Part shown: piece after piece, positions 1 through 64,000 of the stretch | How the letters are laid out: each line of letters begins with the position of its first letter | Numbering within the stretch: position 1 is the stretch's first letter | From: a virus | Direction: 5' to 3' (one strand) | DNA: 64,000 nucleotides | Virus record (IMG/VR): IMGVR_UViG_3300033489_000601 | Coordinates: 1,020-65,019 of that record | Position numbers and translations under genes: made by a program | Notes under the pieces: generated by a model | Seen by the model: the letters and a program-made list of their open reading frames with translations, nothing else | Databases searched by the model: none | Told to the model about the DNA's origin: nothing

Positions 1-358
1 TCGCCCCGTCGAGCATGTCGTGGGCGTGCTCGGCGCGCTCATGCTCCGCGTCTCGCTCGGCGGTGAGGCGCTCGATCTCCCGCCCCCGTTGCTCGGCGAG
101 ATCGCAGAGCGCGGGGACGTCGGTGCGGGCGCGCGCAAAAAAAGTTGCGTCCTCGCGCGCCCGCACGCTGTCGGCGTCACTGATCTCACAGACGACGGCA
201 CTGGGGTCCGCGCTTTGCTGGATCTGCCACGAGATCGAGCCTCCTTCGTTGTCAAAACGGTGGACATCCATCGGCCCCGTCGTCGCCTTCGCCGCACGCT
301 CCCTCGCCCCCGCGATCAGCGCCGCGCCGACGAGCGTGCGGGTATCCTCGGCGCTCAT
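1..358 (-). CDS. Phage hypothetical protein, Ead/Ea22-like (runs off the window edge)
   Basis: Read by hand from ATG at 358, which overlaps the stop of the 355..1020 ORF (ATGA). Sequence MSAEDTRTLVGAAL...AAKATTGPM...EDATFFARARTDVPALCDLAE..EIERL resembles the common phage ATPGPW...FIAHARTDVPAL..EVERL family. Confidence 0.55.
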   Translation of the reverse strand, partial: MSAEDTRTLVGAALIAGARERAAKATTGPMDVHRFDNEGGSISWQIQQSADPSAVVCEISDADSVRAREDATFFARARTDVPALCDLAEQRGREIERLTAERDAEHERAEHAHDMLDGA

Positions 359-1020
359 GAGGCACTCTCCTTCTCAGCCTTCGCTACGGCGAAGCGATAG
401 CGCGTCAGCGCGACCAAGAGAGCTTCGACCACGCCCCCCTCCTCTTTCGGTTCCTGCTGCCATTTGATCGCCGCCTCGACGACGGGGCGCATGCGCTCGA
501 TCTCCGCGCGGGCCTCGGTGAGCCGCGCCGCCGCCTGCTCGAGCCGAGAACTCGCGTCCTTCGCGCCGGCCTCGAGCCGCTCGATCCGCGCCCCGTTGAA
601 CGCCTCGACGAACGCCGCGCGCTTCTCCTGCGGCATGAAGGCGAGGATGCCGGGGATGACGGGCGGATCGATGTCCTCTAGCTGCGCCATCTCCCGATCA
701 GCGCGCTTCGTCCCGCCGGAGCCTTCGCCAGCCCACGGAGGCAGCGGGTCGAGTTCGACGCCGAAGGCCTCGGGGGGTAGGTCAGCGCGGGCAGGCGAGC
801 TTGCCTCTCCGCGCATCATCAGCGCGCAGGCCACGGCGTCGTCGAGGTTGGGGCGCACGGGCTTTCCGTCGAGACTGATCGCGATCGGCTCGCCTGGGTT
901 CGCGGGGATCAAGATCGCTGTGTAGCCAGATCCTCCAGCGCGCTCCTGTGCGCAGATCGCGTCGTCGAGTCCCATGAGAGCGCGCCCGATGTGTTTGTGA
1001 AGGCCAGAATAGGCGTTCAT
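355..1020 (-). CDS. Hypothetical protein with C-terminal coiled coil
   Basis: 221-aa ORF with GC3-biased codons, overlapping neighbours at both ends (ATGA-type coupling). Confidence 0.7.
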   Translation of the reverse strand: MNAYSGLHKHIGRALMGLDDAICAQERAGGSGYTAILIPANPGEPIAISLDGKPVRPNLDDAVACALMMRGEASSPARADLPPEAFGVELDPLPPWAGEGSGGTKRADREMAQLEDIDPPVIPGILAFMPQEKRAAFVEAFNGARIERLEAGAKDASSRLEQAAARLTEARAEIERMRPVVEAAIKWQQEPKEEGGVVEALLVALTRYRFAVAKAEKESAS

Positions 1021-1349
1021 GACTCCTTCACCCCCGTGTGCGCGACGTCGCTCGTCGAGACCTCGAGCCAGGAGTGCAGCCCGTTCAGCGTCTTCGCGAT
1101 GGCCGCGCCGAGCGCCTCCTCGTTCTCGGCAGGCGGCGAGCAGATGATGAGCTTCACTCCACGCGGGGTGGCCTTCAGCACAACGTGAGCCCCCTGAACG
1201 CCGTTCGCCTCCATGGCGTGCTTCGCGAGGCGCCGAGCGGCTTTGCCCGACTCGCGCGCCTCCGCGAGGAGCAGATCAAGGTTCGAGAGCCCGGCGCGCA
1301 GCGCGGCGTTCTCTTCTTCGAGGGCCTTTACCCTCTCGGCGCCGCTCAC
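1017..1349 (-). CDS. Hypothetical protein
   Basis: 3' part of ORF 1017..1721. GTG at 1349 follows GAGGG; VSGAERVKALEEENAALRAG... is protein-like and its stop is coupled to the next ATG. Confidence 0.55.
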   Translation of the reverse strand: MSGAERVKALEEENAALRAGLSNLDLLLAEARESGKAARRLAKHAMEANGVQGAHVVLKATPRGVKLIICSPPAENEEALGAAIAKTLNGLHSWLEVSTSDVAHTGVKES

Positions 1350-1501
1350 AGCGCCCTCTGTCGACGCACGTGGCGCCGCTGCTTGCGCTCCGCGAGCGAG
1401 CGCCGGCACCGTCGTCCGACAGCCGCCGGAGCCTTCGCCCGCCGCATGTGCGCCCGGGGCGTCTCCACCCGCCCCGGCTCCGGCCCCGCCGCCGCGCCGG
1501 C

Positions 1502-2239
1502 TCACAGGGCACCCCCATCCTTCGGCAGCGGCGCGTCCTTTTTCGGGCGCCCCGGCCGCTTCTTCGCGGGCTTCTCCTCGACGCCGCTCGCACCCGCGAG
1601 CGCAGCCACGGCCTCCATGTCGACCGCGCCGTCGGCCATCGGCAGCACGGTCTGCAGGTCGGCCTCGGTCAGCTTTCGCGGGTCGCCCACGCTGCCGTCG
1701 GCGGCCCAGTCGAGCGGCCACTCCTCGTGGGGATCGCAGCGCACGGTGATGGCGAGCCCGGAGGCGAAGCGCAGCACCTCGCGGCAGGGGACGTCGGCGT
1801 ACTCCGTATCGTTCTTCGAGGCGCGCGCGGCGTTCATCCGACGCTCGTGGATGGCCTTCAGCCGCTCCTTCGCGGCGCTGATGGTGTCCTCGAGCCCCGC
1901 TTCCTCGCGCGAGAGCTCGGCGTCGAGCTCGTTGATCTGCGCGCGCCTGGCGGGCGTGACGCGCCGCAGGAGCCGGCGGTCGGCGGCGTCGCGGCTCTCC
2001 TCGTCCTTCTCAGCCGGGCCGCTGACCGCGGCCCACAGGTCGAAGCCGCTTGTCGATCCCTCGGCGGTGAACGTCGCGCGCCCCTGCTCCACCAGCGCCT
2101 TCAGCGCCTCATCAAGCTCCTCGACGGGCACGATCCCCGAGAGCGCGTTCATCAGGTCCGTGCGCGTCGCCCCCGTTTCGAGCACCGCATGAACCGCATC
2201 CAGCCGCTCGTCCCCGCTCATTCGATCCCACTTCTTCAT
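1502..2239 (-). CDS. Hypothetical protein, coiled coil with C-terminal AT-hook-like KKRPGRPKK
   Basis: GAGGAGG Shine-Dalgarno about 7 nt upstream of ATG 2239; GC3 bias; GRP AT-hook core near the C-terminus. Confidence 0.75.
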   Translation of the reverse strand: MKKWDRMSGDERLDAVHAVLETGATRTDLMNALSGIVPVEELDEALKALVEQGRATFTAEGSTSGFDLWAAVSGPAEKDEESRDAADRRLLRRVTPARRAQINELDAELSREEAGLEDTISAAKERLKAIHERRMNAARASKNDTEYADVPCREVLRFASGLAITVRCDPHEEWPLDWAADGSVGDPRKLTEADLQTVLPMADGAVDMEAVAALAGASGVEEKPAKKRPGRPKKDAPLPKDGGAL

Positions 2240-2287
2240 GATCATTCCTCCTCGAAGCAACTCGCTTGTGTTGTAGATGCAGGCGTG

Positions 2288-2305
2288 TTACACCCGCGTC
2301 TGTGA
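2288..2305. promoter_or_regulatory. Operator palindrome copy (1 mismatch) TTACACCCGCGTCTGTGA
   Basis: Matches YTACANNCGCGNNTGTAR; lies upstream of the 2239 gene. Confidence 0.6.
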
Positions 2306-2323
2306 AAGCAAACAACTCGATCG

Positions 2324-2554
2324 TTAGTTCCAGCCGCCAGCGGACACCCCGAGCCTGCGAGACATCTTCCCGATGCTCGCCACCGTGGGTGATGCGCGGC
2401 GGTGCGCCCACGCGCTGACTGACTGCCGGGAGACGCCGAGCAGCCGCGCCAGCCCCGCGTATCCGCCGCGGGTGATGCGAGCGAGGCGCTGGAGCGTTGT
2501 CGGCCCGTCGTTCGCTTGTCGTGTACGCCTCGCGGCGCGTGCTGCGGTCACCAT
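2324..2554 (-). CDS. Cro-like XRE-family HTH protein
   Basis: GYAGLARLLGVSRQSVSAWAHRRASPT is a canonical XRE HTH. It is the first gene downstream of the leftward promoter. Confidence 0.8.
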   Translation of the reverse strand: MVTAARAARRTRQANDGPTTLQRLARITRGGYAGLARLLGVSRQSVSAWAHRRASPTVASIGKMSRRLGVSAGGWN

Positions 2555-2560
2555 GTTCGA

Positions 2561-2591
2561 TGGTCTACAGCCGCGGCTGTAAGTGCGTCAA
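2561..2591 (-). promoter_or_regulatory. Leftward sigma70-like promoter with operator CTACAGCCGCGGCTGTAA (2565-2582) in the spacer
   Basis: Minus strand reads TTGACG-N18-TAGACC, with the near-perfect palindrome filling the spacer. Confidence 0.75.
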
Positions 2592-2662
2592 TGACTCTTT
2601 ACGCCTGCGCGTCAAGCGGCGCGTGGGATACGCTTGTTTTCAGGGCACATACGAGGAGACTC

Positions 2663-3094
2663 ATGGTCACGAAAAAAGAGACAAGGGACGCGTTTAACGT
2701 CGGACGTCGGCTCGGTGAGAGCGAGCATCGCGTGATGCTCTCTGTGCTCGAGCGGTACGTGCTCGTGACGCACCAGGGGAACGAGAGCAGCGCCGCGCGG
2801 GCGCTCAAGATCACGATGCAGGTCATCAACCGCTCGCGGCATCAGCGCCGGATCGGCCTCGGTTTGGCGCAGGCGCTCGCTCGTGAGATGGGGACGACCA
2901 TCGAGAAACTCGTCGCGGCGGCTCACGATGAATGGCCGAACCGGACGCTGGCGATCCCGCTCGCGAAAGAACACGGCGTGAGCGAGGATGCTGTGATGCG
3001 TGTAATGGCGCTTCCGTACAACCGCGCGCCCGACGTCTCGCGCGTGACGTGGGTGCTGAAGATGGTCGACGCCGAGCGGTTGAAAAAGGCTTAG
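2663..3094 (+). CDS. Putative CI-like repressor (HTH)
   Basis: GAGGAG SD then ATG 2663; HTH-like NESSAARALKITMQVINR...IGLGLAQALAREMGTTIEKL; sits between two outward-facing operator-bearing promoters and is divergent from the cro-like gene. Confidence 0.7.
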   Translation: MVTKKETRDAFNVGRRLGESEHRVMLSVLERYVLVTHQGNESSAARALKITMQVINRSRHQRRIGLGLAQALAREMGTTIEKLVAAAHDEWPNRTLAIPLAKEHGVSEDAVMRVMALPYNRAPDVSRVTWVLKMVDAERLKKA

Positions 3095-3140
3095 AACGTA
3101 GCTGTTCTGAGAATCTTCGCGCGCCGAGCGTAAAGACCTC

Positions 3141-3170
3141 TTGACGCTTCTACATCCGCGGGTGTAGAGC
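3141..3170 (+). promoter_or_regulatory. Rightward sigma70-like promoter with operator CTACATCCGCGGGTGTAG (3150-3167)
   Basis: TTGACG-N18-TAGAGC followed by GGAGGT-ATG; same architecture as the leftward promoter. Confidence 0.75.
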
Positions 3171-3179
3171 GTTGGAGGT

Positions 3180-3287
3180 ATGAAGCATGGTGATTCGCTC
3201 GACCACACGGCGCAGGCTGACCCGCTGTTCTCCTGCCGATTCTGCGACCATGACGCGCTCGCCGGCAACGGCCGGAGGTGGGCGTGA
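3180..3287 (+). CDS. Small hypothetical protein (35 aa, CxxC)
   Basis: GGAGGT SD directly before ATG; MKHGDSLDHTAQADPLFSCRFCDHDALAGNGRRWA; first ORF after the promoter. Confidence 0.45.
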   Translation: MKHGDSLDHTAQADPLFSCRFCDHDALAGNGRRWA

Positions 3288-3700
3288 GCGGCGCGGTCTG
3301 GGCTGTGGCCGTGGCGCTCCTCGCGGGCGCGATCCTTCAGGTCTGCGAGGTCAGCGCGGGCAACGGGCGCGTCGTCGACTGGCGCACGATTCGGAGCGGG
3401 GAAATCCTTGTCGAGGGCGCCGATGCCTTCGACGTGGCCTATCTCTTCGTCGGTCTCATTGGCGAGGAGGCGGCGCTCGCCCTGCTCGGCGACGACGCGG
3501 TGAAGCCCCCCGCGCCTCCGGCAGAACCGATCCGTGTCCACGCCTTCATGACACAGGCGAACGGGGGGCGACGTCGCACCTTCGACGTGGGCCCCTTCCG
3601 AGTGACCGTCGACCCCTGCGAGGACGACGCCGGACAGGCGGCGTTCACTGAGCGCCTCGCGATTCTGGCTCATCGCGAGATGAACGGCGGTGCCTCGTGA
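3278..3700 (+). CDS. Hypothetical protein with hydrophobic N-terminus
   Basis: 140-aa ORF, GC3 bias, coupled to the next ORF by GTGA. Confidence 0.6.
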   Translation: MGVSGAVWAVAVALLAGAILQVCEVSAGNGRVVDWRTIRSGEILVEGADAFDVAYLFVGLIGEEAALALLGDDAVKPPAPPAEPIRVHAFMTQANGGRRRTFDVGPFRVTVDPCEDDAGQAAFTERLAILAHREMNGGAS

Positions 3701-3790
3701 GCGCCCCCTCGTTCCTCATCGCTGGAAAGGGGCCCGCGCCGACGATGGCCGCGGTCTCACCGCCCGCCGTCGGCTTCCGCGCGTCTACAG

Positions 3791-3808
3791 CTACACCCGC
3801 GCCTGTAG
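3791..3808. promoter_or_regulatory. Operator palindrome copy CTACACCCGCGCCTGTAG
   Basis: Exact consensus match. Confidence 0.7.
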
Positions 3809-3820
3809 ACGAGGCCGTCC

Positions 3821-4033
3821 GTGGCTGACGGCGCGCCTATCCATGACGTCGAGCGCATGGGCTTCGACGACCACGTGCGGGCGCTGGCTCCGCTCCGGCG
3901 CTGCGCCTCCTGCGGGCGGCGCAAGGCCCGCGCGAGCGATGGGTTCTGCGGCGGGTGCGGCGCGAAGCCGAGCGCGGCGGCGTACGAGACGTACCAAACG
4001 TATTCGTGGAGCGAGAGGAGCAAGGGGTCGTGA
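3821..4033 (+). CDS. Zinc-ribbon protein
   Basis: CASC...CGGC (two CxxC); stop overlaps the GTG of the next gene. Confidence 0.6.
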   Translation: MADGAPIHDVERMGFDDHVRALAPLRRCASCGRRKARASDGFCGGCGAKPSAAAYETYQTYSWSERSKGS

Positions 4034-4965
4034 ACCTCTCGCTCTTCGGCCCGCCTCCGCTCGTAGCCGTCGAGCCCCGCCGCCTTCCGCTGCTGTCGAC
4101 GACGGCTGCGGCGAAGTACCGGCGCTGCCCTCGGCTGTACTTCTTCGAGCAGGTGCTGCGCGTCCGCCCGCGGTACATCCCCGCGCCGCTGCGCTTCGGT
4201 CTCACCATGCACGCGGGGCTCGAGGCGTGGATGCGCGGCGGGTGCGACCTGGAGGCAGCGCTGAATGCCATCGAGAGCGCCGAGGCTGACCCCTTCGAGC
4301 GCGCGCGCGCCCACGCGCTGATGATGGGGTATCACGTGCGGTGGAAGGCCTCGCCGCTGAAGGTGCTCCACGTCGAGGTGCGCGCGGACGGCCCGCTTAT
4401 GAATCCGGCGACAGGGGCCCCCTCGACGACGCGGGGCTTCACGTGTCGGCTCGACGGCGTGGTCGAGTACGAAGGGCGCCCGTGGATCATCGAACACAAG
4501 ACTACGAGCAGCGACCTCGACGATCACCTGTATTGGTCCGCGGTGCGCCTGTCCGCGCAGGTGGGCGATTACCTCGAGGGCGCAAAGGCGCTCGGCATCG
4601 AGCCCGCGGGCGTGATTTACGACGTGCTGCACACGCCGGGGCATCGCCCCCTCGTGCAGAACAGGAAGAACGAACGCAACGAGATGCCCGACGAATTCGA
4701 GGCGCGCGTCTGCAAGGACATCGCGAAGGCCCCCGGCGAGTACTACGTGCGGCGGCACGAGGTGCGGCTCGTCGACGAGCTGCGTGAGGCCGCGGCGGAC
4801 CTGTGGGCGACGCACAAGGATATCCAGCGCGCCGAGCGATCGGGCGTGTGGCCGCGCAACACGGGGGCATGCCGCGTGGGGCGGCACCTCTGCGCGTTCG
4901 TGCCGGTGTGCACGGGGACGAGCACGCTCGACAACAAAGCTCTGTATGAGAGAAGAGAGGCATAG
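4030..4965 (+). CDS. PD-(D/E)XK exonuclease, AddB/Cas4-like with split Fe-S Cys motif
   Basis: N-terminal YRRCPRLY, FGLTMHAGLE, RLDGVV...IIEHKTT catalytic motif, C-terminal C-x6-C-x5-C. Confidence 0.85.
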   Translation: MNLSLFGPPPLVAVEPRRLPLLSTTAAAKYRRCPRLYFFEQVLRVRPRYIPAPLRFGLTMHAGLEAWMRGGCDLEAALNAIESAEADPFERARAHALMMGYHVRWKASPLKVLHVEVRADGPLMNPATGAPSTTRGFTCRLDGVVEYEGRPWIIEHKTTSSDLDDHLYWSAVRLSAQVGDYLEGAKALGIEPAGVIYDVLHTPGHRPLVQNRKNERNEMPDEFEARVCKDIAKAPGEYYVRRHEVRLVDELREAAADLWATHKDIQRAERSGVWPRNTGACRVGRHLCAFVPVCTGTSTLDNKALYERREA

Positions 4966-4966
4966 A

Positions 4967-6019
4967 ATGGCGATCAAGGTATCGAAGAAGGAAAAGCTCA
5001 AAGCCGCGAAGCGGGGGCTGATCTACGGCGATTTTAAGCTCGGCAAGACGACCCTCGCGTGCGGAGCGCCGGATCCTGTTGTCCTCAGCGGCGAGGGCGG
5101 CGAGGGCGAGATCGAATGCACCCGCATCGTGTTCGAGGACGTCGTGCGCGCCGGCCGTACGATCGAGCGGCATATCCCACGGGCGTGGGCCGAGGTGGTG
5201 GAGAAGATCAACGAGATCCGGCGCGACGGACTCCCTGGTCAAACGCTCATTCTCGACGGGTTCGGCTCGATCGAGAAACTCTGCGCGTCCAGCATCGTTG
5301 GCGTGGAGAAAGACGAGAAGGGACGCCTGCTCCCGTCACTGAACTGGAACTACGGGATGGGCGACGAGATTCTGCTGAATCGAATGCGGGAATTCGTCGC
5401 CTCGCTCGAGGCGATTTGGAACGAGCAGCGCGTGAACATCATCCTGGTTTGCCACGAACGGATGACGAAGGGCGGCGACGAGCGCGGCGATTACAAATAC
5501 ATGGGCCCCGCGCTGAACGCGACGAGCAAGGGCAATGTCGCCGGTTTTATCGCTGGGTGGGTTGATTGGATTGGCTACCTCCAGATGGAGGAGACCGACG
5601 TCAAGATCGGGGAGACCGCGAACGGCGCCGTGATGAAGCGAAAGCCGACGGGCCGACGACTTTTTCACGTTCGGCCGAGCGACGCGTTCGTTGCTGGCTT
5701 CCGCGGCGAAGGCCCGGATGCGACTATTGTGCTCCCGCCGACGGCTCCAACCATTGCGCATCCCATGGCGAACCCGGCGAGCCCCTGGCGCGCGTTCTGG
5801 TCGCAGGTCGAGGCTGGGCCGCTCGACGCCGAGCGCGTCGCGGCGGATTTCAGGGCCGCGGTCCCCGCGCGGGTGGCTGAGGTGAAGAAGACCGACGTCG
5901 AGCGGTCGAAGGGTATCGAGGCGTGGGCGTCGAAGCCCGACCTCAGCACGCGGGCGATGTGGCTGTGGCTCCAGGAGCAGCCTGCGAAGAAGACCGCGGC
6001 GCCCGCCGTCGCGGCGTAA
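4967..6019 (+). CDS. AAA_24 / Sak4-like ATPase (ssDNA-annealing recombinase)
   Basis: Walker A LIYGDFKLGKTT, Walker B TLILDG, IILVCHE, GWVDWIGYL; lies between an exonuclease and an SSB. Confidence 0.85.
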   Translation: MAIKVSKKEKLKAAKRGLIYGDFKLGKTTLACGAPDPVVLSGEGGEGEIECTRIVFEDVVRAGRTIERHIPRAWAEVVEKINEIRRDGLPGQTLILDGFGSIEKLCASSIVGVEKDEKGRLLPSLNWNYGMGDEILLNRMREFVASLEAIWNEQRVNIILVCHERMTKGGDERGDYKYMGPALNATSKGNVAGFIAGWVDWIGYLQMEETDVKIGETANGAVMKRKPTGRRLFHVRPSDAFVAGFRGEGPDATIVLPPTAPTIAHPMANPASPWRAFWSQVEAGPLDAERVAADFRAAVPARVAEVKKTDVERSKGIEAWASKPDLSTRAMWLWLQEQPAKKTAAPAVAA

Positions 6020-6069
6020 ACAAGACTCATTCGAACGAATACGAGACGAACAGAAAGAAGGATACGACG

Positions 6070-6510
6070 ATGGGCATTCAGGCTGGCTACTACAAGGCGC
6101 GCGCGGTCCCGGCGAGCTTCACGAGGGGCAATTCGAAGCAGAAGGGGACGCCGTTCTACGCGTTCCACATGGTGACCGAGGCGGGCGACGGATATGTGGG
6201 CGGCGAAGAGATCCTGTGCACGATCTACGTCACGCCGCTGACGGCTGAGCGCGCGAAGAAGAGCCTCGAGATCGCCGGCTGGAAGGGTGGCGCGCTCCCC
6301 GGCACGCTCGGCTCGACGGTGTGCGAGGTCGAGGTGAAGGACGATGGCAAGTACGGGATGAAGTGCGAGATCGTCGACCCGAACCGCCTCCCGCCGGCCA
6401 TTGACGCGAGCGCGGTCCCCGACTTCGACGCGCAGATGTTCGCGCTGATGGGTGCGAACCCGCCGCCCGCTGGTGGTGGCTCCGGCATCGACGGCGAAAT
6501 CCCGTTCTGA
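6070..6510 (+). CDS. Phage single-stranded DNA-binding protein (DUF669-like)
   Basis: GYYKARAV...GNSKQKGTP N-terminus and acidic C-terminal tail DGEIPF; usual position after Sak4. Confidence 0.75.
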   Translation: MGIQAGYYKARAVPASFTRGNSKQKGTPFYAFHMVTEAGDGYVGGEEILCTIYVTPLTAERAKKSLEIAGWKGGALPGTLGSTVCEVEVKDDGKYGMKCEIVDPNRLPPAIDASAVPDFDAQMFALMGANPPPAGGGSGIDGEIPF

Positions 6511-6520
6511 TCGTCGCCGC

Positions 6521-6570
6521 CCGCGAGCTCGGCCCGGACCTCTGCGGAAAACCGCGGGGCCGGGCTCGCG
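6521..6570 (+). other. Leader hairpin with CTGCGG-AAAA-CCGCGG apex before an AGGAGG SD
   Basis: CGCGAGCTCGGCCC pairs with GGGCCGGGCTCGCG; member of a repeated hairpin family (see findings). Confidence 0.55.
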
Positions 6571-6586
6571 ACGTCAGGAGGTTACG

Positions 6587-6895
6587 ATGTACGCTTCAAA
6601 GGCTCTGTTTGGTGGTCAGGCGGCGACGGCAGGTCGGACTGTTGTGGTAAATTTTGGCTTCGGTCCCCGCGCGGGGATCATTATGGAGGTGTCGGTCGAC
6701 GACACCCCGGAGATCCATGTGTTCGGGCGATCGCCGCTCGAGCGCCCGCTGACGTTCGTCGGCCTTGGCGACCCAGCGTCGGCCGACTCGATGCCGATCG
6801 ATACGTGGGGGTGGCCCCCGATCGTCCGACGCGAGGCGCCCGTGTTGCGCGAGGGACATAAGGCCGACGGGTCGCCGAACGGGCGCTTCGCATAA
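6587..6895 (+). CDS. Hypothetical protein
   Basis: AGGAGGT SD, ATG 6587, 102 aa. Confidence 0.7.
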   Translation: MYASKALFGGQAATAGRTVVVNFGFGPRAGIIMEVSVDDTPEIHVFGRSPLERPLTFVGLGDPASADSMPIDTWGWPPIVRREAPVLREGHKADGSPNGRFA

Positions 6896-7148
6896 TCGAT
6901 CCCGCAGTCGAACCACGCCCCGTGCGCCCCGGAAAACCTGGGCTGCGGGGCTCGACGCGTTGAAGGCATAGGAGTCCTGTCAGGAGGAGGATGCGCTATG
7001 GCCCGCGCGCGAAAGCGCTAACGGGGCTGCACAGAGGAGAACAGACAGCCCGTCGATCGGCCCCGCGTGGCGCGGTTTCATCGACGGGCGCGCCAGCCTC
7101 GGACGCTGCGGACAACCGCGGATCCGGGGCTTCGGCGCGTAGGAGGAT

Positions 7149-7511
7149 GTGATGGGAATTGACTACAGCACGGGGGCGATGTTCGGGGCGTTCGCGAAGA
7201 AGGGTACGGAGGCTGAGGAGAAACTGGCGCAGATGGTTGTCGACTCGCTGGAGGCCGACGGCGATAGCGCGGTCGCGCTTCCTAACGGCGCCGTTGTTTG
7301 TCGCACAGGCAACGCGTGGAGCGGCGAGTACTTCTACTCAATCAGGGTTGGCGCGTCCCATAGCTTCACCTCGCGCGGAGGCGGATACTCGGGGCCGTTT
7401 TCGCCGCCTGAAGATGGCGCCTCGAAGATCAACGACGCGATCGCAGTGCTCGGCTTGAGCCCAGCCGAGTTTACGGGCGTTGGCCATTATTTGACGCTCG
7501 ACGTGTTCTGA
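7149..7511 (+). CDS. Hypothetical protein
   Basis: AGGAGG SD at 7141-7146; 120 aa, globular composition. Confidence 0.7.
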   Translation: MMGIDYSTGAMFGAFAKKGTEAEEKLAQMVVDSLEADGDSAVALPNGAVVCRTGNAWSGEYFYSIRVGASHSFTSRGGGYSGPFSPPEDGASKINDAIAVLGLSPAEFTGVGHYLTLDVF

Positions 7512-7703
7512 GCCGCGGTCACCACCGCCGTCGCCCCCGTGGAGGTCATACTCCTGGGGGCTTCGGCGCGTGAGAGCACGGCGCATAGTGCGCACGGCCT
7601 CGGGTGATTTGCAGTCAGCGAAGGGGAACGGAAAGCATGCCCTAGCCCGCTCTATTCAGCTCAGCAGCGCGCCGCAGCATGCCCATGCGGGCGGCGCGCG
7701 TTT

Positions 7704-7776
7704 GGCCTTCAAGCTCAGGTCGAGCCCCGCGCAGACGTGCGTGGACGGTGCGGGTTCGATTCCCGCGAGGGTCACC
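7704..7776 (+). ncRNA. tRNA-like element / pseudo-tRNA with aberrant anticodon loop (Val-GAC-like)
   Basis: Acceptor GGCCTTC/GAGGGTC plus A73 and CC; D arm GCTC-AGGTC-GAGC; canonical T arm GCGGG-TTCGATT-CCCGC; 5-nt variable loop; anticodon loop is 8 nt (CAGACGTG) and lacks U33. Confidence 0.6.
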
Positions 7777-7798
7777 GGGTAACAACCGAGGAGAACAC

Positions 7799-8656
7799 AT
7801 GGGCCAAAACAGCTTAATCTCGTGGACGAACCACACATTCAACGGGCTCCGGGGCTGCGCAAAGATCAGCGCTGGGTGCCATAACTGCTACGCCGAATCG
7901 ATGAGTCGCCGCAACCCGGCGCTGCTCGGCGTGTGGGGCGAGGAGGGGACGCGGGTGCTCGCCTCGGAGAATATGTGGCGCGAGCCGCTGCGCTGGAACC
8001 GAGACGCCGAGAAGGCCGGTGTCCGTGCGCGCGTGTTTGCGTATTCGCTCGGCGACGTCTTCGAGGTGCCGACGAAGCCGGAGAACCTCGCGGTGTGTAC
8101 CGCGGCACGAGCGCGGCTCTTCCCCCTCATCGAGTCGACGCCGTGGCTCGACTGGTTGCTCCTGACGAAGCGCGCGGAGAAGATCATGGACCTCGTGCCG
8201 ATGGCGTGGCGCGAGCGCTTCCCGGCGAACGTGTGGATGGGCACGAGCGTGGAGGATCAAGCCGCGGCCGACGAGCGGATCCCGCACCTGCTCCGCGTGC
8301 CTGCGCGCGTGCGCTTCTTGAGCATGGAGCCGCTGCTCGGACCCGTGGCCATCCAGCAATGGTCGAAGGGCTGTCTCGACGAGGACGAGCGAGGTATGCG
8401 CGGCGTCCGCGGGCCCGATTGGGTGATCGTCGGCGGCGAGAGCGGCGGGCACGCGCGCTCGATGCATCTCGAGTGGGCGCGGTCGCTGCGTGCGCAGTGC
8501 CTTGCGGCGAGCACCCCGTTCTTCTTCAAACAGGCTGGCGCGCGGCCCGTTGATCACGCAAGGCTCGTTCGTCTGCGCGATAAGAAGGGCGGCGACCTCG
8601 GCGAGCTCCCGGCCGACCTGCGCGTGCAGGAGTTCCCCCAGCCGAGGACGACGTGA
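7799..8656 (+). CDS. DUF5131 (phage Gp37/Gp68) radical-SAM-like protein
   Basis: ISWTNHTFN..GCAKISAGCHNCYAE (CX6CX2C), WLLLTKR, NVWMGTSVEDQ, RFLSMEPLLG, DWVIVGGESG, FFFKQ. Confidence 0.92.
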   Translation: MGQNSLISWTNHTFNGLRGCAKISAGCHNCYAESMSRRNPALLGVWGEEGTRVLASENMWREPLRWNRDAEKAGVRARVFAYSLGDVFEVPTKPENLAVCTAARARLFPLIESTPWLDWLLLTKRAEKIMDLVPMAWRERFPANVWMGTSVEDQAAADERIPHLLRVPARVRFLSMEPLLGPVAIQQWSKGCLDEDERGMRGVRGPDWVIVGGESGGHARSMHLEWARSLRAQCLAASTPFFFKQAGARPVDHARLVRLRDKKGGDLGELPADLRVQEFPQPRTT

Positions 8657-8844
8657 TCGTCCGCTTTGTCTTCGGCCCGCCGGAGAGCGGTGAGGCTGCG
8701 TGCGCGGCGGCGTGCTTCGTGGCGCACAGAATGCCCATCGACGCGACGAGCGACACGCTGCACGACATCGCCTGGGCGCTTGTGGGCCTCGGCCTCTTCG
8801 TGCCGGGCGCGGCGATCCGTCATCCGGGGGCGCGGCTGTGCTGA
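8653..8844 (+). CDS. Small hypothetical protein
   Basis: 63 aa; overlaps the DUF5131 stop (GTGA) and the start of the next gene. Confidence 0.45.
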   Translation: MIVRFVFGPPESGEAACAAACFVAHRMPIDATSDTLHDIAWALVGLGLFVPGAAIRHPGARLC

Positions 8845-9413
8845 CCGTCTACACCGCGCGCATCACGTACACCGGCCCCGACCGCCTCGACATCACGCGC
8901 AAGGGCAATGACCCGATCGGCGTGGCGTTCGCGCCGACGTGGGCGATCCTCGAGCCGGCGCTCGACGCGGGCGTCGAGGCGAAGCTCATCCAAGAAGCTG
9001 CCCACGCTGGCGGGTATGACCGCAGCCTTGCGGCACACGATGTTCGGTCGATGCTCGAAGACTCATGGTCGACGTACGTCGACGCGTACACGGGCGAGAT
9101 GCGCGTGAGCGCCGGGATGGACGAGAAGAACCCGCGCTTCGGGTTCTTCGAGCGGCGCGCTGTGGCACGCGGCTGTCGCCCTCGCCCCGAAGCCTGGGCC
9201 TCGGTTCGCGCGCGCTGTCAGGTGGTGCTGTGCTGCTTCTGCACCGAGCCGACGCGCTGTCATCGCCGACTGCTCGCGGGCTTCCTCGTGAAGCGTGGCG
9301 CGGAGGACGGTGGTGAGCTGATCCAGCGCGGGCGCTGCGAGGTCGACGGCTGCGGGCGATTGCTCTTCGTCGTGCCGAGCGGCCTCGTCTGCGATCAGGG
9401 TCACGGCCAGTGA
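8838..9413 (+). CDS. DUF488-like protein
   Basis: VYTARI..RLDITRK..FAPTW..W..Y...Y..EMR.S...VLCCFC.....CHRRLLA pattern. Confidence 0.7.
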   Translation: MLTVYTARITYTGPDRLDITRKGNDPIGVAFAPTWAILEPALDAGVEAKLIQEAAHAGGYDRSLAAHDVRSMLEDSWSTYVDAYTGEMRVSAGMDEKNPRFGFFERRAVARGCRPRPEAWASVRARCQVVLCCFCTEPTRCHRRLLAGFLVKRGAEDGGELIQRGRCEVDGCGRLLFVVPSGLVCDQGHGQ

Positions 9414-9471
9414 AGCCGGCCCACACGCGAGGATGTAGACCGCGGCCAGAGCCCCGCGCGAGGGTAGCACG

Positions 9472-9867
9472 ATGACCGCGGCGCTCCTCACCGCTCGAGC
9501 CGTCGCCGCTCAGCTCAGCGTGAGCGAGCGGCAGGCCTATCTGCTGATGCGGGAGATGGTGCACGTTCAGCTCGGCCGCTCGATCCGCGTGACTCCCGCC
9601 GCTCTCGCGGCCTATGTTCGCCGCCGGACGGCCATCCCATGCGCGACCAACACAGGCTCTATCGGCGGAAGAAGAACGGGCGCGAACTGCCTACGTGGTG
9701 GTGTGAGTACTACGACGCAGGCCACAAGCGCATCCAACGATCCACAGGATGCCGCGACCGGAAGGCCGCCGAGGCTCGCGCTCGTGAGCTCGAACGCGTT
9801 GCCGCTGATCCGGCCCACGCAGCCGCGCACAAGATCACGATCAGGGACGCTCTCCAGCGAGTCGTAG
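9472..9867 (+). CDS. xis: Excisionase-like winged-HTH protein
   Basis: LLTARAVAAQLSVSERQAYLLMRE...LGRSIRV, immediately upstream of and overlapping the integrase. Confidence 0.75.
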   Translation: MTAALLTARAVAAQLSVSERQAYLLMREMVHVQLGRSIRVTPAALAAYVRRRTAIPCATNTGSIGGRRTGANCLRGGVSTTTQATSASNDPQDAATGRPPRLALVSSNALPLIRPTQPRTRSRSGTLSSES

Positions 9868-10979
9868 TCGACCGGGCCGCGCAGGGGCGTGCGAAGGGCA
9901 CCGTCGAGATGTACGCCTCGAAGGCCGGCGCGTTCCTGCGGGTCTGGGGCGAGGACTTCCCGCTTGCTCAGGTCGACGCCAAGCCCGTGGACGCCTTCAT
10001 CGAGCAGCGGCTCACGGAAGGCGCATCACGCAGCACGATCGGCAAAGAACTAACGACGCTGCGGATCGCGTTGAAGCTCGCGCGCCGGCGCGGCGAGTAC
10101 CACCTCGCGATCGAGCAGGTGATGCCTGAGCGGTGGACGGTGAACTACGAGCCGGGGACGCGCCACCTCACCGCCGAGGCCTTCGAGCGGCTGCTCCCTG
10201 AACTCCTCGCTGACCGCGGCGCTCACGTGTGCTTCATCGTCGCGACGGGCGCGGACCTGGCGCCGAGCCTCACCGCACGCCGCATCGACATCGATCTCCA
10301 GAAGGGCATGGTGCAGGTGGGCGGCACGAAGACGGCGCACCGCGCTCGCACCGTGCCGATCGCCTTCCCTTGGCAGCGCGCCCTCCTCGCTCGCGTGCTC
10401 GAGGTCTGCGGCGGCAAGCCGGGACCGCTCTTCCGCCCGTGGGGGAACGCGGTGCGCGAACTCGCGGCGGCGTGCCAGCGCGCGGGCGTTGAGCGCGTGA
10501 CGCCTCGTGACCTCCGACGGACCTACGCACAGTGGTTGCGAGGCGCGAAGGTGCCGCCGTCGCTCGTGGGGCCGATGATGGGCCACGGCGACGGGCGCAT
10601 GGTCGAGAAGGTCTACGGGCGTCTCACGCCGGAGGAGCTCGCGCGCCAGGTCGCCGCCTACGCCCCGCAGGAGGCCGCGGGGCTCGTGTTGAGCCTGAGC
10701 GAGGACGGGCGCCTGAGCGTGTCGCGAGAGCCGACCTCGGCCGAGCTGAACGCGCTGAGGGCGGGGCTCGCTCGGCTCGAGGAGCGGTGTCACGCCCGTG
10801 TCACGCGTTCGGTCCGTGGCGGTGCAGAAAATGCGGGGGGTGCAGAGCGGGAGCCGCTCAAAACGTCCGTAAATACAGTGCCCAGGGGCGGAATTGAACC
10901 GTCGACACGAGGATTTTCAGTCCCCGCGTCACGGCGCTCCTACGACGGTAGATCAAGCCCACAGCGGCGGGCGGGGTGA
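9639..10979 (+). CDS. int: Tyrosine recombinase/integrase; C-terminus runs through attP
   Basis: N-terminal arm-binding region (WWCEYYD...IQRSTGCRDRKAAE), SAM-like core, PRDLRRTYA, MMGH and EKVYGR (Tyr nucleophile); box I reads TGADLAP. Confidence 0.88.
   Translation: MRDQHRLYRRKKNGRELPTWWCEYYDAGHKRIQRSTGCRDRKAAEARARELERVAADPAHAAAHKITIRDALQRVVVDRAAQGRAKGTVEMYASKAGAFLRVWGEDFPLAQVDAKPVDAFIEQRLTEGASRSTIGKELTTLRIALKLARRRGEYHLAIEQVMPERWTVNYEPGTRHLTAEAFERLLPELLADRGAHVCFIVATGADLAPSLTARRIDIDLQKGMVQVGGTKTAHRARTVPIAFPWQRALLARVLEVCGGKPGPLFRPWGNAVRELAAACQRAGVERVTPRDLRRTYAQWLRGAKVPPSLVGPMMGHGDGRMVEKVYGRLTPEELARQVAAYAPQEAAGLVLSLSEDGRLSVSREPTSAELNALRAGLARLEERCHARVTRSVRGGAENAGGAEREPLKTSVNTVPRGGIEPSTRGFSVPASRRSYDGRSSPQRRAG
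10878..10925 (-). mobile_element. attP core: 3' half of tRNA-Phe(GAA)
   Basis: Reverse complement GGGGA-CTGAAAA-TCCTC-GTGTC-GACGG-TTCAATT-CCGCC-CCTGGGC-AC comprises anticodon arm, T arm and acceptor 3' strand; no D arm or 5' half; phage genes on both sides. Confidence 0.88.
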
Positions 10980-11005
10980 GGCGGTGTCACGCGGGTGTCA
11001 CGGGG

Positions 11006-11212
11006 CTAGTTCGCGCTACGCCGCCGGATCTGCGTCGTTTCCTCGGCGTCCGCGTCGAGGCTCGCGAGCCACTCCACGAGATCGGCGGGCGCCTCACGCG
11101 GCTCGAGCGCGTCGAGGTGCCGCCGCAGGATCGGCCGGAGCAGCTCGCGGTATTTCGGCGACACGTCGGGCGCGGCGTCGGCGGGCGGGGTGAAGGGGCA
11201 TGGGCGGCTCAT
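11006..11212 (-). CDS. Hypothetical protein
   Basis: 68 aa, ATGA-coupled to the upstream gene. Confidence 0.55.
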   Translation of the reverse strand: MSRPCPFTPPADAAPDVSPKYRELLRPILRRHLDALEPREAPADLVEWLASLDADAEETTQIRRRSAN

Positions 11213-12462
11213 GACGCCCTCCGCTCTTCCGCAGCGAGCCGGAGAGAGAGGCTCACCACAAGCCGCTCCAGGTCCTCGTTCCTCGCGGTGGCGCGCGCGA
11301 GTCGCTCCTCCAGGCGCGCGGCTTCCTCTCCGGCCTCGGTCACCACTCCCGCTCGCTCTACAACCGCGCCTGTAATTGCGGACGCAGAAGGGCCGCCGAC
11401 GGTCGCCTTGTAGCCCGCGCCGTGAAGCGCGCTCGACGCCCGCTCGAGCGCCTGCTCTGCCGCGTCAGTCCACGAGCACGAGGTCGCGACGCCCTCGCGC
11501 TTCATGCCCCATCGCAGCACGACGCGCCCGTCGCTCGTGACGTTGACGAGAAGCCCCGGCTCGGTGGCCGTGCCTTCGCGGGCTCCTGCGCGCGTGAGGA
11601 CCGAGGCGATGCGCTCGCGGGCGGTGCTGTAGCCGAACGCCTGGCGCTCGGCGAGGTCGCGCGCGAAGCCGGGGGGCGGTTGGGGGGCGGCGGTGCGGAC
11701 GGGGGCCCATTCCTGCTCTATGCCGTCGAGCTTACCGATCTGCCAGCCCGCGCCGTCGATCTGCCAGCAACCGGGCTCCTCTCGAAGCACGCCCTCGCGT
11801 CCTTTGGTGCTTGTGCCAATCCCCCGCACGAGCACGCCCTCGCGCACCCACGCCGGGAGCGCCGCCACAGGCACGGGAACGCACTCCATTCGCCCGCAAA
11901 TCCGCTTGCGAAGACAGTACCACCCCGATCCGCGCGCCGCACCCTCGCGCCACGTGCAGGCCATCCCGCATGAGGGGCACGCAGGCGCTTCCCCGTGCGC
12001 AGTTGGCGGCACGATGGTCTCACGGCGCGTCCAAGCGGGCGCTGGGACAAACTCGACCTCCAATTTGATCTTGTTGAACCAATCCTCAGCGAACGCGAGG
12101 AAGAACTCTATCGCTGCGCGCTCGCTCTTCCAGACGTGAGCGTGCTCGATCGAGTTGCTCCATGTGCCGACATGCTGCGCTTCCTCCACGATGCGCACGA
12201 AGTAGGGGATTGTGCTGTGATACCGCTTGAGCACAACGCGGGTGTCGAGAGGGCGCGGGCTCGGCATCGTCGGAGTGACCGGAGCGGCGGTGACCGGGGC
12301 CACGTCGTCCGCGTCCGCGCGCGAGGGCATGCCCGCGAGCCCGTCGGCGCTGATGGGCGGCGCACCGGGAACGGTGGCGGGTGCGGCCTCCCTCTCGCGC
12401 TTCGCCTGCGTCTTCTGTTTGCTGTTCTTCGTCGCCTTTGATATACGCGTCGCGTTCTTCAT
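11209..12462 (-). CDS. Multi-domain hypothetical protein (basic/Pro-rich N-terminus, Zn ribbon, coiled-coil end)
   Basis: GAGGAGGT SD; CPSCG...C..C motif; 417 aa; contains an operator copy at 11358-11375. Confidence 0.7.
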   Translation of the reverse strand: MKNATRISKATKNSKQKTQAKREREAAPATVPGAPPISADGLAGMPSRADADDVAPVTAAPVTPTMPSPRPLDTRVVLKRYHSTIPYFVRIVEEAQHVGTWSNSIEHAHVWKSERAAIEFFLAFAEDWFNKIKLEVEFVPAPAWTRRETIVPPTAHGEAPACPSCGMACTWREGAARGSGWYCLRKRICGRMECVPVPVAALPAWVREGVLVRGIGTSTKGREGVLREEPGCWQIDGAGWQIGKLDGIEQEWAPVRTAAPQPPPGFARDLAERQAFGYSTARERIASVLTRAGAREGTATEPGLLVNVTSDGRVVLRWGMKREGVATSCSWTDAAEQALERASSALHGAGYKATVGGPSASAITGAVVERAGVVTEAGEEAARLEERLARATARNEDLERLVVSLSLRLAAEERRAS

Positions 12463-12492
12463 CGTGACCTCCTCGTCATCTGTTGAACATGG

Positions 12493-12526
12493 AGAGCGCC
12501 GGGCGTTCGTGCCCGGCGCTCTTTTT
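12493..12526 (+). terminator. Rho-independent terminator
   Basis: Perfect stem AGAGCGCCGGGC-GTTCGT-GCCCGGCGCTCT followed by a T tract. Confidence 0.75.
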
Positions 12527-12731
12527 ACTTTCGCTTGCTCTTCGGCGGGCTCGTCCCAACCTCACCCTCGAGCGCCTCCACGCCGCGCGTGAGCGCCCGC
12601 TGCACGAGCGCGTGGCGCGAGATGCTGATCCCGCCCGCCCGCTCTTTCATCACCTCGCAGAGCGCGTCGATGCGCTCCATCATCTTGCCGTCCACCTTCA
12701 CGGTGAGCGGCGTCTTGGTCTCATCGGCCAT
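12525..12731 (-). CDS. Ribbon-helix-helix (Arc/CopG-like) regulator
   Basis: TPLTVKVDGKMMERIDAL...ISRHALVQRALTRGVEALE is an alternating beta-strand followed by two helices. Confidence 0.8.
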   Translation of the reverse strand: MADETKTPLTVKVDGKMMERIDALCEVMKERAGGISISRHALVQRALTRGVEALEGEVGTSPPKSKRK

Positions 12732-12732
12732 G

Positions 12733-12791
12733 AGGTGCACTCTGCCGAAAGAAGGTGCACCCGTCAAGCGGTATGTGCTAGGGTGCACCTT
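12733..12791. promoter_or_regulatory. Divergent promoter region with three GTGCAC boxes
   Basis: AAGGTGCACCC (12752-12762) and GGGTGCACCTT (12781-12791) form a perfect inverted repeat; third box at 12735; minus-strand TTGACG between them. Confidence 0.65.
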
Positions 12792-12803
12792 GGAGGTTAG
12801 GAG

Positions 12804-13118
12804 ATGGCGATAAATAGATGGCGCGGCGAGGTGATGCGGGTGACGCGGACGGCGTATGGGCTCCGTGTGGCGCTGGGTGCGCTCGGCATGCAGGTCGACG
12901 ACGCGTGGATCGCCGTGGTTCACGAGCGCATCAAGGATGACGTGGAGACTGTGGCCGTGGGCGGGAAGGCCTCGGTCAACGCGCCGGCGCTCGCCATCAG
13001 CCGCGAGGACGCCGTGCGGCTCCTTCGTGCGACGGGGAGCAGCGAACGGCAGCCGAGTGAGGCGCTCTGCTCGCTCGTCGATCGGCTCGAGGTGTTCGTC
13101 GAGGAGCCCGCGCGATGA
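12804..13118 (+). CDS. Hypothetical protein
   Basis: GGAGGT/AGGAG SD; 104 aa; ATGA-coupled to the next gene. Confidence 0.65.
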   Translation: MAINRWRGEVMRVTRTAYGLRVALGALGMQVDDAWIAVVHERIKDDVETVAVGGKASVNAPALAISREDAVRLLRATGSSERQPSEALCSLVDRLEVFVEEPAR

Positions 13119-13477
13119 CCGCCATTATCACCGCCGACCTCCTGCGCCGCTTCGCCCGCGCGCACGGCTGGCGCTCGACGAAGCGGGCGATCTACCTCCC
13201 GCCGACCGCGGCCGAGACGTCACGCAAGGCGTACGCCGTGCCTCTCGCCGACCTGCCGACGGCGCTCGCGCTGATCGCGGGAGAACTCGACACGTCGGCG
13301 GAGGAGGTCGCGGCGCGGCTGGGGATGCTCGCGGCGGCAGAGGTTCTCATCGTCGACCGGGCCGAATACCCGAAGCGCACCGCGTACGACACGCGGGTCC
13401 GGGACATCCTGACGGACCACATCGATACGCTACTCCGTCGCGCCGGCATCGACCCCGCCCGCTGGCCTCCTGCGTGA
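13115..13477 (+). CDS. Hypothetical protein
   Basis: 120 aa, GC3 bias, coupled at both ends. Confidence 0.65.
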   Translation: MTAIITADLLRRFARAHGWRSTKRAIYLPPTAAETSRKAYAVPLADLPTALALIAGELDTSAEEVAARLGMLAAAEVLIVDRAEYPKRTAYDTRVRDILTDHIDTLLRRAGIDPARWPPA

Positions 13478-13998
13478 TCGGCCCCGCCTTCTCCCTTCTC
13501 GCCTTCTCGCCCGCCGCAGTCATCAGCGTGCGCGAGCGGCGTCACCGCCCCGTCGCCGCGTCGCTCTTCATCAGCCTCGTTCACGCCTGTGTGACCGAGG
13601 CTGATGCGTCCGAGCGCGTGCGGGGCTGCGGCGTCGTGCTCGTCGCGGGTGCGAGCTGCTACGCGTCCCTCGCCATCTGGGAGCCACGGCTGCGGCTCCT
13701 TAGCGCGGTGTGGCTCCTTAGCGCGGGCGCTGTGCTCGCGGGCCTCCTTGACGAGCGGTGGGGCGCGGTCGCATTGGCGCCTAGCGCGTGCGCTGTCGCC
13801 GTCGGCGCGGTCGCGTGGTGGCGCGCAGGCATGAACGCGAACGGCGCCGCGGAGTGGACCGCCGCCGCCCTGCTCGTGAGCGACGCGACGGCGCTGTTGT
13901 TCGGCCCCGACGCGATCGCGTACCAGGGGCGCGTGCAGGCGGCGCTCATCGCCGCGCTTCAGATCGCGTTCATCGCACGAAGCCGACGCGCTGCTTGA
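13474..13998 (+). CDS. Multi-pass membrane protein
   Basis: GTG overlaps the previous stop; several hydrophobic stretches. Confidence 0.55.
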   Translation: MIGPAFSLLAFSPAAVISVRERRHRPVAASLFISLVHACVTEADASERVRGCGVVLVAGASCYASLAIWEPRLRLLSAVWLLSAGAVLAGLLDERWGAVALAPSACAVAVGAVAWWRAGMNANGAAEWTAAALLVSDATALLFGPDAIAYQGRVQAALIAALQIAFIARSRRAA

Positions 13999-14134
13999 CC
14001 GGGGCTTCCGGCGCGGGCTGCGCCTCGGTGAAAAAGCGCGCCTCACGCACGAGGAGCCGCGCCTCACGCAGGATGAGCGGCAGGGTCACGAGCACCACGG
14101 ACGCGAACGTCGTGAGGCACGCGATCGCATTCAT
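13970..14134 (-). CDS. Small membrane protein (54 aa)
   Basis: MNAIACLTTFASVVLVTLPLILREARLL...; ATGA-coupled to the 14131 ORF. Confidence 0.45.
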   Translation of the reverse strand: MNAIACLTTFASVVLVTLPLILREARLLVREARFFTEAQPAPEAPVKQRVGFVR

Positions 14135-14439
14135 CGCAGCGCGTACCAGATGACAGCGGCCACGAGGGCCAGCGCGCCGAGCACGAGCGCGGTCTTCTTC
14201 TTCGGCGGCGGGGGAGGAGGCGGAACAGTGGGGATGACGTCGGTCGTCACGGGCTCGCTCATCTCACTGTTCCTTGAAGCCCCAAAGGGCTCGCTCGAGG
14301 TCGGCGGCGAAGGCGCCGGAAGCGACGTACGACTCGGGGGCGCGTCCATAAGCTCGCTCGCTTCGTCGACGATCCACTCGCTCGGGAGTGGCGTCCGCGG
14401 GTCGCTGTCGGACGGTGGAGCGCTCTCGGCTTCGGTCAT
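14131..14439 (-). CDS. Pro/Ser-rich protein with C-terminal membrane anchor
   Basis: Low-complexity N-terminus, then KKK-TALVLGALALVAAVIWYALR. Confidence 0.55.
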   Translation of the reverse strand: MTEAESAPPSDSDPRTPLPSEWIVDEASELMDAPPSRTSLPAPSPPTSSEPFGASRNSEMSEPVTTDVIPTVPPPPPPPKKKTALVLGALALVAAVIWYALR

Positions 14440-14497
14440 CGCAGGGCTCGGCCATGGGATGTGAACAGCACGCCTATCGGCAGGATGCAAGAAGCGA

Positions 14498-14980
14498 TCA
14501 GGGAATCAGCAGGTCCTGACGCGCCGTGGCCATGAGCCACGTGCCTGGCAGCACGATCACGGACGCATCGGGGGCGCCCGTCGCCACCTGGAGCGCGATC
14601 GCGTAGTCCCCGGCGGGGACATAGATCGACCCGAGGAGCGTCGTCTGGCGGGCATATCCGAGCGGCGTCTGCGCGCCGGGGACTACGATCTCGACCTCCA
14701 GGCCGGACACCGCGATCGTCGCCTGCACGTCGATCGAGGAGGTCGCGAGGAGCCAGCCCTGCACGTCGATGAGGCCTGCGCTTTTGCGGCTGATGCAGAC
14801 CGCAGCGACCTGCTCGTAGTCCGCCTGCGCGAATGACAGCGGCTCGGTGAGCGTGTCGGAGGCCTGCGCCTCGCAGTTGGCAGCGACGCCCTGAAGAGCT
14901 TCGGCGCGCCACTCCGGGACGATTGGCTCGGTGGCATTGCAGGCGAGGAGGGTAAGGGCGAGGAGGATAAAGATCTTCAT
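14498..14980 (-). CDS. Predicted lipoprotein
   Basis: MKIFILLALTLLA-C lipobox; AGGAG SD; beta-rich mature domain. Confidence 0.75.
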   Translation of the reverse strand: MKIFILLALTLLACNATEPIVPEWRAEALQGVAANCEAQASDTLTEPLSFAQADYEQVAAVCISRKSAGLIDVQGWLLATSSIDVQATIAVSGLEVEIVVPGAQTPLGYARQTTLLGSIYVPAGDYAIALQVATGAPDASVIVLPGTWLMATARQDLLIP

Positions 14981-15032
14981 GTGATGCTCCTACGAGGTGT
15001 GAATGGTTATCGACACGCCGGCATATGCCGTG

Positions 15033-16760
15033 TCACGCAGCAATCCAGCACAATTGCAGCCGCACGTTGGTTGCCGCGCCCGCAACACCGCCTCCGCGCG
15101 CGCACTTGATCGACATCTTTTCGCCAGCACCCCACGTGATCGTTCCGGCGACGGCGGCCGTGTTGTCGGTCGCGGCGTTATCAAGCGTGATCGTCATCGC
15201 CGTGTCCGCTGGTGCTCCACCAGCGGTGCCAACCTGGATCGTGAATGTCGTAGTGCCAGCGCCGACGCCGGCAACCTGCGCAATCTCGAGCGTGCCCGCG
15301 AGTTTGAGCGAGACGCCGGTCGGGTTTTTTATGTACAGCTGCGTCGCGGTGATGGTCGATACTGCGGTTCCAGGTGGCCAAATATAGGCGGGCCCAAAGG
15401 ACCCCGTGCCGAGGCTTGACGCACCGAACGACATCACGATCTTCCCGACCGCCGCCGCGACCGCCGTGTCACGGGCGCCCTTCGTGTCGATGTCGTCCAC
15501 TGCGCTTGGGTCGGCAACCTTCGCACGCCCCGCGCCGTCGCGGATCATCGGAGCGCTCGCCGTGGCCGCGGAGGTCATCGCGACGCCGCCGACGCTCAGC
15601 GTGTCCGCAGCGAGATTTACGCCGGCCTGCATCGTCAGAGCCGCCGCTGTCAGGATGAACTTGTCGACGCCGCCGACGCGCCCGCGGAGGTCAACCGCGG
15701 CGTTGAACCCCAGCGAATTCTTGGTCGTCGACCAAGAAATCGTGCTGGACGCGCTGAGGTAGAGGCACGTCTGAAACACACCGAGGGCGGTGCCGCCCTT
15801 GAAACTCAGGGTGCCGCTCGACACGCCGTCGCTGCCCAGGTTGAGGGTTAGCGCGCCGGGTTCGTCTGCGTCGACGTCGCCGCCTTCGCCCGCTGCGAGC
15901 TCTAGCTCTCCGCCGATCGAGCCTGGCTCGCCTTTCTGCCCGGAGAGCGTCGTCTTCAGGCCAGCGCCTACTACGACGGGGGCCTTCCCGATCGTGGTCG
16001 CGCCGGCGGCGCTGAAGGCGATGTTGCCCGCGGTGTAGACCGGGGTGATCGTCGTCAGATACGTGTAGTGAGTCGAGGTCAGGAAGCCCGCCGTCGAGCC
16101 GTCCGCGTTGGCATGGAGTGTCCCGCCGAGCTGCGTACCATGGGCGTGCACGTGGTCAGCGCGCGCGGCCGTCGTGCCTACACCGATGGCTGCGGTGCCC
16201 ACCGCAGCGGGGAGCGTGGAGCTCAGTGCGAGCGCAGCGGCGAGCGCGGTGTTGAGCGTCCGAAGGTTCGCCGCGTGGTCGCCCTCCCAGTTGCGCCATG
16301 TTTCGGTGCTGAACTGCGAGGTCTCGCGCCAGGCGAGATCGTGCAGGCCCTGCGAGCTCAGGATCTCGAGCCCGCATGCCGTGTCGCGCACGTCCTCGCT
16401 CTGCGCGCCGCCCTTCACGCCGTTGTTGACGATGAGCTGGCAGAGGTACTTGCCCCACGTCGAGGGCATGACGAAGCTCGCGGGGGCCGAGTTGCCGCGG
16501 TAGACGAACGCCGTGTACGTGATGGTCGAGCCGGTGGGGCCGACGATGCTCGTTTCCTCCTCCGTCCACGCGCCGCCGGGTCCCGTCCATCCCTCCGGGT
16601 ACGAGTAGAACTCGATGCGCGTGAGCGGCGTACCGGGCCACGCGACGGTGCTCTCGTACGAGAACTGGATCGTCTCGCCGCCGGTGACTGTGCGCGCGCC
16701 TGCGACAGCGGCGTCGCCGTTGACCGAGGTCAGAAGTCGAGCATACGGCGTCGTGGTCAT
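15033..16760 (-). CDS. Tail fibre / receptor-binding structural protein
   Basis: 575 aa Gly/Ala/Thr-rich; AARADHVHAH repeat-like fibre motif; at the distal end of the tail module. Confidence 0.65.
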   Translation of the reverse strand: MTTTPYARLLTSVNGDAAVAGARTVTGGETIQFSYESTVAWPGTPLTRIEFYSYPEGWTGPGGAWTEEETSIVGPTGSTITYTAFVYRGNSAPASFVMPSTWGKYLCQLIVNNGVKGGAQSEDVRDTACGLEILSSQGLHDLAWRETSQFSTETWRNWEGDHAANLRTLNTALAAALALSSTLPAAVGTAAIGVGTTAARADHVHAHGTQLGGTLHANADGSTAGFLTSTHYTYLTTITPVYTAGNIAFSAAGATTIGKAPVVVGAGLKTTLSGQKGEPGSIGGELELAAGEGGDVDADEPGALTLNLGSDGVSSGTLSFKGGTALGVFQTCLYLSASSTISWSTTKNSLGFNAAVDLRGRVGGVDKFILTAAALTMQAGVNLAADTLSVGGVAMTSAATASAPMIRDGAGRAKVADPSAVDDIDTKGARDTAVAAAVGKIVMSFGASSLGTGSFGPAYIWPPGTAVSTITATQLYIKNPTGVSLKLAGTLEIAQVAGVGAGTTTFTIQVGTAGGAPADTAMTITLDNAATDNTAAVAGTITWGAGEKMSIKCARGGGVAGAATNVRLQLCWIAA

Positions 16761-16786
16761 GGTAGGGTGCTCGCGGAGGTGAGGAG

Positions 16787-17212
16787 ATGGAGAAGCGTGA
16801 AGATGATGAGGTTGCGCGTGCTGTCGCCGCGGAGCGCGAGCGGTGCGCGGGGATCGTGGAGCGCGGCGACGGGCATCGGCGCGCTGACATGGCGGCTGAG
16901 ATCCGCGCGGGCCATCCAGCCGCGGTCACGACGCCCGCGCGCTACGTGCCGACGCCCGCCGCGCTCCGGCGCTCGACGCTCGCGGCTACGCTTCAGCTGT
17001 CGCGTGTGAGCGCTGCGTTCGCGGCTGAGGCCTTCGAGGAAGAGACCGCGCTGGTGACCGCAGCCCTCGAAGCGGCTCGCCGCATGCAGCCGCCGGCGGC
17101 GCCGCTGAAGGTCGCCTCGCTCGAGACCATCGTGCGCATCCTCGCGACCATGGCGCTCCACGCGTCGCCGACCCCGGCTGACGCTCGTCTGCTCTTGCAG
17201 TTTATCGGGTAG
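16787..17212 (+). CDS. Hypothetical protein (antisense insert)
   Basis: TAGGGT then GGAGGTGAGGAG SD and ATG; AERERCAGIVE motif common in phage proteins. Confidence 0.65.
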   Translation: MEKREDDEVARAVAAERERCAGIVERGDGHRRADMAAEIRAGHPAAVTTPARYVPTPAALRRSTLAATLQLSRVSAAFAAEAFEEETALVTAALEAARRMQPPAAPLKVASLETIVRILATMALHASPTPADARLLLQFIG

Positions 17213-17312
17213 AGTTCCAGCCGCGGCTGTAGGCACTCGCACGCGGATAGCACAGATCCGCGTGCTGGGATAGGGCTGCGTGCGAGGGGTGGGGCTGTGG
17301 TACCGTAGCGGG

Positions 17313-17519
17313 ATGGCCCTTCAGATCACACGCGCCCACGTCCAGATGTTTGTCGAGCCCGGCGCCACAGCGCCGGTGATCGTGGACTACGTGCTGAGCG
17401 ACGAGCGCGACGCGGCGCTCGGCAAGCGGGGCACGATCCAGCTCGTGGTACCGGCGGGGGTGCGCTCTCAGCTCGCGACGCTCGTCGAGGACACGCTGCG
17501 CTCGGTGGGCATCCTCTAG
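17313..17519 (+). CDS. Hypothetical protein (antisense insert)
   Basis: 68 aa, GC3 bias; downstream of an operator copy (17215-17232) and a 10-bp inverted repeat. Confidence 0.55.
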   Translation: MALQITRAHVQMFVEPGATAPVIVDYVLSDERDAALGKRGTIQLVVPAGVRSQLATLVEDTLRSVGIL

Positions 17520-17875
17520 GGGTAGACCATCTTGATCTCGGTCGCGCCGAACGCGGGGATCAGCCGCACGACGAGATCGCGGATGGGGCGTTGAAAAGCG
17601 AACTCGCTGAGCTTCCAGCCAGCCGGAACGCTGAAGGTCAACGCCGGGTCGGACGTGCTCGCCGAGAAGTCGATGGTCTGCGTCCACACGCGTCCATCCA
17701 CGGCCTCGAACAGGTACGAGAAGACGCCCGGCGCGGTCTGATGGGTCCGGAAGCGCACGAGCGGCACGACGGCGTGGAACGCGCTCACCGATCGAACGAG
17801 CGCGACGCGATCCACGTGGTCGGGCGGGATGGGCGCGGCTGAGATGAAGGTGAAGTTTTCCTTGAAGTCGGGCAT
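17516..17875 (-). CDS. Hypothetical protein
   Basis: GAGGT SD, 119 aa, GC3 bias. Confidence 0.65.
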   Translation of the reverse strand: MPDFKENFTFISAAPIPPDHVDRVALVRSVSAFHAVVPLVRFRTHQTAPGVFSYLFEAVDGRVWTQTIDFSASTSDPALTFSVPAGWKLSEFAFQRPIRDLVVRLIPAFGATEIKMVYP

Positions 17876-17972
17876 CGTGACCTCGTTTGGGTGGGTGAGG
17901 GAGTCGCCAGCCTATCAGGTTGCTCGGCGGTTTTCTTGGCCGGTGCTGAGGGCTCGAGCGAGCGTCCGCGGC

Positions 17973-18929
17973 ATGAACCGAAGGATCGTCTACGCCGGGC
18001 TCGTCGTCGCCGCTCTCGTCGTCGCCGCGGGGTCCCTTGGCTTCTGGGTGCGGAGGTCCAGAGAAGCCGAGCGCGAACGCCTCAGCCTGTGCACCTCGCT
18101 AATGACCGGAGCTGAAGCGGCGCTCAAAGCGAATGACGGGGTGCGCGCCAAGAGCCTTGTGTCTACCGTGCGAAACAAATGCGACGAGATTCAGTTCCCG
18201 GCGCTCATGAAGATCGACCAGAGGATTGCCGATGTCATCGAAGCGAAGCATAAGGCGGCTGTCGGCGCTGTTGTTGCGGCGCGGAAGCAGGCCGAGCTCG
18301 AGCTCGCTGAGGTAACGGCCACGTTCGCACCTGTGTGGACCGCATACGAAAAGTTGCCGCACCGCAGTAAGTCGGCGCTGGCAACTGCGGTGCGCAAGGT
18401 GGCGACTATCCAGAACACTTTGCCGGTGCGACTTCAGCCGATGGGCATTCGCTACAACAGAGCGATCCTTCGAGCGGCATCCGCGCCGCTGATCCTGCCT
18501 CCTACGCGGGCGCGGGGCGACTGGTACGAGATCCTCGTCCCTTCGCATGAGCCGGCCGCGTGTATTGTATGGGGCTCGGGGTGGTCAAATGACCCGGCGG
18601 CGCTTATCGAGCTTGGTTTCGTCAAAATACACTGCGACGCGGCACCTGGAGGCCGTGCTGTTGAATGGGAGCTCTCGAAGGCGAGGGCAGATCTGAAAGA
18701 GGCGACGACGTATATCGATGCACAGTGGGGGGCCTACGACGAGATCCCCCAAGGGAAGCGAACCGTGGACGATCTGAGGTTCGCGTTTAAGGCCTCAATC
18801 ATGGTGATGGTTGGGCTGCAAGTGAAAGATGAAAACCGTAATGCTGTGGTGACTTACAACCTTCGCGCGTATCGACCGCGAGCCGTCATGCTCGGGTTGA
18901 CGGGTAACCCGACAATTGACGGTATGTAA
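17973..18929 (+). CDS. Membrane-anchored hypothetical protein (moron-like)
   Basis: N-terminal TM helix (IVYAGLVVAALVVAAGSLGFW), helical body; visibly lower GC than flanking genes. Confidence 0.7.
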   Translation: MNRRIVYAGLVVAALVVAAGSLGFWVRRSREAERERLSLCTSLMTGAEAALKANDGVRAKSLVSTVRNKCDEIQFPALMKIDQRIADVIEAKHKAAVGAVVAARKQAELELAEVTATFAPVWTAYEKLPHRSKSALATAVRKVATIQNTLPVRLQPMGIRYNRAILRAASAPLILPPTRARGDWYEILVPSHEPAACIVWGSGWSNDPAALIELGFVKIHCDAAPGGRAVEWELSKARADLKEATTYIDAQWGAYDEIPQGKRTVDDLRFAFKASIMVMVGLQVKDENRNAVVTYNLRAYRPRAVMLGLTGNPTIDGM

Positions 18930-19048
18930 CCACACCTGCGCCGCGGTGAACCGGCGTTCTCGCGCCGCCGGCCTCGGCTGATATGGCGTGAAATGTTCAC
19001 TTGACCGTGGCCCATGGCTCGGGCATAGAAGGCACGGAGGTTAGGGGT

Positions 19049-19360
19049 ATGAGAGGATTGCTTGGCATAACTGCGTGTATGCTGCTTGTGGCTTTGTCCG
19101 CGGGTTGTGGGGGGTTCGACGGGACGGGAGGCGGAAGCCCAACAGCAGAAGAACCCATTGCCGAGGCTATTCACTCCGACACGAGCGGACCCTTCGGCCT
19201 CTGTGATTCATGGGAAGACTGCATGCCGATCCGGTTATGCGAGGGACCGGCATGCAGAGGCGGGGAGTGTTACTATGAAACCGTATTCGACGGCAACTCA
19301 TGCGAGCTGCCCGGCAAAGACGGCATGTGTATTGACGGGGAATGCGTGTCGACTCAGTAG
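19049..19360 (+). CDS. Cys-rich lipoprotein (moron-like)
   Basis: GGAGGT SD; signal peptide ending LSAG-C; eight further Cys in a C-terminal disulfide-rich module; lower GC. Confidence 0.75.
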   Translation: MRGLLGITACMLLVALSAGCGGFDGTGGGSPTAEEPIAEAIHSDTSGPFGLCDSWEDCMPIRLCEGPACRGGECYYETVFDGNSCELPGKDGMCIDGECVSTQ

Positions 19361-20025
19361 CCAGCAGCGAGAGTCGCGTTGGCCGAAATCGCCGCCACTT
19401 CCCAGGCGGTGCCATTCCACATCAAGGTTGCCGACTGCTTGGCCGGCGTGCCTATGACAAACGAAAACATCGTCGTGCCGTCATCCTTGAATGTGTACGC
19501 GTTAGACAATTCGCCAATCACATACACGTGAATCACGAGGCCGGCAGGTTCGCCGGTCGGCCTCGTGACGTCGACCACGCACGCCAGAGTGGGATTGTCG
19601 AATTTATAATAATCTGCCGCAACGCTGATCGAAGTGGTCGCGCCGGGCGAAGACTTGTCCGTCCTACGGTGGTACGTCTTCGCGGTTGAGCCGCTCAGCG
19701 TTTCGGCCCCGGTCCTCGTGACCGTGGCCGACTGAGTGATGGTCCCCGACAGCGTGCCTGTCAGCGCGACGTTTGCGTTGATGGTCTGCGCGGCCGTCCA
19801 CGTCCCCGGCGCGCTCACGGCCATGGCCGCCGCGCTGAGCGTGAGCGTCGCGGGGTTCAGCGTCACCGCGAGCCCACCTATCGACAGCAGCGCGCTCGGC
19901 GCGTACGTGCCGCCGCCGTCGCCGTCCACGCACGATGGGCGGATGGCGTCCAGCGCCTCGAACTCCAGCGCCGAGACCGTCGACCCGTGGAACCAGCCGT
20001 TGATCATCCGAATGCGAGCAAACAT
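19354..20025 (-). CDS. Tail fibre-associated structural protein
   Basis: 223 aa Thr/Ala/Gly-rich beta protein in the tail module; AAGGA SD. Confidence 0.55.
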   Translation of the reverse strand: MFARIRMINGWFHGSTVSALEFEALDAIRPSCVDGDGGGTYAPSALLSIGGLAVTLNPATLTLSAAAMAVSAPGTWTAAQTINANVALTGTLSGTITQSATVTRTGAETLSGSTAKTYHRRTDKSSPGATTSISVAADYYKFDNPTLACVVDVTRPTGEPAGLVIHVYVIGELSNAYTFKDDGTTMFSFVIGTPAKQSATLMWNGTAWEVAAISANATLAAGY

Positions 20026-20064
20026 AGTCCTTGCTTTCTGCGCGCCGTAGCACGCCCGCCGACG

Positions 20065-20292
20065 CTACGGCTGAGGCGCCGCGCCGTCTACAGCCGCGGG
20101 TGTAGAACAGCACGCCGCGAGCTCGTGCAGCGTCTCCGTCGTCACGCGCGCGCCGGGCCAGCGCTTCCCGCGCGTGACCTCGCGGCACTCCGCGCAGCGC
20201 GTCCCCGCGAACACCCGCGTGAGACCGCAGCCGACGCAGAGCCCGCGAGCTCGGCGAGAGGCGTATAACGCGCGGGCGTCAGCGGGGGTCAT
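20065..20292 (-). CDS. Small zinc-finger protein
   Basis: GLCVGCG...RCAEC; an operator copy (20088-20105) lies within its 3' end. Confidence 0.55.
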   Translation of the reverse strand: MTPADARALYASRRARGLCVGCGLTRVFAGTRCAECREVTRGKRWPGARVTTETLHELAACCSTPAAVDGAAPQP

Positions 20293-20465
20293 CTGCGAGC
20301 CCTCTCCACGCGCTCAGCCTCGCGCTCGATCATGCATGCTACGCAGCGCTTCGCGTCCGCTACGCACGCCGCCCCATGCTCGCATGGATGCGCCGCGGGC
20401 TCCTCGCTCGCCCCGCGCACGAACGCCGCGCAGCGCGCGCACTGCCTGTATTCCGCCGCGCTCAC
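20289..20465 (-). CDS. Small Cys-rich protein
   Basis: GTG overlaps the previous stop; CARC and CVAC motifs. Confidence 0.45.
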   Translation of the reverse strand: MSAAEYRQCARCAAFVRGASEEPAAHPCEHGAACVADAKRCVACMIEREAERVERARR

Positions 20466-20857
20466 ATCGCCTCGTAGGGGCCGAGGTACGCCTCGACGCC
20501 GGATGCGAACGCGAGCCCCGTGCACAGCGCCTTCGAGCGCACGATGTCCTCGCTCACGCTCCACGTCGCCGCGATAGCCGTCACGCGCGCCGCGTCCGGC
20601 GGTGACGTGCCGATGGTGACCGACTCGTTCGCGCCCGTGGCGGCCGCCTGCCCAACCCAATCAGCCGCGGTCAGCGCGCGGTAGGGCGGCGCGAGGCCGG
20701 CGGCGAAGATGCGCGCGGTCACCGCGCCGCCGTACACGTTCAGGCCGATGCCGAGCGCGCACGTGTAGACCGCGGCCTCGGTGATGCTCTCCGCGAGCGC
20801 CACGGCGGCGCAGCGCGCTCGTGCGGTGTCGTCGATGTAGATGTTCTCGATGGTCAT
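20462..20857 (-). CDS. Hypothetical protein
   Basis: 131 aa, ATGA-coupled to the methylase. Confidence 0.6.
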   Translation of the reverse strand: MTIENIYIDDTARARCAAVALAESITEAAVYTCALGIGLNVYGGAVTARIFAAGLAPPYRALTAADWVGQAAATGANESVTIGTSPPDAARVTAIAATWSVSEDIVRSKALCTGLAFASGVEAYLGPYEAM

Positions 20858-22746
20858 ATCGCCTCAAGAAAAAGGGAGCGCTGGGCCTTCGCGGGCGCGC
20901 GCAGACAGGCGGGCGAGAACCAGACCCGCTCGCGCTTGGCGTTCTCGTTCTCGCCCGCCGCCTGATTCGAATAGCCGCCCGCGGCTTTCCACGCCTCGAC
21001 GGTCCAGCCCTGCCCCTCGAGCGCGACGTGTTCGACGTCGTAGCCGCAGAGCGCGATCCGCAGGTCCGGTCGCGCGCCGTTCTCGATGCACCACGCGCGC
21101 ACGCGAGCGCTCACGGGCTCGGTCCCGTAGAGGTCGTCGAACCCCTCGTAGGGTGGGTCGAGCACGACGCCCGTTACGCCGTGCTTCCAGGTCACCGCGG
21201 GCGTCAGGATGCGCGCGAAGTCGCCGCACGTGACGCGGGTGTATCGCAGCCGAGCGGAGAGTGCCGCGAAGACTTCGTAGAGGGCGGAGCGGTGGGCGGA
21301 GCTATTCACTCCCGCGCCGGAACGCGGAGAGCCTGAGCCGTCACCTCCACCCAGATGCGGAAGTTGCCGCCGCATCCCGCCGCGGTGGACGCCCTTGCCG
21401 ACGTTGACGTACGCCGCTTCGCGCTCGTTATGGTAGACGCCGCCGAGGTCGGGCATCTGGCGGCGCATTGCCTTCGAATGAACGCCACGGCCATCGGCGC
21501 GACCGCTGCCATGGTTTCCGCTGTTGCTATTGAGCAGGGGCGCCTGCTTCGACTCCATGCGCTCGCACCACCCGCTGCCGATCCACGCGCTCAGCCCCCA
21601 CACCCACCAGCCTGCGATCATCGCGTTGTAATGCCGCGGGTCCGCCTCCAGACGCGCCGCGAGCTTCTTCTTGATGCCCGCGAGGTAGCGGTGCCGCGCG
21701 TGCAGATCCGTCTCGTTCACGGGCCAGTCGGCTGCCGTCGCGACCGCCTCCGGGTTCGCAGCCGTGGCGCGCCAGAAGTTGCAGTTGTGCGAGGCTAACC
21801 CTTCCGCGATGAAGGTGCGCGACGTCGTAGACAGCGCGACCACCTCCTGCGGACCAAGGTATTCCTTCGAGACAAGACCAACCGCGTTGTGCTCCCTACC
21901 GTACAGCGAAACTGATTCAACAGCTTCGGCGAACTTTGCGAGCAGCCGATGAGGACGAATCAACATTAAGAATCGAAACTGTTCACGCATCCCGCCAGTT
22001 ATGGTGATGTGCTTACATTTCCGCTGCCGATCGGTCCTGAAGGAAAACCCGCGGCGCGCGAGCGCCTCCACGACCTCTGACAGCACAATGCCCTGGTTTT
22101 GCGACATGCCCACACGAAGCCCTGGCCCTGCATTTAGGCAGCCTTCGCCGTCAAAAAGCCCAGCGAGCCACCCCGCCTCCCATGACTCTTCGCGCGTGAC
22201 AACAGGAGCAGCCTTCAGAACCCAACTCCGCTGCGTGGAGCGGTTGGCTGCTAGATTTTTCGTTTTCACCCATCGCCAACCACGGCCCGTTTTGCCAGTG
22301 CAATGACTGCCAGTCAGCCAACAGTGGTCTTCGGATGCGATGACGACGGTCCCGTCGTCGAACGTCAGTCGATAACTTGGAAGCACGACGCGCGGGGCGT
22401 CGATGACCGTGGACCGTTGCCAGTGACGGTAGCGCGCGGGCGAGCGAAACCCCGCCCGCGCCGTGCCTGAGTTTTCTTCGTCGAAGGCGAGCAGGCGCTC
22501 GCCCGCGCAGAGCGTCCCCGCCGCTTTCCACGTCATGTCCTCCATGAGGACGCGTGTGTCTGGTGCGACACACAGATGTCCGTCGACGTCGTTGACCGTC
22601 TCCACGCGCGGCTCGTGCGGCCGTCCGAGGAGCACCGCGAGCGAGCCGGCGAAGGGCTCGACGTAGTTCACGACCTCGCCGAGGCGCGACCATATCAGCG
22701 GCGCCGCGCGCGATTTTCCACCAAACCAAGGGAAGGGAGCTTTCAT
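20854..22746 (-). CDS. D12/Dam-class N6-adenine DNA methyltransferase containing an intein
   Basis: FPWFGGKS, YVEPFAGS (SAM binding), VNDVDG, VVLDPPY (catalytic); interrupted at residue 59. Confidence 0.9.
   Translation of the reverse strand: MKAPFPWFGGKSRAAPLIWSRLGEVVNYVEPFAGSLAVLLGRPHEPRVETVNDVDGHLCVAPDTRVLMEDMTWKAAGTLCAGERLLAFDEENSGTARAGFRSPARYRHWQRSTVIDAPRVVLPSYRLTFDDGTVVIASEDHCWLTGSHCTGKTGRGWRWVKTKNLAANRSTQRSWVLKAAPVVTREESWEAGWLAGLFDGEGCLNAGPGLRVGMSQNQGIVLSEVVEALARRGFSFRTDRQRKCKHITITGGMREQFRFLMLIRPHRLLAKFAEAVESVSLYGREHNAVGLVSKEYLGPQEVVALSTTSRTFIAEGLASHNCNFWRATAANPEAVATAADWPVNETDLHARHRYLAGIKKKLAARLEADPRHYNAMIAGWWVWGLSAWIGSGWCERMESKQAPLLNSNSGNHGSGRADGRGVHSKAMRRQMPDLGGVYHNEREAAYVNVGKGVHRGGMRRQLPHLGGGDGSGSPRSGAGVNSSAHRSALYEVFAALSARLRYTRVTCGDFARILTPAVTWKHGVTGVVLDPPYEGFDDLYGTEPVSARVRAWCIENGARPDLRIALCGYDVEHVALEGQGWTVEAWKAAGGYSNQAAGENENAKRERVWFSPACLRAPAKAQRSLFLEAI
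21784..22572 (-). mobile_element. Intein (263 aa) with LAGLIDADG homing-endonuclease motif
   Basis: Begins CVAPDTRVLM, block B ASEDHCWLT, WLAGLFDGEG, ends FIAEGLASHN followed by Cys+1; removal restores NDVDGHL-CNFWRA. Confidence 0.92.
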
Positions 22747-22856
22747 CGCCGCCCCTTCCGCACCCGCTTCACCCGCGGCTTCTTCGGCGGCACCACGACC
22801 ACCGTGCCGCTTCCCCCTGTCACCGCATCCCCCAAAGCCTTCAGCACCGCCCTCAT
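22743..22856 (-). CDS. Small basic peptide (37 aa)
   Basis: GGAGGT/GAGGAG SD; MRAVLKALGDAVTGGSGTVVVVPPKKPRVKRVRKGRR; ATGA-coupled to the methylase. Confidence 0.5.
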   Translation of the reverse strand: MRAVLKALGDAVTGGSGTVVVVPPKKPRVKRVRKGRR

Positions 22857-22876
22857 CTCCTCTACCTCCGCGGCCA

Positions 22877-22906
22877 CCCTATCACAGGTTACAACCGCGG
22901 CTGTAG
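22877..22906 (-). promoter_or_regulatory. Operator (22889-22906) plus TAGGGT -10-like box driving the methylase cassette
   Basis: Minus strand reads CTACAGCCGCGGTTGTAA-cctgtga-TAGGGT-ggccgc-GGAGGT. Confidence 0.65.
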
Positions 22907-22918
22907 CGGCAGACAAAC

Positions 22919-22952
22919 GAAGGGCGCGAAGCCCTGAGGCCGCGCGCCCTTC
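22919..22952 (-). terminator. Probable terminator hairpin
   Basis: GAAGGGCGCG...CGCGCCCTTC stem followed by GTTTGT on the minus strand, after the 22973 gene. Confidence 0.5.
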
Positions 22953-22972
22953 GAACGCCCCTACTTCGCCGC

Positions 22973-23224
22973 TTACTTCGCCGCGCGCAGCAGCTCGATC
23001 ATCGCCGCCGCGTCGAGCGAGTGCAGCTCGAGCAGCTTGCCCATCGCGCGCACGGCGTCTTCCTCATGCTGCCCCGCGAGCGTGGCCAGCCCCTCCATCA
23101 CCACCTGAAGCCGGCCGATGAACGCGATCGCCAACGGCTCATCCGAGCCCCCGCGCAGCGCCCTCTCCACCGCGTCTGGGCTCTGCTTCTCCCCGCTCGT
23201 GTCATCTGCTTTCGTTCCGTCCAT
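22973..23224 (-). CDS. Hypothetical protein
   Basis: GAGGAGG SD; 83 aa. Confidence 0.65.
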   Translation of the reverse strand: MDGTKADDTSGEKQSPDAVERALRGGSDEPLAIAFIGRLQVVMEGLATLAGQHEEDAVRAMGKLLELHSLDAAAMIELLRAAK

Positions 23225-23284
23225 GTGAGCCTCCTCGTCGTTCGTCGTGTCAACGGTAGAGACTGCTCCTCGCCGGTGTGAACA

Positions 23285-24313
23285 TCAAGGTACGATCGTG
23301 CCAATCGGCGTGATGCCCAGCATCCCCACGCCGATCGTGAAGGGGCCCGCGCTGCTCCCCGCCCCACCACCCACGCTCCAGGTCGCTACACCCGCGAACA
23401 CTCGAGCCGCGAGTTCATTCGCTTTTCTGCGGGTCTCAGCGTCCGCGGCGGCATCCTCCGTCAACACAATCGTGTAGTGCCGCTTCGACGACGCCCACAG
23501 CGGAAACGGGATCGTCGTTGCGCTCGCGCCCGCCGCGTGCGTCTGCGTGATGACGCCCGTGAACGTCCGGTACGCGGGGTCGTTCAGCACGTCGCCGTCG
23601 CTGAACAGCACGCCCGCCGCGGTCACAGCAACGGCCTCCGTGCGCGTCGGCGTCTCGCTGTCAATCACCACCACATCGCCCACGAGGAGGCGCGTCGTCG
23701 CGATCTGCTTCGTGATGTCGAACTGCGTCTCGTCAACGGTCGACTCGTTCGGATCCAGCGCCTCATACCGCAGCGTGTGCGCGGCCGGCGCGGCGCCCGT
23801 CACGCTGTCGAGGAGGCAGATGAACTTCCGCGGCACGCTCGTCGCCTGAAGGTTCATCGGTGCATCGCCGAGCGCCTCGGGGTAGTTCACCGCCTCGTCC
23901 GACGGGGCCGCGCGCACGAAGAGGAAGTCGTCGCCGAACGCCGCGCCGAATAGCTCTTGCAGCACGATCGCGCATGCCCCGCGGGGGAGCAGCCGCGCCG
24001 CCGCGAGCGCCTCCCGCCGGTCGGTGATCGTGTCCGTTGGCGCAGGCACGAGGCCGTACTCGCGCTCGCGCGAGGGGATGAGCTCTAGCGCGCGGCTCGG
24101 CCACTGCTGATCGCACGCGTGCTCGAGCAGGACCGAGGCGCGCCCGCAGGCCATCGCACGCGCGTAGATGCTGGCCTCGACGTGCGTGCCGGCGTCGGTC
24201 GAGAGCTGTCCGCCGACCGAGGCCACCATCTGGTCGTAGAAGAGCTGCGCGCGCGAGGGCTTCCCGCTGAGCTTCAGCAGACCGAGCGGCGTGAACCAGG
24301 AGAGGAGGGGCAT
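23285..24313 (-). CDS. Baseplate protein, Mu gp48/YmfQ (DUF2313)-like
   Basis: LIPSREREYGLVPAPTDTITDRREALAA motif; downstream of baseplate J. Confidence 0.75.
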   Translation of the reverse strand: MPLLSWFTPLGLLKLSGKPSRAQLFYDQMVASVGGQLSTDAGTHVEASIYARAMACGRASVLLEHACDQQWPSRALELIPSREREYGLVPAPTDTITDRREALAAARLLPRGACAIVLQELFGAAFGDDFLFVRAAPSDEAVNYPEALGDAPMNLQATSVPRKFICLLDSVTGAAPAAHTLRYEALDPNESTVDETQFDITKQIATTRLLVGDVVVIDSETPTRTEAVAVTAAGVLFSDGDVLNDPAYRTFTGVITQTHAAGASATTIPFPLWASSKRHYTIVLTEDAAADAETRRKANELAARVFAGVATWSVGGGAGSSAGPFTIGVGMLGITPIGTIVP

Positions 24314-24323
24314 GGCGTGGATC

Positions 24324-24803
24324 TCAGTGCACGTGGACCTTGAAGTTGCCGTCGGTCAGCACGTTGCCGTCGACGATCGTCTTCACCCGGACGCCGTTCG
24401 CGACCGCCGTAGCCACGGGCACGAGCCACGGGCCATCCTCGACCATCGTCGCCTCCGGCGAGCTCGCCGCCACCGGCAGCGTGTCAGCCGCCCACGTCAG
24501 CGTGACGTCGCCCGCGCCGTTGTCCGTGACGGTGATGTCCCCTGCAACGAGCGTCGACCGCAGCGCCTGCACCGCGTACACGCTCGGCGTCCCCGCGGCG
24601 AAGTGCACCTCGATCGACAGCACGGGGAGCATGCGCCCGTAGGCGGCGCAGAGCGCGAGCGCTTGGTTCAACTGCCAGTCGTAGGGCATGCCCGTGCCCA
24701 GCACCCCAGGGTCGCCGTCGTTCACGAGCGTCGCGTCCACGTCGTCGGCCGTGGGCCGGCGGGGCGCGGCGAGATCGAAGGTCATCGTTTCGGATGCGGC
24801 CAT
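24324..24803 (-). CDS. Putative tail/baseplate structural protein
   Basis: 159 aa beta-rich, AGGAG SD, located in the baseplate cluster. Confidence 0.55.
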   Translation of the reverse strand: MAASETMTFDLAAPRRPTADDVDATLVNDGDPGVLGTGMPYDWQLNQALALCAAYGRMLPVLSIEVHFAAGTPSVYAVQALRSTLVAGDITVTDNGAGDVTLTWAADTLPVAASSPEATMVEDGPWLVPVATAVANGVRVKTIVDGNVLTDGNFKVHVH

Positions 24804-24818
24804 GTGCTAAAAACTCCT

Positions 24819-25037
24819 ATGTCCTACGTGAAAGCTGAAGACCTGGTGACCGTGGTACGGCTCGTGGTCAGCGACGACGCGCCACGCGTGTACGACGAGA
24901 CCATCGCGTTCGTGGATGAACAGATGCGCCTTGCGCTGTTGACGCCGAGCGCGGTGCTGGCGTGTGACCGCGGCGCCTCTTATGTGAGCGCAGCCGCTCA
25001 CGCCGACGTTGCCCTCGACGCTCGTCACTTCTCGTAG
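24819..25037 (+). CDS. Hypothetical protein (antisense insert)
   Basis: MSYVKAEDLVTVVRLVVSDD...; strong GC3 bias in this frame; no SD. Confidence 0.5.
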   Translation: MSYVKAEDLVTVVRLVVSDDAPRVYDETIAFVDEQMRLALLTPSAVLACDRGASYVSAAAHADVALDARHFS

Positions 25038-26551
25038 AAAGCCAAATCCCCCAGCGTCAGCAGCCGCGCGCTCACCGCTGCCACGCCCACCGTCGTCTGC
25101 CGCGGCAGCGTCTCGGGGATCGCTATGCTCGCGTCGCCCACGAGCCCGCTGTCAAACACCGGGTTCAGCAACATCAGGTTGTTGATCGCGCTCGGCCAGC
25201 CCTCGGTCGGCGACGGCGCGCGGCGCTGTCGGAATCCAGGGTCGTAGAACGTGGACACCTGCTCGCCGGGACCGAGCGTCGCCATCGCCTGGAGCACAGG
25301 CACGGTGAGGTCGTCGAGCGAGTCACTCCACGGGCTCACGAGCGCGCCCACCGAGGGCTCAAAGGTCGTGTCGCTCGCGCCGTTCGCGGTCTCCACCTCG
25401 AGCAGCCACTCCATGTCCGCGACCTGCTCCGTCACGGTGAGGAGGCGTTTCTTCCTCCACCGGCCGATGCGCCGCGGGGAGAGGGCCGCCGTCGCGTCGA
25501 CCTCGAAGAGTCCGATCGTCTGCCCTACCTGCGGCGTCGACGTCGCGGTGCCCGTGCCGACCTCGAACTCCGTCGCGCTGATAACGCCCGTCACGCGCAC
25601 CTGATCGGCCGCGATGAACTCCGGCCACGGCGTCGCGTCGGCCCATCCTGTCGCACCGCGCGCCCATGTGACGCTGACGCCGACGTCGATGGGCTCAGCG
25701 ATCCACGTGCAGCCGAAATGCCCGTCGTCCGCCTGGATGCCGCCGTTCAGGGTCGCCTCGATGAGCGCCTCCTGCGTCGTCGTCGTGAAGCGCTCGCCCC
25801 CGAGCGTCGCCGCGCGGAGCGACACGAGAACCGCGGTCGTCCCCGTGCTTTTGATCGCGGGGTAGGTGAACACCTCCTCCACGGTCATGCCCGCGATCGT
25901 GCGCACCATGCGGCGGATCTCGGCGTCGTTGCCGGCGGCGGGCGGGTTCGCACGGCGCGCCTCGATGGCCTCGATGTACTCCGCGTCCGTCGCTTCCTCG
26001 CGCCCGCCGCTGATACCGCTGCCGTCGGATGCCTCGGTCACCACCCCGTCCTTCGCGAGCCCCGCGGAGGGGGACGTCCAGACGAGGCGCGTGCCGGGGT
26101 CGAGGTTGCCCGCCGGCCCTGGATCGACGCTCTCGATCGGGACGGGCGTGCTGCTCGTGTACAGCGCGGTCTCGGTACAGATGAAACGCGAGCCCGTGGA
26201 CGACTCGGTGAGTTCGTCGCCGATAAGGATCGTCGCGCCGCCGACAGAGGTCGTGATCGTGAAGAGCCCCGACGCCTTCGTCGCGGGCGGTCGCTCGACG
26301 CCCTCGCTCGCGCCCGTGCGCTCGAGCCGCTCGCCCGTCTGCCCGCGCAGGTTCGTGGCGCGCCCGATGACCGTGGTGTTGTTCATCACGATCATCATCG
26401 CGTCCGCGAGGAGCGAAGCGTCGTGATCGGGCAGCGTGTTCGGCCCCGTGTCCGCGTCCGGTATGCGGTTCTTGTAGTCGCGGAGGTACAGCCGCTTCTG
26501 CGTGTCGCGCGCGAGCACACGCACGTCGTCGGGGAGGTCGTCGAGGGCCAT
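25025..26551 (-). CDS. Baseplate J-like protein (Mu gp47)
   Basis: RPPATKASG..IT, GDEL, ESVDPGPAGN, GGREEATDAEYIEAI..RRANPPAAGN..VEEVFTYP..GT. Confidence 0.88.
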   Translation of the reverse strand: MALDDLPDDVRVLARDTQKRLYLRDYKNRIPDADTGPNTLPDHDASLLADAMMIVMNNTTVIGRATNLRGQTGERLERTGASEGVERPPATKASGLFTITTSVGGATILIGDELTESSTGSRFICTETALYTSSTPVPIESVDPGPAGNLDPGTRLVWTSPSAGLAKDGVVTEASDGSGISGGREEATDAEYIEAIEARRANPPAAGNDAEIRRMVRTIAGMTVEEVFTYPAIKSTGTTAVLVSLRAATLGGERFTTTTQEALIEATLNGGIQADDGHFGCTWIAEPIDVGVSVTWARGATGWADATPWPEFIAADQVRVTGVISATEFEVGTGTATSTPQVGQTIGLFEVDATAALSPRRIGRWRKKRLLTVTEQVADMEWLLEVETANGASDTTFEPSVGALVSPWSDSLDDLTVPVLQAMATLGPGEQVSTFYDPGFRQRRAPSPTEGWPSAINNLMLLNPVFDSGLVGDASIAIPETLPRQTTVGVAAVSARLLTLGDLAFYEK

Positions 26552-26603
26552 GGGGTAGACCTACAGGCGCGGGTGTTATAGGCTGCGCGGCGGAGGTTGG
26601 GTG

Positions 26604-27017
26604 ATGAAGATTGAGGAGATGATGATGCGGGCGGAGGAGGGCGCGGCGCGAGCCGCTGACTTAGCGGCGGACGAGGACGACGATGGCCTTGAGGTCGGCG
26701 ATGTTTTGCGTGACCGGCGCGAACATGCAGCCGCAGCAGGGGCGCTCGCCGCCGACGTGCTAGCGCTGATCGCGGAGGTCGAGGGGCTTACGAACCTCGT
26801 GTGCAAAGCGGGTACAGAAATCGTCGCCACGCTGAAGGAGCGCGACGCCGCGCTGCTGAAGGCGCAGATCATCGAGGACGGCGCGGCGGATACCGTCATC
26901 ATCTCGCACGAGGAAGCCCGCGCGGTGGCCGCCTTCATCCGCGGCAGCGGATACGATGGCCCTGTGTGCTATGGCGCTCTGGAAGAGCGCCTCAGCGCCG
27001 CTCTCGCCGCCCGCTAA
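26604..27017 (+). CDS. Hypothetical protein (antisense insert)
   Basis: Operator 26561-26578, then TAGGCT, GGAGGTTGGGTGATG; helical protein. Confidence 0.7.
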   Translation: MKIEEMMMRAEEGAARAADLAADEDDDGLEVGDVLRDRREHAAAAGALAADVLALIAEVEGLTNLVCKAGTEIVATLKERDAALLKAQIIEDGAADTVIISHEEARAVAAFIRGSGYDGPVCYGALEERLSAALAAR

Positions 27018-27484
27018 CCCATCCGCACACTCCCCGGCACGCCGCGCCGCCGATCGCCGGAGTCCTTCAGCCGCACATAGTTGTATTCGATGTTCAGCCG
27101 CCCCGCTTCGGGCACGGTGACGATGATGCTCACCTCGCGGATATCCCCCGCGTCGGTGAAGCGCTGCACCGCCTCGCGGCAGTAGGTGCGCACCTCGTCC
27201 TCCAGCCGCGGCCCGCCTGCATACTTGATCGTCTTGATGCGCGTGCCGGAGCCAGGAGCCGCGGTCATACGCCCATACTCCACGAGCAGCGCGAGCGCGA
27301 CGCCCTGGTCGACGGGGTGCGACGCGAGGACGCGGCCGTCGTCGTCGAAGGGGAACGTCCGCGAGGCGCCGTCGAAGCGCGCGGCGACGGGATGCGTCAC
27401 GCGGCGCGGGTCGGACAGCGACGAGGAGGCGTTGCAGCCTGCCGCGTCGAAGTAGGCCGCGTCGTAGTAGCCGGCGCCGCTCAT
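27014..27484 (-). CDS. Baseplate wedge protein (gp25/gpW/Mu gp46-like)
   Basis: About 156 aa between spike and J; GSGTRI...EDEVRTYCREAVQRF..G.I..V.I.V pattern. Confidence 0.7.
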   Translation of the reverse strand: MSGAGYYDAAYFDAAGCNASSSLSDPRRVTHPVAARFDGASRTFPFDDDGRVLASHPVDQGVALALLVEYGRMTAAPGSGTRIKTIKYAGGPRLEDEVRTYCREAVQRFTDAGDIREVSIIVTVPEAGRLNIEYNYVRLKDSGDRRRGVPGSVRMG

Positions 27485-28176
27485 CGTGTAGTGATCCTCG
27501 TGGCGGTCATCCCCGCCGGATAGGTGCCTTGTACTGCGGTGCACGCCGCCGCGAATGCGGTTGCAGCCGTCGCCAGCGTCGTTGCTGCTGCGACCACGGT
27601 CGGGTTCGTCTGTGCTCCAACGATGCCAGCGAAATTCGATACCGCCGCCGCGAACGTCGACGCTGCGACCGCCCACGTCGCCAGCGGCGCCGCCACAGCG
27701 ACCGCCGACGGAGCCGCGCCCGGATCAAGCGCGTTCACCGCCCCCGCTTCCAAGACCCCCGAGGCCAGCACCTTGACGGTGGCCCCGCTCTTCGTCGTGA
27801 TCACCACGTCGCCCGTATCTCCGGCCACGGTCACCCGGGTGCACGTGAGGTCAGCGTGCGTCGCGTACATCTCCGCCGTCCCCGCCGGCACGTCCGGCAG
27901 CACGGCGCGGTAGCGCGGGTCCTGCGTCGGCCACGCGAACGACTCGCCCCCGTCGTCGAGCAGCACGAGCCCCGCGCCCTTGCCCGCGATGACGTTGCCC
28001 GTCGGGTCGAGGTCTGGATCCCGCGGGCGGCAGCGGAAGCCGAACGGCGTGATGCTCTCCGCCGGGTCGCCGCCTCCGGGCGCTGAGGGCGAGCCAAGCC
28101 AGTCGATCCCGTAGCGCATGATGCCGTCTTCGTCGCGGAGCGCGAGCGTGCACAGGCCGTGGGAGATGGTGCTCAT
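27481..28176 (-). CDS. Baseplate spike/assembly protein (Mu gp45/gpV-like)
   Basis: PFGFRCRP...GLVLLDDGG..FAW..DPRYR..L..G.AEMY. Confidence 0.8.
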   Translation of the reverse strand: MSTISHGLCTLALRDEDGIMRYGIDWLGSPSAPGGGDPAESITPFGFRCRPRDPDLDPTGNVIAGKGAGLVLLDDGGESFAWPTQDPRYRAVLPDVPAGTAEMYATHADLTCTRVTVAGDTGDVVITTKSGATVKVLASGVLEAGAVNALDPGAAPSAVAVAAPLATWAVAASTFAAAVSNFAGIVGAQTNPTVVAAATTLATAATAFAAACTAVQGTYPAGMTATRITTR

Positions 28177-28224
28177 GGATCTACAGGCGCGGTTGTAGTA
28201 GGGTCAGAGGCGGAGGCTGGGAGA

Positions 28225-28617
28225 ATGAACGAGACGAGAAACCAGGTTATTTGGGCAGCGGTTCAGACCATCATGATGGAGACGTTGCTCGAATTCCTCG
28301 ACGAAGAAACCGCCGTGAACTTCAACTCATTCACCATCGCGAACGGCGAAGGGATCCGCGCGATCGTCACGGTCCAGAGGCCCGACAAGAAGAACCCAAT
28401 CGAGCGGTACCACGAGGTCAGAGAGGCCAACGATGCGCTGAACGACAAGGTGCTCGAGATTGCGGTGGAGATGCAGCGGATCACCGCCGAGCGCGATGCG
28501 GCGCTGGCTGAACTCGCGCGCCTTCGGGCCGCCGGGTTCGCCGTGGTCGAATACTTCGCTGCGCGCGGCAACGCGGCCGACGTCTTCGATCTCAGCGCCG
28601 CGCTCGCCGCTCGATAG
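28225..28617 (+). CDS. Hypothetical coiled-coil protein (antisense insert)
   Basis: Operator 28181-28198, then TAGGGT, GGAGG SD, ATG. Confidence 0.7.
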   Translation: MNETRNQVIWAAVQTIMMETLLEFLDEETAVNFNSFTIANGEGIRAIVTVQRPDKKNPIERYHEVREANDALNDKVLEIAVEMQRITAERDAALAELARLRAAGFAVVEYFAARGNAADVFDLSAALAAR

Positions 28618-28629
28618 CTCCGCCGACGT

Positions 28630-30042
28630 TCACAAATACTCCGCATCCCCAAACACTAGATCCCCCGGCCGGTGCAACGATAGCTCGGTCGTCGTGCCGT
28701 CCGCGCCGCGCCGGAAGGTGACCTCGCCGATCCACAGCGGGCCCTTCACGTCGAGCTCGTCGTCCATCACCTCGACCATCGTGTCCACCGCCCACACGCT
28801 GCGCTCGCCGGGCCGCGTGAGGCTCGGGGCGCTGTGGCCCTGCACGGTGACGACGTACTCCCACCCCTCGCGGCGCGCGTTCATGCACAGGCGCTTCGCC
28901 TCGTAGGCCGCCTGCGCGTCGCTCTTCACCTCGCGCTCCGCCTCGACCTTCACGAGCGACAGCGGGAAGCCCAGCGCGACCATCTCGTCGTCGATGAACT
29001 CGCCCCGCAGCGAGCCCCGCCCGCTCGCGCCCTTGCCGCCACGCCCATGCACGACGTAGCGCGTGTGCCGCCCCGTGGTCTCGTTGCGATGCCGCACGCG
29101 CAGCACGTTGACCGCGAGCGCCGCCGTCGCGCGGGCGTTCCCCTGCACCTGCGTGTTGCCGTCCGGCGTGCCGCCGCGCTGACGCAGGAGCCGAGCAACG
29201 GGCCGCGTCGAGGTGTTCGGCTGCGCGAGGACGAAGGTGTTCTCGCCCGCAGCGCTGAAGAGAAACAGGCCCGCCTTCGCGAGGTGACTCTTCAGCCATG
29301 CGTACCGCTGGTCGCCGGCCTTGATTTTCAGGGCCTTGTCCTTCGACGGCGAGGGGGTGACCGCGGTCTGCTCAGGCACCGCGTTCGGCGTCTCGACCAC
29401 GGTCACGCCCTGGCGTACGAGCTGCGTCGGCTTCCCCGGCGAGACAATCGCGAGCGTCGGCCCCGCCGTGCCCTTCGCCGCGAGCGTCTGCGCGTCGAGG
29501 CTGGCCTTGATTCGCTTGAGCTCCGCGGTCACAGCAGACGCCCGCAGCGCCGCCGCGCTCGTGCCGCCCCCGCCGAGCGGCACGCCCGCAATGCTCGAGC
29601 GGTTCGCTGCGTTGTCGCCGAACAGCGTGAACTCTTCGATTCCCGCCGCGGTCATCTGCTCGGTGACGACCTGCGTCCACGACATGCCGCTGCACGAGCG
29701 ATCGGCCTCCGCGTCGGCGTCGATGAGCGGAGCAAGCTGGTCGCGCCCGCGAAGTTGTAACGTCGTCGCGCCGCTGCCGTCGCTCGCGGTGTAGCCGTCC
29801 GTACGCCCGGTCATCTGCGCGACGTCGCCCACGTACAGCACGAACGGCGTGCGCGCGGGGAAGCGCCGGGCGAGCGCGGCCGCTGTCTCCCCCGAGCCGA
29901 TCGTCACGCTGAACGCCGCCGGCTGCGTGGTGAAGCTGAGCTTGACCTCGTAGGTCTCGACGATGCGGCACGTCTGCCCCGCGAGGTCGAGCCGCACGAA
30001 GTCGTCGACCGCGCCGGAGGGGGAGATGGAGAAGAGCGTCAT
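28630..30042 (-). CDS. Baseplate hub / tail protein (Mu gp44-like)
   Basis: YEVKLSFTTQPAAFSVT, LYVGDVAQMTGRTD, LRGRDQLAPLIDA; C-terminal VWAVDTMVEVMDDELD..G.LWIGEVTFRRGADGTTTEL. Confidence 0.85.
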   Translation of the reverse strand: MTLFSISPSGAVDDFVRLDLAGQTCRIVETYEVKLSFTTQPAAFSVTIGSGETAAALARRFPARTPFVLYVGDVAQMTGRTDGYTASDGSGATTLQLRGRDQLAPLIDADAEADRSCSGMSWTQVVTEQMTAAGIEEFTLFGDNAANRSSIAGVPLGGGGTSAAALRASAVTAELKRIKASLDAQTLAAKGTAGPTLAIVSPGKPTQLVRQGVTVVETPNAVPEQTAVTPSPSKDKALKIKAGDQRYAWLKSHLAKAGLFLFSAAGENTFVLAQPNTSTRPVARLLRQRGGTPDGNTQVQGNARATAALAVNVLRVRHRNETTGRHTRYVVHGRGGKGASGRGSLRGEFIDDEMVALGFPLSLVKVEAEREVKSDAQAAYEAKRLCMNARREGWEYVVTVQGHSAPSLTRPGERSVWAVDTMVEVMDDELDVKGPLWIGEVTFRRGADGTTTELSLHRPGDLVFGDAEYL

Positions 30043-30099
30043 GAGGGGCTACAGGCGCGGGTGGAGGTGTGGTAGAACGGCGGCGGAGGTTGAGAGAGT

Positions 30100-30477
30100 A
30101 TGGGACGCATTCACCATCACGCGATCGTGGTGACCAGTTACGGAGACGACCGAACGGAGCAGGCACACGCTGAGGCCAAGCGAATCGGGTGCCTGGTTTC
30201 AGATGTCGTTGTTGCTCTAACCAACGGCTTCTCCACGTTTATGGTTGGCCCAGACGGCTCGAAAGAGGACTGGAAAGAGTCGGACAAGGGCGACGAGCAG
30301 CGGGCGCGGTTCATTAAATGGCTCCTCGCTCAGCGTTTCAGTGATGGGAGTTCGCCTTACTCGTGGGCGGAAATCGCATACGGCGAGGAAGAGGGCGGTC
30401 CCGCTGAGATCGTCAACAGCAGCCAATGGGCTGACGAAGTGGGCGCCGCTCACGCCGCCCCAACCCCGCCCACGTAA
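30100..30477 (+). CDS. Conserved-type phage hypothetical protein (antisense insert)
   Basis: Operator 30049-30066 and GGAGGT SD; HHHAIVVTS...NGFSTFMVGPDGSKEDWKESD motif. Confidence 0.75.
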   Translation: MGRIHHHAIVVTSYGDDRTEQAHAEAKRIGCLVSDVVVALTNGFSTFMVGPDGSKEDWKESDKGDEQRARFIKWLLAQRFSDGSSPYSWAEIAYGEEEGGPAEIVNSSQWADEVGAAHAAPTPPT

Positions 30478-31397
30478 TACACCACCGCCGTCCCCTGCGG
30501 TATATCCAGCGCATCGGGGAACGCGTTCATCTTCAATAGCTCGACCGCTCGCGCGCTGTCTCCGTATACAGCCGCCGCCACCTGCGCCACCGTACCGCGC
30601 GCCTGCGTGATGTACGTGTCCGTCGGCTGGTCACGCTCCTGCGCGTCGTGCGCGAGCGTTCTCATCGAAGCCCACGTCTCGCCGAGCGCGTCGAGCAGCG
30701 CGTACGACTGCGGCTGATTCAGGCTGCGGCACGTCGCGCTGATCGTGCGGCAGCGCTCGGCCGCGAGTTCGGCCTTCTGCGCTACGGTCGCTGTGTAGAG
30801 GTCGTCGCCAGACGCGACCGCCTGGAGGTCAGCGATGAGCGCGAAGAGGCCGTCAAACTGCACTTCCTCCGCGAGGAGGAGCTTATCCGCCGCCGCCGGG
30901 TCGGTCACGTCGGGGAAGAGCCCCGCCGTCGAGCGCGTCGCGACGATGAGCTTCAGCGTGTCGAGCGACGTGAGGATCTGCGTGCTTGTGGTCACGAGTT
31001 TGTCCGCGAGGAACTGCTGGCTCTGGTCCTCGAGGAACGTGAAGCTCACGTCGTAGCCGCTGCGCGCCTTCGCAACGAGGTCGTCCTGCCACTCGATGCA
31101 CGTCGCGCTCATCGTGCCGATGTGCGGGATCACGAGGTCCCACGGCTGCCCCCCTTCGGCGAGCGTGCGGAGCGAGGCCATCGTCTCGAGCAGGAGCGGG
31201 TACTTACGGAAGGTCTCGTGTGCCGGGACCGAGACCTTGACCTCGTACAACTTCCGGCCGAGCCGCTCGACGGCCCCGCCGGGCGCGTAGGGGTACTCGT
31301 GCACGTGGTGCCGCAGGCTGCCCTTCAGCGAGAGGCTGCGCGTGGGGAACGCGAAGCCCGCGAAGGAAAGCTGGAGGAGGCGGTCGAAGTAGGCCAT
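30450..31397 (-). CDS. DNA circularization N-terminal domain protein (Mu gp43-like) with LysM-like C-terminus
   Basis: SFAGFAFP...G.LRHHVHEYPY..GGAVERLGRK; C-terminal VAQVAAAVYGDSARAVELLKMN...IPQGT. Confidence 0.85.
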   Translation of the reverse strand: MAYFDRLLQLSFAGFAFPTRSLSLKGSLRHHVHEYPYAPGGAVERLGRKLYEVKVSVPAHETFRKYPLLLETMASLRTLAEGGQPWDLVIPHIGTMSATCIEWQDDLVAKARSGYDVSFTFLEDQSQQFLADKLVTTSTQILTSLDTLKLIVATRSTAGLFPDVTDPAAADKLLLAEEVQFDGLFALIADLQAVASGDDLYTATVAQKAELAAERCRTISATCRSLNQPQSYALLDALGETWASMRTLAHDAQERDQPTDTYITQARGTVAQVAAAVYGDSARAVELLKMNAFPDALDIPQGTAVVYYVGGVGAA

Positions 31398-31418
31398 TGA
31401 TTATGTTATGAGTGAGCG

Positions 31419-31628
31419 ATGAACGACCCTACCTACGCGCGGACAGATTGCGGGCGATATGTCCTAAACGTTGACCACGCGAAACAGCGGATGCTTCTCG
31501 ATGAAGGCGGGACGCGGGTGTGGTTCGATGAGCCCCGCCTGCGCGGCATCACCATCGGAGGCCGAGCGCTCGCGTCGTGGCTCACTTCCGCCCCCGCTCA
31601 TCCACACCCGCCGCCGCGCCTGCGCTGA
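31419..31628 (+). CDS. Hypothetical protein (antisense insert)
   Basis: 69 aa after an AT-rich spacer; 3' end overlaps the tape measure stop. Confidence 0.45.
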   Translation: MNDPTYARTDCGRYVLNVDHAKQRMLLDEGGTRVWFDEPRLRGITIGGRALASWLTSAPAHPHPPPRLR

Positions 31629-33777
31629 CCGTCACGTTCGCCTTGATGCCGCCCTTCACGCTGCCCGACAGCACCGTGAGAGCCGCGGTCAGCGCCGCGA
31701 GGTCGCCTTTCAGCGTCCCTAGCTTCTCGGCGTCCGCGCTCGCCTTCGACGCCCCCGCGAGCGTCTGATCGCTGAACGGATTCAGCGCGCCCTGGAGCGT
31801 CTTGCCGACGCCCGCACCCTCAGCCTCGGCGATGCGAGCCTGAAGCGCCGCGCGTTCCTTCTCGAGGTTCGCGACGTCGGCCTCGGTTCCCCCGCCGGTG
31901 CGAGCAAGCATGTTTGCTCGGCTGATCGCATTGACCTGCGCGGCGTCGTCCGCGACGCTCGAGGTCTTGCCCTTGTCGACCGCGCTGCCGACGATATCGA
32001 TGATCGCCGACGTGATGGTGAACGTCGCGACGCCGACCGCGATCGCGCCGAGCGCCGCGCCCGCCTTGCCCGCGCCGGCCATCCCGCCGACCGAGCCCGC
32101 GCCGGCCATCGTCGCCTGGAGCATCTTCTCGACGCCGCTCGCAACGGCGTTGCCGATAGCCGCCTTCGCGATACTCCCCGTGATGGCGAGCACGATCATT
32201 CGGCCGGGGTTGTCCGCCGCCCACGCCGCCGCGCCGACCATCCCCTCGACGAACTTCAGGATCGCGGGCGCCGCCGCGATGAGCTTTGGTAAAAGCTGGC
32301 TCGATAACTCGGCCCCGATCGCCGCGAGCTTGTTGTTGATGTCCTGGATCTTCGAGGCGTCGGTGCCCTTCTGAGCCGCCAGATCTCCGGCGATCTTCTC
32401 GTCGGTCCATGCCCCGCCGAACTTCGCCATCAAGTCGTCGACAGCCTTCTGACCTGCGGCTCCGCCGCCTGCGTCGCGATACATGGAAGCGAGCCCCTCG
32501 GCGGGTTTCGCGCCGACGACGTTCGCAAAGAGCGCCTTGAACCGGAGCGGGTCCATGCCCGTCTTCGCGAGGCTCTCCTTCATGATCTCTTCGATGTCGC
32601 GGACCTTGCCCTCGGACCCCTTTTTCTTCGAGAAGACGTCGATACCTTCGTCTTTGAACGCCTTGACACGCGCGGGTGTGCTGAGGATGTTGCCGAGCCC
32701 CGCAATGCTCGTCGCCGCGCTTGTGGCCGACGGCGCCCCGCCATACTGCCGCGCGATCTGGACGAGGGCCCCCATCTTCTTGAGATTTTCGCCGCGGTCG
32801 CCCTCGAACTTCCCGGCCGCCGCTTGCAGCTTCGGGAACTGCGACACGAGGTTCTTGTATTCGATCGCGCCTTCCTGCCCCTGCGCGCCGAACGTCTTAA
32901 TGACGTCAGTGATCCCCTTCACCTTCGCCTGCGTGTCGCTGCCGAACGCATCGCCGAGCGCGACGCTGATCTGCCCCGCTGTACCGATCATCTCTTCCAG
33001 GTCGGTGCTCGACGCTTTCGCGATCATCGACCATTCTCGAAGGCCAGCCTGCCCCGTGGTGAGGTCGCCGCTGAACTCCTGGAACTTCGCGAGGCCGCCA
33101 ATAACCTTGGACGGATCAAGCCTGAACTCCCCGCCCACGTCGCGTGCCTGCTTCACGATCGCGCCGGGGTCGAGCCGCTGCTCACCCTTCTTGCCGCGGT
33201 ACGCCGCATTCGATAGGTCGACGGCCTGCTTCTGCATGTCGACGCTGCCGCCGACGAGCGAGCCGAGATCCCAATTCACCCCCGCGCCGCGCGCAACATC
33301 CCTGGCGACGCCGATGCCCGCGCGCCCAATACCGCCGAGCGTGCGCATCGCGCCCGTCCCGATGCCGAGCGCTGTGCTCGCGCGCGAGCGGCCCTGCGCC
33401 GACGCCTCGCGCTCCTGCTGCGCGATCGCCCGCTGCCGGATCTGGTAGACGTGCTCGACAGCCTTCGCCTTCTCGCGCTCGCCGCGGACGGCCTCCTGCG
33501 TGGCGCGGCGCTGAAGCGCGATCGCCTCCTTCGCGCCGTCGCGCTCAGCCTGGATCTTCGCGCGGACGTACTGCCGATGGACCGCAGCCTCCGCGCGGAA
33601 GCCCTCGATCGACATCCGGCCCGCTTGGCGTTGCGCTTCGATCTGCGCCTTCGCCGCCGCGCGTACATCCGCCGTCGCCTGAGCCCGCGCCTTCTTCGCG
33701 CTGTCGACGAGCGGGCGCACCACGTCGACGAGGCTGCGGTCAGCCTGAGCACCGACGGTGATGACGACGCGAGACAT
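31582..33777 (-). CDS. Tail tape measure protein
   Basis: 731 aa Ala/Gly-rich helical protein following sheath, tube and chaperones. Confidence 0.88.
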   Translation of the reverse strand: MSRVVITVGAQADRSLVDVVRPLVDSAKKARAQATADVRAAAKAQIEAQRQAGRMSIEGFRAEAAVHRQYVRAKIQAERDGAKEAIALQRRATQEAVRGEREKAKAVEHVYQIRQRAIAQQEREASAQGRSRASTALGIGTGAMRTLGGIGRAGIGVARDVARGAGVNWDLGSLVGGSVDMQKQAVDLSNAAYRGKKGEQRLDPGAIVKQARDVGGEFRLDPSKVIGGLAKFQEFSGDLTTGQAGLREWSMIAKASSTDLEEMIGTAGQISVALGDAFGSDTQAKVKGITDVIKTFGAQGQEGAIEYKNLVSQFPKLQAAAGKFEGDRGENLKKMGALVQIARQYGGAPSATSAATSIAGLGNILSTPARVKAFKDEGIDVFSKKKGSEGKVRDIEEIMKESLAKTGMDPLRFKALFANVVGAKPAEGLASMYRDAGGGAAGQKAVDDLMAKFGGAWTDEKIAGDLAAQKGTDASKIQDINNKLAAIGAELSSQLLPKLIAAAPAILKFVEGMVGAAAWAADNPGRMIVLAITGSIAKAAIGNAVASGVEKMLQATMAGAGSVGGMAGAGKAGAALGAIAVGVATFTITSAIIDIVGSAVDKGKTSSVADDAAQVNAISRANMLARTGGGTEADVANLEKERAALQARIAEAEGAGVGKTLQGALNPFSDQTLAGASKASADAEKLGTLKGDLAALTAALTVLSGSVKGGIKANVTVSAGAAAGVDERGRK

Positions 33778-33780
33778 AGG

Positions 33781-34335
33781 CTATCCCTTGCTCTCGCCGG
33801 CCAACTCCACCACGCGCTGAAGCAGCCGCGCCACCTGCGCGCGCGTCCGCGGGCTCATCCGCTCCCACCACGCATCATCCCGCAGACTCGCCGCGAGCGC
33901 CTGGGCGCCGTCCTCGCTGATCTCCGGTGACAGCGGCGAGTCGACGATCCCGAGTTCGACAATCGCGTCCCATAGCCGCAGCGTGCCCGCGCTGGACAGC
34001 TTGTTCTGGATACTGAACGGCTGCATCTCGAAGAGCGGCTCGTCCATGTCGTCGTGCAGCGTGAGCGCGTGGCCGATGATGAAGCCCATCAACGCCTGGT
34101 CGTACGCCTGCACCCAGATATCCGAGCGCGCGTCGAGCCGCGGATGCAGCTCGTTCGCGCGACGCTCCGCCTCTGGGCGAGCCCGCGCATAGTCGCCCTC
34201 GCTCACGAGCCGGATCCCAACGAATTCAGGCGCGCTCGCCTTCCCCTCCCACGTGTCGGCCCACGCGCTGGGCTTCAGCGGCACGGTCATCGGCGGCGGG
34301 CGCCGAGCCGTGGTCACAGCGTTTGCGTACTTCAT
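33781..34335 (-). CDS. Tail assembly chaperone-like protein
   Basis: 184 aa immediately upstream of the tape measure gene. Confidence 0.55.
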   Translation of the reverse strand: MKYANAVTTARRPPPMTVPLKPSAWADTWEGKASAPEFVGIRLVSEGDYARARPEAERRANELHPRLDARSDIWVQAYDQALMGFIIGHALTLHDDMDEPLFEMQPFSIQNKLSSAGTLRLWDAIVELGIVDSPLSPEISEDGAQALAASLRDDAWWERMSPRTRAQVARLLQRVVELAGESKG

Positions 34336-34339
34336 TCGT

Positions 34340-34960
34340 CTACGCCCCGTCGCTCGTTGATGTCTCGCTCGAGTTCTCTGGCTTCTTTACCTCGTCCAGT
34401 GAGGCCGAGGTAAAGGGCAACTTGGACTCGAGTAAGTTCATATACTGGACGCACAAAGTACGCACAAAGCTCCTGCGCGTAGCGGGCGCCCATTGCTCGA
34501 AAGGGAGTTCAGCGGGGTCTTCCTCCTTGACCGCGTGCGCAATGACCTCGTTGATGAACTCCCCGATATCAAGGCCGCGCTTCCGAAAGCTGCACGCGTC
34601 CTGATGCCGCTGCTGCGCCTCGAAGAGGAACGCGATGCGATCGCGGTCGAGCCCCGTCGTGCGATCGAGCATCTGCTCGATGCTATCGAACGCGCGCACG
34701 GGCTTCGTCGGCTCGTCGGGGTCGAGACACGCCGCGAGCAGCGTATGCACCCACAACCCAAGCTCATAGAGCTCGTCGCCGCGCTTCGGCTCCTCCACGC
34801 CGCGCGCCTTCGCGAACGCCCGAGCGCCCACGAGCACGTCGGCCTCGTGCTCGCCGATGAGCGGCACGATATCCACAGCCCACGACGTCCCATCGATAAG
34901 CGCGAGATCGAAGCGCTGGCGCGCGAGCACCCCCCGCGCGACGTCTTTAAAGCGAGCCAT
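34340..34960 (-). CDS. Tail assembly chaperone
   Basis: 206 aa directly after the tube gene; helical. Confidence 0.65.
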   Translation of the reverse strand: MARFKDVARGVLARQRFDLALIDGTSWAVDIVPLIGEHEADVLVGARAFAKARGVEEPKRGDELYELGLWVHTLLAACLDPDEPTKPVRAFDSIEQMLDRTTGLDRDRIAFLFEAQQRHQDACSFRKRGLDIGEFINEVIAHAVKEEDPAELPFEQWAPATRRSFVRTLCVQYMNLLESKLPFTSASLDEVKKPENSSETSTSDGA

Positions 34961-34961
34961 G

Positions 34962-35333
34962 TCAGATCACCTGCGGTCGGCCGCTGCGGAAGGTGAATGA
35001 ACCCTTCACGACGCCTGTTTTTGAGGTCGTCTTCACCTCAGCCTCGGTGATCTTCGCATCGGGCAGCTTGTAGGTCTTGCCGCCCGTGAGCGCGCCGATC
35101 GACACGTACGCCTGCGACAGCATGAGGCCGACCATATCGATCTCGGTGCCCGTCACGGGCGTGACCGTGGAGAACGAGCCCTCGACGGTGACGATGCCCG
35201 TGCTCTCGCCGAGCACCTCCTCGAAGCCGACCTGCTGCTCGCCGTTCGTCATGAACTTGAGCGACGCCTCCTCAATCTCAGCAACTTTCTTGTTGTTGAT
35301 ATAGAGGGGCATCGCCCGGAATTGCTTGGCCAT
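34962..35333 (-). CDS. Tail tube protein
   Basis: 123 aa beta-rich protein following the sheath gene. Confidence 0.8.
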   Translation of the reverse strand: MAKQFRAMPLYINNKKVAEIEEASLKFMTNGEQQVGFEEVLGESTGIVTVEGSFSTVTPVTGTEIDMVGLMLSQAYVSIGALTGGKTYKLPDAKITEAEVKTTSKTGVVKGSFTFRSGRPQVI

Positions 35334-35375
35334 ATCTCGCTCTTCTTTCTATCGGCTCGTGGTTATGGCCGCGGT

Positions 35376-36914
35376 TCAGGACCCGTATTGCTGCTGTCGC
35401 ACGCTGACCTTGATCGCGTGCTGGAGCGGCAGCGGAATCGCCGGCACGATGCTCTCGAGCCAGCCCGTCCCGCCGCCGTTCGCATTGAAGGTGGTGACGG
35501 GCGGATGCGACTCGACCTGGGTCAAGATGTTGTCGTCCTGGAGCGTGAGGAGCTGCGAGGTGACCTCCGCGTTCCACAGGCTCGGCGTCGCGACGCCCGC
35601 CTTCGGAGTCGCCTCCTCTGCCGCGGGGTCGTCGCGCACGTACGGATTCGCAATCACGAAGTCGGTCGTCCACACGAGTTGCAATACGTCGCGCACGTAA
35701 TCGGGCACGACCGCCTGCGCCGTGTCGAGCGTGTTGTAGTTCGCCACGGTCCCCGCGCTGTTCTGCGAGCGCGTCGTTATCGAGCGCACGATCACCGCGT
35801 CGCCGTTGTCGAGCGTATCGATCGGCGTCACGCTGCCGTCCAGCGCGCTGATCTGCTGCGCCAGCGTCGGCCGCGAGGGGCGATAGCGCTGCCCGCGGAT
35901 GCCGGGGAGCGCCACGCCGTCGTATCCCGCGTTCGGGTTGTCCTGCTCGATGAGCGTGCGATACGCAGCGAAGACCGCGGCGATCTCGCTCGGGTGCGAT
36001 TCGCTGTCCTTCATCCACAGGCATTGCATGCGCGCGTTGTTCGCGGTCGTCTGTGCCACCGAAGTGGCCGTGCTCAAGAGGTTGGAGCCGAGGGCGCAGA
36101 CCGCGTGCTGCGTCTTGTTCACGGTGGGCCCCGCCATTGCGTCGAGCTGCACCTCCCACGCCGCGATGCTCGTCGCGTCCTGCTGCGCGAAAGCAATGCG
36201 ATGAAAGCGGCTGTTCGCGATCGTCGCGAGAGCCGTCGTCATGGTCTCCACACCCGCGCCGTCGACGAGCCGCACGCCATTCCCCGTGGTCGAGTCGCCG
36301 GTAACCGCGGTCCCGCCGGCGAGCGTTAGCGTCAGGCCGCTCGGCGCGCCGGAGAGATCTTTGAACACGATCGTGTTCAGCGCACGCACCCCAGCGCTCC
36401 TATGCGTTCCGGTTAGCACGCCCGCGATGTTATCCGCCGAGCACACGCCGCGCGTGTTCGCGAGGATCGCCGCCTTCATGGCCGCGGCGACCGTCGTAAC
36501 GTTGTCCGCCGCGCCGACGGCGCTCTCGTGTAGCTCGCCGCCGATCCACAGGCGGATGACGCCCGCCGTCGTCCACGTGCCCGCTACGGTCGCCGTGAAG
36601 GTGCCAGCGACAGCCGCGCCGTTCGGCGTCACCGCGAGGCCATAGAGATCGACGTTGGGGATACGCAGGGCAGCGAGGAGCATCCGATTGAGCTCGGAGC
36701 CCGCCCCCGCCTTCGTGTCTGCTTCCGCCGCGTCGGGACAGGCGAAGACCTCGGTGTCGAGGGTCGCCGTGCCCACGGCCGCGGTGTCCTTCAGAGCCAC
36801 CACGAGGAGCTTGAGTCGCTGATCGCCGATGCTCGCGGCGCCGACGCCGAACTGCGTCTCGCCGAGGAAGCCGGGGACCTTATAGCTATCCTGAACCGTC
36901 GGAATGATGCTCAC
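35376..36914 (-). CDS. Contractile tail sheath protein (Mu gpL-like)
   Basis: YKVPGFLGE N-terminus, EAD..AGAGSEL..M, TLTA..AG..GN-like segment, LDGSVTPI, IVRSITT, LDT..V..YVR. Confidence 0.9.
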   Translation of the reverse strand: MSIIPTVQDSYKVPGFLGETQFGVGAASIGDQRLKLLVVALKDTAAVGTATLDTEVFACPDAAEADTKAGAGSELNRMLLAALRIPNVDLYGLAVTPNGAAVAGTFTATVAGTWTTAGVIRLWIGGELHESAVGAADNVTTVAAAMKAAILANTRGVCSADNIAGVLTGTHRSAGVRALNTIVFKDLSGAPSGLTLTLAGGTAVTGDSTTGNGVRLVDGAGVETMTTALATIANSRFHRIAFAQQDATSIAAWEVQLDAMAGPTVNKTQHAVCALGSNLLSTATSVAQTTANNARMQCLWMKDSESHPSEIAAVFAAYRTLIEQDNPNAGYDGVALPGIRGQRYRPSRPTLAQQISALDGSVTPIDTLDNGDAVIVRSITTRSQNSAGTVANYNTLDTAQAVVPDYVRDVLQLVWTTDFVIANPYVRDDPAAEEATPKAGVATPSLWNAEVTSQLLTLQDDNILTQVESHPPVTTFNANGGGTGWLESIVPAIPLPLQHAIKVSVRQQQYGS

Positions 36915-37384
36915 TTGACCGCTCCTTTATCGATGGGGGCAGCCGCGGGGGGGCCGCTGATCTGCCACTCCGCGACGGGCGGCGCGTCGCCGTCGTGCTC
37001 CTTCGCCCAGGCATCAATGACCTTCGACCGCGCCACGCGGAGCGCGTCCGCGTAGGGCGCGAGCACCTTCAGCCCACCGCGCTTCGCCGTGCTCTCCTCG
37101 ACCGCGAGCAATTCGCCCGTCGCGATCATGCCGCGGTGGTAGTTCGTGTCCTCGATATCGACGGGGCTCAGGTCGAACACCCAGCGCACCTCGACGCGGT
37201 GACCGCGGATATCATTCGCCTGGCGCTTCTCGGTCACCTTGTCGTCGCGCGTCGCGCCGATGTACCGCACGAAGGGCGAGTGCTCCGGGTCGTACTGCAC
37301 CGCGCCGCACGGGTGCCCGTTGTGGTCGAGCGGCGCCGCGAACGGATTCGGGACGACGCGCAGGAATTTCTTTGAAACAAGCAT
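36911..37384 (-). CDS. Hypothetical protein in tail region
   Basis: 157 aa; GTGA/ATGA coupled to the sheath gene. Confidence 0.65.
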   Translation of the reverse strand: MLVSKKFLRVVPNPFAAPLDHNGHPCGAVQYDPEHSPFVRYIGATRDDKVTEKRQANDIRGHRVEVRWVFDLSPVDIEDTNYHRGMIATGELLAVEESTAKRGGLKVLAPYADALRVARSKVIDAWAKEHDGDAPPVAEWQISGPPAAAPIDKGAVK

Positions 37385-37436
37385 GGGTGTCCCTTCGCGG
37401 TTATGGTAGGGTCGCGGGGAAGGAGGTTTCGTTGTT

Positions 37437-37832
37437 ATGAGTACTGATTACCGGCTCTATTGCAGAGACTGCGATGACCAGATGGAGGTGTGGAACATCC
37501 GAGATCCTTCGGTGCTCCGCGACGTTTGGAACAAGCGCGAGGCGATTGCCGCGCTGGACGGACTAACCGACGCGATCGCCACGGAATCAAACCCTAGCGA
37601 TCCGTTGCCCGTGTGGTTCTTCGTCACGCACAAAGGACATAACGTCGTCGTGCGCGATGAATATGGCGCGGACTTTGGCTCATGTGTGAGTCGCGTGAAG
37701 TGCAAGTCCTGCGGCGAAAGAACCAGATGCGGGCTGGCGTATGGCCATGCAGGCGATTGCGCTCCAGTTGCCCCTACTCATTCGGCAGATCCCCCACGCT
37801 CATCGTCTCCCCCTGCTCGTTCGTCACCGTGA
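37437..37832 (+). CDS. Zinc-binding hypothetical protein (antisense insert)
   Basis: TAGGGT and AGGAGGT SD; YCRDCD...CKSCG...C..H...C. Confidence 0.7.
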   Translation: MSTDYRLYCRDCDDQMEVWNIRDPSVLRDVWNKREAIAALDGLTDAIATESNPSDPLPVWFFVTHKGHNVVVRDEYGADFGSCVSRVKCKSCGERTRCGLAYGHAGDCAPVAPTHSADPPRSSSPPARSSP

Positions 37833-38889
37833 TCTGCGCGCCGTATGTCCCGGCGCTGATATCTTCGAGCAGCCCGTCGGCCACCTGCTGCACGAGGTCG
37901 TCATCCGCGATCTCTTCGATAGCGATGGCCATCTCGACCGCGTAGAACGGTCCTTGCCGCTCGCCGGCCTCGTTTTCGATATCGAACTTCTTCGGCTTCG
38001 CGCCCGTCGTCACGGTGAGCCGCGAGAGCCCCGCCGCACGCTTCACGAGCGAGCCGAGCGTGGCCTCCGGGCTCGCTGCATAGCCGATCGATATCGAGCC
38101 CGCCGCGAGCGCCTGCGCAGGGCGCGTGATCGAAGTGATCGCCGTGAAGCGCCAGATGCCCTCGACGGTCTGCCCGCCGTTGGCCGCGGTCAGATATATG
38201 CTCTCGGTGAGCGAGGCGCCGCTGTCGAGCAGCCCCGTCACGAGGATCGGATCCGTCGTGTTGTACGCGCCCGCCGATACCGTCGTCGTGACCGTGGCAT
38301 GCCGCGAGGCGTTCACCGTGCCGCCGCCCGTCACGCCGTTCAGCCCCGCGCCTGACCACGTGACAGGGGCCTGCGTGTTCGTCGTCGCCAGGCGTACCGC
38401 GTCCGCGTCCGCTGTGCTGTCCGCGGCGAGCACCCACGCCGGGTGCCTGCCCGCGTTGCAGGCCCGCGCGAGGGCCTTGCCGACTGCGTTCAGGAAGGGG
38501 GCGCGCTGCCGGTGCACGTCGGGGTCCGGCGCGTGCGGCATCACCCACCACAGGCGCAGCGTCGCGGAGTCGCGACGGAGGTCCTCCGCATACTCGTCGA
38601 AGCCGGGGCCCTCCCCCGAGCGCCACAGGTACAGCGCGGGACAGAGGAACTCTTTGAACTCGACCTCGATCGGGTCGTGCGTGAATACCGCCCGAACGAT
38701 CGGCTGCTCGTCCGTCGCCGGCGCGCGTTCTTCCCACGCGTCGCCCACGTCCGCGATGAGCACCGCGCTGAAGAACGCCGCGAGCGTGTCGAGGCACGGG
38801 TCGCACGCGGCGGCAGGCGTGATGCCTTCGCCGTCGTCGGTCGCGGGGACCGCAGCGGGGAGCGTCAGCGCGCCGAAGGTGTCAGCCAC
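37774..38889 (-). CDS. Tail terminator/neck protein with inserted beta-sandwich domain
   Basis: Position between neck gene and sheath; N-terminal PALYLWR segment, central Thr/Gly-rich insert. Confidence 0.55.
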   Translation of the reverse strand: MADTFGALTLPAAVPATDDGEGITPAAACDPCLDTLAAFFSAVLIADVGDAWEERAPATDEQPIVRAVFTHDPIEVEFKEFLCPALYLWRSGEGPGFDEYAEDLRRDSATLRLWWVMPHAPDPDVHRQRAPFLNAVGKALARACNAGRHPAWVLAADSTADADAVRLATTNTQAPVTWSGAGLNGVTGGGTVNASRHATVTTTVSAGAYNTTDPILVTGLLDSGASLTESIYLTAANGGQTVEGIWRFTAITSITRPAQALAAGSISIGYAASPEATLGSLVKRAAGLSRLTVTTGAKPKKFDIENEAGERQGPFYAVEMAIAIEEIADDDLVQQVADGLLEDISAGTYGAQITVTNEQGETMSVGDLPNE

Positions 38890-39334
38890 CGACGAGCACC
38901 ATCGCGGCCTTCACGCGGCCCTTGCGAATCTCAAGCTCCATCTCCCGCGTTGCGGCGAGGAGCGCATTACCCATGAAGCCCTCGGGCCGCGTGCCGGGGT
39001 GCCTCACGAGCTGCGTCGTGACCCACACGCCATTGACCCGGAAGCGCAGCGCAGGGGCGCGGCGCGGGCGGATCTCGTGCGGGCGCGTGCCGCCGTCGAC
39101 GAAACTCGCATACTTTGCGTTCGCGTAGAACTCCCCCGAACCGCCGCGCTCCGTCTCCTTGACGATGCGCCAGCCAATCGAGCCCTCGAGCTTGCCCGTG
39201 CGATTCTTGAATCGATGGTCGCTGCGCGCGACGTTGGCCCCGGTCATTACCCCCACCACAACGGCGCGCTTCACCGTGTCGACGAGCACGACGTCGGCGC
39301 GGGCGGCGTTGATGAGGAGGTCTTCGGGGGTCAC
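38882..39334 (-). CDS. HK97 gp10-like neck/tail completion protein
   Basis: RTGKLEGSI...KYASFVDGGTRPHEIRPRRAPALRF...V..HPGTRPEGFM. Confidence 0.85.
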   Translation of the reverse strand: MTPEDLLINAARADVVLVDTVKRAVVVGVMTGANVARSDHRFKNRTGKLEGSIGWRIVKETERGGSGEFYANAKYASFVDGGTRPHEIRPRRAPALRFRVNGVWVTTQLVRHPGTRPEGFMGNALLAATREMELEIRKGRVKAAMVLVGG

Positions 39335-39549
39335 AGCTTCACCTCAGCGCGACCGTGCGCGAGGCCTTTCTCGTACCAAGCCCGCTGATCGGCGCTTACT
39401 TCGCCGCCGCACGCCTTGCATTTAAAGCGCTTCATCAGCGGCTTATCGGGCGTGATGTCCTCGAAGGCATGAGGGCCATCGCAGGCATCAAGCGTCTTGC
39501 CGTTCGCCTTCGCCTGATTCCAGATCTCGCGAACTTCTTCGGGGGTCAT
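39331..39549 (-). CDS. Small Zn-binding hypothetical protein
   Basis: LDACDGPHAF...FKCKACGG..WYEKGLAHG. Confidence 0.65.
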   Translation of the reverse strand: MTPEEVREIWNQAKANGKTLDACDGPHAFEDITPDKPLMKRFKCKACGGEVSADQRAWYEKGLAHGRAEVKL

Positions 39550-39640
39550 ACCGTAAACGCCCACGCACACAGCGCGGCAATCATGCCCACGATAGCGAGC
39601 GCGGAGAGCAGCGCGCAGCCGGCGGCGTAGCGATCGTTCA

Positions 39641-40102
39641 TCAATACACCCCCGTGTTGCCGAAGCCCCACATCTGATAGATGCCCTGGTCCACGAGCGC
39701 GTCAGGCACGCCGGGATCGATCGTGCCGCCGACGTTCGCGGGTACGTTCGTGCCGCCCGCGTCCGCGCGTCGGGTCGCGAGGCGCACCTCCATGCATTCC
39801 TTCGCGAGGCGCTCCCACGTCTTCGCCGTCACCTGCTTGGTGAACGACGGCCAGCGCTCGCGCAGATAGGCGACCGCAGCGTCGAGGCACAGACGCTTCA
39901 CCGCGTCAGGCGCGTCAGCGCGCACATCCTCGATAACATAGACCGGGGCCACGAACTCCTCGACGTAGCTCTCCGCGTCCTGGATCAACTGCGCAATGGC
40001 CGCGGCGTTCGCCGTGCCCGCGCGATCGTCGTCGTAGACCTGGCGGAGAACGCGGGCGGACATGCGCGCTTCGATGTCCGCCTGCGTGATGTAGTAGGCC
40101 AT
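39641..40102 (-). CDS. Head-tail adaptor, Mu gp36/DUF1320-like
   Basis: YITQADIEARM....L.Q..DDD..G..N..AIAQ.I.DA...V...V...Y; follows the capsid gene. Confidence 0.85.
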   Translation of the reverse strand: MAYYITQADIEARMSARVLRQVYDDDRAGTANAAAIAQLIQDAESYVEEFVAPVYVIEDVRADAPDAVKRLCLDAAVAYLRERWPSFTKQVTAKTWERLAKECMEVRLATRRADAGGTNVPANVGGTIDPGVPDALVDQGIYQMWGFGNTGVY

Positions 40103-40142
40103 GGGGTCGGCTTATGGGTAGGAGCGCGCTGTGAGGAGACGA

Positions 40143-41246
40143 TCAGCCCATCGGGGTCGTGATCAGATAGCCCGTGTCGGAGGCGACGATCTTGTGGTCT
40201 TCCTTCGTCGTCACGCGGCAGTAGTACCCGCCCTCCGTGCCGAGGGTGTTATCGAACCACACGTCGTTCCTGCGCTGCCCGCCCATCACGAACGTGTACC
40301 CGAAGGCCGCGTTGCGGATACCAGGCGACGTCGCGACGCGGACCATGCCGAAGGAGTTCGGCCAGATGCGCGAATAGCTCGCCGTCTGCCCCGCGTTCGC
40401 CGTGTCCTTGCGGCCCGCCCCGACGAGGATGTCTGCGAGCCCGAAATACCCCGCGACCTGCTTCGGCATCGCAAGCCCGCCAGCCGTGTATTTGAACAAG
40501 TCGAGGATCGCCGGGTTGCGCGAGATGACGTTCCACAGGTCAATCGAGCAGAAGCCATATACCGAGCCCGCGCCACGCCCGCTCCACAGCGCAGCCTTCG
40601 CCGCCTGCATGTCGGCAATGATCGTGCCGCCGCTCGCTGTGTTCCAGCGATTGGCCGCCGCGATAGCCGCGGTATTCGACCCATAGTTGCCCGACGTGGT
40701 GAGGGCGGTCGCGAGGCGGATCTCCTGCTTGAGATCCATCACGTCGGTCACCGCCTCGACGACATCGACCATCTCGTTCAGCGGCGCGTCCTGGTTGGCC
40801 AGGGTGAGCGCGTCCACGTAGTCCTTCAGACCACGCGAGACACACGAATAGGTAGCCGTCGAGCGGGTCTCGTTGATCTCGTTCGCCGAACCGCGAGCGC
40901 CGAGCTCGTCGTCGGGCCCCGCGAGGCGACCGCGCTTGTCGTAGATGTAATAGATGTCCGACAGCTTCGCGGCACTCACCATCGGCATCAGCCGGAGGCC
41001 GATATACTCGTCGTTCTTGTACTGCACCGACACGCTCGAGAGCGTGCTGTTCTGGTGCACCGTGCCGGGCGAAATCGCCCTGATCCTGGCCAGATCGGCA
41101 TTCACCGCGCGAACCTTCGGGTCCTTGTTCGCGCGCGCGATCGCGCCGAGGCGCTTGCGCTTGGCCTCGTACGCGAGGCCTTCGGGCGTACGCTGATACC
41201 CGACGATATCGCTCATCGTCAGCATTTGATAGTTGCTCATGTTCAT
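40143..41246 (-). CDS. Major capsid protein
   Basis: 367 aa after protease and cement genes; Mu-like/HK97-fold features (TLSSVSVQYKN..YIG..LMP.V). Confidence 0.88.
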   Translation of the reverse strand: MNMSNYQMLTMSDIVGYQRTPEGLAYEAKRKRLGAIARANKDPKVRAVNADLARIRAISPGTVHQNSTLSSVSVQYKNDEYIGLRLMPMVSAAKLSDIYYIYDKRGRLAGPDDELGARGSANEINETRSTATYSCVSRGLKDYVDALTLANQDAPLNEMVDVVEAVTDVMDLKQEIRLATALTTSGNYGSNTAAIAAANRWNTASGGTIIADMQAAKAALWSGRGAGSVYGFCSIDLWNVISRNPAILDLFKYTAGGLAMPKQVAGYFGLADILVGAGRKDTANAGQTASYSRIWPNSFGMVRVATSPGIRNAAFGYTFVMGGQRRNDVWFDNTLGTEGGYYCRVTTKEDHKIVASDTGYLITTPMG

Positions 41247-41252
41247 AACCCT

Positions 41253-41657
41253 TCAGGCGCTCACGCTGGCGAACGCGATGATCTGCATTGCGATCTGGTC
41301 AGCGGCGACGCCCGTCTGGAGCGCCTTGCCGACGACGTTCTTCAGCGTGGTTCCGCCGCCCAGCGTGCCGACGCTCGTCACGCCGTCGCTCACGGTCTTG
41401 AGGTAATCGCCCGCCGTCGCGCCGCCCGTGCCGACGACGACCATCACCGGCGCGCTGCTCGTTATGAGCACGCACTGCACCGGGGCCCCGGTGACCGCGG
41501 TCTCCAGAAACACGACGTCGGCCGCCTCGTTCGCCCCGCAATTGGTGACGACGTTCTCGGCGGAGAACTTGCCGCAGTAACCATTGGTTGCCGCGGTGCC
41601 GACCGTGTACGTCTTGATGATCGCACGGGCGAGATCCACATTCGCTCGAGTCGCCAT
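41253..41657 (-). CDS. Capsid cement/decoration protein (DUF2190-like)
   Basis: 134 aa Ala/Gly/Thr-rich, VGKALQTGVAADQI; between protease and capsid genes. Confidence 0.75.
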   Translation of the reverse strand: MATRANVDLARAIIKTYTVGTAATNGYCGKFSAENVVTNCGANEAADVVFLETAVTGAPVQCVLITSSAPVMVVVGTGGATAGDYLKTVSDGVTSVGTLGGGTTLKNVVGKALQTGVAADQIAMQIIAFASVSA

Positions 41658-41660
41658 GGC

Positions 41661-42713
41661 TCAGCCCTGCCCTTTCATCGCGTCGTCCATGAGGTCGACC
41701 GAGGCGCCGACGCCCCCGCCCTCCTCGCGCTCCGCCCCGCCCGCCGGGCTATCTGGCAGCGCCTTCGCGCCGACGATCGCCGCGCCGCGGATCTCGCGCT
41801 TGTTCGCGAGCCGGACGAAGAGGTCGAAGTTGTTCGCCGCGAGCTCGACCTGATCGGGGATCTCGTCCTTCGCGAATCGCCCCGCCTCGACGCCGCGCTC
41901 GACCGCAAACGTCAGCGCCTTCGCGAGCAGCGCCTTCGTGTCCGTGTGCGCCTTCTCGGCCGTCGCAGCCTTCGCCTCGGCCGCCTTGAGGTTCTTCTCC
42001 GCCACCTCGCGCGCGCTGTTCGCGGCGTCGAGCGCGGCCTTATCCTTCGGATCCATATCGTTCTCCGTTGCTATGCCGCGCTCGGCGGCGGGTGATTCAT
42101 TCGACCGGCGCGCGAGGGAGCGCACGCGGGCGTGCGCCTTCGCGAGCGCCTCGGGGTTCGCGCCAATGGGAGTGCACGAGCATTCAATCAGCTCGTTGTT
42201 CGCCAGGACGTACACGTCCTTTCCGTCGCGCATCTCGTGCCGGATATCGCGCGGGTAGAACCCCACGCTGACAGCCTTCATCGAGCCCTGCTTGTACGAC
42301 TCGAATACGAGCGGCGCCTTCGGGTTGGCCTTCTCGTCGACGAAGTTAATCGTCATTTCGAGGTTGCCGCCGTTCATGCCGACGTCGGTCGCATACCCGA
42401 GCGGTAGCTCTCGCGATTGATGCGCCCACAGGATCACGGGGTTCCTGTTGAACCGCTCGAGGATCCAGGACTGCTCGACTATTTCGTCGTAGGAGTCGAC
42501 CGCGGGCGTTGACGCGACGACGCGGATTGAGCGCTTGCCGCCCTCGTCCGACATTGCTCGCACGTGGAACTCCCGCAGACACATATCGCCCGCGTCGCTC
42601 TCGTCGGCCCGTCCGTCACGATGCTCGGCGGCGCCACTCGCGGATCCGGCTGCGTCTTTCGCATGGAGCTCTCCTGTCCCGCCGAGGGGCAGGCCGTTCG
42701 TTTCAATGGTCAT
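41661..42713 (-). CDS. HK97-type prohead protease fused to scaffold
   Basis: VASTPAVDSYDEIV, RNPVILWAH....PLG, MKAVSVGF, NELIECSCTPIGANPEAL, then coiled-coil scaffold. Confidence 0.92.
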   Translation of the reverse strand: MTIETNGLPLGGTGELHAKDAAGSASGAAEHRDGRADESDAGDMCLREFHVRAMSDEGGKRSIRVVASTPAVDSYDEIVEQSWILERFNRNPVILWAHQSRELPLGYATDVGMNGGNLEMTINFVDEKANPKAPLVFESYKQGSMKAVSVGFYPRDIRHEMRDGKDVYVLANNELIECSCTPIGANPEALAKAHARVRSLARRSNESPAAERGIATENDMDPKDKAALDAANSAREVAEKNLKAAEAKAATAEKAHTDTKALLAKALTFAVERGVEAGRFAKDEIPDQVELAANNFDLFVRLANKREIRGAAIVGAKALPDSPAGGAEREEGGGVGASVDLMDDAMKGQG

Positions 42714-42719
42714 GTCGAG

Positions 42720-44120
42720 CTACGCCGCTTCCGCGGGCTCCTCTTCGTCGTCGTCAGCGGGAGGCGCGGCCGAATCCTCTTCGAGGTCGACGTCCACTTC
42801 GTCCGGGTCCGTCCACCCCACGAGCAGCGGCTCGTCCTCGATGGGCTCCGGTATCCCCATCTGATCCTGCGCCCACGAAACAGGCACCGGCATCAGCTTC
42901 GCCATCTTCTCGCAGACCTCTGCGAGGAGCTTGAGATCTGGCGCGTCCTCGGTGAGGAAGCGGAAGAGCGGTACCTTCGTGCCCGCGCTGAAGTTGTAGC
43001 GAATGAGCGGCGCGAGAATGTCACGGCGTATCGTCGCTGCGAGCGCGCGGGCGTCAGATTCGCGGATGTCCTTCCGGACGTCGTTGTGCACGTTGCCGAG
43101 CGCCTGGCTCCCGACCTTGCCCTGCTCCGTTGTCAGCGTTTGACCGAGCGTGGCCTTCGACATCTCCGCGGCGAGGAATGCAATCAGATCGCCGTGGTTC
43201 GACCCGTTGCCCTGCTTCGCGTCGGGCCAGTGGATATCGAGCTTCGTCGTTTCGGGATAGACCGCCACGCCGCTCGATGACATCTGCCGCAGGATCGCGA
43301 CGAGGTTATCAATGTCCTTCTGGTCCGCGGTCTTGAGGTACGAACCAGTTCGCCACGGCTTCCATGCAAGCTCTGCCAGCGCAAGCCAATCGCGGACAGC
43401 CCAATTCCTCATGAGCGCGAGCCACATCAGCACGCGGCCGAGCCCCTCGCGACACGGCACGTCGCCGTTGATGCGCGGCTGATGGATGACGAACTGCCCC
43501 GCGGGAAAGCTATCCATCGCAATGCCGGGGTAGCCGCCCGACTGCTGCGCGCCGGGGATCTGCACCGGCCCCGTCGCGTCCCACCAGTGCAGGCATTGCG
43601 ACGTTTGCTCGAAGGCAAAGCGCCGCGCCGGCTGCATGCGGTAGCACACCGGAATCACGTCACCATCGACGCGCTGCCAGTCGCCCTCGGCCACCGCATA
43701 CGCGTGATAGACAGCGCCCTGCATGTGCGCGAAGAGCGTCGGCAAGTCGTCCATGGCGCGGAACACCTCGCCGCAGAACGCCGCCGCTCGCTTGTCACGC
43801 GCGCCCCCGCCGTCGGGCGCGACGACCTCCCACGGCAGCCCCGACACGGCGAGCTCGCGCGTCGCAAGAATGCACTGGAGGTGCCCGTCTTTTTGCCGCG
43901 CCTCATTCTCGAGGTCGACGAGCCGCCACATGTAGCCGAGGTCGGCCTCGCTCAGAATCGCCGTCAGTGTCTGCGGCGTGAGACTGCCGCCAATGCGCTG
44001 GAGCTGCGTGCCGAGCGGCAGCGGCTCGATAACCGGGCCCGCGACAGGCTTGCCGCGCGCGGCTTTCTCCACGCGCGGCACAAGCACCATGCGCGCGGCT
44101 ATCCCTTCGAACGCTCCCAT
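42720..44120 (-). CDS. Portal protein (DUF935 / Mu gp29-like)
   Basis: KDGHLQCILATRELAVSGLPWEV, PCREGLGRVL.W....RNW..RDW..LAE....P, MSKATLGQTLTTE.G..GSQALGNVHNDVR.DI.ESDAR. Confidence 0.93.
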   Translation of the reverse strand: MGAFEGIAARMVLVPRVEKAARGKPVAGPVIEPLPLGTQLQRIGGSLTPQTLTAILSEADLGYMWRLVDLENEARQKDGHLQCILATRELAVSGLPWEVVAPDGGGARDKRAAAFCGEVFRAMDDLPTLFAHMQGAVYHAYAVAEGDWQRVDGDVIPVCYRMQPARRFAFEQTSQCLHWWDATGPVQIPGAQQSGGYPGIAMDSFPAGQFVIHQPRINGDVPCREGLGRVLMWLALMRNWAVRDWLALAELAWKPWRTGSYLKTADQKDIDNLVAILRQMSSSGVAVYPETTKLDIHWPDAKQGNGSNHGDLIAFLAAEMSKATLGQTLTTEQGKVGSQALGNVHNDVRKDIRESDARALAATIRRDILAPLIRYNFSAGTKVPLFRFLTEDAPDLKLLAEVCEKMAKLMPVPVSWAQDQMGIPEPIEDEPLLVGWTDPDEVDVDLEEDSAAPPADDDEEEPAEAA

Positions 44121-44221
44121 TGATCAGGCGCGCGGCTGCGCTGTGGTGTCCATCTCGCGCGCGGGCGCGGAGACACGAGCCACGGCGAGCGAGGCGATGA
44201 GTATGACGATCAGCATGAAGA

Positions 44222-44677
44222 TCAGCCGCCGTGATGCGGGGCGGAGCGTGGGCGCCCAGGGATCGCGAGGATGCGCATCGCCGTCGTCGAGCCGCTATTC
44301 GTCACAGCGGTCCGCCGCAGATACACGAGCCGGCCAAAGACGAAGATCTCGACCATCGTCAGCGCCGCGAGTGCGCCCGTGCTCTGTATCGCGGCAGCGG
44401 CCGCGGTCACACCAGGAGGTGAACCGACGAGCAGCCGTGTCCAGCGTGCCTGGTCCGCCGCGTCGCCGTCGCGGAAGAGCGGCTCGATCGTGCATGTTGG
44501 CGAGGAGCCGCCATCGATCTCGACGCCGACGAAGATCGAATCGAAGCCGCGGCAGTCGAGAGCGCTCGCGGGCGGGAAATTTGCGTCGCTGAGCGTCGCG
44601 CTGTCCGCGGCGATGACGCCCGCGATCTCGCGAACGTTCGCGACCTGCGTTGTGGAGAGTCCTCCAGGGCGGGCCAT
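44222..44677 (-). CDS. Putative virion structural protein
   Basis: 151 aa beta-rich, coupled to the upstream fibre gene. Confidence 0.55.
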   Translation of the reverse strand: MARPGGLSTTQVANVREIAGVIAADSATLSDANFPPASALDCRGFDSIFVGVEIDGGSSPTCTIEPLFRDGDAADQARWTRLLVGSPPGVTAAAAAIQSTGALAALTMVEIFVFGRLVYLRRTAVTNSGSTTAMRILAIPGRPRSAPHHGG

Positions 44678-46023
44678 CAGTTATAGACCGCCCAATCGAT
44701 CGTGCTGGTCTCGTTCGCGTCGCTGTCGACGTCGAATTCGCCGGAGCCCGCGCCAGACGTGCGAGCCGCGACCGGCGCAGCAAGGAACCCGCGCGTGCCG
44801 CCCGCGGTGTTGACCGAATAAGCGACATGGCTCTTCGTCGTGCTGAGAAGCCAAACACCCGCCACATTGACGGTGCCCGGCGCGCCCGCCATCGCCGAGG
44901 TGGTGCCGCTCTGCTTGCGCGGGTAGAACGCGGGATCCGTGGTCGCGACCGTGATCGCACCGGCCTCCGTCGCAAACCACACGCTGTTCGACCATAGAGT
45001 CCCGCTCGTCGCGTGCAGCTCGGAGCCCGCGGGGAGCACCGCAGCGGCAGCCCAATCCGCCGCGCGCGTCAACGGAGCGACGCCCGTATCGACCACGCCG
45101 ACGATGTAGATTCCGCTCTGCGCCGGAGTGCTTTGCCCCACGAGCCCGACGCGCTCGCCCTCGGCGTAGGTGAGCCCGTCATTGCCCGCGACGGTGAACA
45201 CACCGAGGTCGGCCACGTTCGCCGTCACGATGCCGCGGACGTCATGTCCGAGCCCTGCTCGCCTACCCTCCACGAGCACCTGATGCGCGGCGCTCATTGA
45301 GCCAGCGAGGCTCGCCGTCGCAGCCGCCATGTTCGCGCCGGGGAGCGCGCCTGTGACCGCGGACGCGTTGGCGAGGTCGAGCGCCCCGAAAGCCACCGTC
45401 GCGGCGCCCGTCGCGCGAGGGACCTGGCCCGTCGTGAGGCCAGAGATCGCTGGATACAGATCGAGCTTCGTCTTGTCCTCCCCCGTCATGAAGCCGCTCG
45501 CCCCTGCCGCGATAACCGCCGCATGGTCCGTGCCCGCCGTCTGCGCGCCGTGCACGTGCACATGGTCGACGCGCGCGCTCTTGTCGGTCGTGCCGACAGC
45601 GTTCGCCGCAGCGACACCCGCCGCAGCCATCTCGCCGACGAGCCCAAACGTCACAGCCACGCTGTCGGCGGCCACCGTGATGCCAGCGCCTGCGCCGACG
45701 GCGAGCGTGCGATCAGCGGAGAGATCGCCGCCGCCCGTAAGGCCGTTGCCCGACGTGACGAGCCGCGCCGCCGGCACATCGCCGAGCGGGTTGTCGATCA
45801 GGAAACGCCCAACGGCGTCGCTTGGCTCGACCACGCTGCCAGCGCTCGCAGCCGCAGCGCTATCCTTGTCGTAGTACCACTGCGCCGCTCCGACGCGGAT
45901 CGTCGACAGGTGCGCGCAGTCCGTCGACGAGATCAACGCGAGCGCGGTCTCGTCAGCCACGGCCGCGAGGATGCGCTTCGATACCTCGCGGCCGGCGGTT
46001 TCGCCGTGTCGTAGAACGGTCAT
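44677..46023 (-). CDS. Fibre-like virion protein (head/tail fibre)
   Basis: Ala/Gly/Thr-rich; SARVDHVHVH repeat motif shared with the 15033 gene; GERV.LVGQSTPAQSGIYIV...LTRAADW fibre domain. Confidence 0.7.
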   Translation of the reverse strand: MTVLRHGETAGREVSKRILAAVADETALALISSTDCAHLSTIRVGAAQWYYDKDSAAAASAGSVVEPSDAVGRFLIDNPLGDVPAARLVTSGNGLTGGGDLSADRTLAVGAGAGITVAADSVAVTFGLVGEMAAAGVAAANAVGTTDKSARVDHVHVHGAQTAGTDHAAVIAAGASGFMTGEDKTKLDLYPAISGLTTGQVPRATGAATVAFGALDLANASAVTGALPGANMAAATASLAGSMSAAHQVLVEGRRAGLGHDVRGIVTANVADLGVFTVAGNDGLTYAEGERVGLVGQSTPAQSGIYIVGVVDTGVAPLTRAADWAAAAVLPAGSELHATSGTLWSNSVWFATEAGAITVATTDPAFYPRKQSGTTSAMAGAPGTVNVAGVWLLSTTKSHVAYSVNTAGGTRGFLAAPVAARTSGAGSGEFDVDSDANETSTIDWAVYN

Positions 46024-46247
46024 CGCTTGCTCCTGCGTGTGAGAAGAGAAAGCCCCCGCGCGCTGGGGAGGGAGGAGAGGGACTTCGCCGAGGAGGACGA
46101 GCCCACTTCTGTACGCGCGGAGGCGGTGACGCCGCGGCGGTCAAGCGCGCGGAATCGTGCGACCGGCCGCGCCTTTGGGGCGCACGCGATCGTGGAGTGA
46201 GAATGACGAAGAACGAAGCGCGGGGCTACGCGCGCGTGCGAAAAACG

Positions 46248-46532
46248 TCAGCCGCGGATCCGCTTGGTTTTGGCTTGTTTTGCACGTCGAACGTAACGGG
46301 ACGAACGGCGACGAAAGCCAACCGGCTCGACGCCGACAGGATGGATCTGGTCGCGCTTCCAGCGATCGAGCTCGGAGCGCTTCGCCACCACGCGGTTTGT
46401 TATCCGCGAGATGAACACCGGCATTCTCGACTCGACGCCGTACCGCGCGCGCTTTCTCGCTGTCGGCTCGCTGACCTCGACGTGCGCGCAGATCTGCTTC
46501 CAGCCGTGTAACGTCTCTTCAGGCTCGCTCAT
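46248..46532 (-). CDS. Small HTH DNA-binding protein (Xis/MerR-like)
   Basis: LHGWKQICAHVEVSEPTARK......MPV...RVVAKRSELDRW; basic tail. Confidence 0.7.
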   Translation of the reverse strand: MSEPEETLHGWKQICAHVEVSEPTARKRARYGVESRMPVFISRITNRVVAKRSELDRWKRDQIHPVGVEPVGFRRRSSRYVRRAKQAKTKRIRG

Positions 46533-46636
46533 CCGCGCCTCCTCTCAGCGAAGATCCAGACGGGCCCCCACAGGATGCTCAACGCGATCAGCACCCACCA
46601 CGGATGAGCCTCCACGAAAGCTATCAGCGTCGCCAT
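46529..46636 (-). CDS. Small membrane peptide (35 aa)
   Basis: GGAGGT SD; MATLIAFVEAHPWWVLIALSILWGPVWIFAERRRG. Confidence 0.55.
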   Translation of the reverse strand: MATLIAFVEAHPWWVLIALSILWGPVWIFAERRRG

Positions 46637-46649
46637 AGCCCTACCTCCT

Positions 46650-47348
46650 TCACGCCCACACCGGGCCAAACGTCTCCGCTTGCACGCGCCGCGACACCGG
46701 CCCGCGTGCCTTCCGCTTGCGCCGCGCCTCACCGCCCGCGACGAGCGCCTCCTCGAAGGCCTCGTGCGCCGCCCGAAGCATCCCGCGCGCGTCCGCCTCG
46801 ACGGCCTCGAGCAGCTTTCGATGCGCCTCGCGCGAGCGCCCCATCAGCCACGGCCAGAGGCCGCGGTCACGGAGCAGCACAGCGCGGTCGTACAGCGTCG
46901 CCCCGGCCTTCGTGCGCGCGCCCGAGAGCGAGCGCATCTTCTCCGCCCTCGCGAGCATGCTCTGCACCATCGCGTCGAACGCCTCCGCGCCCGAGGGCGA
47001 CAACGCCGCCACCGGCCCGGCATCGCCCATCCACGCGAGCGGCGGCGCGTTCAGCAGCACGTGCGGGCCGTACGCCACGAAGAGCACGCCGCGGTCCCCC
47101 GACCCGAGGAGCGCGAGCGCCGCCTCGAGCCGGAGGTGGGCCGCCTGGGCGCTCTTCTTCGCATCGACCCGAGCGACCATCCCGCTGTCGTAGCTCGCCC
47201 GGCCCTGCGGCGTCGCACCCGTGCGGATCATCTCCACGAGCGCCGCGTGCGAGGAGCGGAGCCCGCTGTCAGCCTCGCGCGTCGCCCAATGCCAGCGGAG
47301 ACGGTCGGCGTGACCGCGGTGCGCGGGGGTGAGGTTGCGGGGGGTCAC
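46650..47348 (-). CDS. Hypothetical protein, possible late transcription regulator
   Basis: 232 aa helical basic protein upstream of the head operon and a 220-bp intergenic gap; function inferred from position only. Confidence 0.5.
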   Translation of the reverse strand: MTPRNLTPAHRGHADRLRWHWATREADSGLRSSHAALVEMIRTGATPQGRASYDSGMVARVDAKKSAQAAHLRLEAALALLGSGDRGVLFVAYGPHVLLNAPPLAWMGDAGPVAALSPSGAEAFDAMVQSMLARAEKMRSLSGARTKAGATLYDRAVLLRDRGLWPWLMGRSREAHRKLLEAVEADARGMLRAAHEAFEEALVAGGEARRKRKARGPVSRRVQAETFGPVWA

Positions 47349-48448
47349 AGCGACCTCGCGACAGGCGCATCAGTCTTGTAGCCGAGCATCCTCACCACGT
47401 TGTCAAGCGGCGCCGCTGCGAACCAATCGCGGACCGTGGCCACCTTACCAGCGCGCACCGCGAACAGCGCGGCCGAGCACGTCGTCTTCGTCGCGCGCTG
47501 AGCGAAGTCCTTCTGCGCCTCGATGCCGCGGATAGGCTCGTATTCCGCTTCGACCGAGGCGACGAGCCGCGACAGCCGCTCGGTTGCATCGTCGAGCAAC
47601 GGGCGCAATTCAGGGAAGGCCGTCACGACCTCCGGCACCTCGCCGCTCCGCGCGATCTCGACGAATGCCCGCGTCGTCATGCCGTCCTTCGCGTGGTGCA
47701 GCGCCACATAGCCGGGGTGCTTCACCTTGATCCGGTTGAATGCGGCATCTACGATCACATAGCCCTCCTGCGCAAGCGGCGACATCGACGCGAACGACGC
47801 CGAGATGTCCGCGATCGACTGAAGCGGGAAGTCGGCGACGGCACGTGAGCGGGTTATGACCGCAGCGTCGCGGGCTCTCATCCATTCGCCCGTCTCACGA
47901 TTGCGCGCGCCGAGACACGTGAGCGACTCCTCAGCGTGCGGCACCACGACGCGGTTTAGCGGGCCGGTCAACTCGAAGAGAACGCACCACTCCGACGGGA
48001 TATCCGTCTCGATGCCGCTCTTGAGTAACGTGCGCCAAAAGAGGTCAGCGAAGATGACCCCGCTGCCGTTCACGTCACCGCGCGCGTCGGGCGTGCCCGT
48101 GGTCGCCACGTGCCACTCGCCCGCGTATTCATAGAGCGTGCACAGCGAACCATCGACCTTCTCCTGCACATACGCCGTCGTCCAATCGATGTCCGCCGCG
48201 TTCGGCTCGCCGTGATTGAAGAACTTGTCGAACGCCCGCGAGACCACGCGCCAGCCGTTGCCCTCGTCGAGCACGATCCCCCGGCACTCGCGCACGATCG
48301 GCTCGGCGAACGGCGACGAGATCTGGTTGTATTTGAAGAGCACGAGATTCCCATGCTCGGCGTGCCGCTTGTGCACGATTCCGTAGCGTGCCTTCAGCCC
48401 CTCAATCGTTCCACCGTCGCGCAGGTACTTCTGTATGTGCAGTTCCAT
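47345..48448 (-). CDS. T4 Rnl1-family RNA ligase
   Basis: LVLFKYNQ, ECRGIVLD, RAFDKFFN.GE, motif I QEKVDGSL, FELTGP.NRVVV, QEGYVI, RIKVK; AGGAGG SD before ATG 48448. Confidence 0.92.
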   Translation of the reverse strand: MELHIQKYLRDGGTIEGLKARYGIVHKRHAEHGNLVLFKYNQISSPFAEPIVRECRGIVLDEGNGWRVVSRAFDKFFNHGEPNAADIDWTTAYVQEKVDGSLCTLYEYAGEWHVATTGTPDARGDVNGSGVIFADLFWRTLLKSGIETDIPSEWCVLFELTGPLNRVVVPHAEESLTCLGARNRETGEWMRARDAAVITRSRAVADFPLQSIADISASFASMSPLAQEGYVIVDAAFNRIKVKHPGYVALHHAKDGMTTRAFVEIARSGEVPEVVTAFPELRPLLDDATERLSRLVASVEAEYEPIRGIEAQKDFAQRATKTTCSAALFAVRAGKVATVRDWFAAAPLDNVVRMLGYKTDAPVARSL

Positions 48449-48461
48449 TTTCAGCCTCCTC

Positions 48462-49925
48462 TCAAAAACCCCTGTGATCATTCCCCCAGCGGTTATCCGC
48501 CGCGCCGCCATGCGCGCTCACCATCAACGACGGCGGCAGATAGATCCGCCCGCCGCCCTGCGCGAGGAAGTCCACCGCCTCGATGAAGGCCGACGCGACG
48601 TCGCCGTGGCTCGACGTGCTAGCGCCCTCACTGAAGATCGTCAGCCGCCCGCTCGGCGAAGGCTTCTGCTTCATCTCTTTGAGCTGCTTCGCCAACCGCT
48701 CGAAGCCGAGAAGCGCGAAACCATTGCTGTTCGCGATCACGCGCGCGCCGATCATCGCGGTCTCTTTGTCAGTGAAGCCGTCATGCACGCGCATCTTGTT
48801 GCGCGCGCCGTGCTCCCGCACCGCTTCGATGTAGTGCATGTCCGCCACGAACTCCGTGCAGCCGTACCGCTGCGCCACAAGCGAGAACTCGTCCACCACG
48901 AGCCCCGGCACGAGCGGCGCCCCCGGCTGCGGCACGATCTCGCAGACCTCGAGCGGCCCGTACATATTGCCCACGCGCGCCGTCGGCACGCACGCGGCGG
49001 CGTTGCGCCGGAAGGCTGCGTCGAGGCCAGCCACGAGCCGGCGCTCCCCGGCCTCGAGCGCGCGCTTCAGCGAGGCGTCGATCACGTCGTGGTCGAAAAA
49101 GAACGACGTCCCCGCGGACATCGGGATCGCCTTGTATTCGCGCTGCCAGGTCTGCTCGTCCTCCTCGTCGGCACGCGTACCAGCCTCAGTCAACGTAGGG
49201 TTCGCCACCCATGACGGCGCCCACGCGACACACTGCCCGTCGGTCTCGCCGCGCTCGTACGCCTTGTAATGCGCATCGAGCGTCGCGAACGGTGAGGAGA
49301 TCATCCATAGCTTCGACAGCGGCTGAGTCGCCATCGACGGCTTCAGCGACGCGATAACCTCGGTCGCGGGGTTCGCGCCCGTCTCGCGGTCCTCCCATTT
49401 CGCCATCTCGTCGCATATCGCGCCGATGCACGTCGGCCCCGAGACGCCCTTGATGGTCGCGGGGAACACGCGGAAGATCACGCGCTTGTCATTCAGCGCG
49501 CTCTTCGTCTCAATGGTGGGCCGCTGGCCGTCAACGCGCGAGTACTCGTGACGCATCGCCTTCAGGATCTCCTCAATCGTGTCGAGGCGCTCCTTCGCCG
49601 CGTCCTTGTCCTGCGCAATGATCACGAACACCCCCACGTCGCCCGGCGGCACCACATGCGCGCCGAACAACGTCTCGACGACCGCGACGCGGCACATCGT
49701 CGACGACTTTCCGCCGCGCCGGCCCACCCGCAGCACGAAGCGCCGCCGCCCGCTGAGGTAGAAGCGACGCAGTTGCTTCCACCACCACGGCGAGATCGCG
49801 GGCCAGCCGTGGTGGACGAGCATGCGGTCGAGGCTCTCGAGCCGCTCGAGCATGTGCGCCCCGTACTCAGCCGCGGTCATGACGCGGGGCGGGGCGGGAG
49901 CGGTGGGCTTCTTCTTCGATGTCAT
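48462..49925 (-). CDS. terL: Terminase large subunit
   Basis: Walker A RVGRRGGKSS, Walker B AICDEMAKW, ISSP motif, RNase H-like GLDAAF and HGDVASA. Confidence 0.9.
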   Translation of the reverse strand: MTSKKKPTAPAPPRVMTAAEYGAHMLERLESLDRMLVHHGWPAISPWWWKQLRRFYLSGRRRFVLRVGRRGGKSSTMCRVAVVETLFGAHVVPPGDVGVFVIIAQDKDAAKERLDTIEEILKAMRHEYSRVDGQRPTIETKSALNDKRVIFRVFPATIKGVSGPTCIGAICDEMAKWEDRETGANPATEVIASLKPSMATQPLSKLWMISSPFATLDAHYKAYERGETDGQCVAWAPSWVANPTLTEAGTRADEEDEQTWQREYKAIPMSAGTSFFFDHDVIDASLKRALEAGERRLVAGLDAAFRRNAAACVPTARVGNMYGPLEVCEIVPQPGAPLVPGLVVDEFSLVAQRYGCTEFVADMHYIEAVREHGARNKMRVHDGFTDKETAMIGARVIANSNGFALLGFERLAKQLKEMKQKPSPSGRLTIFSEGASTSSHGDVASAFIEAVDFLAQGGGRIYLPPSLMVSAHGGAADNRWGNDHRGF

Positions 49926-49931
49926 AGGGAT

Positions 49932-49949
49932 CTACAGGCGCGGCTGTAA
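49932..49949. promoter_or_regulatory. Operator palindrome directly upstream of terL
   Basis: CTACAGGCGCGGCTGTAA, 6 nt from the ATG. Confidence 0.7.
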
Positions 49950-49977
49950 TCGTAGACGAACGGAAGCCGCGGGCGGC

Positions 49978-50445
49978 TCATATCCGCCGCCACGTCGCCC
50001 CTTTCTCACGCAGCAGCGCACGCACGTCCGCCGGACAGACGTCCTCGACCATCCGGATCTCCATCCCCACCGCGCCGCACGCCGCGGCCCGCTGCTTGAT
50101 CGCATCCCACGTGCCGCGGCTCCACGGCGCTGGCCACGCGCAGAAGCGCTCCGTCGTCGTCACGTAGGCGTTGCGGATGAGCGGGGCGGCGCGTCCGTGG
50201 AGCCCGTAGTCGGGAAGCCACACTTCGCTGGAACCCGCCGCCTGGTCGACGCCCTCAGCGCCACCGTGGACGACGCGGAGCCCAGCGGCTGCGATGTACG
50301 CGCGGACGTCGGCGATGATATGGCGGTATGTATCCCAGCACGGCGCTTGGTTGTGGATACCGCTCGGCGGACGGCAGCCGCTCACCGCGAGGAAGCCGGA
50401 GCGCATCGCGCCGATGGGTGGGCCAGTCCAGAGGGCCACGGTCAC
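49978..50445 (-). CDS. SLOG-superfamily protein (YspA/DUF2493-like)
   Basis: VSGCR, VVHGGAEGVDQAA, GRAAPLIRN, SRGT. Confidence 0.78.
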   Translation of the reverse strand: MTVALWTGPPIGAMRSGFLAVSGCRPPSGIHNQAPCWDTYRHIIADVRAYIAAAGLRVVHGGAEGVDQAAGSSEVWLPDYGLHGRAAPLIRNAYVTTTERFCAWPAPWSRGTWDAIKQRAAACGAVGMEIRMVEDVCPADVRALLREKGATWRRI

Positions 50446-51302
50446 GCAGACACCACGAGGCCTAGCGCCGCCTGGAGCGCGTGCTCGTCGTGCGCGACGC
50501 GGCTTGGATAGTGGGTGGTCGTGAGTCCACCGTCTGTTCGCTGCCAGATGTCTTCGCGCGCGCTCGCGTCGCCGCTCAACTCCCGCGCCACCTCCGCGCT
50601 CCCGAGCGCGCGGCCGGTGCCGTGCCCGGTCTTATGGTCGACGCAATTGTCGCATACCGCAATCCAATGACCCGGCGCGAACGCGCGCTCACCCTTTCCT
50701 CCACAACCCGCGCACGCCTCCCGCTCGGGGTGCGCCGTGATGATGAGGCGCGGGCCTCGGAGCGGCTCTACGTCATCCGAATCCCAGCCACCCCATGGAG
50801 TGAGTTTCTCATGGTTGACATCGCAAACCGCCACCGTGGCGCGCTCATAAACTGCGCTCAAGCGCGTCGCCAGCGCGGTGCACGTGTGCACCGTCGGCGC
50901 CTCTGGTTTCCCGTCGTCGCCCACCCAATCGCCACACGTCCACGTGCAGCGCGCCATCTCCGCCACCGCGCGCAGCGGCTCGAGGGGGCCGAGAGGGAGG
51001 TGCGCATCATCCCCACACAGACCCGCGCAGCCATCGAAAAATTGCCGACAAGAGCAGCGCTGCTCCGCCCACGGCGCCGTCGGCCCCACGAGCACCACCA
51101 CCCGCACCGCGGCGCGCGCCTGCTCCGAAAAACTCGTCCACGCCGCCGCGAGGGTGCCTGCGTGCTGCCCGAAGCCGACGAGCACCGAGGCATAATCGGG
51201 GCTTCGCGGCGCCGGCCAGGCGTGGAGCGCACGACCGACGTGCTGCTCGACGAGAAGCCGCTGCTCCTCGGTGGCGCCATAGCAGAGGGCGAGCGAGGTC
51301 AC
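50442..51302 (-). CDS. Hypothetical Cys-rich protein
   Basis: 286 aa, CAGC and CDNC motifs; coupled to both neighbours. Confidence 0.6.
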   Translation of the reverse strand: MTSLALCYGATEEQRLLVEQHVGRALHAWPAPRSPDYASVLVGFGQHAGTLAAAWTSFSEQARAAVRVVVLVGPTAPWAEQRCSCRQFFDGCAGLCGDDAHLPLGPLEPLRAVAEMARCTWTCGDWVGDDGKPEAPTVHTCTALATRLSAVYERATVAVCDVNHEKLTPWGGWDSDDVEPLRGPRLIITAHPEREACAGCGGKGERAFAPGHWIAVCDNCVDHKTGHGTGRALGSAEVARELSGDASAREDIWQRTDGGLTTTHYPSRVAHDEHALQAALGLVVSA

Positions 51303-51553
51303 TACGAGGCCTCCAGCAACTTGCGCAGTCGTGCGATATCATCGGCGTCACCGTGCTTCTTCGCTAGGAATTCGCCCTTGTATTGCGCCGCGTATTCCCA
51401 ACCGTTCAGAGCCTCCTCGAAGCTGTCGAGCAGCTGCGCCCCAAGCAAAGCGTTCTGCGCCAGCGGAACGCGGAAGTACCCTTCACCATCGGGCGGGAAG
51501 TTTTCCGCGGCCGATTCGCGCAACGCCTTCTCCCTGGGCCCCATATTGCTCAC
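51302..51553 (-). CDS. Hypothetical protein
   Basis: GGAGGT SD; 83 aa. Confidence 0.65.
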   Translation of the reverse strand: MSNMGPREKALRESAAENFPPDGEGYFRVPLAQNALLGAQLLDSFEEALNGWEYAAQYKGEFLAKKHGDADDIARLRKLLEAS

Positions 51554-52194
51554 GCCTCACCTCCCAGCCACGCCGGCCAATCGCACACGGGTTGTCCGTC
51601 GAGGAGCGCGCCAGCTCCCTTGATGATCCTGTTGTCGACGACGTGGCCGGAGTAACCCTCGTCAACGCGCCCCACGCCCACCCAGCCATCGCCGCCGCGC
51701 AACGAGTCCCCCGTCGTGCAGATCCTGCCATCCCGGTTGAGGAACACATACTTGGTGGGTTGGAATGGGCCAGACCCTTGGTCCTGCGGCAACCATCGCC
51801 CCCACCCGGCAAAGATCACCGGCACCCCCGCCGCCCTTCCCTGCTCCACAAGCGAGCGCACGTGCTCGGGGTGGAGCGGGTCGTCGAAGCCGGCGATGAT
51901 CAGGATATCGATCAGGTCAATGAGTGGCTGTGCGATGTCCTGCTCCGAGGGCTCCCATAGGTCTGCCGCCGTGAGATCGAGCGCCTCCCGCGGGCTGCAT
52001 ACGAGCGCCCGCCGCTCCGACATCACCGCGAGCAGGGCGGCGATGTCTGCGGCGCGCGGCTGCGTCGTGACGTGGAGGGCTGGGATGGACCCATTGGCGA
52101 AAGAGGCACCGCCCTTCCAGGGGTGCCAATCCGGCCCAGGGAGCACGAACGCTCGCCCTTTGCCCAAAAGCGCGCCCGCCGTCAGCATCATCAT
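51550..52194 (-). CDS. Divergent DUF5131-like protein (C-terminal part only)
   Basis: IDILIIAG...LHPEHVRSLVEQGRAAGVPVIFAGWGRWLP...KGAGALLDG...DWP resembles the DUF5131 C-terminus; no CX6CX2C. Confidence 0.55.
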   Translation of the reverse strand: MMMLTAGALLGKGRAFVLPGPDWHPWKGGASFANGSIPALHVTTQPRAADIAALLAVMSERRALVCSPREALDLTAADLWEPSEQDIAQPLIDLIDILIIAGFDDPLHPEHVRSLVEQGRAAGVPVIFAGWGRWLPQDQGSGPFQPTKYVFLNRDGRICTTGDSLRGGDGWVGVGRVDEGYSGHVVDNRIIKGAGALLDGQPVCDWPAWLGGEA

Positions 52195-52207
52195 ACCGGG
52201 GCCGGTG

Positions 52208-52438
52208 TCATGGATCCCCGGCGCGCACCTGCCCCACCGACGGCGCTACACCCGCGGGAGATGCCTCGGTCACCACGCCACGGCGGCGCCTCTCTATAAG
52301 GAGAGCGTCCGCCAGCCGCGCGGCGTACTCCGTCGACCGCCCCGACAACACGAGAGCGACCGCCGCCGCATCCCACAGCGCCCACTCCCCCGCCGACGCG
52401 GGCCGCACGGGCTCCACCTTCTTCTCCTCGTCCATCAC
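52208..52438 (-). CDS. Hypothetical protein
   Basis: Operator 52460-52477, then TAGTAT/TATAGA box and GGAGGTTGGGTGATG. Confidence 0.6.
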   Translation of the reverse strand: MMDEEKKVEPVRPASAGEWALWDAAAVALVLSGRSTEYAARLADALLIERRRRGVVTEASPAGVAPSVGQVRAGDP

Positions 52439-52496
52439 CCAACCTCCTCGCTCTCTATACTACACCCGCGGCTGTAAGTGCACGCGCGATCTGTCC

Positions 52497-53032
52497 CAGC
52501 CTCTAACCACGCCGCATGAGTTGCCTTCTCTCACGAACGGCCAACTTAGACCCCACCCGCCCTGGCCCCAATCCCAACGGTCGGCATGATTAGCGCACAC
52601 GACCGGCGAAGTTAGACCTGCGACGAGGAGCGCCAAACCCAACGGTCGTGTGAAACAGGCCATCCTATCAGCGAAGTTAGAGGTGCCCAACCTACACGTT
52701 CGAACAGACGGATCATCTCGATCGGCGAAGTTAGACCCCTCCAGCGAGCCTCCAATCCCACCGATAGGCGCTTTCCTGCACCTCGACCGTCGAAGTTAGA
52801 GGCCTCCAAACCAAACGATAGGACCGTTCGCTGCAACTCGATCAGCGCAGTTAGAGGGTCTATGTGCGCCGTTCGGCTTGGTCGAGCAACACCAACGGCC
52901 AACTTGGCAGCCTCTAACCTCGACGGTCGAGTGCCTCGGTCAACTCGATTGGCGCACTTAGACCCTGTGTGAGCACCCACAAGTCCAACGTTCGTCACGA
53001 CTCGTCAACTCGACCGTCGAGGTTAGAGGCTG
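52497..53032. repeat. Helically phased degenerate repeat array, core CTCGAYCRKCGAAGTTAGA(C/G)
   Basis: Eight direct (G/C)TTAGA cores at 52545, 52611, 52676, 52730, 52795, 52850, 52957 and 53022; two inverted copies; perfect 24-bp inverted repeat 52908-52931/53009-53032. Confidence 0.85.
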
Positions 53033-53810
53033 GGGCATCGTCGCCTGTCGAGTTGTCTTCAACCACGACAAGACAACTTGGGGCCGAGGGGCCGAACCGC
53101 GCGAGCGGATCCCGAGGGCCGCGGTCAACACCGCGAGCCTTCGCCTCGCGCACGGCGAGCTCGTGACCGCATAGTTCGTTCTGTCGCGACGAGTCGTCCA
53201 TCTTCCGCCCCTCGCCAAAGAACTTCAGCGCGAGCGCCGGATCCTTCGACATCAGCGCGACGGCCTGCTCGAACAAGTACTTCGACGCGCCGATCTGCAA
53301 CGCCGCCTGCCCGATCCGCACCTTCACACCGGGACCAATCCCCTCCTGCCCCACGATCAGCGCGAGCTCCTGGATGCGCGCCTGCCTATATGAGCCAGCG
53401 TGTGCCATGTGGCGGCGGAAGTCGTCGGGCGCCTGTTCGATGAACTCCGGCCTGAGACCGAGGCGCGTCGCGTAGGTAACTTGGCGCGCGCGCGCCTTTC
53501 CGCCCTGAACGGCGAGCGCGTTGCCAGGCGCGAACCGTCCCCCCGGCGCTCGTGCAGCCACGGGCAGAGGTGGCACAGCACGTGGCACAGATAGCTCATC
53601 GGGCGGCGGCACCTCCACCCGCGGCCCCGGCGTCCCGTGCTCCTTCGCGCGCCCGTGCGGCGAGCGCAAGAAGCTCTTCTCGCGCGGCTTGCGGCGTGGG
53701 GCCGGCGGCTCGAAGGGAGCGACGTCAGCAGCGGGCGGCTTCCTCATGCGCCGAGGTGCCGGCCCGGCGGGCTGCGTCGGCGGGGGGTCATCATTATCTG
53801 CTGTGCTCAT
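52995..53810 (-). CDS. Probable terminase small subunit
   Basis: Pro-rich N-terminus, GGRFAPGN motif typical of TerS N-termini, helical oligomerisation-like core; upstream of terL. Confidence 0.6.
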   Translation of the reverse strand: MSTADNDDPPPTQPAGPAPRRMRKPPAADVAPFEPPAPRRKPREKSFLRSPHGRAKEHGTPGPRVEVPPPDELSVPRAVPPLPVAARAPGGRFAPGNALAVQGGKARARQVTYATRLGLRPEFIEQAPDDFRRHMAHAGSYRQARIQELALIVGQEGIGPGVKVRIGQAALQIGASKYLFEQAVALMSKDPALALKFFGEGRKMDDSSRQNELCGHELAVREAKARGVDRGPRDPLARFGPSAPSCLVVVEDNSTGDDAPASNLDGRVDES

Positions 53811-54178
53811 CGCTCTGCTCCTCGGCGCGGCAGCCTGAAGTGGTCCTCGAAGTCTTCGGGCATCGGGTCGCGCCCTCGCGCCTGCCGCTCCTGCTCGCTG
53901 AACAGCACCCCCTCGATGAGCGCGGGATCGAGCCCCATGCGCGCCGCCGCCGCCCAGGCCATGGTCATCATGCCGTCGAGCGCGGCCTTCGTCGCGGCAA
54001 CGAAGCGCACGGGCGTCCCTTCGCTCACGCGCGCGAGGCCGTCGCAGATGATGCGCGTCGTTCGGCCGCTGCGGCGCCGTGGGTCGATGCCAGGAAGCGC
54101 GGTCCTCACCCACCGAGCGTGCTCATTCCACGGCTTCAAGCCCAGCGCCTGCCGGATCTGCTCGCTTGTCATGCTCAT
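53807..54178 (-). CDS. Small protein with degenerate P-loop (RRSGRTT)
   Basis: RRRSGRTTRIICDGL...VRFVAAT resembles a Walker A fragment. Confidence 0.55.
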   Translation of the reverse strand: MSMTSEQIRQALGLKPWNEHARWVRTALPGIDPRRRSGRTTRIICDGLARVSEGTPVRFVAATKAALDGMMTMAWAAAARMGLDPALIEGVLFSEQERQARGRDPMPEDFEDHFRLPRRGAER

Positions 54179-54462
54179 CGCCCTGGCCCCGACCGCGGCG
54201 GGCTCGCCACGTGAAGCTCCACGAACGGCCCCGGATCCCGCTGATCCCCGTCGCGCCACGTCACGATCCAGCCGCCCGCCCGATAGGCCGCGGTCAAACT
54301 CTCGCGCACCGCGCGCCGGAGCCCATGCACCGACGAGAGATCAGCGCACACACTGCCCTCGAGCGAGCCGCGGATCTCCGCGTCGATGGCGCTCTCCGCC
54401 TGCGTGTACGCGCTCTCGTCGTCCTTCGTCCACACCCGCTTCGCTTCTTCTGCTGAGATCAT
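54175..54462 (-). CDS. Hypothetical protein
   Basis: 95 aa, ATGA-coupled at both ends; YRAGGWIVTW motif. Confidence 0.65.
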   Translation of the reverse strand: MISAEEAKRVWTKDDESAYTQAESAIDAEIRGSLEGSVCADLSSVHGLRRAVRESLTAAYRAGGWIVTWRDGDQRDPGPFVELHVASPPRSGPGR

Positions 54463-54725
54463 CCTGTCCCTTCCTTCTGCGCCACCCGGCGCCCCTTCAT
54501 CCGTCCCGCCCTCGCCCGCTCGCCCCGCGGATAGGCCGCGGTCAACCACACCCGCAGCCCCCATGCCGTGAGCCACCGATGCACGAGCACGCGCGACACA
54601 CCCAGCCTGCGAGCAGCCGCAGCGACGTCGCCAGAGGCCTCGGTCACCACCATGCGGAGCTGCTCGACGGCCTGCTCGGGGTGCACGGCGTGGAGGCGAG
54701 TAAGGGCGTGCGGTGGGCGCATCAC
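54459..54725 (-). CDS. Fis-like HTH protein
   Basis: ASGDVAAAARRLGVSRVLVHRWL. Confidence 0.75.
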   Translation of the reverse strand: MMRPPHALTRLHAVHPEQAVEQLRMVVTEASGDVAAAARRLGVSRVLVHRWLTAWGLRVWLTAAYPRGERARAGRMKGRRVAQKEGTG

Positions 54726-54934
54726 CCGCAGCCAGCCACGCGCTGGTCGAGGATGCCGCCAGGCCTGAACACCTCATGATCGCTGAGCCCCCTCGCGTAT
54801 CCCGGCCTGTCTGTGCTCGGCGGCTCGTCGGCGGGCTCCCCGGCATGCGACCCGCGCGACCATCCACAGGCGCCGCAGGCCTCGACGTCGCGCTCGGAGC
54901 GGGGCGTGAAGGTGCCGCAGGGAGAGGCGCTCAT
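54722..54934 (-). CDS. Small Cys-containing protein
   Basis: C...CGACGW...H; coupled at both ends. Confidence 0.5.
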   Translation of the reverse strand: MSASPCGTFTPRSERDVEACGACGWSRGSHAGEPADEPPSTDRPGYARGLSDHEVFRPGGILDQRVAGCG

Positions 54935-55425
54935 GTGCTCCTCCCAGGCCGCACGCCCCGCTCGTAAGGGCCGAGCCGGTCGCCCTTCTCCCCACGCACC
55001 GAGCGCGCGAGGGTGTCCATTAGCGCGAGCGAGATCGGCATATCCTCGTAGAGGATCGTCCCGCTCGTGAGGCATGACCGCTGGAAGGCCTCCCTCGCAC
55101 GGGCTGCGCGCCGCCCCTTTGCCGCGTGCTTGCGTCCCCGACCGCGGGCTCCTGAACACGTGCGAACGGTGTCACCTATCGGCGTGAGCCGGAACCAGGT
55201 CGACGCCCAGGCACACGGCGACGCGGCCACGGACGCCCGCGTCGCATCGCTTTCCCAGCGCATGCCGTGGCGCCAGGCCAGTCGATCGAGGAGATCGGCG
55301 GCCTCGAGCCATTTGGCCTTCCTAAGGGTACCGTCAACGCCCCACGCGAGGCGTCCCGTCGTGGGCATCACGAAGGGCTGGGTCTCGCGGCGAAGGGTCG
55401 CGAGGAGTTGCTCGGTGATGTTCAC
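54931..55425 (-). CDS. Hypothetical protein
   Basis: GAGGAG SD; 164 aa. Confidence 0.55.
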   Translation of the reverse strand: MNITEQLLATLRRETQPFVMPTTGRLAWGVDGTLRKAKWLEAADLLDRLAWRHGMRWESDATRASVAASPCAWASTWFRLTPIGDTVRTCSGARGRGRKHAAKGRRAARAREAFQRSCLTSGTILYEDMPISLALMDTLARSVRGEKGDRLGPYERGVRPGRST

Positions 55426-55427
55426 GG

Positions 55428-55706
55428 CTATGGCTCCTCATCGTCGTACGGCGACCTGTGCGCCACGTGGGTGACGATGGCATCGTCGTCGGTCTCGACG
55501 GTATATCCGTCCCAGGTTTCGGCGTGCCCCCCTCCCCAGAAGGGGACTCGAAACACCAGCGGCTGGGTCAACCCCAGCTCCGCCTGGATGCGGCGCGCCG
55601 CCTGGTAAGCGGCGGTCGCAGTCGACTCTTCACAACGGCTGTCCTGTCCGCCGTACCCATCCGCCGCCGGATGAGCGTTTCGAGCGTCCGTTATTCGGAC
55701 GCTCAC
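55428..55706 (-). CDS. Hypothetical protein
   Basis: GGAGGT SD; 92 aa acidic. Confidence 0.65.
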   Translation of the reverse strand: MSVRITDARNAHPAADGYGGQDSRCEESTATAAYQAARRIQAELGLTQPLVFRVPFWGGGHAETWDGYTVETDDDAIVTHVAHRSPYDDEEP

Positions 55707-56338
55707 CTCACACCTCCCATCGCGCCACGGGCCGCCAGCGCCGCCGCGTACTCCGCGTGCAGAGCGAGATACCGGGCCTCTTCGGGTGAGCCCTTCGCGG
55801 CGCCTTCGAGGAGCGCAAGCTCGTCGCTGAGGCGGCGGATCTTGGCGGACAGCGCCTCGTACTCGGCGTCATCGCTCACCCACGTGAGGGCCTCCTGGTC
55901 GACGAGGCCCGTCTGTCCGGGGGCGAGGTGCTCCGCGAGGGTCTCCCCCGCGGAGGCCAGTGCCAGCGCGGGATCGGCGTGTCGCGAGGGGTGCGCTTCG
56001 AAGGCGCAGCGGTAGATGCTGGAAAGCTCGATGTCGGTCCAGCGGGGCTTCTCGACCTCGACGTGCCGGTCCACCGCAGCACGCGCCTTCTCGGCGCTGT
56101 CGTACGCGGCTCCAGAGGGCTGAAGCGCCACGGTCGTATGGCCGCTCGCGTCGGGCGCGTATGCCCGCCAGAGGAGCTGCTCTCCGGAGCGCATCCGCTC
56201 CGCAACCACGGTGTCTCCGCGGCTGTAGTGCGCTACCTGATGCTCAGCCGCGCGGTCCCCGCTGATCCTGCAACCCTTGTAGATCTCGGTGGTCACGGCG
56301 TCCTTGCCTTTCAGCTCTTCATTCGTTTTCATCTTCAT
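55703..56338 (-). CDS. Hypothetical protein
   Basis: GAGGAG SD, ATG 56338; 211 aa. Confidence 0.7.
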   Translation of the reverse strand: MKMKTNEELKGKDAVTTEIYKGCRISGDRAAEHQVAHYSRGDTVVAERMRSGEQLLWRAYAPDASGHTTVALQPSGAAYDSAEKARAAVDRHVEVEKPRWTDIELSSIYRCAFEAHPSRHADPALALASAGETLAEHLAPGQTGLVDQEALTWVSDDAEYEALSAKIRRLSDELALLEGAAKGSPEEARYLALHAEYAAALAARGAMGGVR

Positions 56339-56343
56339 GCTCC

Positions 56344-56667
56344 TCACGCGGCGTAAATCGTAACGGTGTCGAGACCGGCGCCACGACCGATCAGCACCTC
56401 GACGCGGGCCGGCGCCGAGCTGGCGCGCTGCGCGCGACGAACAGCCTTCGCAACCGCAGGCGCCGCTCCGCAGATCCTGCGCACGGCGCGCTTCGTGAGC
56501 GGGCGATCGCATTCGAGGTGGATGCGGATGCACCACCCTTCATCGTACGCCGTCGCCCCGCGGATATGCATTGCCATGCGCGAACGAAGGGCCTCGCGCA
56601 GAGCTGCGCGAGCGACGGCTCGACCGGCGGGTGACGCGCCAATGGGGTATGCGATCTTCATGTTCAT
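56344..56667 (-). CDS. Hypothetical basic protein
   Basis: Same 19-bp RBS/start sequence as the 56338 gene. Confidence 0.65.
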   Translation of the reverse strand: MNMKIAYPIGASPAGRAVARAALREALRSRMAMHIRGATAYDEGWCIRIHLECDRPLTKRAVRRICGAAPAVAKAVRRAQRASSAPARVEVLIGRGAGLDTVTIYAA

Positions 56668-56732
56668 GCTCCTCACGCGGCAAAGCCCCCTGGGCCGGAG
56701 CCGAGGGGGCGGGGAGGAAAGCATGGCGATGT

Positions 56733-56954
56733 TCAGCCAGGGTCGAGAGCGCGAGCACGGTCAGCGAGGTCGCCGAGGCCTGCCTCTTCGAGCTCAGGAC
56801 CCCAGGCGGAGATGTCCGCGGGCGGCAGGTGTCCGGCGAAGCCACGGAACCGCGCCTCGACGCTCACGCCCGCCAGGGAAGCGGCGGTCTCTTCGGGGAC
56901 ACCAACCGCAATAAGGGTCTCGATCTCTGCGAGCTTCGTGGTCGTGGTCTTCAT
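56733..56954 (-). CDS. Hypothetical protein
   Basis: GAGGAG SD; 73 aa. Confidence 0.65.
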   Translation of the reverse strand: MKTTTTKLAEIETLIAVGVPEETAASLAGVSVEARFRGFAGHLPPADISAWGPELEEAGLGDLADRARALDPG

Positions 56955-57019
56955 TTCTATCTCCTCAACGCCCCAACCCCCGGCGCCATCGTTGGGGGTG
57001 AAGGGGATGGCGGGGGCGA

Positions 57020-57388
57020 TCAGCCCTTCCGTGTATATGTGATCCCCTCGGGGTCGGTGAACGAACCCCCGCCGGACTTCGGCGCGGCGGGCGTGGGCGC
57101 CTCGACAACTTCGCAGATCGAGGTCTCACGCACGCCCACACTCCCCTCGGAGGAGGCCGCGCGCGCCTGAGCTGCCTCGGTCGCCGCGCGAACGCTCACG
57201 ACCTTCACTGTCGTGAGCAGCGCCACCTGGTCCGCGGTCATCGTGGCGCGCTCGCGGCGACCCACGGTCTCCCACGCGGGCGTGACGGGCGCCTCCTCCT
57301 CCCAGGCTTCAGCCTCGCGCGGCGTACCCGGACGAATGTAGAGGACCGCGCCCACCGTGTATCGCCCGCTCAGTTCGATCGTCTTCAT
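57020..57388 (-). CDS. Hypothetical protein
   Basis: GGAGGAG SD; 122 aa. Confidence 0.65.
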   Translation of the reverse strand: MKTIELSGRYTVGAVLYIRPGTPREAEAWEEEAPVTPAWETVGRRERATMTADQVALLTTVKVVSVRAATEAAQARAASSEGSVGVRETSICEVVEAPTPAAPKSGGGSFTDPEGITYTRKG

Positions 57389-57423
57389 GTTCTCTTCTCC
57401 TCCGCGGCTCCCCACAGCGCCTG

Positions 57424-57699
57424 TCAATCCCTCTCCGTCGTGACGTCGCCGGCCCAGTCCTCGCCGCGCGCGGTCGCGGCGAGGACCTGCCGCTCGACCC
57501 ACGCCGGGGAAGCCGTCGACCCGGCGGGCATCTGAAAGCGTTGGACGCGGCGACCGTTGACGCAGATCCACCAGCCGACCTCACGGTTCCGCTCGCGGAG
57601 GATGGTCTCCAGGTCGGTGTCCGCGGTATGCAGCGAGCACCAGCACTCGTGTCCGCCGTGGTCCGCTCCGCACTCGTCACATGTCGTCGCGTTCTTCAT
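57424..57699 (-). CDS. Hypothetical protein with N-terminal Cys/His cluster
   Basis: CDECG..H..HECWC; follows a candidate promoter. Confidence 0.6.
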   Translation of the reverse strand: MKNATTCDECGADHGGHECWCSLHTADTDLETILRERNREVGWWICVNGRRVQRFQMPAGSTASPAWVERQVLAATARGEDWAGDVTTERD

Positions 57700-57702
57700 G
57701 CC

Positions 57703-57734
57703 CTAGTAGTACACGACTCGTTTACTACTAGCAA
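57703..57734 (-). promoter_or_regulatory. Candidate promoter with 9-bp inverted repeat CTAGTAGTA-N11-TACTACTAG
   Basis: Minus strand TTGCTA-N17-TACTAC within an AT-rich intergenic gap. Confidence 0.55.
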
Positions 57735-57788
57735 CAAGTATTTCAGCCGCGCCTGAAGATAGTTCAGAAACAGCACTCAAGAGGCTGG

Positions 57789-58382
57789 TTACAGCACGCC
57801 CGCGAGAGGGTTCTTCGTGAAGCGCGGGATGCTCTCACGCCGTAACGGCTTCATGCGGCGGAAGATGAACAGCACCTCGTCGCGGAGCCCGACGTGCTCA
57901 GCGTAGGGCGCCACGCCGACGACGAGCCCCATCGGCAGCGCCTGAAGCACCTTCGCCGAGTAGGTGTAGCCCGCCTCGATGAGCGTCTTGTCATCCGCGG
58001 AACCCACGTCAGCGCGGACGTTGAAGCCGAAAGGGTACGTCGGCTCGAGGAAGACTGGGGTGCCGAGGCCGTGCGCGATCAGCCAGTCGGAAGCCCGCGC
58101 GCAGACCTCGCGGTGCTCGTCGGTGCGTCCCGAGAAGTGGTGTAGATCGGTAGCGTGCCGCGCCTTGTCGTACAGGGGCAGCGTCTCGACCTCGACCGTC
58201 ACCGCTTCTCGGTCGATTTCTGCACGCAGTTCCACCATGTTCTCGTAGGACGTGTCGCCCCATGGGTTGCCCCACGAGAAGATCATCGGCAGCGACGTGC
58301 GCGCTAGATGCCCCTCCGCAGCAGGGAAGAGAGGCTTCTGCACATCGGTCGGAAGATCTATCAGCCGCAGTTTGATGTTCAT
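57789..58382 (-). CDS. Putative PD-(D/E)XK nuclease-fold protein
   Basis: H..VC..A..WL....LEP.Y....RADV......IEAG.T..K. Confidence 0.5.
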   Translation of the reverse strand: MNIKLRLIDLPTDVQKPLFPAAEGHLARTSLPMIFSWGNPWGDTSYENMVELRAEIDREAVTVEVETLPLYDKARHATDLHHFSGRTDEHREVCARASDWLIAHGLGTPVFLEPTYPFGFNVRADVGSADDKTLIEAGYTYSAKVLQALPMGLVVGVAPYAEHVGLRDEVLFIFRRMKPLRRESIPRFTKNPLAGVL

Positions 58383-59095
58383 CTCATCGCTCCCTTCACC
58401 ATCTTGCTCAGTTCCTCGAGGCCAAACGCGCGCCCGTTTCTGTTCGTCCGTCCCTCAGCCGTGAGCGTCGCGATCACCGACCGCAGCCCCACGCCCTCGA
58501 CGGCGTAGAGCTCGCGCGCCCTGGCGAGCGTCGCCTGCTCGCTCGGCTCCTCCACGAGCGTCGCCCCTTCGCGGCGGAAACCGAACGCCTCGCGCCCCGG
58601 CCGGCCAAGGGCGTCGCCGCGGTCACGCTTCACCGCGAGCGCGGCCTTCGTGCGCGCGCCGATCATGTCCTTCTCGAACTCGGCCACACCAAGGAGCACC
58701 GTGCGCAGGAGCTTCGATGTGGGATCGCTCGTCGCGGCGCCGCCGCCCGTGACGTACATGATGCGCGCCTTTGCTCGCTCAACCTCGCGGCCCACAAGCA
58801 GCGCGGTCAGCGGGTCACGGCCCAGGCGGTCGAGGCGGTAGGCGACGAGGTAGCTTGCCCGGCGCGCCTTCACCTCAGCGAGAGCACGGAGCATGGCGCC
58901 CCGGTCAGCGAGCTCAGCGCCGCCTGTCACCTTCTCGTCGTGCCAGGCGAGCACCTCCACGCCCTCACGCACGGCCCACGCCTCGATGGCTGCACGCTGT
59001 GCGTCAAGGCCGAGATCCTGCTCCTCGGTCGACACGCGGATGTAGGCGATAGCGGTGAGGCGCGGAGCCTTCTTCGGGCGGCGGCGGGTGACCAT
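58379..59095 (-). CDS. Serine recombinase (resolvase domain plus short recombinase domain)
   Basis: AIAYIRVSTEEQ (catalytic Ser), VTGG....R, LVAYRLDRLGRD, EFEKDMIGARTKAAL, FGFRR. Confidence 0.92.
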   Translation of the reverse strand: MVTRRRPKKAPRLTAIAYIRVSTEEQDLGLDAQRAAIEAWAVREGVEVLAWHDEKVTGGAELADRGAMLRALAEVKARRASYLVAYRLDRLGRDPLTALLVGREVERAKARIMYVTGGGAATSDPTSKLLRTVLLGVAEFEKDMIGARTKAALAVKRDRGDALGRPGREAFGFRREGATLVEEPSEQATLARARELYAVEGVGLRSVIATLTAEGRTNRNGRAFGLEELSKMVKGAMR

Positions 59096-59319
59096 CAGCC
59101 GACCGCCTTCAGGAGACCGAGCGTCACCAAGCTGTCGAACACGAAGCGGGGCATCGGGGCAGGCTTGCCCGCGAACCGTACGCACGTATCCGATGCCTCG
59201 GTCACCACGTGCGATCCCTCCGAGCGGTGCATGAACACCGCGCCGGGCTTCACCGCCACCGACGCAACCATCTCCACTCCCCGATCCGTCACCAGGCCGC
59301 GCATCTTCGTTCGCTTCAT
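59095..59319 (-). CDS. Small hypothetical protein
   Basis: 74 aa, TGATG-coupled to the recombinase. Confidence 0.55.
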   Translation of the reverse strand: MKRTKMRGLVTDRGVEMVASVAVKPGAVFMHRSEGSHVVTEASDTCVRFAGKPAPMPRFVFDSLVTLGLLKAVG

Positions 59320-59619
59320 GAGAAACAGCCTACAGCAGAACCGTACGGTTAGCGAGCGTTAACCGTACGTCGTGTGTCGAATTCCTCGCACCATGTAGGC
59401 GCTGCCGTCGCTCGCCTCCTGCGGATTTCGGCCGCGGCTCGATGTCCGGCGGGGGGTGGATCATCGACGATCCACCCTGTGCGCTGGGGCCGCCGCCGGA
59501 GCCGCACGTCGTAAACTATGCATGTGGGATGCAACGTTCCGGGCGGTAGTGACGCTGGAATTTTCAGATCCACTCCCCCGCCATCCGCTCCGGCGGCGGT
59601 TTCATCCGCTCGAGCGGAT

Positions 59620-59702
59620 GTTGTCCCTCCTGTCCCCTATGTTGTCCCCCCTATGCGGGACGCGTTTGAGCCTACAAAACAAGCTGTCCCCTATGTCCCC
59701 CC
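59620..59702. repeat. TGTCCCC(C)TAT direct repeats, candidate replication origin
   Basis: Five copies at about 59622, 59631, 59643, 59685 and 59694, in a 600-bp non-coding gap downstream of the primase-helicase. Confidence 0.6.
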
Positions 59703-59941
59703 ATCTATGATGAGATCTCTACAAGAAAAGCGCGGAGCCGGGCGGCGGTGTGGAGCGGCGCGTGGTGGCCGTGTGGTGGTGCCGACGTATACAGGTTCAG
59801 CGCACAACCCCCGGGACACGACCGGGATGCCGGGGCACGCCTGCAACCATCTGATATCGCTTGTGAAAAGACGCCCCCCCATGGCAAAACGAGGTGGGGG
59901 GGCAGTGGGGGGACGCCGGGACATGCGGCGCTTGCACTTGA

Positions 59942-62311
59942 TCAGGAGTGGGGGACGAGGTGGTGAACCGCGGCCAGTTCGACCTCGAGGGGCGTCACGG
60001 TCGGCTGAGCATGTCGCTCGTGCAGCCACATCCAAACGTTCAGGCGCTCGCCGTAGTGGGTGCGGGTTTTCTTCCGCTCGTACCCAAGTCGTCGCAGAAC
60101 AGCGCCCATCCTGAGCGCGTCGAGGTGCTTCCTCTGCGCGGGCTCGAGCTTCATCGAGTCGAAGATGTCGCTGATGTGGATCTGGTCCTGCGGGAACTTC
60201 TGCGGCTGGCGGTTGGGCTTCTTTGCGAGCCAGCGCTCAACGACCTCGAGCCATGGGTCGTCCTCGACGGCGTGGCGCTCAGCGGCGAGCTCGCGGGCGG
60301 CGTCTTCCTGCGGGGTGAGCCACCATTTGAACGGGTTCTCTTCGGCCTCGATGCCGGCAGTCTCGTGCGCCTGGTAGGAGCGGAGGAGGTGGACGGCTTC
60401 GGCCCAGACCTGATCGCGCATGAGGGCGAGAGCGGCGAGGTCGATGCGCTGTCCGGCGAGGGGGTCGAGGTGATCGAGGTCGATGATCCAGAAGCGCCGG
60501 GAGCCCGTGGGGTCGGTGAGGAACTTCTCCTTATTCGTGCTGCCGACGATGACGCCGCTCCGCTTGTGGGAGGCGACAGCTGCGGCGTAGGGCGCGCGGA
60601 AGGTGTCTTCTTGGCACGTGATGAAGCCCTTGACCTCGCCGGCGTGGCGCATGCTCGTGATGGCGTCGATCTCGCCCCACTCGTAGATCCACGCGCTGTG
60701 GAGCTGCAGGTAGGCGTCCTTGTTCGCGATGTCCATCTTCGTGTTGCGGAACCACGGCGAGCCGATGACGCGGAAGAAGCCGCTCTTCTTGAGCCCCTGA
60801 TGGCCAAAGAGCACGAGCGCTGTGTCGACCTGGCAGCCGGGGACGAACGCGCGGGCGACGGCGGAGATGAGCCACTTCTGCAGGAAGACCGCGGCGAGTG
60901 GCTGCTCCTCGAGGTTGATCTTCAGCACCATCTGCGCGAGCGCGTCGACGCGCGAGACGCCATCCCACGCGGGAAGCCCGTCGAGGTAGGCGCGCACGGG
61001 GTGGAACGACTGCTCGTGGGCCACGTGGATGACCGCGGCCTTCACGTTCTCGGCGGACGGCGCGAAGCCGTGGTCGAGTTCGATGCGCTCGCGCAGCGCG
61101 CTCAGGTCGTGCCCCTCGCGCTGCGGCTCGCCGTCGACGACGGGGTTGAGGGTCATCTCGTTGAAGCTCAGGCGCCGCGCGGGGTTCGTCGGGCAGCCGC
61201 CGTAGATATGCCGCACGACGGCGCAGACGTTCGCGTATGTGCCCTTGCTCTCGCCCGTGCGCTTGTCGCGCTTCAGCGACAGCACGGGGATGCTCTGCAC
61301 GTCGCGGAGGAGCGCCGCGGCGTCGGGGCTGAGGGTGGGGCTCTCCCCCTGGATGGCGGCTCGCTCCTCGGCCTCTACAGCCGCGGATGTAGAGGTGGGC
61401 GCAGCAGAGCGCGGAGGGGCATCGGGCACGGCGAGCGGCTTCGTCGCGCCCTCGCGCAGGCCGTCGCGGATGGCCTTCAGCGTGTTCGCCTCGCGCTCGG
61501 CGTCCCACCCGCCGGCGCGCGTTGCGTGGAGGAGTCGCGCCTCGGCCTCGTGCTCAGCGAGGAGCCCCGCGCCGACATAACCGCCGACCTTGTGCGCCTT
61601 CGCGTACGCCGCGGTATGCCGGGCGCCCTTCGGCTCGCTCTGCAGGTCACGGGCGGCTCCGTCGAGCGCGGCGAGGGCGTAGCGGCGAGGGCGGGTGTCG
61701 CTGGCCGCTGGCGCGCGCGCAGGGAGGGGTGCAGGCGGCGTGGCGGGCGGTGATGACCGCGGCCCTCTCCGCCGCATCGTCGCGAGCAGCTCCTCCGGCA
61801 CGTCGGCCATCGGCACACTGGCGTCCTCCCACGCGTATGCGTCGCCGCTCGCGTGGCGCGAGGGGGGCGCGATGACGTAGCCGCCGTCGCCGCGCACGTC
61901 GCAGCCGGGAGCGATCTTCTTCGTGCTGTTCGGCACCTTCGCACCGCCGGGGTGGCGGTAGTACAGATGCAGCCCGCCTGAGCCCGTGCGCGCGGCGCGC
62001 GTCGGCGGGAAGAGCGCGCGTGCGGCTTCGAGGTCGGCGCCCCGGAGGTCGATGTCGATGACCACGGTCCCGCTCTCGGCGCCTGTAGCGATCGCGACGT
62101 TGTAATCGCTGGCCCCCCACGCTGCGCGTATAACCGCGGCATCCGTCGAGGCGTCCTTGAGTCCGTGCGGGGTGGCGGGGTGCTTCGCGACGTCAGCGCA
62201 CTTCGGCTTGCCGCACGAGCACGCGCCGGCCGCGGTCACCGTGTGGCAGGGGAAGACCGCGAAGCCGTCGGCGGCGAGGGCGAGAGCGGCGGCGAGGAGA
62301 GAGTCGTTCAT
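59942..62311 (-). CDS. Bifunctional Prim-Pol primase fused to VirE/VapE (SF3-like) helicase
   Basis: AVFPCH, KHPATPHGLKDAS, NVAIATG, VVIDID, TGSGGLHLYY, DVRGDGGYVIAPPS; helicase LVLFGHQGLKKSGF, WIYEWGE, FRAPY, VGSTN, DPTGSRRFW. Confidence 0.95.
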   Translation of the reverse strand: MNDSLLAAALALAADGFAVFPCHTVTAAGACSCGKPKCADVAKHPATPHGLKDASTDAAVIRAAWGASDYNVAIATGAESGTVVIDIDLRGADLEAARALFPPTRAARTGSGGLHLYYRHPGGAKVPNSTKKIAPGCDVRGDGGYVIAPPSRHASGDAYAWEDASVPMADVPEELLATMRRRGPRSSPPATPPAPLPARAPAASDTRPRRYALAALDGAARDLQSEPKGARHTAAYAKAHKVGGYVGAGLLAEHEAEARLLHATRAGGWDAEREANTLKAIRDGLREGATKPLAVPDAPPRSAAPTSTSAAVEAEERAAIQGESPTLSPDAAALLRDVQSIPVLSLKRDKRTGESKGTYANVCAVVRHIYGGCPTNPARRLSFNEMTLNPVVDGEPQREGHDLSALRERIELDHGFAPSAENVKAAVIHVAHEQSFHPVRAYLDGLPAWDGVSRVDALAQMVLKINLEEQPLAAVFLQKWLISAVARAFVPGCQVDTALVLFGHQGLKKSGFFRVIGSPWFRNTKMDIANKDAYLQLHSAWIYEWGEIDAITSMRHAGEVKGFITCQEDTFRAPYAAAVASHKRSGVIVGSTNKEKFLTDPTGSRRFWIIDLDHLDPLAGQRIDLAALALMRDQVWAEAVHLLRSYQAHETAGIEAEENPFKWWLTPQEDAARELAAERHAVEDDPWLEVVERWLAKKPNRQPQKFPQDQIHISDIFDSMKLEPAQRKHLDALRMGAVLRRLGYERKKTRTHYGERLNVWMWLHERHAQPTVTPLEVELAAVHHLVPHS

Positions 62312-63066
62312 CGCTCGATAACTCCAGGGATGGAGAGTTGCTTTTCAGGCGGGGCGGGGCGGTGGCAGATGGCTGCGATGGCCTCGATATAGGCTTGCAT
62401 CCGCGTCTCTTTCGACACGCGGCACCACGGGAAGCCGTGCGATTGCGCGTAGGCGGAATCCCGTTGCCACGTCGTCGCGTCGAATGACCGCGCGGGATAG
62501 GGCTCGATCAGGTCGGGGTTGCTGTTGCCGAGGAGATGAAAGCGGCCTTCGGGGTAGCGGTTGAACGCAGTGTCGTAGAACTGGAAGGTCTTCCTCCGCC
62601 CTGCCGCGCCGGGGCTGCGTCCTTCTGTCCGGCCGAGGCCGACGACGCGCTTGTCGGGGTCGTACGCGTCGAGATGCTCAATCGGGTCGCCCTCGTGCCA
62701 CACGGGGACAACGCGATCAGCGATCAAACCGACGAGCGCGCAGAGGCGTCGCCAATTTTCGACGGAAGCGGCGGCGTCTCCGATGACGTCTAGGTTGACC
62801 GCCCACGAGAACTGGACGCCGGATAGGAGATACGCCGCCCAATGCTCGACGGTGATCGTGTCCGTCTTCTGCCCCTTCTTCTCACGCTGCCAGTACGTGA
62901 ACGCGCCAGAGTCGATCCACAACTCGGAAGCACTCGCGGCGATCTCCGGTACCTTCTTCACGGGCACCCAGGAAGAGCCGATGTAGGCATGTGAGATCAG
63001 CATGTCGCGCCCCGGCAGAAGCCGCAGAGCGGTCGACGCGTCGCCAACGGCAAAGACGGCCCTCAC
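62308..63066 (-). CDS. dpdA: DpdA-like tRNA-guanine-transglycosylase-fold DNA 7-deazaguanine insertion enzyme
   Basis: LWIDSGAFT, NLDVIGD, VPVWHEG, VVGLG, FHLLG, SFDATTW; adjacent to queD. Confidence 0.82.
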   Translation of the reverse strand: MRAVFAVGDASTALRLLPGRDMLISHAYIGSSWVPVKKVPEIAASASELWIDSGAFTYWQREKKGQKTDTITVEHWAAYLLSGVQFSWAVNLDVIGDAAASVENWRRLCALVGLIADRVVPVWHEGDPIEHLDAYDPDKRVVGLGRTEGRSPGAAGRRKTFQFYDTAFNRYPEGRFHLLGNSNPDLIEPYPARSFDATTWQRDSAYAQSHGFPWCRVSKETRMQAYIEAIAAICHRPAPPEKQLSIPGVIER

Positions 63067-63521
63067 GACTGACCGCCTTTGCCGCGCAAGAAGCGCTCGT
63101 ATATATCGACGCCAACGGCTTGGATGGTGGATAGCAGAAGTTGATTGAATGGCACCTCGCGCCGCCCCTCATAGGTGCACGAGGACGAGCGCGTCTCCGA
63201 CACGTCGACGCGCCACAGCCCACGGAGCACGGGCGCGATGTGCTGCCAGATCCAGATCGCGAGGCGTTCGCTCGTCGGGTTCTCGAGCCCTGGGATCTCG
63301 TTCAGGTAATGATGGTCGAGCGTCTTTCGCAGAGGTTCCCACGCTGCGGTGATCTCGGCAAAGTCGATCACCCAGCCGCTATGGGCGCCCACGTCGCCGC
63401 GGACGTGGAGCGTCACAACGTAGGAGTGACCGTGGATCGCCTTGCACTTGTGGCCGTCGGGCACGTTCGGCAGGCTGTGCGCTGACTCGAACGTGAACTC
63501 TTTGGCTATGCTGATGGTCAT
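63063..63521 (-). CDS. queD: 6-carboxy-5,6,7,8-tetrahydropterin synthase
   Basis: KEFTFESAHSL..GHKCKAIHGHSY, GWVIDF, LDHHYLNEIPGLENPTSERLA, VSETRSS. Confidence 0.95.
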   Translation of the reverse strand: MTISIAKEFTFESAHSLPNVPDGHKCKAIHGHSYVVTLHVRGDVGAHSGWVIDFAEITAAWEPLRKTLDHHYLNEIPGLENPTSERLAIWIWQHIAPVLRGLWRVDVSETRSSSCTYEGRREVPFNQLLLSTIQAVGVDIYERFLRGKGGQS

Positions 63522-63934
63522 CGAATCTCTCCCCTCCTGCACCGCTCAACCGCAGCCAGCGCCTCGTCGACAGAATGAACGACCGCATAAAACGCTGTCA
63601 TGTAGTGCGCCTTTTCCATCCATTCGAGTTGTGACGGAAGCTGTTTCTCACCGGGCCGCTTGATCTCGAGATAGAACGCGCGAGCGATGTAGAGCTCGCG
63701 CCCGCGGAGCGTGACGAGCACCTTCACGCGCCCGATGAGGTCCGCGCTGCCGTCGGGGAGGCCGGCGACGACGTAGTGCCTGGAGCCATTGTCCTCGACG
63801 ACCCAGCCCTCCCACTTGTTGTTGCGCTCGACGCGAGCGTCCGGCAGCGCGTTGACGGCGTGGATGATGTCGCGCTGGATGTCGTTTTCGAGCGGATCAC
63901 GCCGTGGTCTAGCTAGCTTTTTGATTATCGGCAC
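63518..63934 (-). CDS. VRR-NUC domain nuclease / Holliday junction resolvase-like
   Basis: ENDIQRDI, GLPDGSADLIG, YLEIKRPGEKQLPSQLEW, YAVVHSVDEA. Confidence 0.88.
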   Translation of the reverse strand: MPIIKKLARPRRDPLENDIQRDIIHAVNALPDARVERNNKWEGWVVEDNGSRHYVVAGLPDGSADLIGRVKVLVTLRGRELYIARAFYLEIKRPGEKQLPSQLEWMEKAHYMTAFYAVVHSVDEALAAVERCRRGEIR

Positions 63935-64000
63935 GTATTCTCTCCACGGCGAGTCTCAGCGCCTCATCCCTGCGCGGTTGTGTGTACCGAGGCCAGTGAC

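What the first reader, a model, noticed from the sequence alone, without database searches (positions are those of the whole stretch)
2288..61392. Genome-wide 18-bp palindromic operator network (YTACANNCGCGNNTGTAR), including intragenic copies
Seen: ten exact copies (2565, 3150, 3791, 11358, 20088, 22889, 28181, 49932, 52460, 61375), four with one mismatch (2288, 17215, 26561, 30049) and weaker ones at 9421 and 52246. Two fill the spacer of the divergent TTGACG-N18-TAGA promoters that flank the HTH gene at 2663. Others sit 4-9 nt from the start codons of baseplate J, spike, hub and terL. Others lie inside coding sequence (primase linker, 11209 gene, 20065 gene). Established: lambdoid repressors bind a few operators at two loci, while cluster A mycobacteriophages use many dispersed asymmetric stoperators. 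Inference: one dimeric HTH protein (2663..3094 or the Cro-like gene) silences promoters and possibly blocks elongation across the whole genome, using symmetric sites, which would be an unusual distributed immunity system.
Basis: partly seen in the sequence, partly recalled or inferred. Interest (0 to 1): 0.85.

Follow-up and report, generated by a model that had tools for sequence, protein, structure and literature searches.

The report
Dispersed palindromic operators of a phage repressor
A temperate phage carries 14 copies of an 18-bp palindrome, almost all next to gene starts, and they are most likely the binding sites of its own repressor, a real but already known kind of genome-wide immunity control.

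Summary
YTACANNCGCGNNTGTAR occurs 10 times exactly and 4 times with one mismatch in a 65-kb viral record, against none expected. Twelve of the 14 sites lie within 65 nt upstream of a start codon (P about 1e-11).

Two sites fill the 18-nt spacers of the outward-facing TTGACG promoters that flank a 143-aa XRE-type HTH gene (2663-3094). That gene diverges from a 76-aa Cro-like gene, a lambda-like immunity layout.

Seven related metagenomic loci with a homologue of the 143-aa protein keep YTACA-N8-TGTAR palindromes at the same places, each with its own central bases. Five relatives that share the tail genes but have no detected homologue have no such palindrome in about 320 kb.

The late-region sites belong to a repeated operator/-10/RBS module. 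It drives small antisense genes inserted at junctions of the baseplate operon, and relatives lack these inserts.

Best reading: this is a repressor-operator network, with the sites placed for promoter occlusion. Binding was not tested, and which of the two HTH proteins binds is inferred. Elongation blocking is unsupported.

The idea is not new: phiC31, L5 and SPbeta have dispersed repressor sites. I rate it a new member of a known kind, of moderate interest. The same scan had already noted the antisense cassettes on this DNA.

The parts
2663..3094 (+). rep: 143-aa XRE-type HTH protein, the candidate repressor
   Evidence: Weak P22_Cro hit. 23 of 38 family members hit HTH_3. AF2 model pLDDT 93.5. 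Nearest folds are DdrO, ClgR, Stl and phage repressors. The gene is flanked by operators here and in 7 related loci.
2324..2554 (-). 76-aa Cro-like HTH_3 gene, first gene of the leftward early operon, apparently leaderless
   Evidence: HTH_3 E=1.2e-7. PHROG transcriptional repressor families. Its ATG lies 7 nt after the TAGACC -10. Synteny is conserved.
2565..2582 (.). operator in the 18-nt spacer of the leftward early promoter (TTGACG at 2586-2591 on the minus strand, -10 TAGACC)
   Evidence: same position in L063-L068
3150..3167 (.). operator in the 18-nt spacer of the rightward early promoter (TTGACG 3141-3146, -10 TAGAGC)
   Evidence: same position in relatives
2288..2305 (.). auxiliary operator (1 mismatch) between the Cro-like gene and gene 1502-2245
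   Evidence: equivalent site L065:770
3791..3808 (.). auxiliary operator 641 bp downstream of 3150, inside a possible 43-codon linker ORF, 12 nt before the GTG at 3821
   Evidence: equivalents L063:2077 and L065:1848
11358..11375 (.). intragenic site near the 3' end of gene 11209-12462
17215..17232 (.). intergenic site (1 mismatch) after gene 16787-17212, 56 nt before gene 17289-17519
20088..20105 (.). site in the 3' end of ORF 20065-20292, 62 nt before the ATG at 20025
22889..22906 (.). operator upstream of TAGGGT -10, GGAGG and a 37-codon ORF followed by the DNA methyltransferase gene; a terminator-like hairpin lies just upstream
26561..26578 (.). operator (1 mismatch) between the baseplate J start (26551, minus) and antisense cassette gene 26604-27017 (plus)
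   Evidence: cassette absent in relatives
28181..28198 (.). operator between gene 27481-28176 (minus) and antisense cassette gene 28225-28617 (plus)
30049..30066 (.). operator (1 mismatch) between GpP-like gene 28630-30042 (minus) and antisense cassette gene 30100-30477 (plus)
49932..49949 (.). site 6 nt before the terL ATG, inside a 19-codon linker ORF (49922-49981) that overlaps both neighbours by ATGA
   Evidence: the linker ORF was read from the sequence shown
52460..52477 (.). operator upstream of a -10 (TATAGA), GGAGG and gene 52208-52438 (minus)
61375..61392 (.). intragenic site in the linker of the Prim-Pol/VapE primase gene
   Evidence: a palindrome lies in the same linker of the 63% identical primase of L067
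9421..9438 (.). possible weak site (2 mismatches), intergenic, upstream of the integrase region
57741..57758 (.). possible weak site (2 mismatches), intergenic, 41 nt before the start at 57699

Best explanation
The 18-bp palindromes are operators of the phage's own immunity module. A dimer of the 143-aa XRE-type protein (rep, 2663-3094) most likely binds the two YTACA half-sites. The 76-aa Cro-like protein possibly binds the same sites. Rep sits between two outward-facing early promoters of the form TTGACG, 18 nt, TAG..., with the transcript starting at or near the start codon. Each promoter has the operator inside its spacer, so bound protein would exclude RNA polymerase and shut off both early operons. 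The leftward operon carries the Cro-like gene and replication genes. The rightward operon carries recombination genes and the integrase. Auxiliary operators lie 280 and 640 bp downstream (2288, 3791), and they may aid repression by looping. The other sites place the same control on further transcription units. Five belong to a repeated 45-55-nt module of operator, TAGGGT-like -10, GGAGG and ATG. Three of these modules drive small antisense genes inserted into the baseplate operon. The operator centre lies at about -22 to -30 relative to the inferred transcription start, which is a repressing position. Shown here: enrichment, placement, conservation of position, and co-occurrence with rep. Inferred: binding, which protein binds, repression, and looping.
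For: Enrichment: 14 sites against 0.02 expected. Placement: 9 of 14 sites are fully non-coding although only 10% of 18-mers are (P=1.6e-6), and 12 of 14 have a start codon within 65 nt beyond one end, against 8.7% expected (P=1.5e-11). Promoter geometry: operators fill the TTGACG-N18 spacers on both sides of rep. In relatives the same TTGACG, 18 nt, TAnnnn, 6-9 nt, ATG layout recurs. Comparative evidence: all seven loci with a rep homologue (L063-L068, L071) have YTACA-N8-TGTAR palindromes at the homologous places, and the centre differs between phages. Five structural relatives in which no rep homologue was detected have none in about 320 kb. Specificity: L063 and L066 share the operator core GGWGCWCC. 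Their rep recognition helices are similar to each other (SQQVINTALN, SQQVVNQAVS) and differ from the window's TMQVINRSRH. The Cro-like recognition helix is nearly the same in phages with different operator centres. Protein: XRE fold plus a helical C-terminal domain, nearest to DdrO, ClgR, Stl and phage repressors. Distant homologues are paired with M78 (ImmA/IrrE-type) proteases, as master repressors are. No hairpin covariation. The distance from operator to -10 varies from -3 to +7 nt, which steric repression tolerates but face-dependent activation does not.
Against: No binding or expression data exist. A strict E. coli-type promoter scan finds no promoter at any site, because the -10 hexamers (TAGAGC, TAGACC) lack T at position 6. 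The promoters are therefore inferred from conservation only. Rep and the Cro-like protein always occur together, so co-occurrence cannot separate them. The helix-operator covariation rests on seven related sequences. Three start-adjacent sites (28181, 30049, 49932) lie 1-3 nt short of any leaderless promoter geometry, so their effect on the late genes is unexplained. Foldseek E-values are weak (0.04 or worse). The record is about 74% complete and the host is unknown.
Confidence: 0.72

Rival explanations
1. The 76-aa Cro-like HTH_3 protein, not the 143-aa protein, is the main binder of the palindromes. It would act as an early lytic regulator that turns down many promoters. The 143-aa protein would then recognise another element.
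For: It is a clear HTH_3 protein with PHROG repressor hits. It is encoded directly next to operator 2565 and co-occurs with the palindromes in every locus. Its conserved recognition helix could read the invariant outer YTACA bases.
Against: Its recognition helix barely changes among phages whose operator centres differ, whereas the rep helix tracks the operator core. A second invariant element, GCGTAAAG-N5-TTGACGC, is present only at the two early promoters and in all relatives, and it is an equally good target for an invariant helix.
Confidence: 0.15
2. The palindrome is an activator site or phage-specific promoter element that switches on middle or late and accessory genes, in both directions at the divergent junctions.
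For: Five sites precede -10/RBS modules that lack a recognisable -35. Four abut the start codons of late genes. Dyad-symmetric activator sites are known at the late promoters of P2 and Mu (own knowledge).
Against: The site centre lies at about -22 to -30 or over the -10, not at -41 or -61. Its distance to the -10 varies by 10 nt. At the two early promoters it fills the spacer of a promoter that already has a near-consensus -35. Relatives with homologous tail operons have no such site. Rep is not MerR-like. No phage RNA polymerase or sigma factor was found among the genes scanned.
Confidence: 0.06
3. The palindromes are recombination or mobility sites. They could be crossover sites of the phage's small serine recombinase, or the ends of mobile gene cassettes. 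This would explain why they lie exactly at the edges of the inserted antisense genes.
For: The three baseplate-region sites lie at the boundary of inserts that relatives lack. A resolvase-type recombinase is encoded at 58379-59095, and also in L068.
Against: Each insert has a site at one end only. The symmetric CGCG centre gives no polarity. The sites sit in promoter spacers around rep in loci where no recombinase is seen. The shared module extends through the -10 and RBS, which points to a regulatory unit.
Confidence: 0.04
4. A host transcription factor binds the sites and ties phage genes to a host signal.
For: The outer half-sites are the same in all related phages. The rep fold resembles the host regulators DdrO and ClgR.
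Against: The central bases are phage-specific yet uniform within this phage, with CGCG in 14 of 14 sites. The sites always flank the phage rep gene, and they are absent from relatives in which no rep was detected.
Confidence: 0.03

Closest known systems
Streptomyces phage phiC31 repressor with dispersed conserved inverted repeats
   Same: A temperate phage with many repressor sites dispersed across the genome (18-30 for phiC31 and L5 together, PMC4557955). From my own knowledge, the phiC31 sites are about 17-bp inverted repeats, mostly intergenic.
   Different: The phiC31 repressor gene lies downstream of the structural genes and makes three isoforms (PMC4557955). Here a small XRE protein sits in a lambda-like divergent rep/cro module. 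The primary phiC31 papers could not be read, so the sequences were not compared.
Cluster A mycobacteriophage (L5, Bxb1) stoperators
   Same: Dozens of repressor sites spread over the genome, including late regions and gene junctions.
   Different: Stoperators are asymmetric, oriented with transcription, bound by a monomer, and block elongation (PMC4557955, PMC4351075). These sites are symmetric and mostly promoter-proximal.
Bacillus prophage SPbeta master repressor MrpR and the SPBRE element
   Same: One repressor binds a repeated element in about ten promoter regions scattered through the prophage, shown by ChAP-seq (PMC10516654).
   Different: MrpR has a tyrosine-recombinase fold and a 15-bp motif. 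Here the candidate is an XRE HTH protein with an 18-bp palindrome.
Lambda-type immunity region (cI flanked by OL and OR, with a divergent cro)
   Same: The repressor gene lies between two outward early promoters that carry operators, and it diverges from a small Cro-like gene.
   Different: Each promoter has one operator instead of three tandem ones. There are ten more sites elsewhere. There is no S24 autocleavage domain, and the early transcripts appear leaderless.
Cluster O mycobacteriophage 17-bp palindromic repeats
   Same: More than 30 dyad-symmetric repeats spread through the genome, with about a third inside genes (PMC4351075).
   Different: Those repeats are not linked to promoters or to a known repressor, and the phages are not evidently temperate. 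Here the link to promoters and to an immunity module is clear.
XRE repressors of the ImmR/DdrO type with an M78 protease partner
   Same: The same two-domain architecture, best fold matches to DdrO, and distant homologues encoded next to an M78 peptidase.
   Different: No M78 peptidase is present in this record, so the induction route is unknown.

Membership tests
Lambda-like phage immunity module (repressor/operator switch) | A DNA-binding repressor gene divergent from a cro-like gene, with a control region between them | tested here: met
   rep 2663-3094 (+) and the HTH_3 gene 2324-2554 (-) are separated by 108 nt that hold operator 2565. The layout is conserved in 7 loci.
Lambda-like phage immunity module (repressor/operator switch) | Operators overlap the early lytic promoters | tested here: inconclusive
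   The operators fill the TTGACG-N18-TAG spacers and this geometry is conserved. However, a strict sigma-70 scan calls no promoter, and no transcription starts are known.
Lambda-like phage immunity module (repressor/operator switch) | The repressor binds the operators and confers immunity | not testable with these tools
   Needs EMSA, ChIP and superinfection assays.
Lambda-like phage immunity module (repressor/operator switch) | Operator sequence and repressor specificity vary together between heteroimmune relatives | tested here: inconclusive
   The operator centre differs per phage, and the rep helix groups with the operator core in L063 and L066. There are only seven related sequences.
Cluster A stoperator system | Asymmetric sites oriented with the direction of transcription | tested here: not met
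   The sites are dyad-symmetric at 14 specified positions.
Cluster A stoperator system | Sites within transcribed regions that stop elongation | tested here: inconclusive
   Two sites are deep in long genes, and three lie in short ORFs or 3' ends. No functional test was possible.
phiC31 dispersed inverted-repeat operators | Many conserved inverted repeats, mostly intergenic, in a temperate phage | tested here: met
   14 sites, 9 of them fully non-coding. An integrase is present.
phiC31 dispersed inverted-repeat operators | Homology of the repressor or operator sequence to phiC31 | not tested
   No phiC31 sequence was compared. The nucleotide (first 20 kb of the window) and TerL protein searches of the phage collection found no close phage.
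XRE (HTH_3) repressors of ImmR/DdrO type | N-terminal XRE helix-turn-helix fold | tested here: met
   23 of 38 family members hit HTH_3. The model (pLDDT 93.5) matches DdrO, ClgR and the 434 repressor with probability up to 0.99, though E is 0.04 or worse.
XRE (HTH_3) repressors of ImmR/DdrO type | A partner M78 (ImmA/IrrE) metalloprotease | tested here: not met
   No PF06114 match in the record. The protease is present next to distant homologues P0012 and P0013.
SPbeta MrpR/SPBRE | Repressor with a tyrosine-recombinase fold | tested here: not met
   Rep is an all-helical XRE protein of 143 aa.

The most novel reading that the evidence does not exclude
The operator network does more than silence early promoters. 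Rep-controlled antisense cassettes inserted at junctions of the baseplate operon, together with operators 4-9 nt from Shine-Dalgarno-less late start codons and inside the primase linker, would form a genome-wide circuit. In it, bound repressor acts as a roadblock or insulator, and early antisense transcription times or gates late-gene expression.
Probability: 0.15. Interest if true: 0.7.

Novelty: new member of a known kind. Interest (0 to 1): 0.45.

Why it matters
It gives a clean, testable regulon for an uncultivated high-GC temperate phage lineage: one small XRE repressor family, a conserved half-site (YTACA), and a phage-specific operator centre that may set immunity specificity. It also shows how accessory genes inserted into a tail operon may come under immunity control, by arriving with or acquiring a portable module of operator, -10 and RBS. 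It does not change the concept, because dispersed repressor sites are already established for phiC31, L5 and SPbeta.

Tried and rejected
- **RNA hairpin:** rejected. The inner positions are complementary in only 3 and 7 of 14 sites.
- **Restriction/modification target, replication iterons or packaging site:** rejected on placement in promoter spacers, and because the motif is enriched rather than avoided.
- **Partition (parS-like) sites:** no ParA or ParB was found among the genes scanned, and an integrase is present.
- **Same motif elsewhere:** the strict motif gives only single, chance-level hits in 2.9 million viral contigs.
- **Rep relatives:** none were found in viral contigs by a single-sequence search, in isolate genomes or in JGI metagenome contigs. 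They were reached only through the protein databases and the encoding-contig look-ups.
- **Annotated phages:** no usable relative.
- **De novo palindrome statistics:** swamped by codon periodicity, so not informative in relatives.
- **Generic promoter scan:** found nothing at the sites.
- **phiC31 primary papers:** could not be fetched.
- **Paralogy among the genes downstream of sites:** none.
Full report
**Observation**

Dinucleotide-preserving shuffles give 0.00 and 0.02 matches. The window is bases 1020-65019 of a 65,112-bp IMG/VR virus record, estimated to be 74% complete. The rest of the record adds no site.

Allowing two mismatches adds 9421 and 57741, against 0.34 expected. Both are intergenic. 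TACA-N8-TGTA occurs only at spacing 8.

The half-site consensus is (C/T)TACA(G>C)(C>G)CG. Positions 6/13 and 7/12 are Watson-Crick complementary in only 3 and 7 of 14 sites. The constraint is therefore on two protein-contacted half-sites plus the centre, not on an RNA stem.

**Genome context**

GC content is 68%. I called genes from codon statistics and annotated them with Pfam and PHROGs.

This is a temperate myovirus-like phage. Its recognisable genes are:
- a tyrosine integrase (9639-10979)
- Mu-like baseplate genes: baseplate J 25025-26551 and a GpP-like gene 28630-30042
- TerL (48462-49925)
- an RNA ligase
- a Prim-Pol/VapE primase (59942-62311)
- a PD-(D/E)XK nuclease
- an AAA_24 ATPase
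- DUF5131
- a small serine recombinase (58379-59095)

No close relative exists among isolated phages.

**Placement of the sites**

Nine of the 14 sites are fully non-coding, although only 10% of 18-mers are (P=1.6e-6). Twelve of 14 have a start codon within 65 nt beyond one end, against 8.7% for random positions (P=1.5e-11).

Two sites lie deep in long genes (11358 and 61375). Three lie in short ORFs or 3' ends (3791, 20088, 49932).

**The immunity region**

Gene 2663-3094 (+) encodes a 143-aa protein, called rep here. Gene 2324-2554 (-) encodes a 76-aa HTH_3 protein that is Cro-like.

Site 2565 lies in the 18-nt spacer between a TTGACG -35 and a TAGACC -10 that point leftward. The Cro-like ATG follows 7 nt after the -10. 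Site 3150 lies in the spacer of a rightward TTGACG-N18-TAGAGC promoter just downstream of rep.

Rep is therefore flanked by two outward early promoters, each with an operator in its spacer. This is a mirror image of the lambda arrangement, where cI lies between OL and OR.

The leftward operon continues into replication genes. L066 and L067 show a DEAD helicase and the primase there. The rightward operon carries the nuclease, the AAA_24 ATPase, DUF5131 and the integrase.

Auxiliary sites lie 277 bp (2288) and 641 bp (3791) downstream within these operons.

**Comparative evidence**

Rep has very few homologues. I fetched every close one with its DNA:
- L064: 73% identity
- L063: 47%
- L065
- L066
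- L067
- L068-L071: one phage in several samples

All keep the order Cro-like gene, rep, early operon with the PD-(D/E)XK nuclease. All carry 18-bp YTACA-N8-TGTAR palindromes at the homologous places: between the Cro-like gene and rep, and directly after rep inside a TTGACG-N18 spacer. L063 and L065 also have a third site a few hundred bp downstream, and L065 has a fourth after the Cro-like gene.

The outer five bases are constant. The central eight differ between phages:
- CGCG-centred in the window and L064
- CCGCCGGG in L065
- GGWGCWCC in L063 and L066
- CTTCGAGG and CTGCAAGG in L067
- ACTGATGC in L068

The early-promoter geometry TTGACG, 18 nt, TAnnnn, 6-9 nt, ATG is kept in all of them. 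This supports real promoters that give leaderless or near-leaderless transcripts.

As a negative control, I took five viral records with homologous tail and baseplate operons (37-41% identity for baseplate J). In them the rep-family search found no match. They contain no YTACA-N8-TGTAR in about 320 kb. These records are fragments, estimated 12-81% complete, so a rep gene on an unsampled part cannot be excluded. The palindrome therefore travels with the rep/cro module and not with the structural genes.

**Which protein binds**

Co-occurrence cannot separate rep from the Cro-like protein. The alignments can, weakly.

The rep recognition helix varies. L063 and L066 share an operator core and have similar helices, SQQVINTALN and SQQVVNQAVS. 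The window and L064 have TMQVINR(S/A)RH.

The Cro-like recognition helix (SRQ-S/T-VSAW) is almost unchanged among the window, L066 and L067, although their operator centres differ.

A second element, GCGTAAAG-N5-TTGACGC, is a pseudo-palindrome over the -35. It occurs only at the two early promoters and is invariant in nearly all relatives. It may be the Cro-like protein's target, or simply a promoter element.

**The rep protein**

Twenty-three of 38 family members hit HTH_3. The AlphaFold model is confident (pLDDT 93.5) and consists of eight helices.

The nearest solved folds are DdrO, ClgR, Stl, the SPC32H repressor and the 434 repressor. Foldseek probabilities reach 0.99, but E-values are 0.04 or worse.

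More distant homologues (P0012, P0013) are encoded next to M78 peptidases, the ImmR/ImmA or DdrO/IrrE arrangement. Different ACAAC-type palindromes lie between them and a divergent HTH gene. This record has no M78 gene, so how the repressor would be inactivated is unknown.

**The late-region sites**

Five sites share an aligned module of 45-55 nt: palindrome, TAGGGT-like -10, 6-7 nt, GGAGG, 7-9 nt, ATG. These sites are 22889, 26561, 28181, 30049 and 52460.

At 26561, 28181 and 30049 the module drives small plus-strand genes (26604-27017, 28225-28617, 30100-30477) that are antisense to the baseplate operon. Their composition is coding-like, but their third-position GC is lower than in the late genes. 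One belongs to a family of viral hypothetical proteins.

In relatives the homologous late genes are contiguous, and baseplate J overlaps its upstream gene by TGATG. The cassettes are therefore insertions at gene junctions. The 4-9 nt distance between palindrome and late-gene start codon reflects the edge of the insert.

The palindrome ends between -3 and +7 nt from the -10. This puts its centre at about -22 to -30, which fits steric repression but not class I or class II activation.

The site before terL lies inside a 19-codon ORF that overlaps both neighbours by ATGA. Site 3791 lies in a 43-codon ORF that is similarly overlapped. Translational coupling seems to have been kept around these inserted operators (read from the sequence).

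The primase-linker site has a counterpart within a few codons in the 63% identical primase of L067. L066 and L067 also have a site abutting the helicase start. Sites outside the immunity region are therefore not unique to this phage.

**Interpretation**

The best reading is a repressor-operator network. It has a lambda-like immunity core plus dispersed secondary operators at other transcription units, bound most likely by a rep dimer.

Binding, repression, looping and any roadblock effect are inferences. A strict sigma-70 scan finds no promoter at the sites. Three start-adjacent sites fit no promoter geometry for the late genes. The effect on late genes stays open.

**Comparison with known systems**

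Dispersed repressor sites are documented for phiC31 and L5 (18-30 sites). L5 stoperators are asymmetric and block elongation (PMC4557955). SPbeta MrpR binds SPBRE in about ten promoter regions (PMC10516654). Cluster O mycobacteriophages have more than 30 dyad-symmetric repeats of unknown role (PMC4351075).

This case differs in four ways:
- the repressor family (a small XRE protein)
- the lambda-like core
- the symmetric sites
- the portable operator-promoter-RBS module on antisense inserts

It is a new member of a known kind.

My comparison with relatives confirms them and shows they are insertions.

Noticed in passing
window 2586-2603 and 3129-3146; also L063, L064, L065, L066, L067: A second conserved element, GCGTAAAG-N5-TTGACGC (pseudo-palindrome CGTMAA-N6-TTKACG), overlaps the -35 of both early promoters. 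It occurs nowhere else in the window. It stays invariant in relatives whose 18-bp operator centres differ. It could be the Cro-like protein's site or an UP/-35 element.
   Followed up: partly
window 26561-27017, 28181-28617, 30049-30477: Three antisense gene cassettes, each with an operator, -10 and RBS, are inserted at junctions of the baseplate operon. Relatives L058, L060 and L062 have the homologous genes contiguous and translationally coupled. The late genes downstream of the inserts have no Shine-Dalgarno sequence.
   Followed up: partly
window 49922-49981 (minus strand): A 19-codon ORF containing the palindrome links the gene 49978-50445 to terL through ATGA overlaps at both ends. terL may therefore be translationally coupled rather than leaderless. 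A similar 43-codon linker ORF (3697-3828) contains site 3791.
   Followed up: no
window 11358, 20088, 61375 and 3791: All four sites that lie in ORFs are read in the same codon phase (xYT ACA NNC GCG NNT GTA Rxx, giving Thr-x-Ala-x-Val). One of the three phases is excluded because it contains a stop codon.
   Followed up: partly
L072:944-1582 and L074:1529-2122: Distant homologues of rep are followed directly by a Peptidase_M78 (ImmA/IrrE-like) gene. The window's record has none, so the induction mechanism here is open.
   Followed up: partly
window 12740-12804 and 16760-16790: Two further TAGGGT -10/GGAGG/ATG modules lack the 18-bp palindrome. The one at 12779 is flanked by GGTGCAC repeats and lies next to a small ribbon-helix-helix-like gene (12525-12740). 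This suggests a second local regulator.
   Followed up: no
window 20854-22856 (minus strand): A 630-aa ORF has weak, below-cutoff matches to a D12-class adenine methyltransferase N-terminus and to an internal LAGLIDADG domain, so it is possibly intein-containing. It is preceded by a 37-codon basic ORF and by the operator/promoter at 22889, with a terminator-like hairpin just upstream.
   Followed up: no
window 2552-2567, 3165-3182; L063-L068 equivalents: The early promoters keep the geometry -10 hexamer, 6-9 nt, ATG in all relatives, which implies leaderless early transcripts. This hints at a host in which leaderless translation is common. The host was not identified.
   Followed up: partly
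L066:1582-1599 and L067:4851-4868: In two relatives a palindrome of the same family abuts the start of the DEAD-box helicase gene of the leftward operon. No helicase gene was seen among the window genes I scanned. It may lie in the missing part of this 74%-complete record, so more sites may exist there.
   Followed up: no

What the first reader, a model, noticed from the sequence alone, without database searches (positions are those of the whole stretch)
7660..7798. tRNA-like element with an 8-nt anticodon loop directly upstream of DUF5131
Seen: 7704-7776 folds into a cloverleaf with a 7-bp acceptor stem (two G-U pairs), A73-CC, a canonical T arm (GCGGG-TTCGATT-CCCGC), a short 5-nt D loop and a 5-nt variable loop. 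The anticodon arm is abnormal: the loop is CAGACGTG with no U33. A GC hairpin (7666-7699) precedes it and the DUF5131 RBS follows within about 12 nt. Inference: it may be a decayed tRNA-Val(GAC), a +1 frameshift suppressor, an RNase P/Z processing signal that matures the downstream mRNA, or a decoy for host anticodon nucleases or uncharged-tRNA sensors. The phage also encodes an Rnl1 ligase.
Basis: partly seen in the sequence, partly recalled or inferred. Interest (0 to 1): 0.66.

Follow-up and report, generated by a model that had tools for sequence, protein, structure and literature searches.

The report
Non-decoding tRNA-like element in a phage operon
A 73-base stretch just upstream of a phage gene folds like a tRNA, but its anticodon arm is closed off, so it almost certainly cannot read codons; it is most likely a degenerate phage tRNA that host tRNA-trimming enzymes can still cut out of the messenger RNA, an ordinary kind of feature with one unusual detail.

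Summary
Window 7704-7776(+) is a tRNA-shaped cloverleaf. In a local scan it scores 31.6 bits against Rfam tRNA (cut-off 29, E 1e-4). ARAGORN calls it only below its default threshold, as tRNA-?(Val|Arg)(gacg).

It is a poor tRNA. All 46 tRNAs of a Gemmatimonadota genome from the likely host phylum score 51.6-76.9 bits. It has A8 in place of U8, a 5-nt D loop and no U33. Its 8-nt "anticodon loop" folds shut into a 7-bp stem with a GACG tetraloop. The acceptor and T arms are canonical, with U-1, G1:C72 and A73-CC.

It is not the attP. A tRNA-Phe 3' half, 44/48 identical to Gemmatimonadota tRNA-Phe, lies inside the 3' end of the integrase gene 3.1 kb downstream.

I found no second copy, no parent tRNA and no homologue. 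None of 164 other DUF5131 loci has a tRNA-like element upstream.

Best reading: a tRNA-derived, non-decoding element that RNase P and the 3'-end enzymes cut from the operon transcript, dividing it ("punctuation"). An inert pseudo-tRNA is nearly as likely. A +1 suppressor is very unlikely. Interest is modest.

The parts
7667..7699 (+). GC-rich hairpin (9 bp + 4 bp, then GUUU) ending 4 nt before the tRNA-like element. It would be the 3'-terminal structure of the upstream RNA if RNase P cuts at 7703/7704.
   Evidence: RNAfold of 7600-7810; sequence. It was not called a terminator by the consensus scan because there is no T run.
7704..7776 (+). tRNA-like element: full cloverleaf plus A73-CC.
   Evidence: Rfam RF00005 31.6 bits, E 1.1e-4; ARAGORN -ps95/-ps90 tRNA-?(gacg); the minimum-energy fold is the cloverleaf.
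7704..7710 (+). Acceptor stem 5' strand (GGCCTTC), preceded by T at -1 (7703).
   Evidence: Sequence. It pairs 7/7 with 7767-7773, including G2.U71 and U5.G68.
7713..7725 (+). D arm: 4-bp stem and a 5-nt loop AGGTC (GG present, but the loop is too short for a canonical D loop). A8 precedes it where U8 is expected.
   Evidence: Sequence; folds.
7727..7744 (+). Anticodon-arm equivalent. Formally a 5-bp stem with an 8-nt loop CAGACGTG; thermodynamically a 7-bp stem with a GACG tetraloop. No U33.
   Evidence: RNAfold minimum-energy and centroid structures; ARAGORN drawing.
7750..7766 (+). Canonical T arm GCGGG-TTCGATT-CCCGC.
   Evidence: Sequence; aligned to the Rfam tRNA consensus with high posterior probability.
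7767..7776 (+). Acceptor 3' strand GAGGGTC, discriminator A (7774) and CC (7775-7776). The next base is G, so CCA is not encoded.
   Evidence: Sequence.
7788..7793 (+). Ribosome-binding site GAGGAG of the DUF5131 gene, 11 nt after the element. The same ACnGAGGAGAACA context recurs at 7031.
   Evidence: Sequence; repeat D7.
7799..8656 (+). DUF5131 (phage Gp37/Gp68, radical-SAM-like) gene immediately downstream.
   Evidence: Pfam PF07505 E 1.9e-69; phrog_2045; homologues start at the same residue.
9639..10979 (+). Tyrosine integrase, last gene of the same-strand run.
   Evidence: Pfam Phage_integrase and SAM-like domain; phrog_1 E 1.6e-39.
10878..10925 (-). tRNA-Phe(GAA) 3' half inside the 3' end of int. 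It is the better attP candidate, so the 7704 element is not needed as attP.
   Evidence: Sequence; 44/48 identical to a Gemmatimonadota tRNA-Phe; a 30-nt pattern with up to 3 mismatches is found in 62/301 Gemmatimonadota genomes and 3/401 Actinomycetota genomes.

Best explanation
The element is a tRNA-derived RNA that no longer decodes. It lies in a 287-nt gap inside a same-strand early/recombination/integration gene run of a temperate phage whose host is probably in Gemmatimonadota.

Its upper half is intact: a 7-bp acceptor stem stacked on a 5-bp T stem, a canonical T loop, U at -1, G1:C72 and A73-C74-C75. These are the features bacterial RNase P, the 3'-end enzymes (RNase Z/E plus exonucleases) and the CCA-adding enzyme read.

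Its lower half is not a working anticodon domain. It has A8, a 5-nt D loop and no U33, and the loop is closed into a 7-bp helix with a GACG tetraloop.

Once transcribed as part of the operon RNA, it should be cut at 7703/7704 and just after 7774-7776. That would leave three pieces:
- an upstream mRNA ending in the 7667-7699 hairpin;
- a free tRNA-like RNA of about 73 nt;
- a DUF5131-DUF488-integrase mRNA with a leader of about 22-25 nt carrying its RBS.

What is shown: the anatomy, its statistical reality, the non-decoding loop, and that the element is not attP. What is inferred: co-transcription, the cleavages themselves, and that the phage benefits from them (punctuation) rather than merely tolerating a relic.
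For: Reality and anatomy:
- Rfam tRNA hit above the gathering score across the full model.
- The cloverleaf is the minimum-energy fold with 65% of the ensemble, and the anticodon arm closes to 7 bp plus a tetraloop.
- All 21 cloverleaf pairs are standard pairs, and two more close the loop. The departures from a canonical tRNA all fall in unpaired, tertiary or decoding positions: A8, the short D loop, no U33, one extra loop base.
- RNase P cleavage-site determinants are read directly from the sequence: T7703 at -1, G1:C72, A73, C74, C75 (their role is established knowledge of bacterial RNase P).

Context:
- No sigma-70-like promoter anywhere in 6400-9700, and no terminator-like site in the 7512-7798 gap; the three terminator-like sites the scan found lie elsewhere (6626, 7275, 8646), no more than shuffles give.
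- Flanking genes are on the same strand.
- The ORF that runs through the element (7570-7782) has weak codon-position GC, no good RBS and no homologue.

Exclusions:
- Real tRNAs of a Gemmatimonadota genome (likely host phylum) score 51.6-76.9 bits, so this is not a standard tRNA.
- It is not attP. A tRNA-Phe 3' half sits in int, and the element's 23-nt T-arm/acceptor string is absent from 185,579 species genomes.
Against: - No homologue could be found, so there is no covariation or conservation evidence for any function.
- The intact stems may only mean that decay is recent.
- The short D loop may weaken the D/T elbow that RNase P also contacts.
- In a longer context (7600-7810) the minimum-energy fold partly disrupts the D-arm region. 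The centroid structure keeps the acceptor, anticodon-arm and T helices, but that longer region is no more stable than shuffles (z -0.31).
- None of 164 other DUF5131 loci has a tRNA or sub-threshold tRNA-like element within 600 nt upstream. DUF5131 expression therefore does not generally need one.
- Transcription of the region has not been observed.
Confidence: 0.45

Rival explanations
1. Inert pseudo-tRNA. A former phage tRNA gene, possibly tRNA-Val, was inactivated by changes in the anticodon and D loops. It is simply awaiting deletion, and any processing is incidental and of no use to the phage.
For: - The Rfam score is only 31.6 bits against 51.6-76.9 for real tRNAs.
- ARAGORN at default settings rejects it.
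- There are several non-canonical positions.
- No relative carries it, no second copy exists, and other DUF5131 genes do without it.
- Phage pseudo-tRNAs are common (established knowledge).
Against: - There are at least four or five departures from a canonical tRNA, yet none of the 21 stem pairs is broken. My rough estimate is about a 5% chance if the changes fell at random (inference, not a tool result).
- The loop changes create two extra Watson-Crick pairs rather than disorder.
- A compact phage keeps a 287-nt non-coding gap here.
Confidence: 0.33
2. Decoy or sponge. A stable, non-decoding tRNA mimic that titrates a host tRNA-targeting defence nuclease or a sensor recognising the acceptor/T-arm half of tRNAs, protecting the real tRNAs.
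For: - The top half is intact and the anticodon arm offers no normal loop to cut.
- The phage also carries an Rnl1-type RNA ligase, which suggests its hosts attack tRNAs.
- Phage tRNAs are known to counter tRNA-targeting defences (PMC10264068, PMC11555353; both titles surfaced).
Against: - The published cases listed use functional tRNAs, and in one of them the title says escape is through anticodon-loop mutations. They are not non-decoding mimics.
- A single copy with no promoter of its own argues against high abundance.
- No defence-related or anti-defence gene is adjacent.
- There is no conservation data.
Confidence: 0.08
3. Working +1 frameshift-suppressor or otherwise decoding tRNA with an 8-nt anticodon loop (four-base anticodon GACG or AGAC).
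For: The loop is formally 8 nt, and ARAGORN at a lowered threshold prints a four-base anticodon.
Against: - No U33, so no U-turn.
- The first/last and second/seventh loop bases pair, leaving a tetraloop.
- A8 and the 5-nt D loop are additional defects.
- No parent tRNA differs from it by a single insertion.
- The score is far below working tRNAs.
Confidence: 0.02
4. Recombination site: an attP core, or a relic of one or of an imprecise excision that captured a host tRNA.
For: A tyrosine integrase lies 1.86 kb downstream on the same strand.
Against: - A tRNA-Phe 3' half, 44/48 identical to Gemmatimonadota tRNA-Phe, sits inside the int 3' end and fits the usual attP layout.
- The element's 23-nt 3' string occurs in none of 185,579 species genomes.
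- There is no repeat of its 3' part in the window.
- It is a complete cloverleaf rather than a 3' fragment.
- No host tRNA in five Gemmatimonadota genomes resembles it beyond the T arm.
Confidence: 0.04
5. Chance resemblance, or part of a small protein gene (ORF 7570-7782).
For: An open frame of 70 codons spans it and stops 16 nt before the DUF5131 start. GC-rich DNA forms many helices.
Against: - For the tRNA family alone over the whole window, the expected number of hits is about 3e-6 (scaled).
- The ORF has no homologue and no convincing start or RBS, and its codon-position GC is atypical.
Confidence: 0.04

Closest known systems
Phage-encoded pseudo-tRNAs and degenerate tRNA genes (as flagged 'pseudo' or tRNA-OTHER in phage annotations)
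   Same: It is a tRNA-derived cloverleaf in a phage. It has a low covariance-model score, a defective anticodon loop and no assignable isotype.
   Different: It stands alone rather than in a tRNA array. All helices are intact and the anticodon loop is closed into a longer helix. It sits 22 nt in front of a start codon inside an operon.
tRNA genes co-transcribed with mRNAs and released by RNase P (E. coli thrU-tyrU-glyT-thrT-tufB and secG-leuU; the phage T4 tRNA region); the mitochondrial 'tRNA punctuation' model
   Same: A tRNA-shaped unit lies between coding regions on the same strand. Its acceptor/T-arm half and its U-1/G1:C72/A73CC determinants are those that direct RNase P and 3' processing.
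   Different: In those cases the units are working tRNAs, whereas this one cannot decode. Processing has not been shown here.
mascRNA/MEN-beta tRNA-like structures (Rfam RF01684) at the 3' end of MALAT1/NEAT1
   Same: It is a non-decoding tRNA mimic whose job is to recruit RNase P/Z and define RNA ends, and it has a shortened, non-functional anticodon arm.
   Different: That family is eukaryotic and unrelated in sequence. The Rfam score here is 16.6 bits against a gathering score of 42.5, so this is an analogy of mechanism and not membership.
+1 frameshift-suppressor tRNAs with 8-nt anticodon loops (sufD, sufA6 type); yeast mitochondrial tRNA-Thr(UAG) (PMC3113583)
   Same: The loop is formally 8 nt.
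   Different: Those keep U33, an open loop and an otherwise normal body traceable to a parent tRNA. This element does none of these.
attP cores that copy the 3' end of a host tRNA gene (mycobacteriophage L5, pSAM2, P4 type)
   Same: tRNA-like sequence in a temperate phage near an integrase gene.
   Different: The element is full length and matches no sampled host tRNA. The phage has a separate tRNA-Phe 3' half at int.

Membership tests
Canonical elongator tRNA (Rfam RF00005) | Cloverleaf with 7/4/5/5-bp stems and T-loop consensus TTCRANY | tested here: met
   all stems are paired and the T loop is TTCGATT.
Canonical elongator tRNA (Rfam RF00005) | Covariance-model score in the range of working tRNAs | tested here: not met
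   31.6 bits, just over the gathering score of 29. The 46 tRNAs of a Gemmatimonadota genome score 51.6-76.9. ARAGORN at default settings makes no call.
Canonical elongator tRNA (Rfam RF00005) | 7-nt anticodon loop with U33 and an open 32-38 pair | tested here: not met
   The loop is CAGACGTG with no U33. C-G and A-U pairs close it to a GACG tetraloop in the minimum-energy and centroid folds.
Canonical elongator tRNA (Rfam RF00005) | U8, A14, and a D loop of 7-11 nt carrying G18G19 and A21 | tested here: not met
   A8; D loop AGGTC of 5 nt (GG present, C at the A21 position).
Canonical elongator tRNA (Rfam RF00005) | Aminoacylation and use in translation | not testable with these tools
   Needs an acid-urea northern blot or tRNA sequencing.
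+1 frameshift-suppressor tRNA | 8-nt anticodon loop | tested here: met
   Formally 8 nt between the 5-bp stem strands.
+1 frameshift-suppressor tRNA | U33 U-turn and an open loop presenting four stacked anticodon bases | tested here: not met
   No U in loop positions 1-3, and the loop closes to a tetraloop.
+1 frameshift-suppressor tRNA | Body identical or near-identical to a parent tRNA apart from one inserted base | tested here: not met
   The best real tRNAs reach only 40-43 bits against the element's own model, which scores 108.6 on itself. Val, Ala and Phe are nearly tied.
tRNA-derived attP core | Identity with the 3' part of a host tRNA gene | tested here: not met
   The 23-nt T-arm/acceptor string is absent from 185,579 species genomes. 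Only T-arm-length matches occur in five Gemmatimonadota genomes.
tRNA-derived attP core | Lies next to or within the integrase gene | tested here: not met
   It lies 1.86 kb upstream of int with two genes between. A tRNA-Phe 3' half occupies the int 3' end.
RNase P/Z-processed tRNA-like structure embedded in a longer transcript (mechanistic class, not a sequence family) | Acceptor/T-arm coaxial helix of 12 bp with a canonical T loop | tested here: met
   7 + 5 bp, TTCGATT.
RNase P/Z-processed tRNA-like structure embedded in a longer transcript (mechanistic class, not a sequence family) | Bacterial RNase P cleavage-site determinants (U-1, G1:C72, N73-C74-C75) | tested here: met
   T7703, G7704:C7773, A7774 C7775 C7776. 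Their role rests on established knowledge.
RNase P/Z-processed tRNA-like structure embedded in a longer transcript (mechanistic class, not a sequence family) | Lies within a transcript rather than having its own promoter and terminator | tested here: inconclusive
   No sigma-70-like promoter in 6400-9700 and no terminator-like site in the gap around the element, and the neighbours are on the same strand. However, host promoters are unknown and the 7667-7699 hairpin could terminate transcription.
RNase P/Z-processed tRNA-like structure embedded in a longer transcript (mechanistic class, not a sequence family) | Discrete processed ends in vivo or in vitro | not testable with these tools
   Needs RNA-end mapping or an RNase P assay.
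mascRNA-menRNA (RF01684), tmRNA, bacterial Y RNA | Match to the family model | tested here: not met
   mascRNA scores 16.6 bits against 42.5. ARAGORN finds no tmRNA. There is no other Rfam hit with E up to 10 in 7400-8000 apart from noise.

The most novel reading that the evidence does not exclude
The element is kept by selection as a tRNA mimic that does not decode. One possibility is that it is a punctuation mark: host RNase P and the 3'-end enzymes use it to uncouple the DUF5131-DUF488-integrase message from the upstream early message, a bacterial-virus counterpart of the mascRNA/mitochondrial punctuation logic. The other is that it is a stable decoy for host factors that attack or sense tRNAs through their acceptor/T-arm half.
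Probability: 0.3. Interest if true: 0.6.

Novelty: new member of a known kind. Interest (0 to 1): 0.3.

Why it matters
If selection keeps the element, it would be a clear case of a phage using a non-decoding tRNA shape to make host tRNA-processing enzymes cut its mRNA just before the integration module. It could alternatively distract tRNA-directed immunity. Either would be worth a small experimental study.

If it is only a decaying tRNA gene, it is routine. There is also a practical lesson: standard whole-genome scans (ARAGORN at default settings, Rfam with its speed filters) miss it. Such elements are therefore probably under-counted in phage genomes.

Tried and rejected
**1. attP hypothesis.** This was my first guess, because a tyrosine integrase is nearby. 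I rejected it for these reasons:
- There is no exact host match.
- The 3' part is not repeated in the window.
- A tRNA-Phe 3' half lies in int.

**2. Search for relatives.** Nothing related was found.
- IMG/VR scans were empty or gave only distant or chance matches. I used a 28-mer, DUF5131, int, DUF488, TerL, the upstream 120-aa protein, a D-arm-to-T-loop pattern and an acceptor/D-arm pattern.
- The GTDB scan gave DUF5131 at 52% identity or less.
- Cultured phages matched only in the T arm.

**3. General tRNA-DUF5131 coupling.** None was found in 164 loci.

**4. Second copy or prophage copies.** There is none in the window and none in 151 Gemmatimonadota genomes.

**5. Parent isotype.** This stays unresolved.

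**6. Protein-coding reading of ORF 7570-7782.** There is no homologue and the codon signal is weak.

**7. A layout reported elsewhere in this scan.** That layout is tRNA, small nuclease, then a tRNA copy whose anticodon arm is replaced by a hairpin. It does not apply here: there is no intact tRNA in the window, and the upstream 120-aa protein has no Pfam match (E up to 0.01), no PHROG match and no GIY-YIG motif by eye.

**8. Function of the neighbours.** DUF5131 is a radical-SAM-superfamily member of unknown role (a weak TIGR04471 hit). The one relevant title places DUF488 among ParB-CTPase-fold proteins. Neither points to RNA.

Full report
**What is there.**
The window is bases 1020-65019 of a 65,112-base IMG/VR virus record with about 67% G+C. 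Positions 7704-7776 on the + strand read as a complete cloverleaf:
- acceptor stem GGCCTTC/GAGGGTC, 7 bp, including G2.U71 and U5.G68;
- A8 A9;
- D stem GCTC/GAGC with the 5-nt loop AGGTC;
- stem CCGCG/CGTGG enclosing CAGACGTG;
- variable loop ACGGT;
- T arm GCGGG-TTCGATT-CCCGC;
- discriminator A, then CC, then G.

A GC hairpin occupies 7667-7699. GAGGAG at 7788-7793 and ATG at 7799 open a DUF5131 gene (PF07505, E 1.9e-69). That start is fixed by homologues that all begin at the same residue.

**Is it more than chance?**
In a 600-nt scan the Rfam tRNA model matches end to end at 31.6 bits (gathering score 29, E 1.1e-4 after correction for 4,227 families). RNAfold returns the cloverleaf as the minimum-energy structure, with 65% of the ensemble and z = -2.27.

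The standard detectors are less kind:
- ARAGORN at default settings finds no tRNA in the window. It reports this element only at 95% or 90% of its threshold, as tRNA-?(Val|Arg)(gacg).
- At 90% the window gives 10 hits against a mean of 6.4 in shuffles, so that evidence alone is weak.
- Whole-window Rfam scans drop the hit at their filter stage.

The covariance-model score carries the case, and it is sufficient.

**It is not a working tRNA.**
All 46 tRNAs of a Gemmatimonadota genome (the likely host phylum) score 51.6-76.9 bits with the same model. The element has A where U8 is nearly universal. Its D loop is too short for the usual G18G19/A21 geometry, and no U sits at the U-turn position. The "8-nt loop" does not stay open: C-G and A-U pairs extend the stem to 7 bp and leave a GACG tetraloop, in both the minimum-energy and the centroid structures.

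A +1 suppressor keeps U33, an open loop and a body one insertion away from its parent tRNA. None of these holds here. No parent can be named either. With a model built from the element (R1), the best real tRNAs are Val(CAC) at 42.6 bits, Ala(GGC) at 40.9 and Val(GAC) at 40.0, while the element scores 108.6 on its own model.

**It is not the attachment site.**
A tyrosine integrase (9639-10979) lies 1.86 kb downstream, so I first suspected a tRNA-derived attP. Four results argue against that:
- The 23-nt T-arm/acceptor string occurs in none of 185,579 species genomes.
- The 28-mer occurs nowhere else in IMG/VR.
- The 3' part is not repeated in the window.
- Five Gemmatimonadota genomes hold nothing similar beyond T-arm length.

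The minus strand from 10925 to 10878 runs from the anticodon stem through GAA to the discriminator and is 44/48 identical to a Gemmatimonadota tRNA-Phe. A 30-nt pattern from it, allowing up to 3 mismatches, hits 62 of 301 sampled Gemmatimonadota genomes but only 3 of 401 Actinomycetota genomes. That is the ordinary attP layout. It also suggests the host phylum.

**Context.**
The neighbours on the same strand, in order, are:
- an exonuclease;
- an AAA_24 protein;
- four small unknown genes;
- the 287-nt gap holding two hairpins and the element;
- DUF5131;
- a DUF488-like protein;
- the integrase.

The consensus scan finds no sigma-70-like promoter in 6400-9700 and no terminator-like site in the gap. 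A 70-codon ORF (7570-7782) runs through the element. It has atypical codon-position G+C, no convincing RBS and no homologue among 5.8 billion proteins, so I read the gap as non-coding. The phage does encode an Rnl1-family RNA ligase next to TerL, but nothing ties the ligase to this element.

**Relatives.**
This is the weak point of the analysis.
- The phage has no near relative in the collections I could reach. Scans of IMG/VR with DUF5131, integrase, DUF488, TerL, the upstream 120-aa protein and three DNA patterns gave nothing related.
- The GTDB scan and the metagenome scan gave DUF5131 genes at 52% identity or less.
- None of 164 DUF5131 loci has a tRNA or a sub-threshold tRNA-like element within 600 nt upstream, and model R1 finds only three ordinary tRNAs elsewhere in those loci.
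- R1 finds no second copy in the window and nothing in 151 Gemmatimonadota genomes at E of 1e-9 or better.

Covariation therefore remains untested.

**How it most likely works.**
The pattern of damage is uneven. Every one of the 21 cloverleaf pairs is intact, and the acceptor/T-arm half is textbook. It includes the determinants bacterial RNase P reads at its cleavage site: U at -1 (T7703), G1:C72 and A73-C74-C75. All the departures fall in positions needed for decoding or for the tertiary core. Any such RNA, once transcribed, should be cut by RNase P at 7703/7704 and trimmed at its 3' end. This follows from established knowledge of RNase P, RNase Z/E and the CCA-adding enzyme, and was not tested here.

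The cuts would split the operon RNA into three pieces: an upstream message capped by the 7667-7699 hairpin, a free tRNA-like RNA, and a DUF5131-DUF488-int message with a short leader.

I rate this [quoted passage not shown] at 0.45. The nearly equivalent "inert pseudo-tRNA" gets 0.33. The two differ only in whether selection maintains the element. The intact helices and the two extra loop-closing pairs lean slightly towards selection, at roughly a 1-in-20 chance by a crude count, but they cannot settle it. The remaining readings are:
- decoy for tRNA-directed defences: 0.08 (cf. PMC10264068, PMC11555353, which concern working phage tRNAs);
- att relic: 0.04;
- chance or a small protein gene: 0.04;
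- decoding suppressor: 0.02.

**Verdict.**
This is a real tRNA-like element and it was correctly described. It is best filed as a new member of a known kind: a degenerate, non-decoding phage tRNA derivative. It has an unusual closed anticodon arm and a position that makes a processing role plausible. Interest is modest until the comparative test or an RNase P assay is done.

Noticed in passing
window 10878-10945 (-), inside int 9639-10979 (+): A tRNA-Phe(GAA) 3' half lies within the last ~100 nt of the integrase gene and is 44/48 identical to a Gemmatimonadota tRNA-Phe. It is the probable attP, and integration there would alter the int C-terminus. ARAGORN at -ps95 even calls it tRNA-Phe.
   Followed up: partly
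whole window: The host is probably in Gemmatimonadota. The tRNA-Phe pattern, with up to 3 mismatches, occurs in 62/301 sampled Gemmatimonadota genomes against 3/401 Actinomycetota genomes. The best genome DUF5131 hits are a Gaiellales MAG (Actinomycetota, 52%) and a Longimicrobiales MAG (Gemmatimonadota, 48%).
   Followed up: partly
window 7704-7776: Method point: a hit above the Rfam gathering score is lost when the whole 64-kb window is scanned at either threshold. It appears only when a 600-nt slice is scanned.
   Followed up: yes
window 7126-7145 and 7557-7576; 6542-6564 and 7106-7128: Repeated hairpin-tail motifs occur in the intergenic gaps of this gene run. GGGGCTTCGGCGCGT is exact at two places, and CTGCGGAMAACCGCGG hairpins also recur. 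The copy at 7126 abuts a real RBS and start, while the copy at 7557 is followed by no convincing gene.
   Followed up: partly
window 7799-8656: DUF5131 has a weak, partial match to TIGR04471, 'radical SAM mobile pair protein A' (28 bits, far below the cut-off), and carries the N-terminal Cx6Cx2C motif. It is listed within the radical SAM superfamily in PMC9477430.
   Followed up: no
window 61445-61522 (+): ARAGORN at -ps95 reports a 'tRNA-SeC(tca)' inside, and antisense to, the primase-helicase gene. It has no Rfam support and is probably noise.
   Followed up: no
window 2565-61375 (ten sites): The palindromic operator noted earlier is not exact. The ten listed sites fit YTACANNCGCGNNTGTAR, with variable inner bases.
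   Followed up: partly

Follow-up and report, generated by a model that had tools for sequence, protein, structure and literature searches.

Phage tail and baseplate operons are commonly regarded as compact blocks whose genes are translated together. The locus described here raises the question of why, in one soil phage, the minus-strand tail and baseplate genes are separated at junction after junction by small open reading frames on the opposite strand. The phage is represented by an IMG/VR record of an uncultured soil virus (65 kb, 68% GC), and the window, the 64,000-nucleotide stretch analyzed here, covers nearly all of it. The sequencing runs that contain the phage are all DNA runs from one soil sample, with no RNA run among them.

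The genome encodes an integrase and no transposase. The portal gene of the window matches Portal_Mu with an E value of 1e-72, the DNA_circ_N (gpN) and Baseplate_J matches lie above a Pfam-type threshold while those to GpP-like and Gp48 are weak, and portal, gpN, gpP, Baseplate_J and gp48 stand in the Mu order, as in a Mu-like tail/baseplate module. The phage is a temperate, integrase-bearing soil myovirus with a Mu-type portal and baseplate.

The antisense genes

The ten plus-strand ORFs listed in a preliminary description of this DNA are all present with the starts it gave, and they fill real gaps between minus-strand genes of high GC3 (Table 1; genes are named here by their start positions). 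A codon model trained on this phage's structural genes finds the frame in question to be the best of six in all ten cases; 19049, 31419 and 37437 score below zero, and 24819 and 31419 are the weakest gene candidates. A GGAGG ribosome-binding site is found at seven of the ten. Six have a GC content of 58–64% as against 67.6%, and the other four do not differ. The tail-to-tail overlaps with the upstream structural gene are as previously noted (4, 7, 13, 4, 28, 47 and 59 bp, plus one 12-bp gap); gene 17313 overlaps the 3′ end of the minus-strand gene 17516–17875 by the 4 bp CTAG, and gene 26604 overlaps the gp46-like stop by the 4 bp CTAA. Terminators are absent at the antisense genes, and their 3′ ends overlap the next gene.

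Table 1. Antisense genes, junction cassettes, HTH gene and palindromes of the window
Feature	Position	Strand	Remarks
Antisense accessory gene, 141 aa	16787–17212	+	Best of six frames; promoter-RBS pattern; no palindrome
16787 cassette		+	CATGG-TAGGGT (16763–16768)-N6-GGAGG (16775–16779)-N7-ATG; sequence pattern
Antisense gene, 68 aa (or 79 aa from GTG 17280)	17313–17519	+	GC3 0.91, best frame
Antisense gene, 318 aa, GC 60.6%	17973–18929	+	Start uncertain; ATG 17829 is an alternative
Antisense gene, 103 aa, GC 58%	19049–19360	+	Adjoins tail-fibre region; codon frame, sequence
Antisense ORF, 72 aa, weak candidate	24819–25037	+	J/gp48 junction; codon frame
Antisense gene, 137 aa	26604–27017	+	gp46-like/J junction; family alignments A1 and A2, profile search
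Antisense gene, 130 aa	28225–28617	+	gpP/gp45 junction; coiled-coil C-terminal half
Antisense gene, 125 aa	30100–30477	+	gpN/gpP junction; phrog_11375 (unknown function)
Antisense ORF, 69 aa, weakest candidate	31419–31628	+	TMP/gpN junction; 21-bp AT-rich intergenic region, no SD
Antisense gene, 131 aa, Cys-rich, GC 58.6%	37437–37832	+	No full palindrome
37437 cassette		+	TGGTAGGGT (37407–37412)-N9-GGAGG (37422–37426); promoter-RBS pattern
Junction cassette	26552–26603	+	Palindrome 26561–26578, −10 TAGGCT 26579–26584, GGAGG 26592–26596
Junction cassette	28177–28224	+	Palindrome 28181–28198, −10 TAGGGT 28199–28204, GGAGG 28212–28216
Junction cassette	30043–30099	+	Palindrome 30049–30066 (right arm degenerate), extended −10 TGTGGTAGAAC, −10 TAGAAC 30073–30078, GGAGG 30085–30089
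Sense-oriented cassette, same type	22857–22906	−	Palindrome 22889–22906, TGTGATAGGGT, GGAGG, ATG 22856
XRE-type HTH gene, unannotated, 76 aa	2324–2554	−	Pfam HTH_3 (PF01381), E 1.2e-7
Palindrome	2565–2582		Divergent control region between HTH gene and early rightward operon; motif scan
Palindrome	3150–3167		Within spacer of early promoter TTGACG-N18-TAGAGC, inside extended palindrome 3142–3175
Palindrome	3791–3808		12 nt before gene 3821(+); in 46-nt repeat common to 49930–49975
Palindrome, perfect arms	20088–20105		Between two minus-strand tail-fibre-region genes; motif scan
Palindrome	49932–49949		6 nt upstream of terL start codon (49925), head of packaging/structural block
Palindrome	52460–52477		Cassette before 52208–52435(−); start GGAGGTTGGGTGATG same as at 26592

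Pfam and PHROG searches leave most of these genes without a family assignment and a PADLOC search of them gave no matches; for the 16787 product none of the three provides an assignment. The 30100 product matches phrog_11375 with an E value of 6.3e-34, its residues 1–108 lying on profile positions 1–108 of 116, and tblastn and genomic context place its homologs in a block of small non-structural genes of Omegavirus mycobacteriophages such as Optimus. Its AF2 model (pLDDT 86.6) predicts a ferredoxin-like alpha/beta fold, with which a PDB search gives no match with E ≤ 0.001. The 26604 product belongs to a small family, every member of which is encoded at the gp46-like/J junction. The window's own protein has no Pfam match to Ead/Ea22-like (PF13935), and one of the 11 family members matches it with an E value of 0.0016, which is a lead only. 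The 28225 product is weakly similar to that of 26604, and both end in LSAALAAR.

Read by eye, the hydrophobic N-terminal stretch of the 17973 product looks like a transmembrane helix, and the Cys-rich 19049 product, with a signal peptide ending in LSAGC, is a probable lipoprotein; upstream of gene 19049 lie its own sigma70-like promoter sequence, TTGACC-N19-TAGAAG, and a GGAGG. The 15-bp intergenic region CATGTGCTAAAAACTCCTATG before 24819 can be read as an extended −10 and has no SD, so that the mRNA of this ORF may be leaderless.

DNA of high GC content yields many long spurious ORFs, and it could be argued that the plus-strand frames are chance products of 68% GC DNA and the gaps non-coding spacers, a view that the three negative codon scores and the scarcity of family assignments would fit. 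It is nevertheless largely refuted, and we regard it as extremely improbable: at none of the ten does another frame outscore the one in question, the starts are marked precisely by SD and promoter modules, 30100 has a match in a phage protein family, members of the 26604 family keep the frame in at least 10 contigs, and the gaps are absent from relatives (below).

Predicted promoter and ribosome-binding cassettes

The pattern TAGRNY-N4-9-GGAGG-N4-12-RTG has seven matches, all seven at gene starts, against 0.38 expected. The predicted promoter takes the form of an extended −10 (TGTGnTAGGGT) followed by 6–7 nt, GGAGG, 7–10 nt and ATG, and 15–57 bp of control DNA separate the two divergent start codons of each unit. 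The string CTACAGGCGCGGKTG is exact at 26561, 28181 and 30049, as had been reported, and so is GGAGGTTGGGTGATG at 26592 and, inverted, at 52433–52447 (0.12 expected). The "TAG box" that was described with them is also real, and is corrected here to the −10 element of the predicted promoter. The 26552–26603 cassette is 79% identical to 28178–28224 in a 47-nt repeat. The sense-oriented cassette at 22857–22906 putatively drives a 37-aa ORF and a methyltransferase ORF, and contigs L009, L010 and L014 have an orthologous one with a perfect palindrome and TGTGCTACGGT. The TGTGnTAnnnT promoter form recurs in relatives, among which the intergenic cassette is 90–97% conserved, compared with 68–76% at the third codon positions of J.

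It had also been pointed out that the divergent structural genes at the cassettes lack a visible SD. This is true, and it is not special to the junctions: of the 34 genes called on the minus strand from 14498 to 49925 and scored for strong motifs of the GGAGG/GAGG/GGAG type, 22 have none. An argument from SD-less structural genes is thus weak, since most structural genes of this phage are of that kind.

A palindrome common to several cassettes and the early control region

The junction motif is an 18-bp palindrome, CTACAG-SCGCGS-CTGTAG, with arms CTACA/TGTAG. The window has 14 such sites, compared with 1.0 in Markov shuffles; 12 are intergenic (non-coding DNA makes up 11% of the window) and two lie inside coding regions, at 11358 and 61375. 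We also note that these two and the site before terL fit poorly with a simple operator of early promoters. Only three of the ten antisense genes (26604, 28225 and 30100) carry the palindrome, and a degenerate form lies upstream of 17313 at 17215–17232. It abuts or overlaps the −10 at five cassettes, those of three consecutive baseplate junctions, the one before the methyltransferase and the one at 52460. Folded as RNA, the junction palindromes do not outdo shuffled sequences (z −1.5 to +0.6), and only 3142–3175 and 20080–20113 form strong hairpins.

The site at 2565–2582 is overlapped by the predicted promoter of the HTH gene, TTGACG-N18-TAGACC-N7-ATG, in which the −10 is only N7 from the ATG, so that the mRNA is apparently leaderless. 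The 76-aa product scores 32.1 bits against HTH_3, where the gathering threshold is 23; a homolog search with it detected none. This protein is the first candidate binder of the palindrome.

The arms are conserved in L008, L009, L010, L014 and L019 while their register to the −10 differs, which fits a repressor operator; the L008 sites each lie over the −10 of a predicted antisense promoter. The 18-mer at L014-type junctions may be merely a −10 (CTACAG) and an SD (TTGGAGG), with no operator. Two sites, 26561 and 30049, have a degenerate right arm, and five have an exact copy of the left 12-mer CTACAGGCGCGG, oriented consistently with respect to the neighboring gene start; the site may therefore be asymmetric. 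Because the palindrome also occurs in the cores of the HTH and early promoters and directly before terL, we think it likely that it is the operator of a phage repressor. Its recurrence at the XRE HTH gene and the early operon promoters, with arms kept in relatives, supports the operator-promoter-RBS cassette of the preliminary description.

Insertion and turnover among relatives

In distant relatives, whose baseplate J is 37–59% identical, the same baseplate genes stand close together with no inserts; two of them have a single backward gene, before the tape measure gene. In contigs L001–L003, L011 and L012 the gene order is unchanged and the baseplate junctions are free of antisense genes, as is expected if the genes were inserted like morons. 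Close relatives (73–78% J identity) have backward genes at the same junctions, L008 at five to six of them and L014 at three. The gp46-like/J antisense gene is fixed in at least 10 contigs (L008–L010, L013–L017, L019 and a P0003 contig), where its protein is 25–42% identical between flanks of 73–95%. Comparison of the window, L008 and L014 with one another shows unrelated genes at the gpN/gpP, gpP/gp45 and TMP/gpN junctions; at TMP/gpN, L008 has an unrelated 89-aa antisense gene.

The boundaries of these replacements can be located. L016 and L014 are 99% identical over 1.38 kb of J and then 39–78% identical inside the antisense gene, and in both L016 and L013 identity with L014 breaks just within that gene, beside the cassette. 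Different genes thus do occupy the same junctions in related phages, the comparison by which the suggested insertion unit was to be judged, and the unrelated genes of L008 and L014 together with the sharp mosaic boundary at the cassette bear that suggestion out. The ORFs are very probably real, autonomous, opposite-strand accessory genes in turnover hotspots.

Proposed explanation and alternatives

The account that we favor, and hold to be somewhat probable as a whole, is that the tail/baseplate module is interrupted at its junctions by small accessory genes on the opposite strand, each of which would be an autonomous mini-unit consisting of an extended −10 promoter that needs no −35, an SD and an ORF, with no terminator and a reading frame that runs into the 3′ end of the next structural gene. 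The junctions would be hotspots of gain, loss and replacement, with the conserved cassette and the conserved end of the structural gene marking the two limits of exchange. Cassettes with the palindrome would be shut while the repressor is present and would fire together with the early genes; that they are in fact expressed early we put at slightly short of an even chance. Three to five cassettes are probably repressor-gated. The earlier label of repressor-controlled early genes can apply to 26604, 28225 and 30100, which have the palindrome, and likewise to the sense cassettes at 22856 and 52435, and it does not extend to the palindrome-free modules of 16787, 19049 and 37437. Cassettes of the latter kind may be constitutive, like classic morons, and these three genes might just as well be morons of the Tab/bor type that are expressed in the lysogen.

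It is somewhat unlikely that the genes as a group are defence or conversion morons, expressed constitutively from the prophage and shielding the lysogen, for instance by preventing related phages from assembling or adsorbing, with the backward orientation keeping transcription off lethal late genes. There is an experimentally studied precedent in the Mu-like Pseudomonas phage JBD26, whose tab gene lies on the minus strand within the late operon, has a promoter of its own and is expressed from the prophage (PMC10884400). The three palindrome-free modules, the resemblance of 17973 and 19049 to membrane or lipoprotein genes beside tail-fibre genes, the lower GC content of six of the ten genes and the hypervariability of the gp46/J gene between near-identical flanks, as in arms-race genes, all agree with it. 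However, three baseplate cassettes share the palindrome that overlaps the HTH and early promoters, and if this binds the immunity repressor they would be silent in the lysogen; the lack of PADLOC matches and the company that the 30100 family keeps in mycobacteriophages also speak against morons. Less likely still is silencing by a repressor bound to the intergenic palindromes as roadblocks to late-operon elongation in the prophage, the association with antisense promoters being secondary. Sites do lie in short gaps along the whole late path (49932, 30049, 28181, 26561, 22889, 20088 and 17215), including the one before terL, and exact CTACAGGCGCGG keeps one orientation at its five positions. 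The stoperators of cluster A mycobacteriophages are likewise many copies in intergenic gaps of early and late regions of temperate phages, and their repressors act in this way at numerous sites (PMC9283540). Stoperators, however, are asymmetric and monomer-bound (PMC9283540), whereas most of the 14 sites here are dyad-symmetric and lie on promoters; the cassette site abuts the −10 like a classical operator, and the L008 sites each cover an antisense −10.

A timing device or bidirectional switch appears quite improbable. Here early backward transcription would collide with or delay late transcription, and a regulator bound to the palindrome would later shut the backward gene and permit or activate the adjacent, possibly leaderless structural gene, making the tail operon a set of separately timed units. 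Each structural unit does start 4–12 nt from a palindrome without an SD, leaderless starts are apparently used elsewhere in the phage (the HTH gene), a symmetric palindrome could serve both directions, and the same element precedes terL, which has no antisense partner. Yet the distance between palindrome and structural ATG is not constant (4, 6, 6, 9 and 12 nt), with no consistent −10 in that direction, SD-less starts are the norm among the structural genes, and relatives build the same tails without inserts. There is similarly little chance that the cassettes form one repressor-gated bidirectional system that cuts the contractile-tail operon into separately started units, each palindrome switching between a backward early gene and an SD-less, possibly leaderless structural gene, with the fixed, hypervariable gp46/J gene as an arms-race factor against competitors' baseplates, a baseplate analog of Tab.

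Relation to known systems

The junction genes are an unusually dense and fast-changing version of moron- or PeSL-like cassettes. Like morons of the lambdoid HK97/HK022 type and JBD26 tab (PMC10884400), they are extra genes between structural genes that are adjacent in relatives, with their own predicted promoter, a lower GC content in six of the ten, a backward position in a late operon and variability between related phages. Unlike morons, they occupy at least six consecutive junctions, with short control DNA, 3′ overlaps and no terminators, and several share the predicted palindromic operator with early promoters, which argues against constitutive prophage expression of those units. The PeSLs of T4-type phages pair a sigma70 promoter with a stem-loop terminator, belong to virulent phages and are mostly co-oriented with their neighbors, and recombination at the motif has been proposed to shuffle genes (PMC2839356, PMC4122927). 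Both systems have a short conserved intergenic promoter motif that is repeated genome-wide and, in variable regions, flanks small genes without an assigned function, and here too the motif bounds replacement events between close relatives (L016 and L013 versus L014). The unit in our phage is instead an extended −10 and SD, with or without a palindromic operator, antisense in the tail operon of a temperate phage; the promoter part of a PeSL is present, and the junction sites have no stable hairpins.

In Aca-controlled anti-CRISPR operons (PMC9410906) and at CI/Cro operators, as here, small accessory genes stand behind a strong promoter (a predicted one in our phage) that is overlapped by an inverted repeat, and a phage-encoded HTH repressor (here a candidate) has a site in its own promoter, which suggests autoregulation. 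In contrast to those systems, the candidate regulator is encoded away from the cassettes, and one site type would serve about 12 promoters genome-wide. As for gene 19049, it lies backward beside the tail-fibre region and encodes a probable lipoprotein. In phage T5 the lipoprotein gene llp lies beside the receptor-binding protein gene in the opposite direction and its product blocks the receptor; the two have no sequence relation.

A whole clade of soil phages puts up with backward genes at almost all of its baseplate junctions, each behind a predicted promoter-RBS module of 35–57 bp, and one such gene has become fixed; the clade offers a natural system for learning how late operons cope with convergent transcription. 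The cassettes are a compact natural set of putative promoter and operator parts for a high-GC host. Their fast-evolving accessory genes of unknown function are a set to screen for defence or anti-defence activity, with the gp46/J gene as the first choice, given its hypervariability between near-identical flanks. If the palindrome is a repressor operator, a single operator would tie scattered accessory cassettes to the immunity switch.

Genome layout and backward genes

The 64-kb window comes from a 65,112-bp IMG/VR virus record from soil (CheckV-estimated completeness 74%; window GC 68%), and a search of sequencing runs found the phage sequence in only two, both of DNA and from one soil sample. 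Its Pfam gene content, with an integrase, TerL, a Mu-type portal and baseplate genes (see table), indicates a temperate myovirus whose minus strand carries a Mu-type virion module. By a codon-usage gene caller the head block on that strand (37774–49925) is continuous and the tail block (14498–37384) has gaps, and the ten plus-strand ORFs of the preliminary description (named by start: 16787, 17313, 17973, 19049, 24819, 26604, 28225, 30100, 31419 and 37437) are all present and occupy these gaps. Because open frames mean little in 68% GC DNA, all six frames of each segment were scored by codon usage, the model having been trained on 15 structural genes identified with confidence. In all ten segments the claimed frame ranks best of six, and its score is clearly positive in seven and negative in 19049, 31419 and 37437, which are also GC-poor (58–66%). 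The tail-to-tail geometry was likewise recovered, the ORFs overlapping the structural gene that follows by 4, 7, 13, 4, 28, 47 and 59 bp, with one 12-bp gap and stop codons interlocked as CTAG at 17516 and CTAA at 27014. Only one pair among the ten, 26604 and 28225, is similar, and weakly.

A 630-aa minus-strand ORF (20854–22746) has a D12 adenine-methyltransferase N-terminus (residues 7–59) and a LAGLIDADG domain (residues 189–251); in L010, a related phage contig, a plain 276-aa N6_N4 methyltransferase stands in its place, and the ORF is possibly an intein or homing-endonuclease insertion.

Features of the window (empty cells, nothing recorded)
Feature	Position	Strand	Context or basis
Integrase	9909-10979		Pfam
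Mu gp48	23285-24313		Weak Pfam match
Baseplate_J	25025-26551		Pfam
GpP-like protein	28630-30042		Pfam
DNA_circ_N/gpN	30450-31397		Pfam
Mu-type portal	42720-44090		Pfam, E 1e-72
T4-type RNA ligase (Rnl1 family)	47345-48448	-	Straight after terL, within packaging/head block
TerL	48462-49925		Pfam
Rightward early operon			Cro-like ORF, PD-(D/E)XK nuclease, AAA_24
TAGRNY-GGAGG pattern	Gene starts 12804, 16787, 26604, 28225, 30100, 37437	+	
TAGRNY-GGAGG pattern	Gene start 22856	-	
Palindromes			Cassette sites at three baseplate junctions
Palindrome	2565		Between XRE HTH gene and rightward early operon
Palindrome	3150		Within 18-nt spacer of TTGACG...TAGAGC
Palindromes	3791, 17215, 20088		
Palindrome	22889		Sense-strand cassette ahead of small ORF and methyltransferase
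Palindrome	49932		6 nt upstream of terL ATG
Palindrome	52460		Cassette sharing GGAGGTTGGGTGATG start with 26592
Palindromes	11358, 61375		Within coding regions

Occurrence in related phages

The order sheath, tube, tape measure (TMP), gpN, gpP, gp45-like, gp46-like, J (Baseplate_J), gp48-like is kept in five IMG/VR relatives with J proteins 37–41% identical, the only level at which that search found relatives. In contigs L001–L003 these genes abut or overlap and the opposite strand is empty, and L004 and L005 have a single backward gene each, ahead of the tape measure; inserts are absent from L012 and L011 (59% and 49% relatives). Genome contigs gave no further relatives, and metagenome contigs one short one (41%). 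Closer relatives (J 73–78% identical), located via the protein database, do have backward genes: five or six junctions are occupied in L008 and three in L014, and L009, L010, L013, L015–L017, L019 and the P0003 contig each have one at the gp46-like/J junction. Judged by this distribution, the backward genes are inserted relative to the distant kin, and carrying them is a clade-wide habit. Automatic calls undercount them, since two L008 junction gaps without called genes (6452–6676 and 11534–11946) contain one ORF each, the first of ~58 aa, of membrane type and preceded by a cassette, the second of ~90 aa, with Cys and preceded by TGTGGTACCTT.

Gene 26604 belongs to a small family at the gp46-like/J junction, whose members share M-x-I/L-E/D-E-M-R-K-R-A-E at the N-terminus, AADVLALIAEVERL in the middle and the coiled-coil ERDALKAEVERLR. 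When 1.8 billion representatives were searched with a profile of the family, the seeds came back with only four further clear members (E about 1e-8), and tblastn of one member against GenBank phages gave no matches. Every placeable member has the identical junction position and orientation. Family identity between phages is 25–42%, against 73–95% for the flanking J and gp46-like proteins; between L009 and L010, J is 88%, gp46-like 93% and the antisense protein 34% identical. Between L016 and L014, 1.38 kb of J and ~50 nt at the start of the backward gene show 99% identity; beyond this, identity is 39–78%, then about 89% in the gp46-like gene. By these comparisons the backward gene of this junction is fixed yet hypervariable. 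Three other junctions (gpN/gpP, gpP/gp45 and TMP/gpN) are occupied by mutually unrelated genes in the window, L008 and L014, which is the junction-specific gene exchange for which relatives were to be compared; together with the break in identity inside the backward gene (L016 versus L014), it supports the suggestion that the cassette acts as an insertion unit. Kinship of the 26604 family with Ead/Ea22 was only weakly echoed (one of 11 members matching) and was set aside.

Predicted promoters of the cassettes

The motifs reported earlier were found, exact and in place. The pattern TAGRNY-N4-9-GGAGG-N4-12-RTG occurs seven times in the window versus 0.38 in shuffles, every time at a called gene start, and in five matches a TG stands two bases 5′ of the −10 (TGTGCTAGGGT, TGGTAGGGT, TGTGGTAGAAC, TGTGATAGGGT). 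The TG and TAG box would form an extended −10. Sigma70 promoters with an extended −10 can work without a −35, which would explain how a promoter fits between divergent start codons 15–57 bp apart. A standard sigma70 promoter scan returned zero promoters, and a standard terminator scan none convincing 3′ of the plus-strand genes. The extended −10 form recurs in relatives (TGTGCTACGGT, TGTGCTACAGGT, TGTGTTACACT, TGTGGTACCTT), and the 30-nt control region is 90–97% conserved between phages whose J third codon positions are 68–76% identical. Transcription is predicted to start at or just 5′ of the SD, so that the leader would be very short, and 24819 (CATGTGCTAAAAACTCCTATG) is predicted to be leaderless.

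The backward genes and the structural genes differ in their SDs. A perfect GGAGG lies 7–10 nt upstream of the ATG in seven of the ten backward genes; strong motifs (GGAGG/GAGG/GGAG-type) are absent from 22 of the 34 minus-strand genes called across 14498–49925, so that lack of an SD, noted earlier for the structural genes at the junctions, is not junction-specific and fails as an argument. Those junction genes come after ~400 nt of untranslated antisense sequence. That they have leaderless promoters of their own is improbable, as the spacing is variable and a consistent −10 is absent in that direction.

A further promoter-RBS cassette lies at 12732–12803 (TGTGCTAGGGT...GGAGG...ATG 12804), flanked by two copies of another palindrome, GGTGCACC (12754 and 12782), and divergent from a ribbon-helix-helix gene (12525–12731), with which it is probably a second repressor-operator pair. 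Part of the 30049 cassette (30052–30090) resembles, in inverted orientation, a stretch at the 3′ end of the tape-measure gene (31584–31622; 39 nt, 77%), which is possibly a cassette relic.

The 18-bp palindrome and a candidate regulator

The previously described CTACAGGCGCGGKTG belongs to a longer, 18-bp palindrome (arms CTACA/TGTAG), of which it makes up the left two-thirds. A scan found 14 sites in the window versus 1.0 in Markov shuffles, 12 of them within the non-coding 11%; the one at 9421 seems to be a chance match. At five sites the exact 12-mer CTACAGGCGCGG keeps a single orientation, and at two of the five the right arm is degenerate. In relatives the arms are retained and the centre is variable (CTACAGGAGCTCTTGTAG, CTACACTTCAGGGTGTAG), L019 carries the window-type CTACAGGCGCGGCTGTGG followed by TAGGGT, and the element is absent in the insert-free relatives. 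In the window it lies just 5′ of the −10 or overlaps its TG, and in L008 it spans the −10 to about +6. The junction palindromes are not terminators, since as RNA they fold no better than shuffles; arms that are conserved while the position over the core promoter shifts are what a repressor operator would show, and are at odds with a promoter element or activator site. A 46-nt repeat (3764–3809, minus, and 49930–49975, plus; 37/46 identical) consists of the palindrome and then GTAGACGnnCGGAAGCCGnnGGCGG, its copies ending 6–12 nt ahead of gene starts (3821; terL 49925).

A palindrome also overlaps the promoter (TTGACG-N18-TAGACC) of a previously unannotated 76-aa XRE-type HTH gene (2324–2554, minus strand; Pfam HTH_3, 32 bits), whose ATG follows 7 nt on without an SD. 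The gene is apparently leaderless, and its seemingly self-regulated arrangement is like that of lambda cI, which is leaderless and self-regulated when expressed from PRM. Homologues of the protein, sought for co-occurrence with the palindrome, were absent from a set of 5.8 billion proteins.

Products of the backward genes

Pfam, PHROGs and PADLOC gave the backward proteins no assignment apart from phrog_11375 (PADLOC zero), and the 37437 product weakly matches a viral hypothetical cluster (Atlas). The full-length phrog_11375 member is the 30100 product, with homologues in Caulobacter phages and in Omegavirus mycobacteriophages such as Optimus, where they lie in a small non-structural gene block beyond the lysis cassette. 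AF2 models the 30100 product confidently (pLDDT 86.6) with a ferredoxin-like fold; in the PDB nothing matched the model with E below 1e-3, and the resemblances were only to generic ferredoxin-like/PII-like folds. By eye, the 17973 product has a hydrophobic, TM-helix-like N-terminal stretch and that of 19049 is Cys-rich and lipoprotein-like; both genes adjoin the tail-fibre region. The 26604 and 28225 products are coiled-coil proteins with a common C-terminal LSAALAAR.

Interpretation

The view of these units as operator-promoter-RBS cassettes is supported by the palindrome at the HTH/early promoters, its arms kept in relatives and its shifting register to the −10. That the genes are early rather than morons is plausible for the palindrome-bearing cassettes only; the others could, by analogy, be Tab-like genes expressed from the prophage (PMC10884400). 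Convergent transcription as a timing device is speculation. Among described systems, morons, PeSL cassettes in T4-type phages (PMC2839356), Aca-type repression of accessory promoters (PMC9410906) and stoperators (PMC9283540) come nearest, and none of the four shares every defining feature. On the best-supported reading, the junctions are hotspots for autonomous accessory cassettes on the opposite strand, and a subset of the cassettes is wired to the phage's immunity/early operator.
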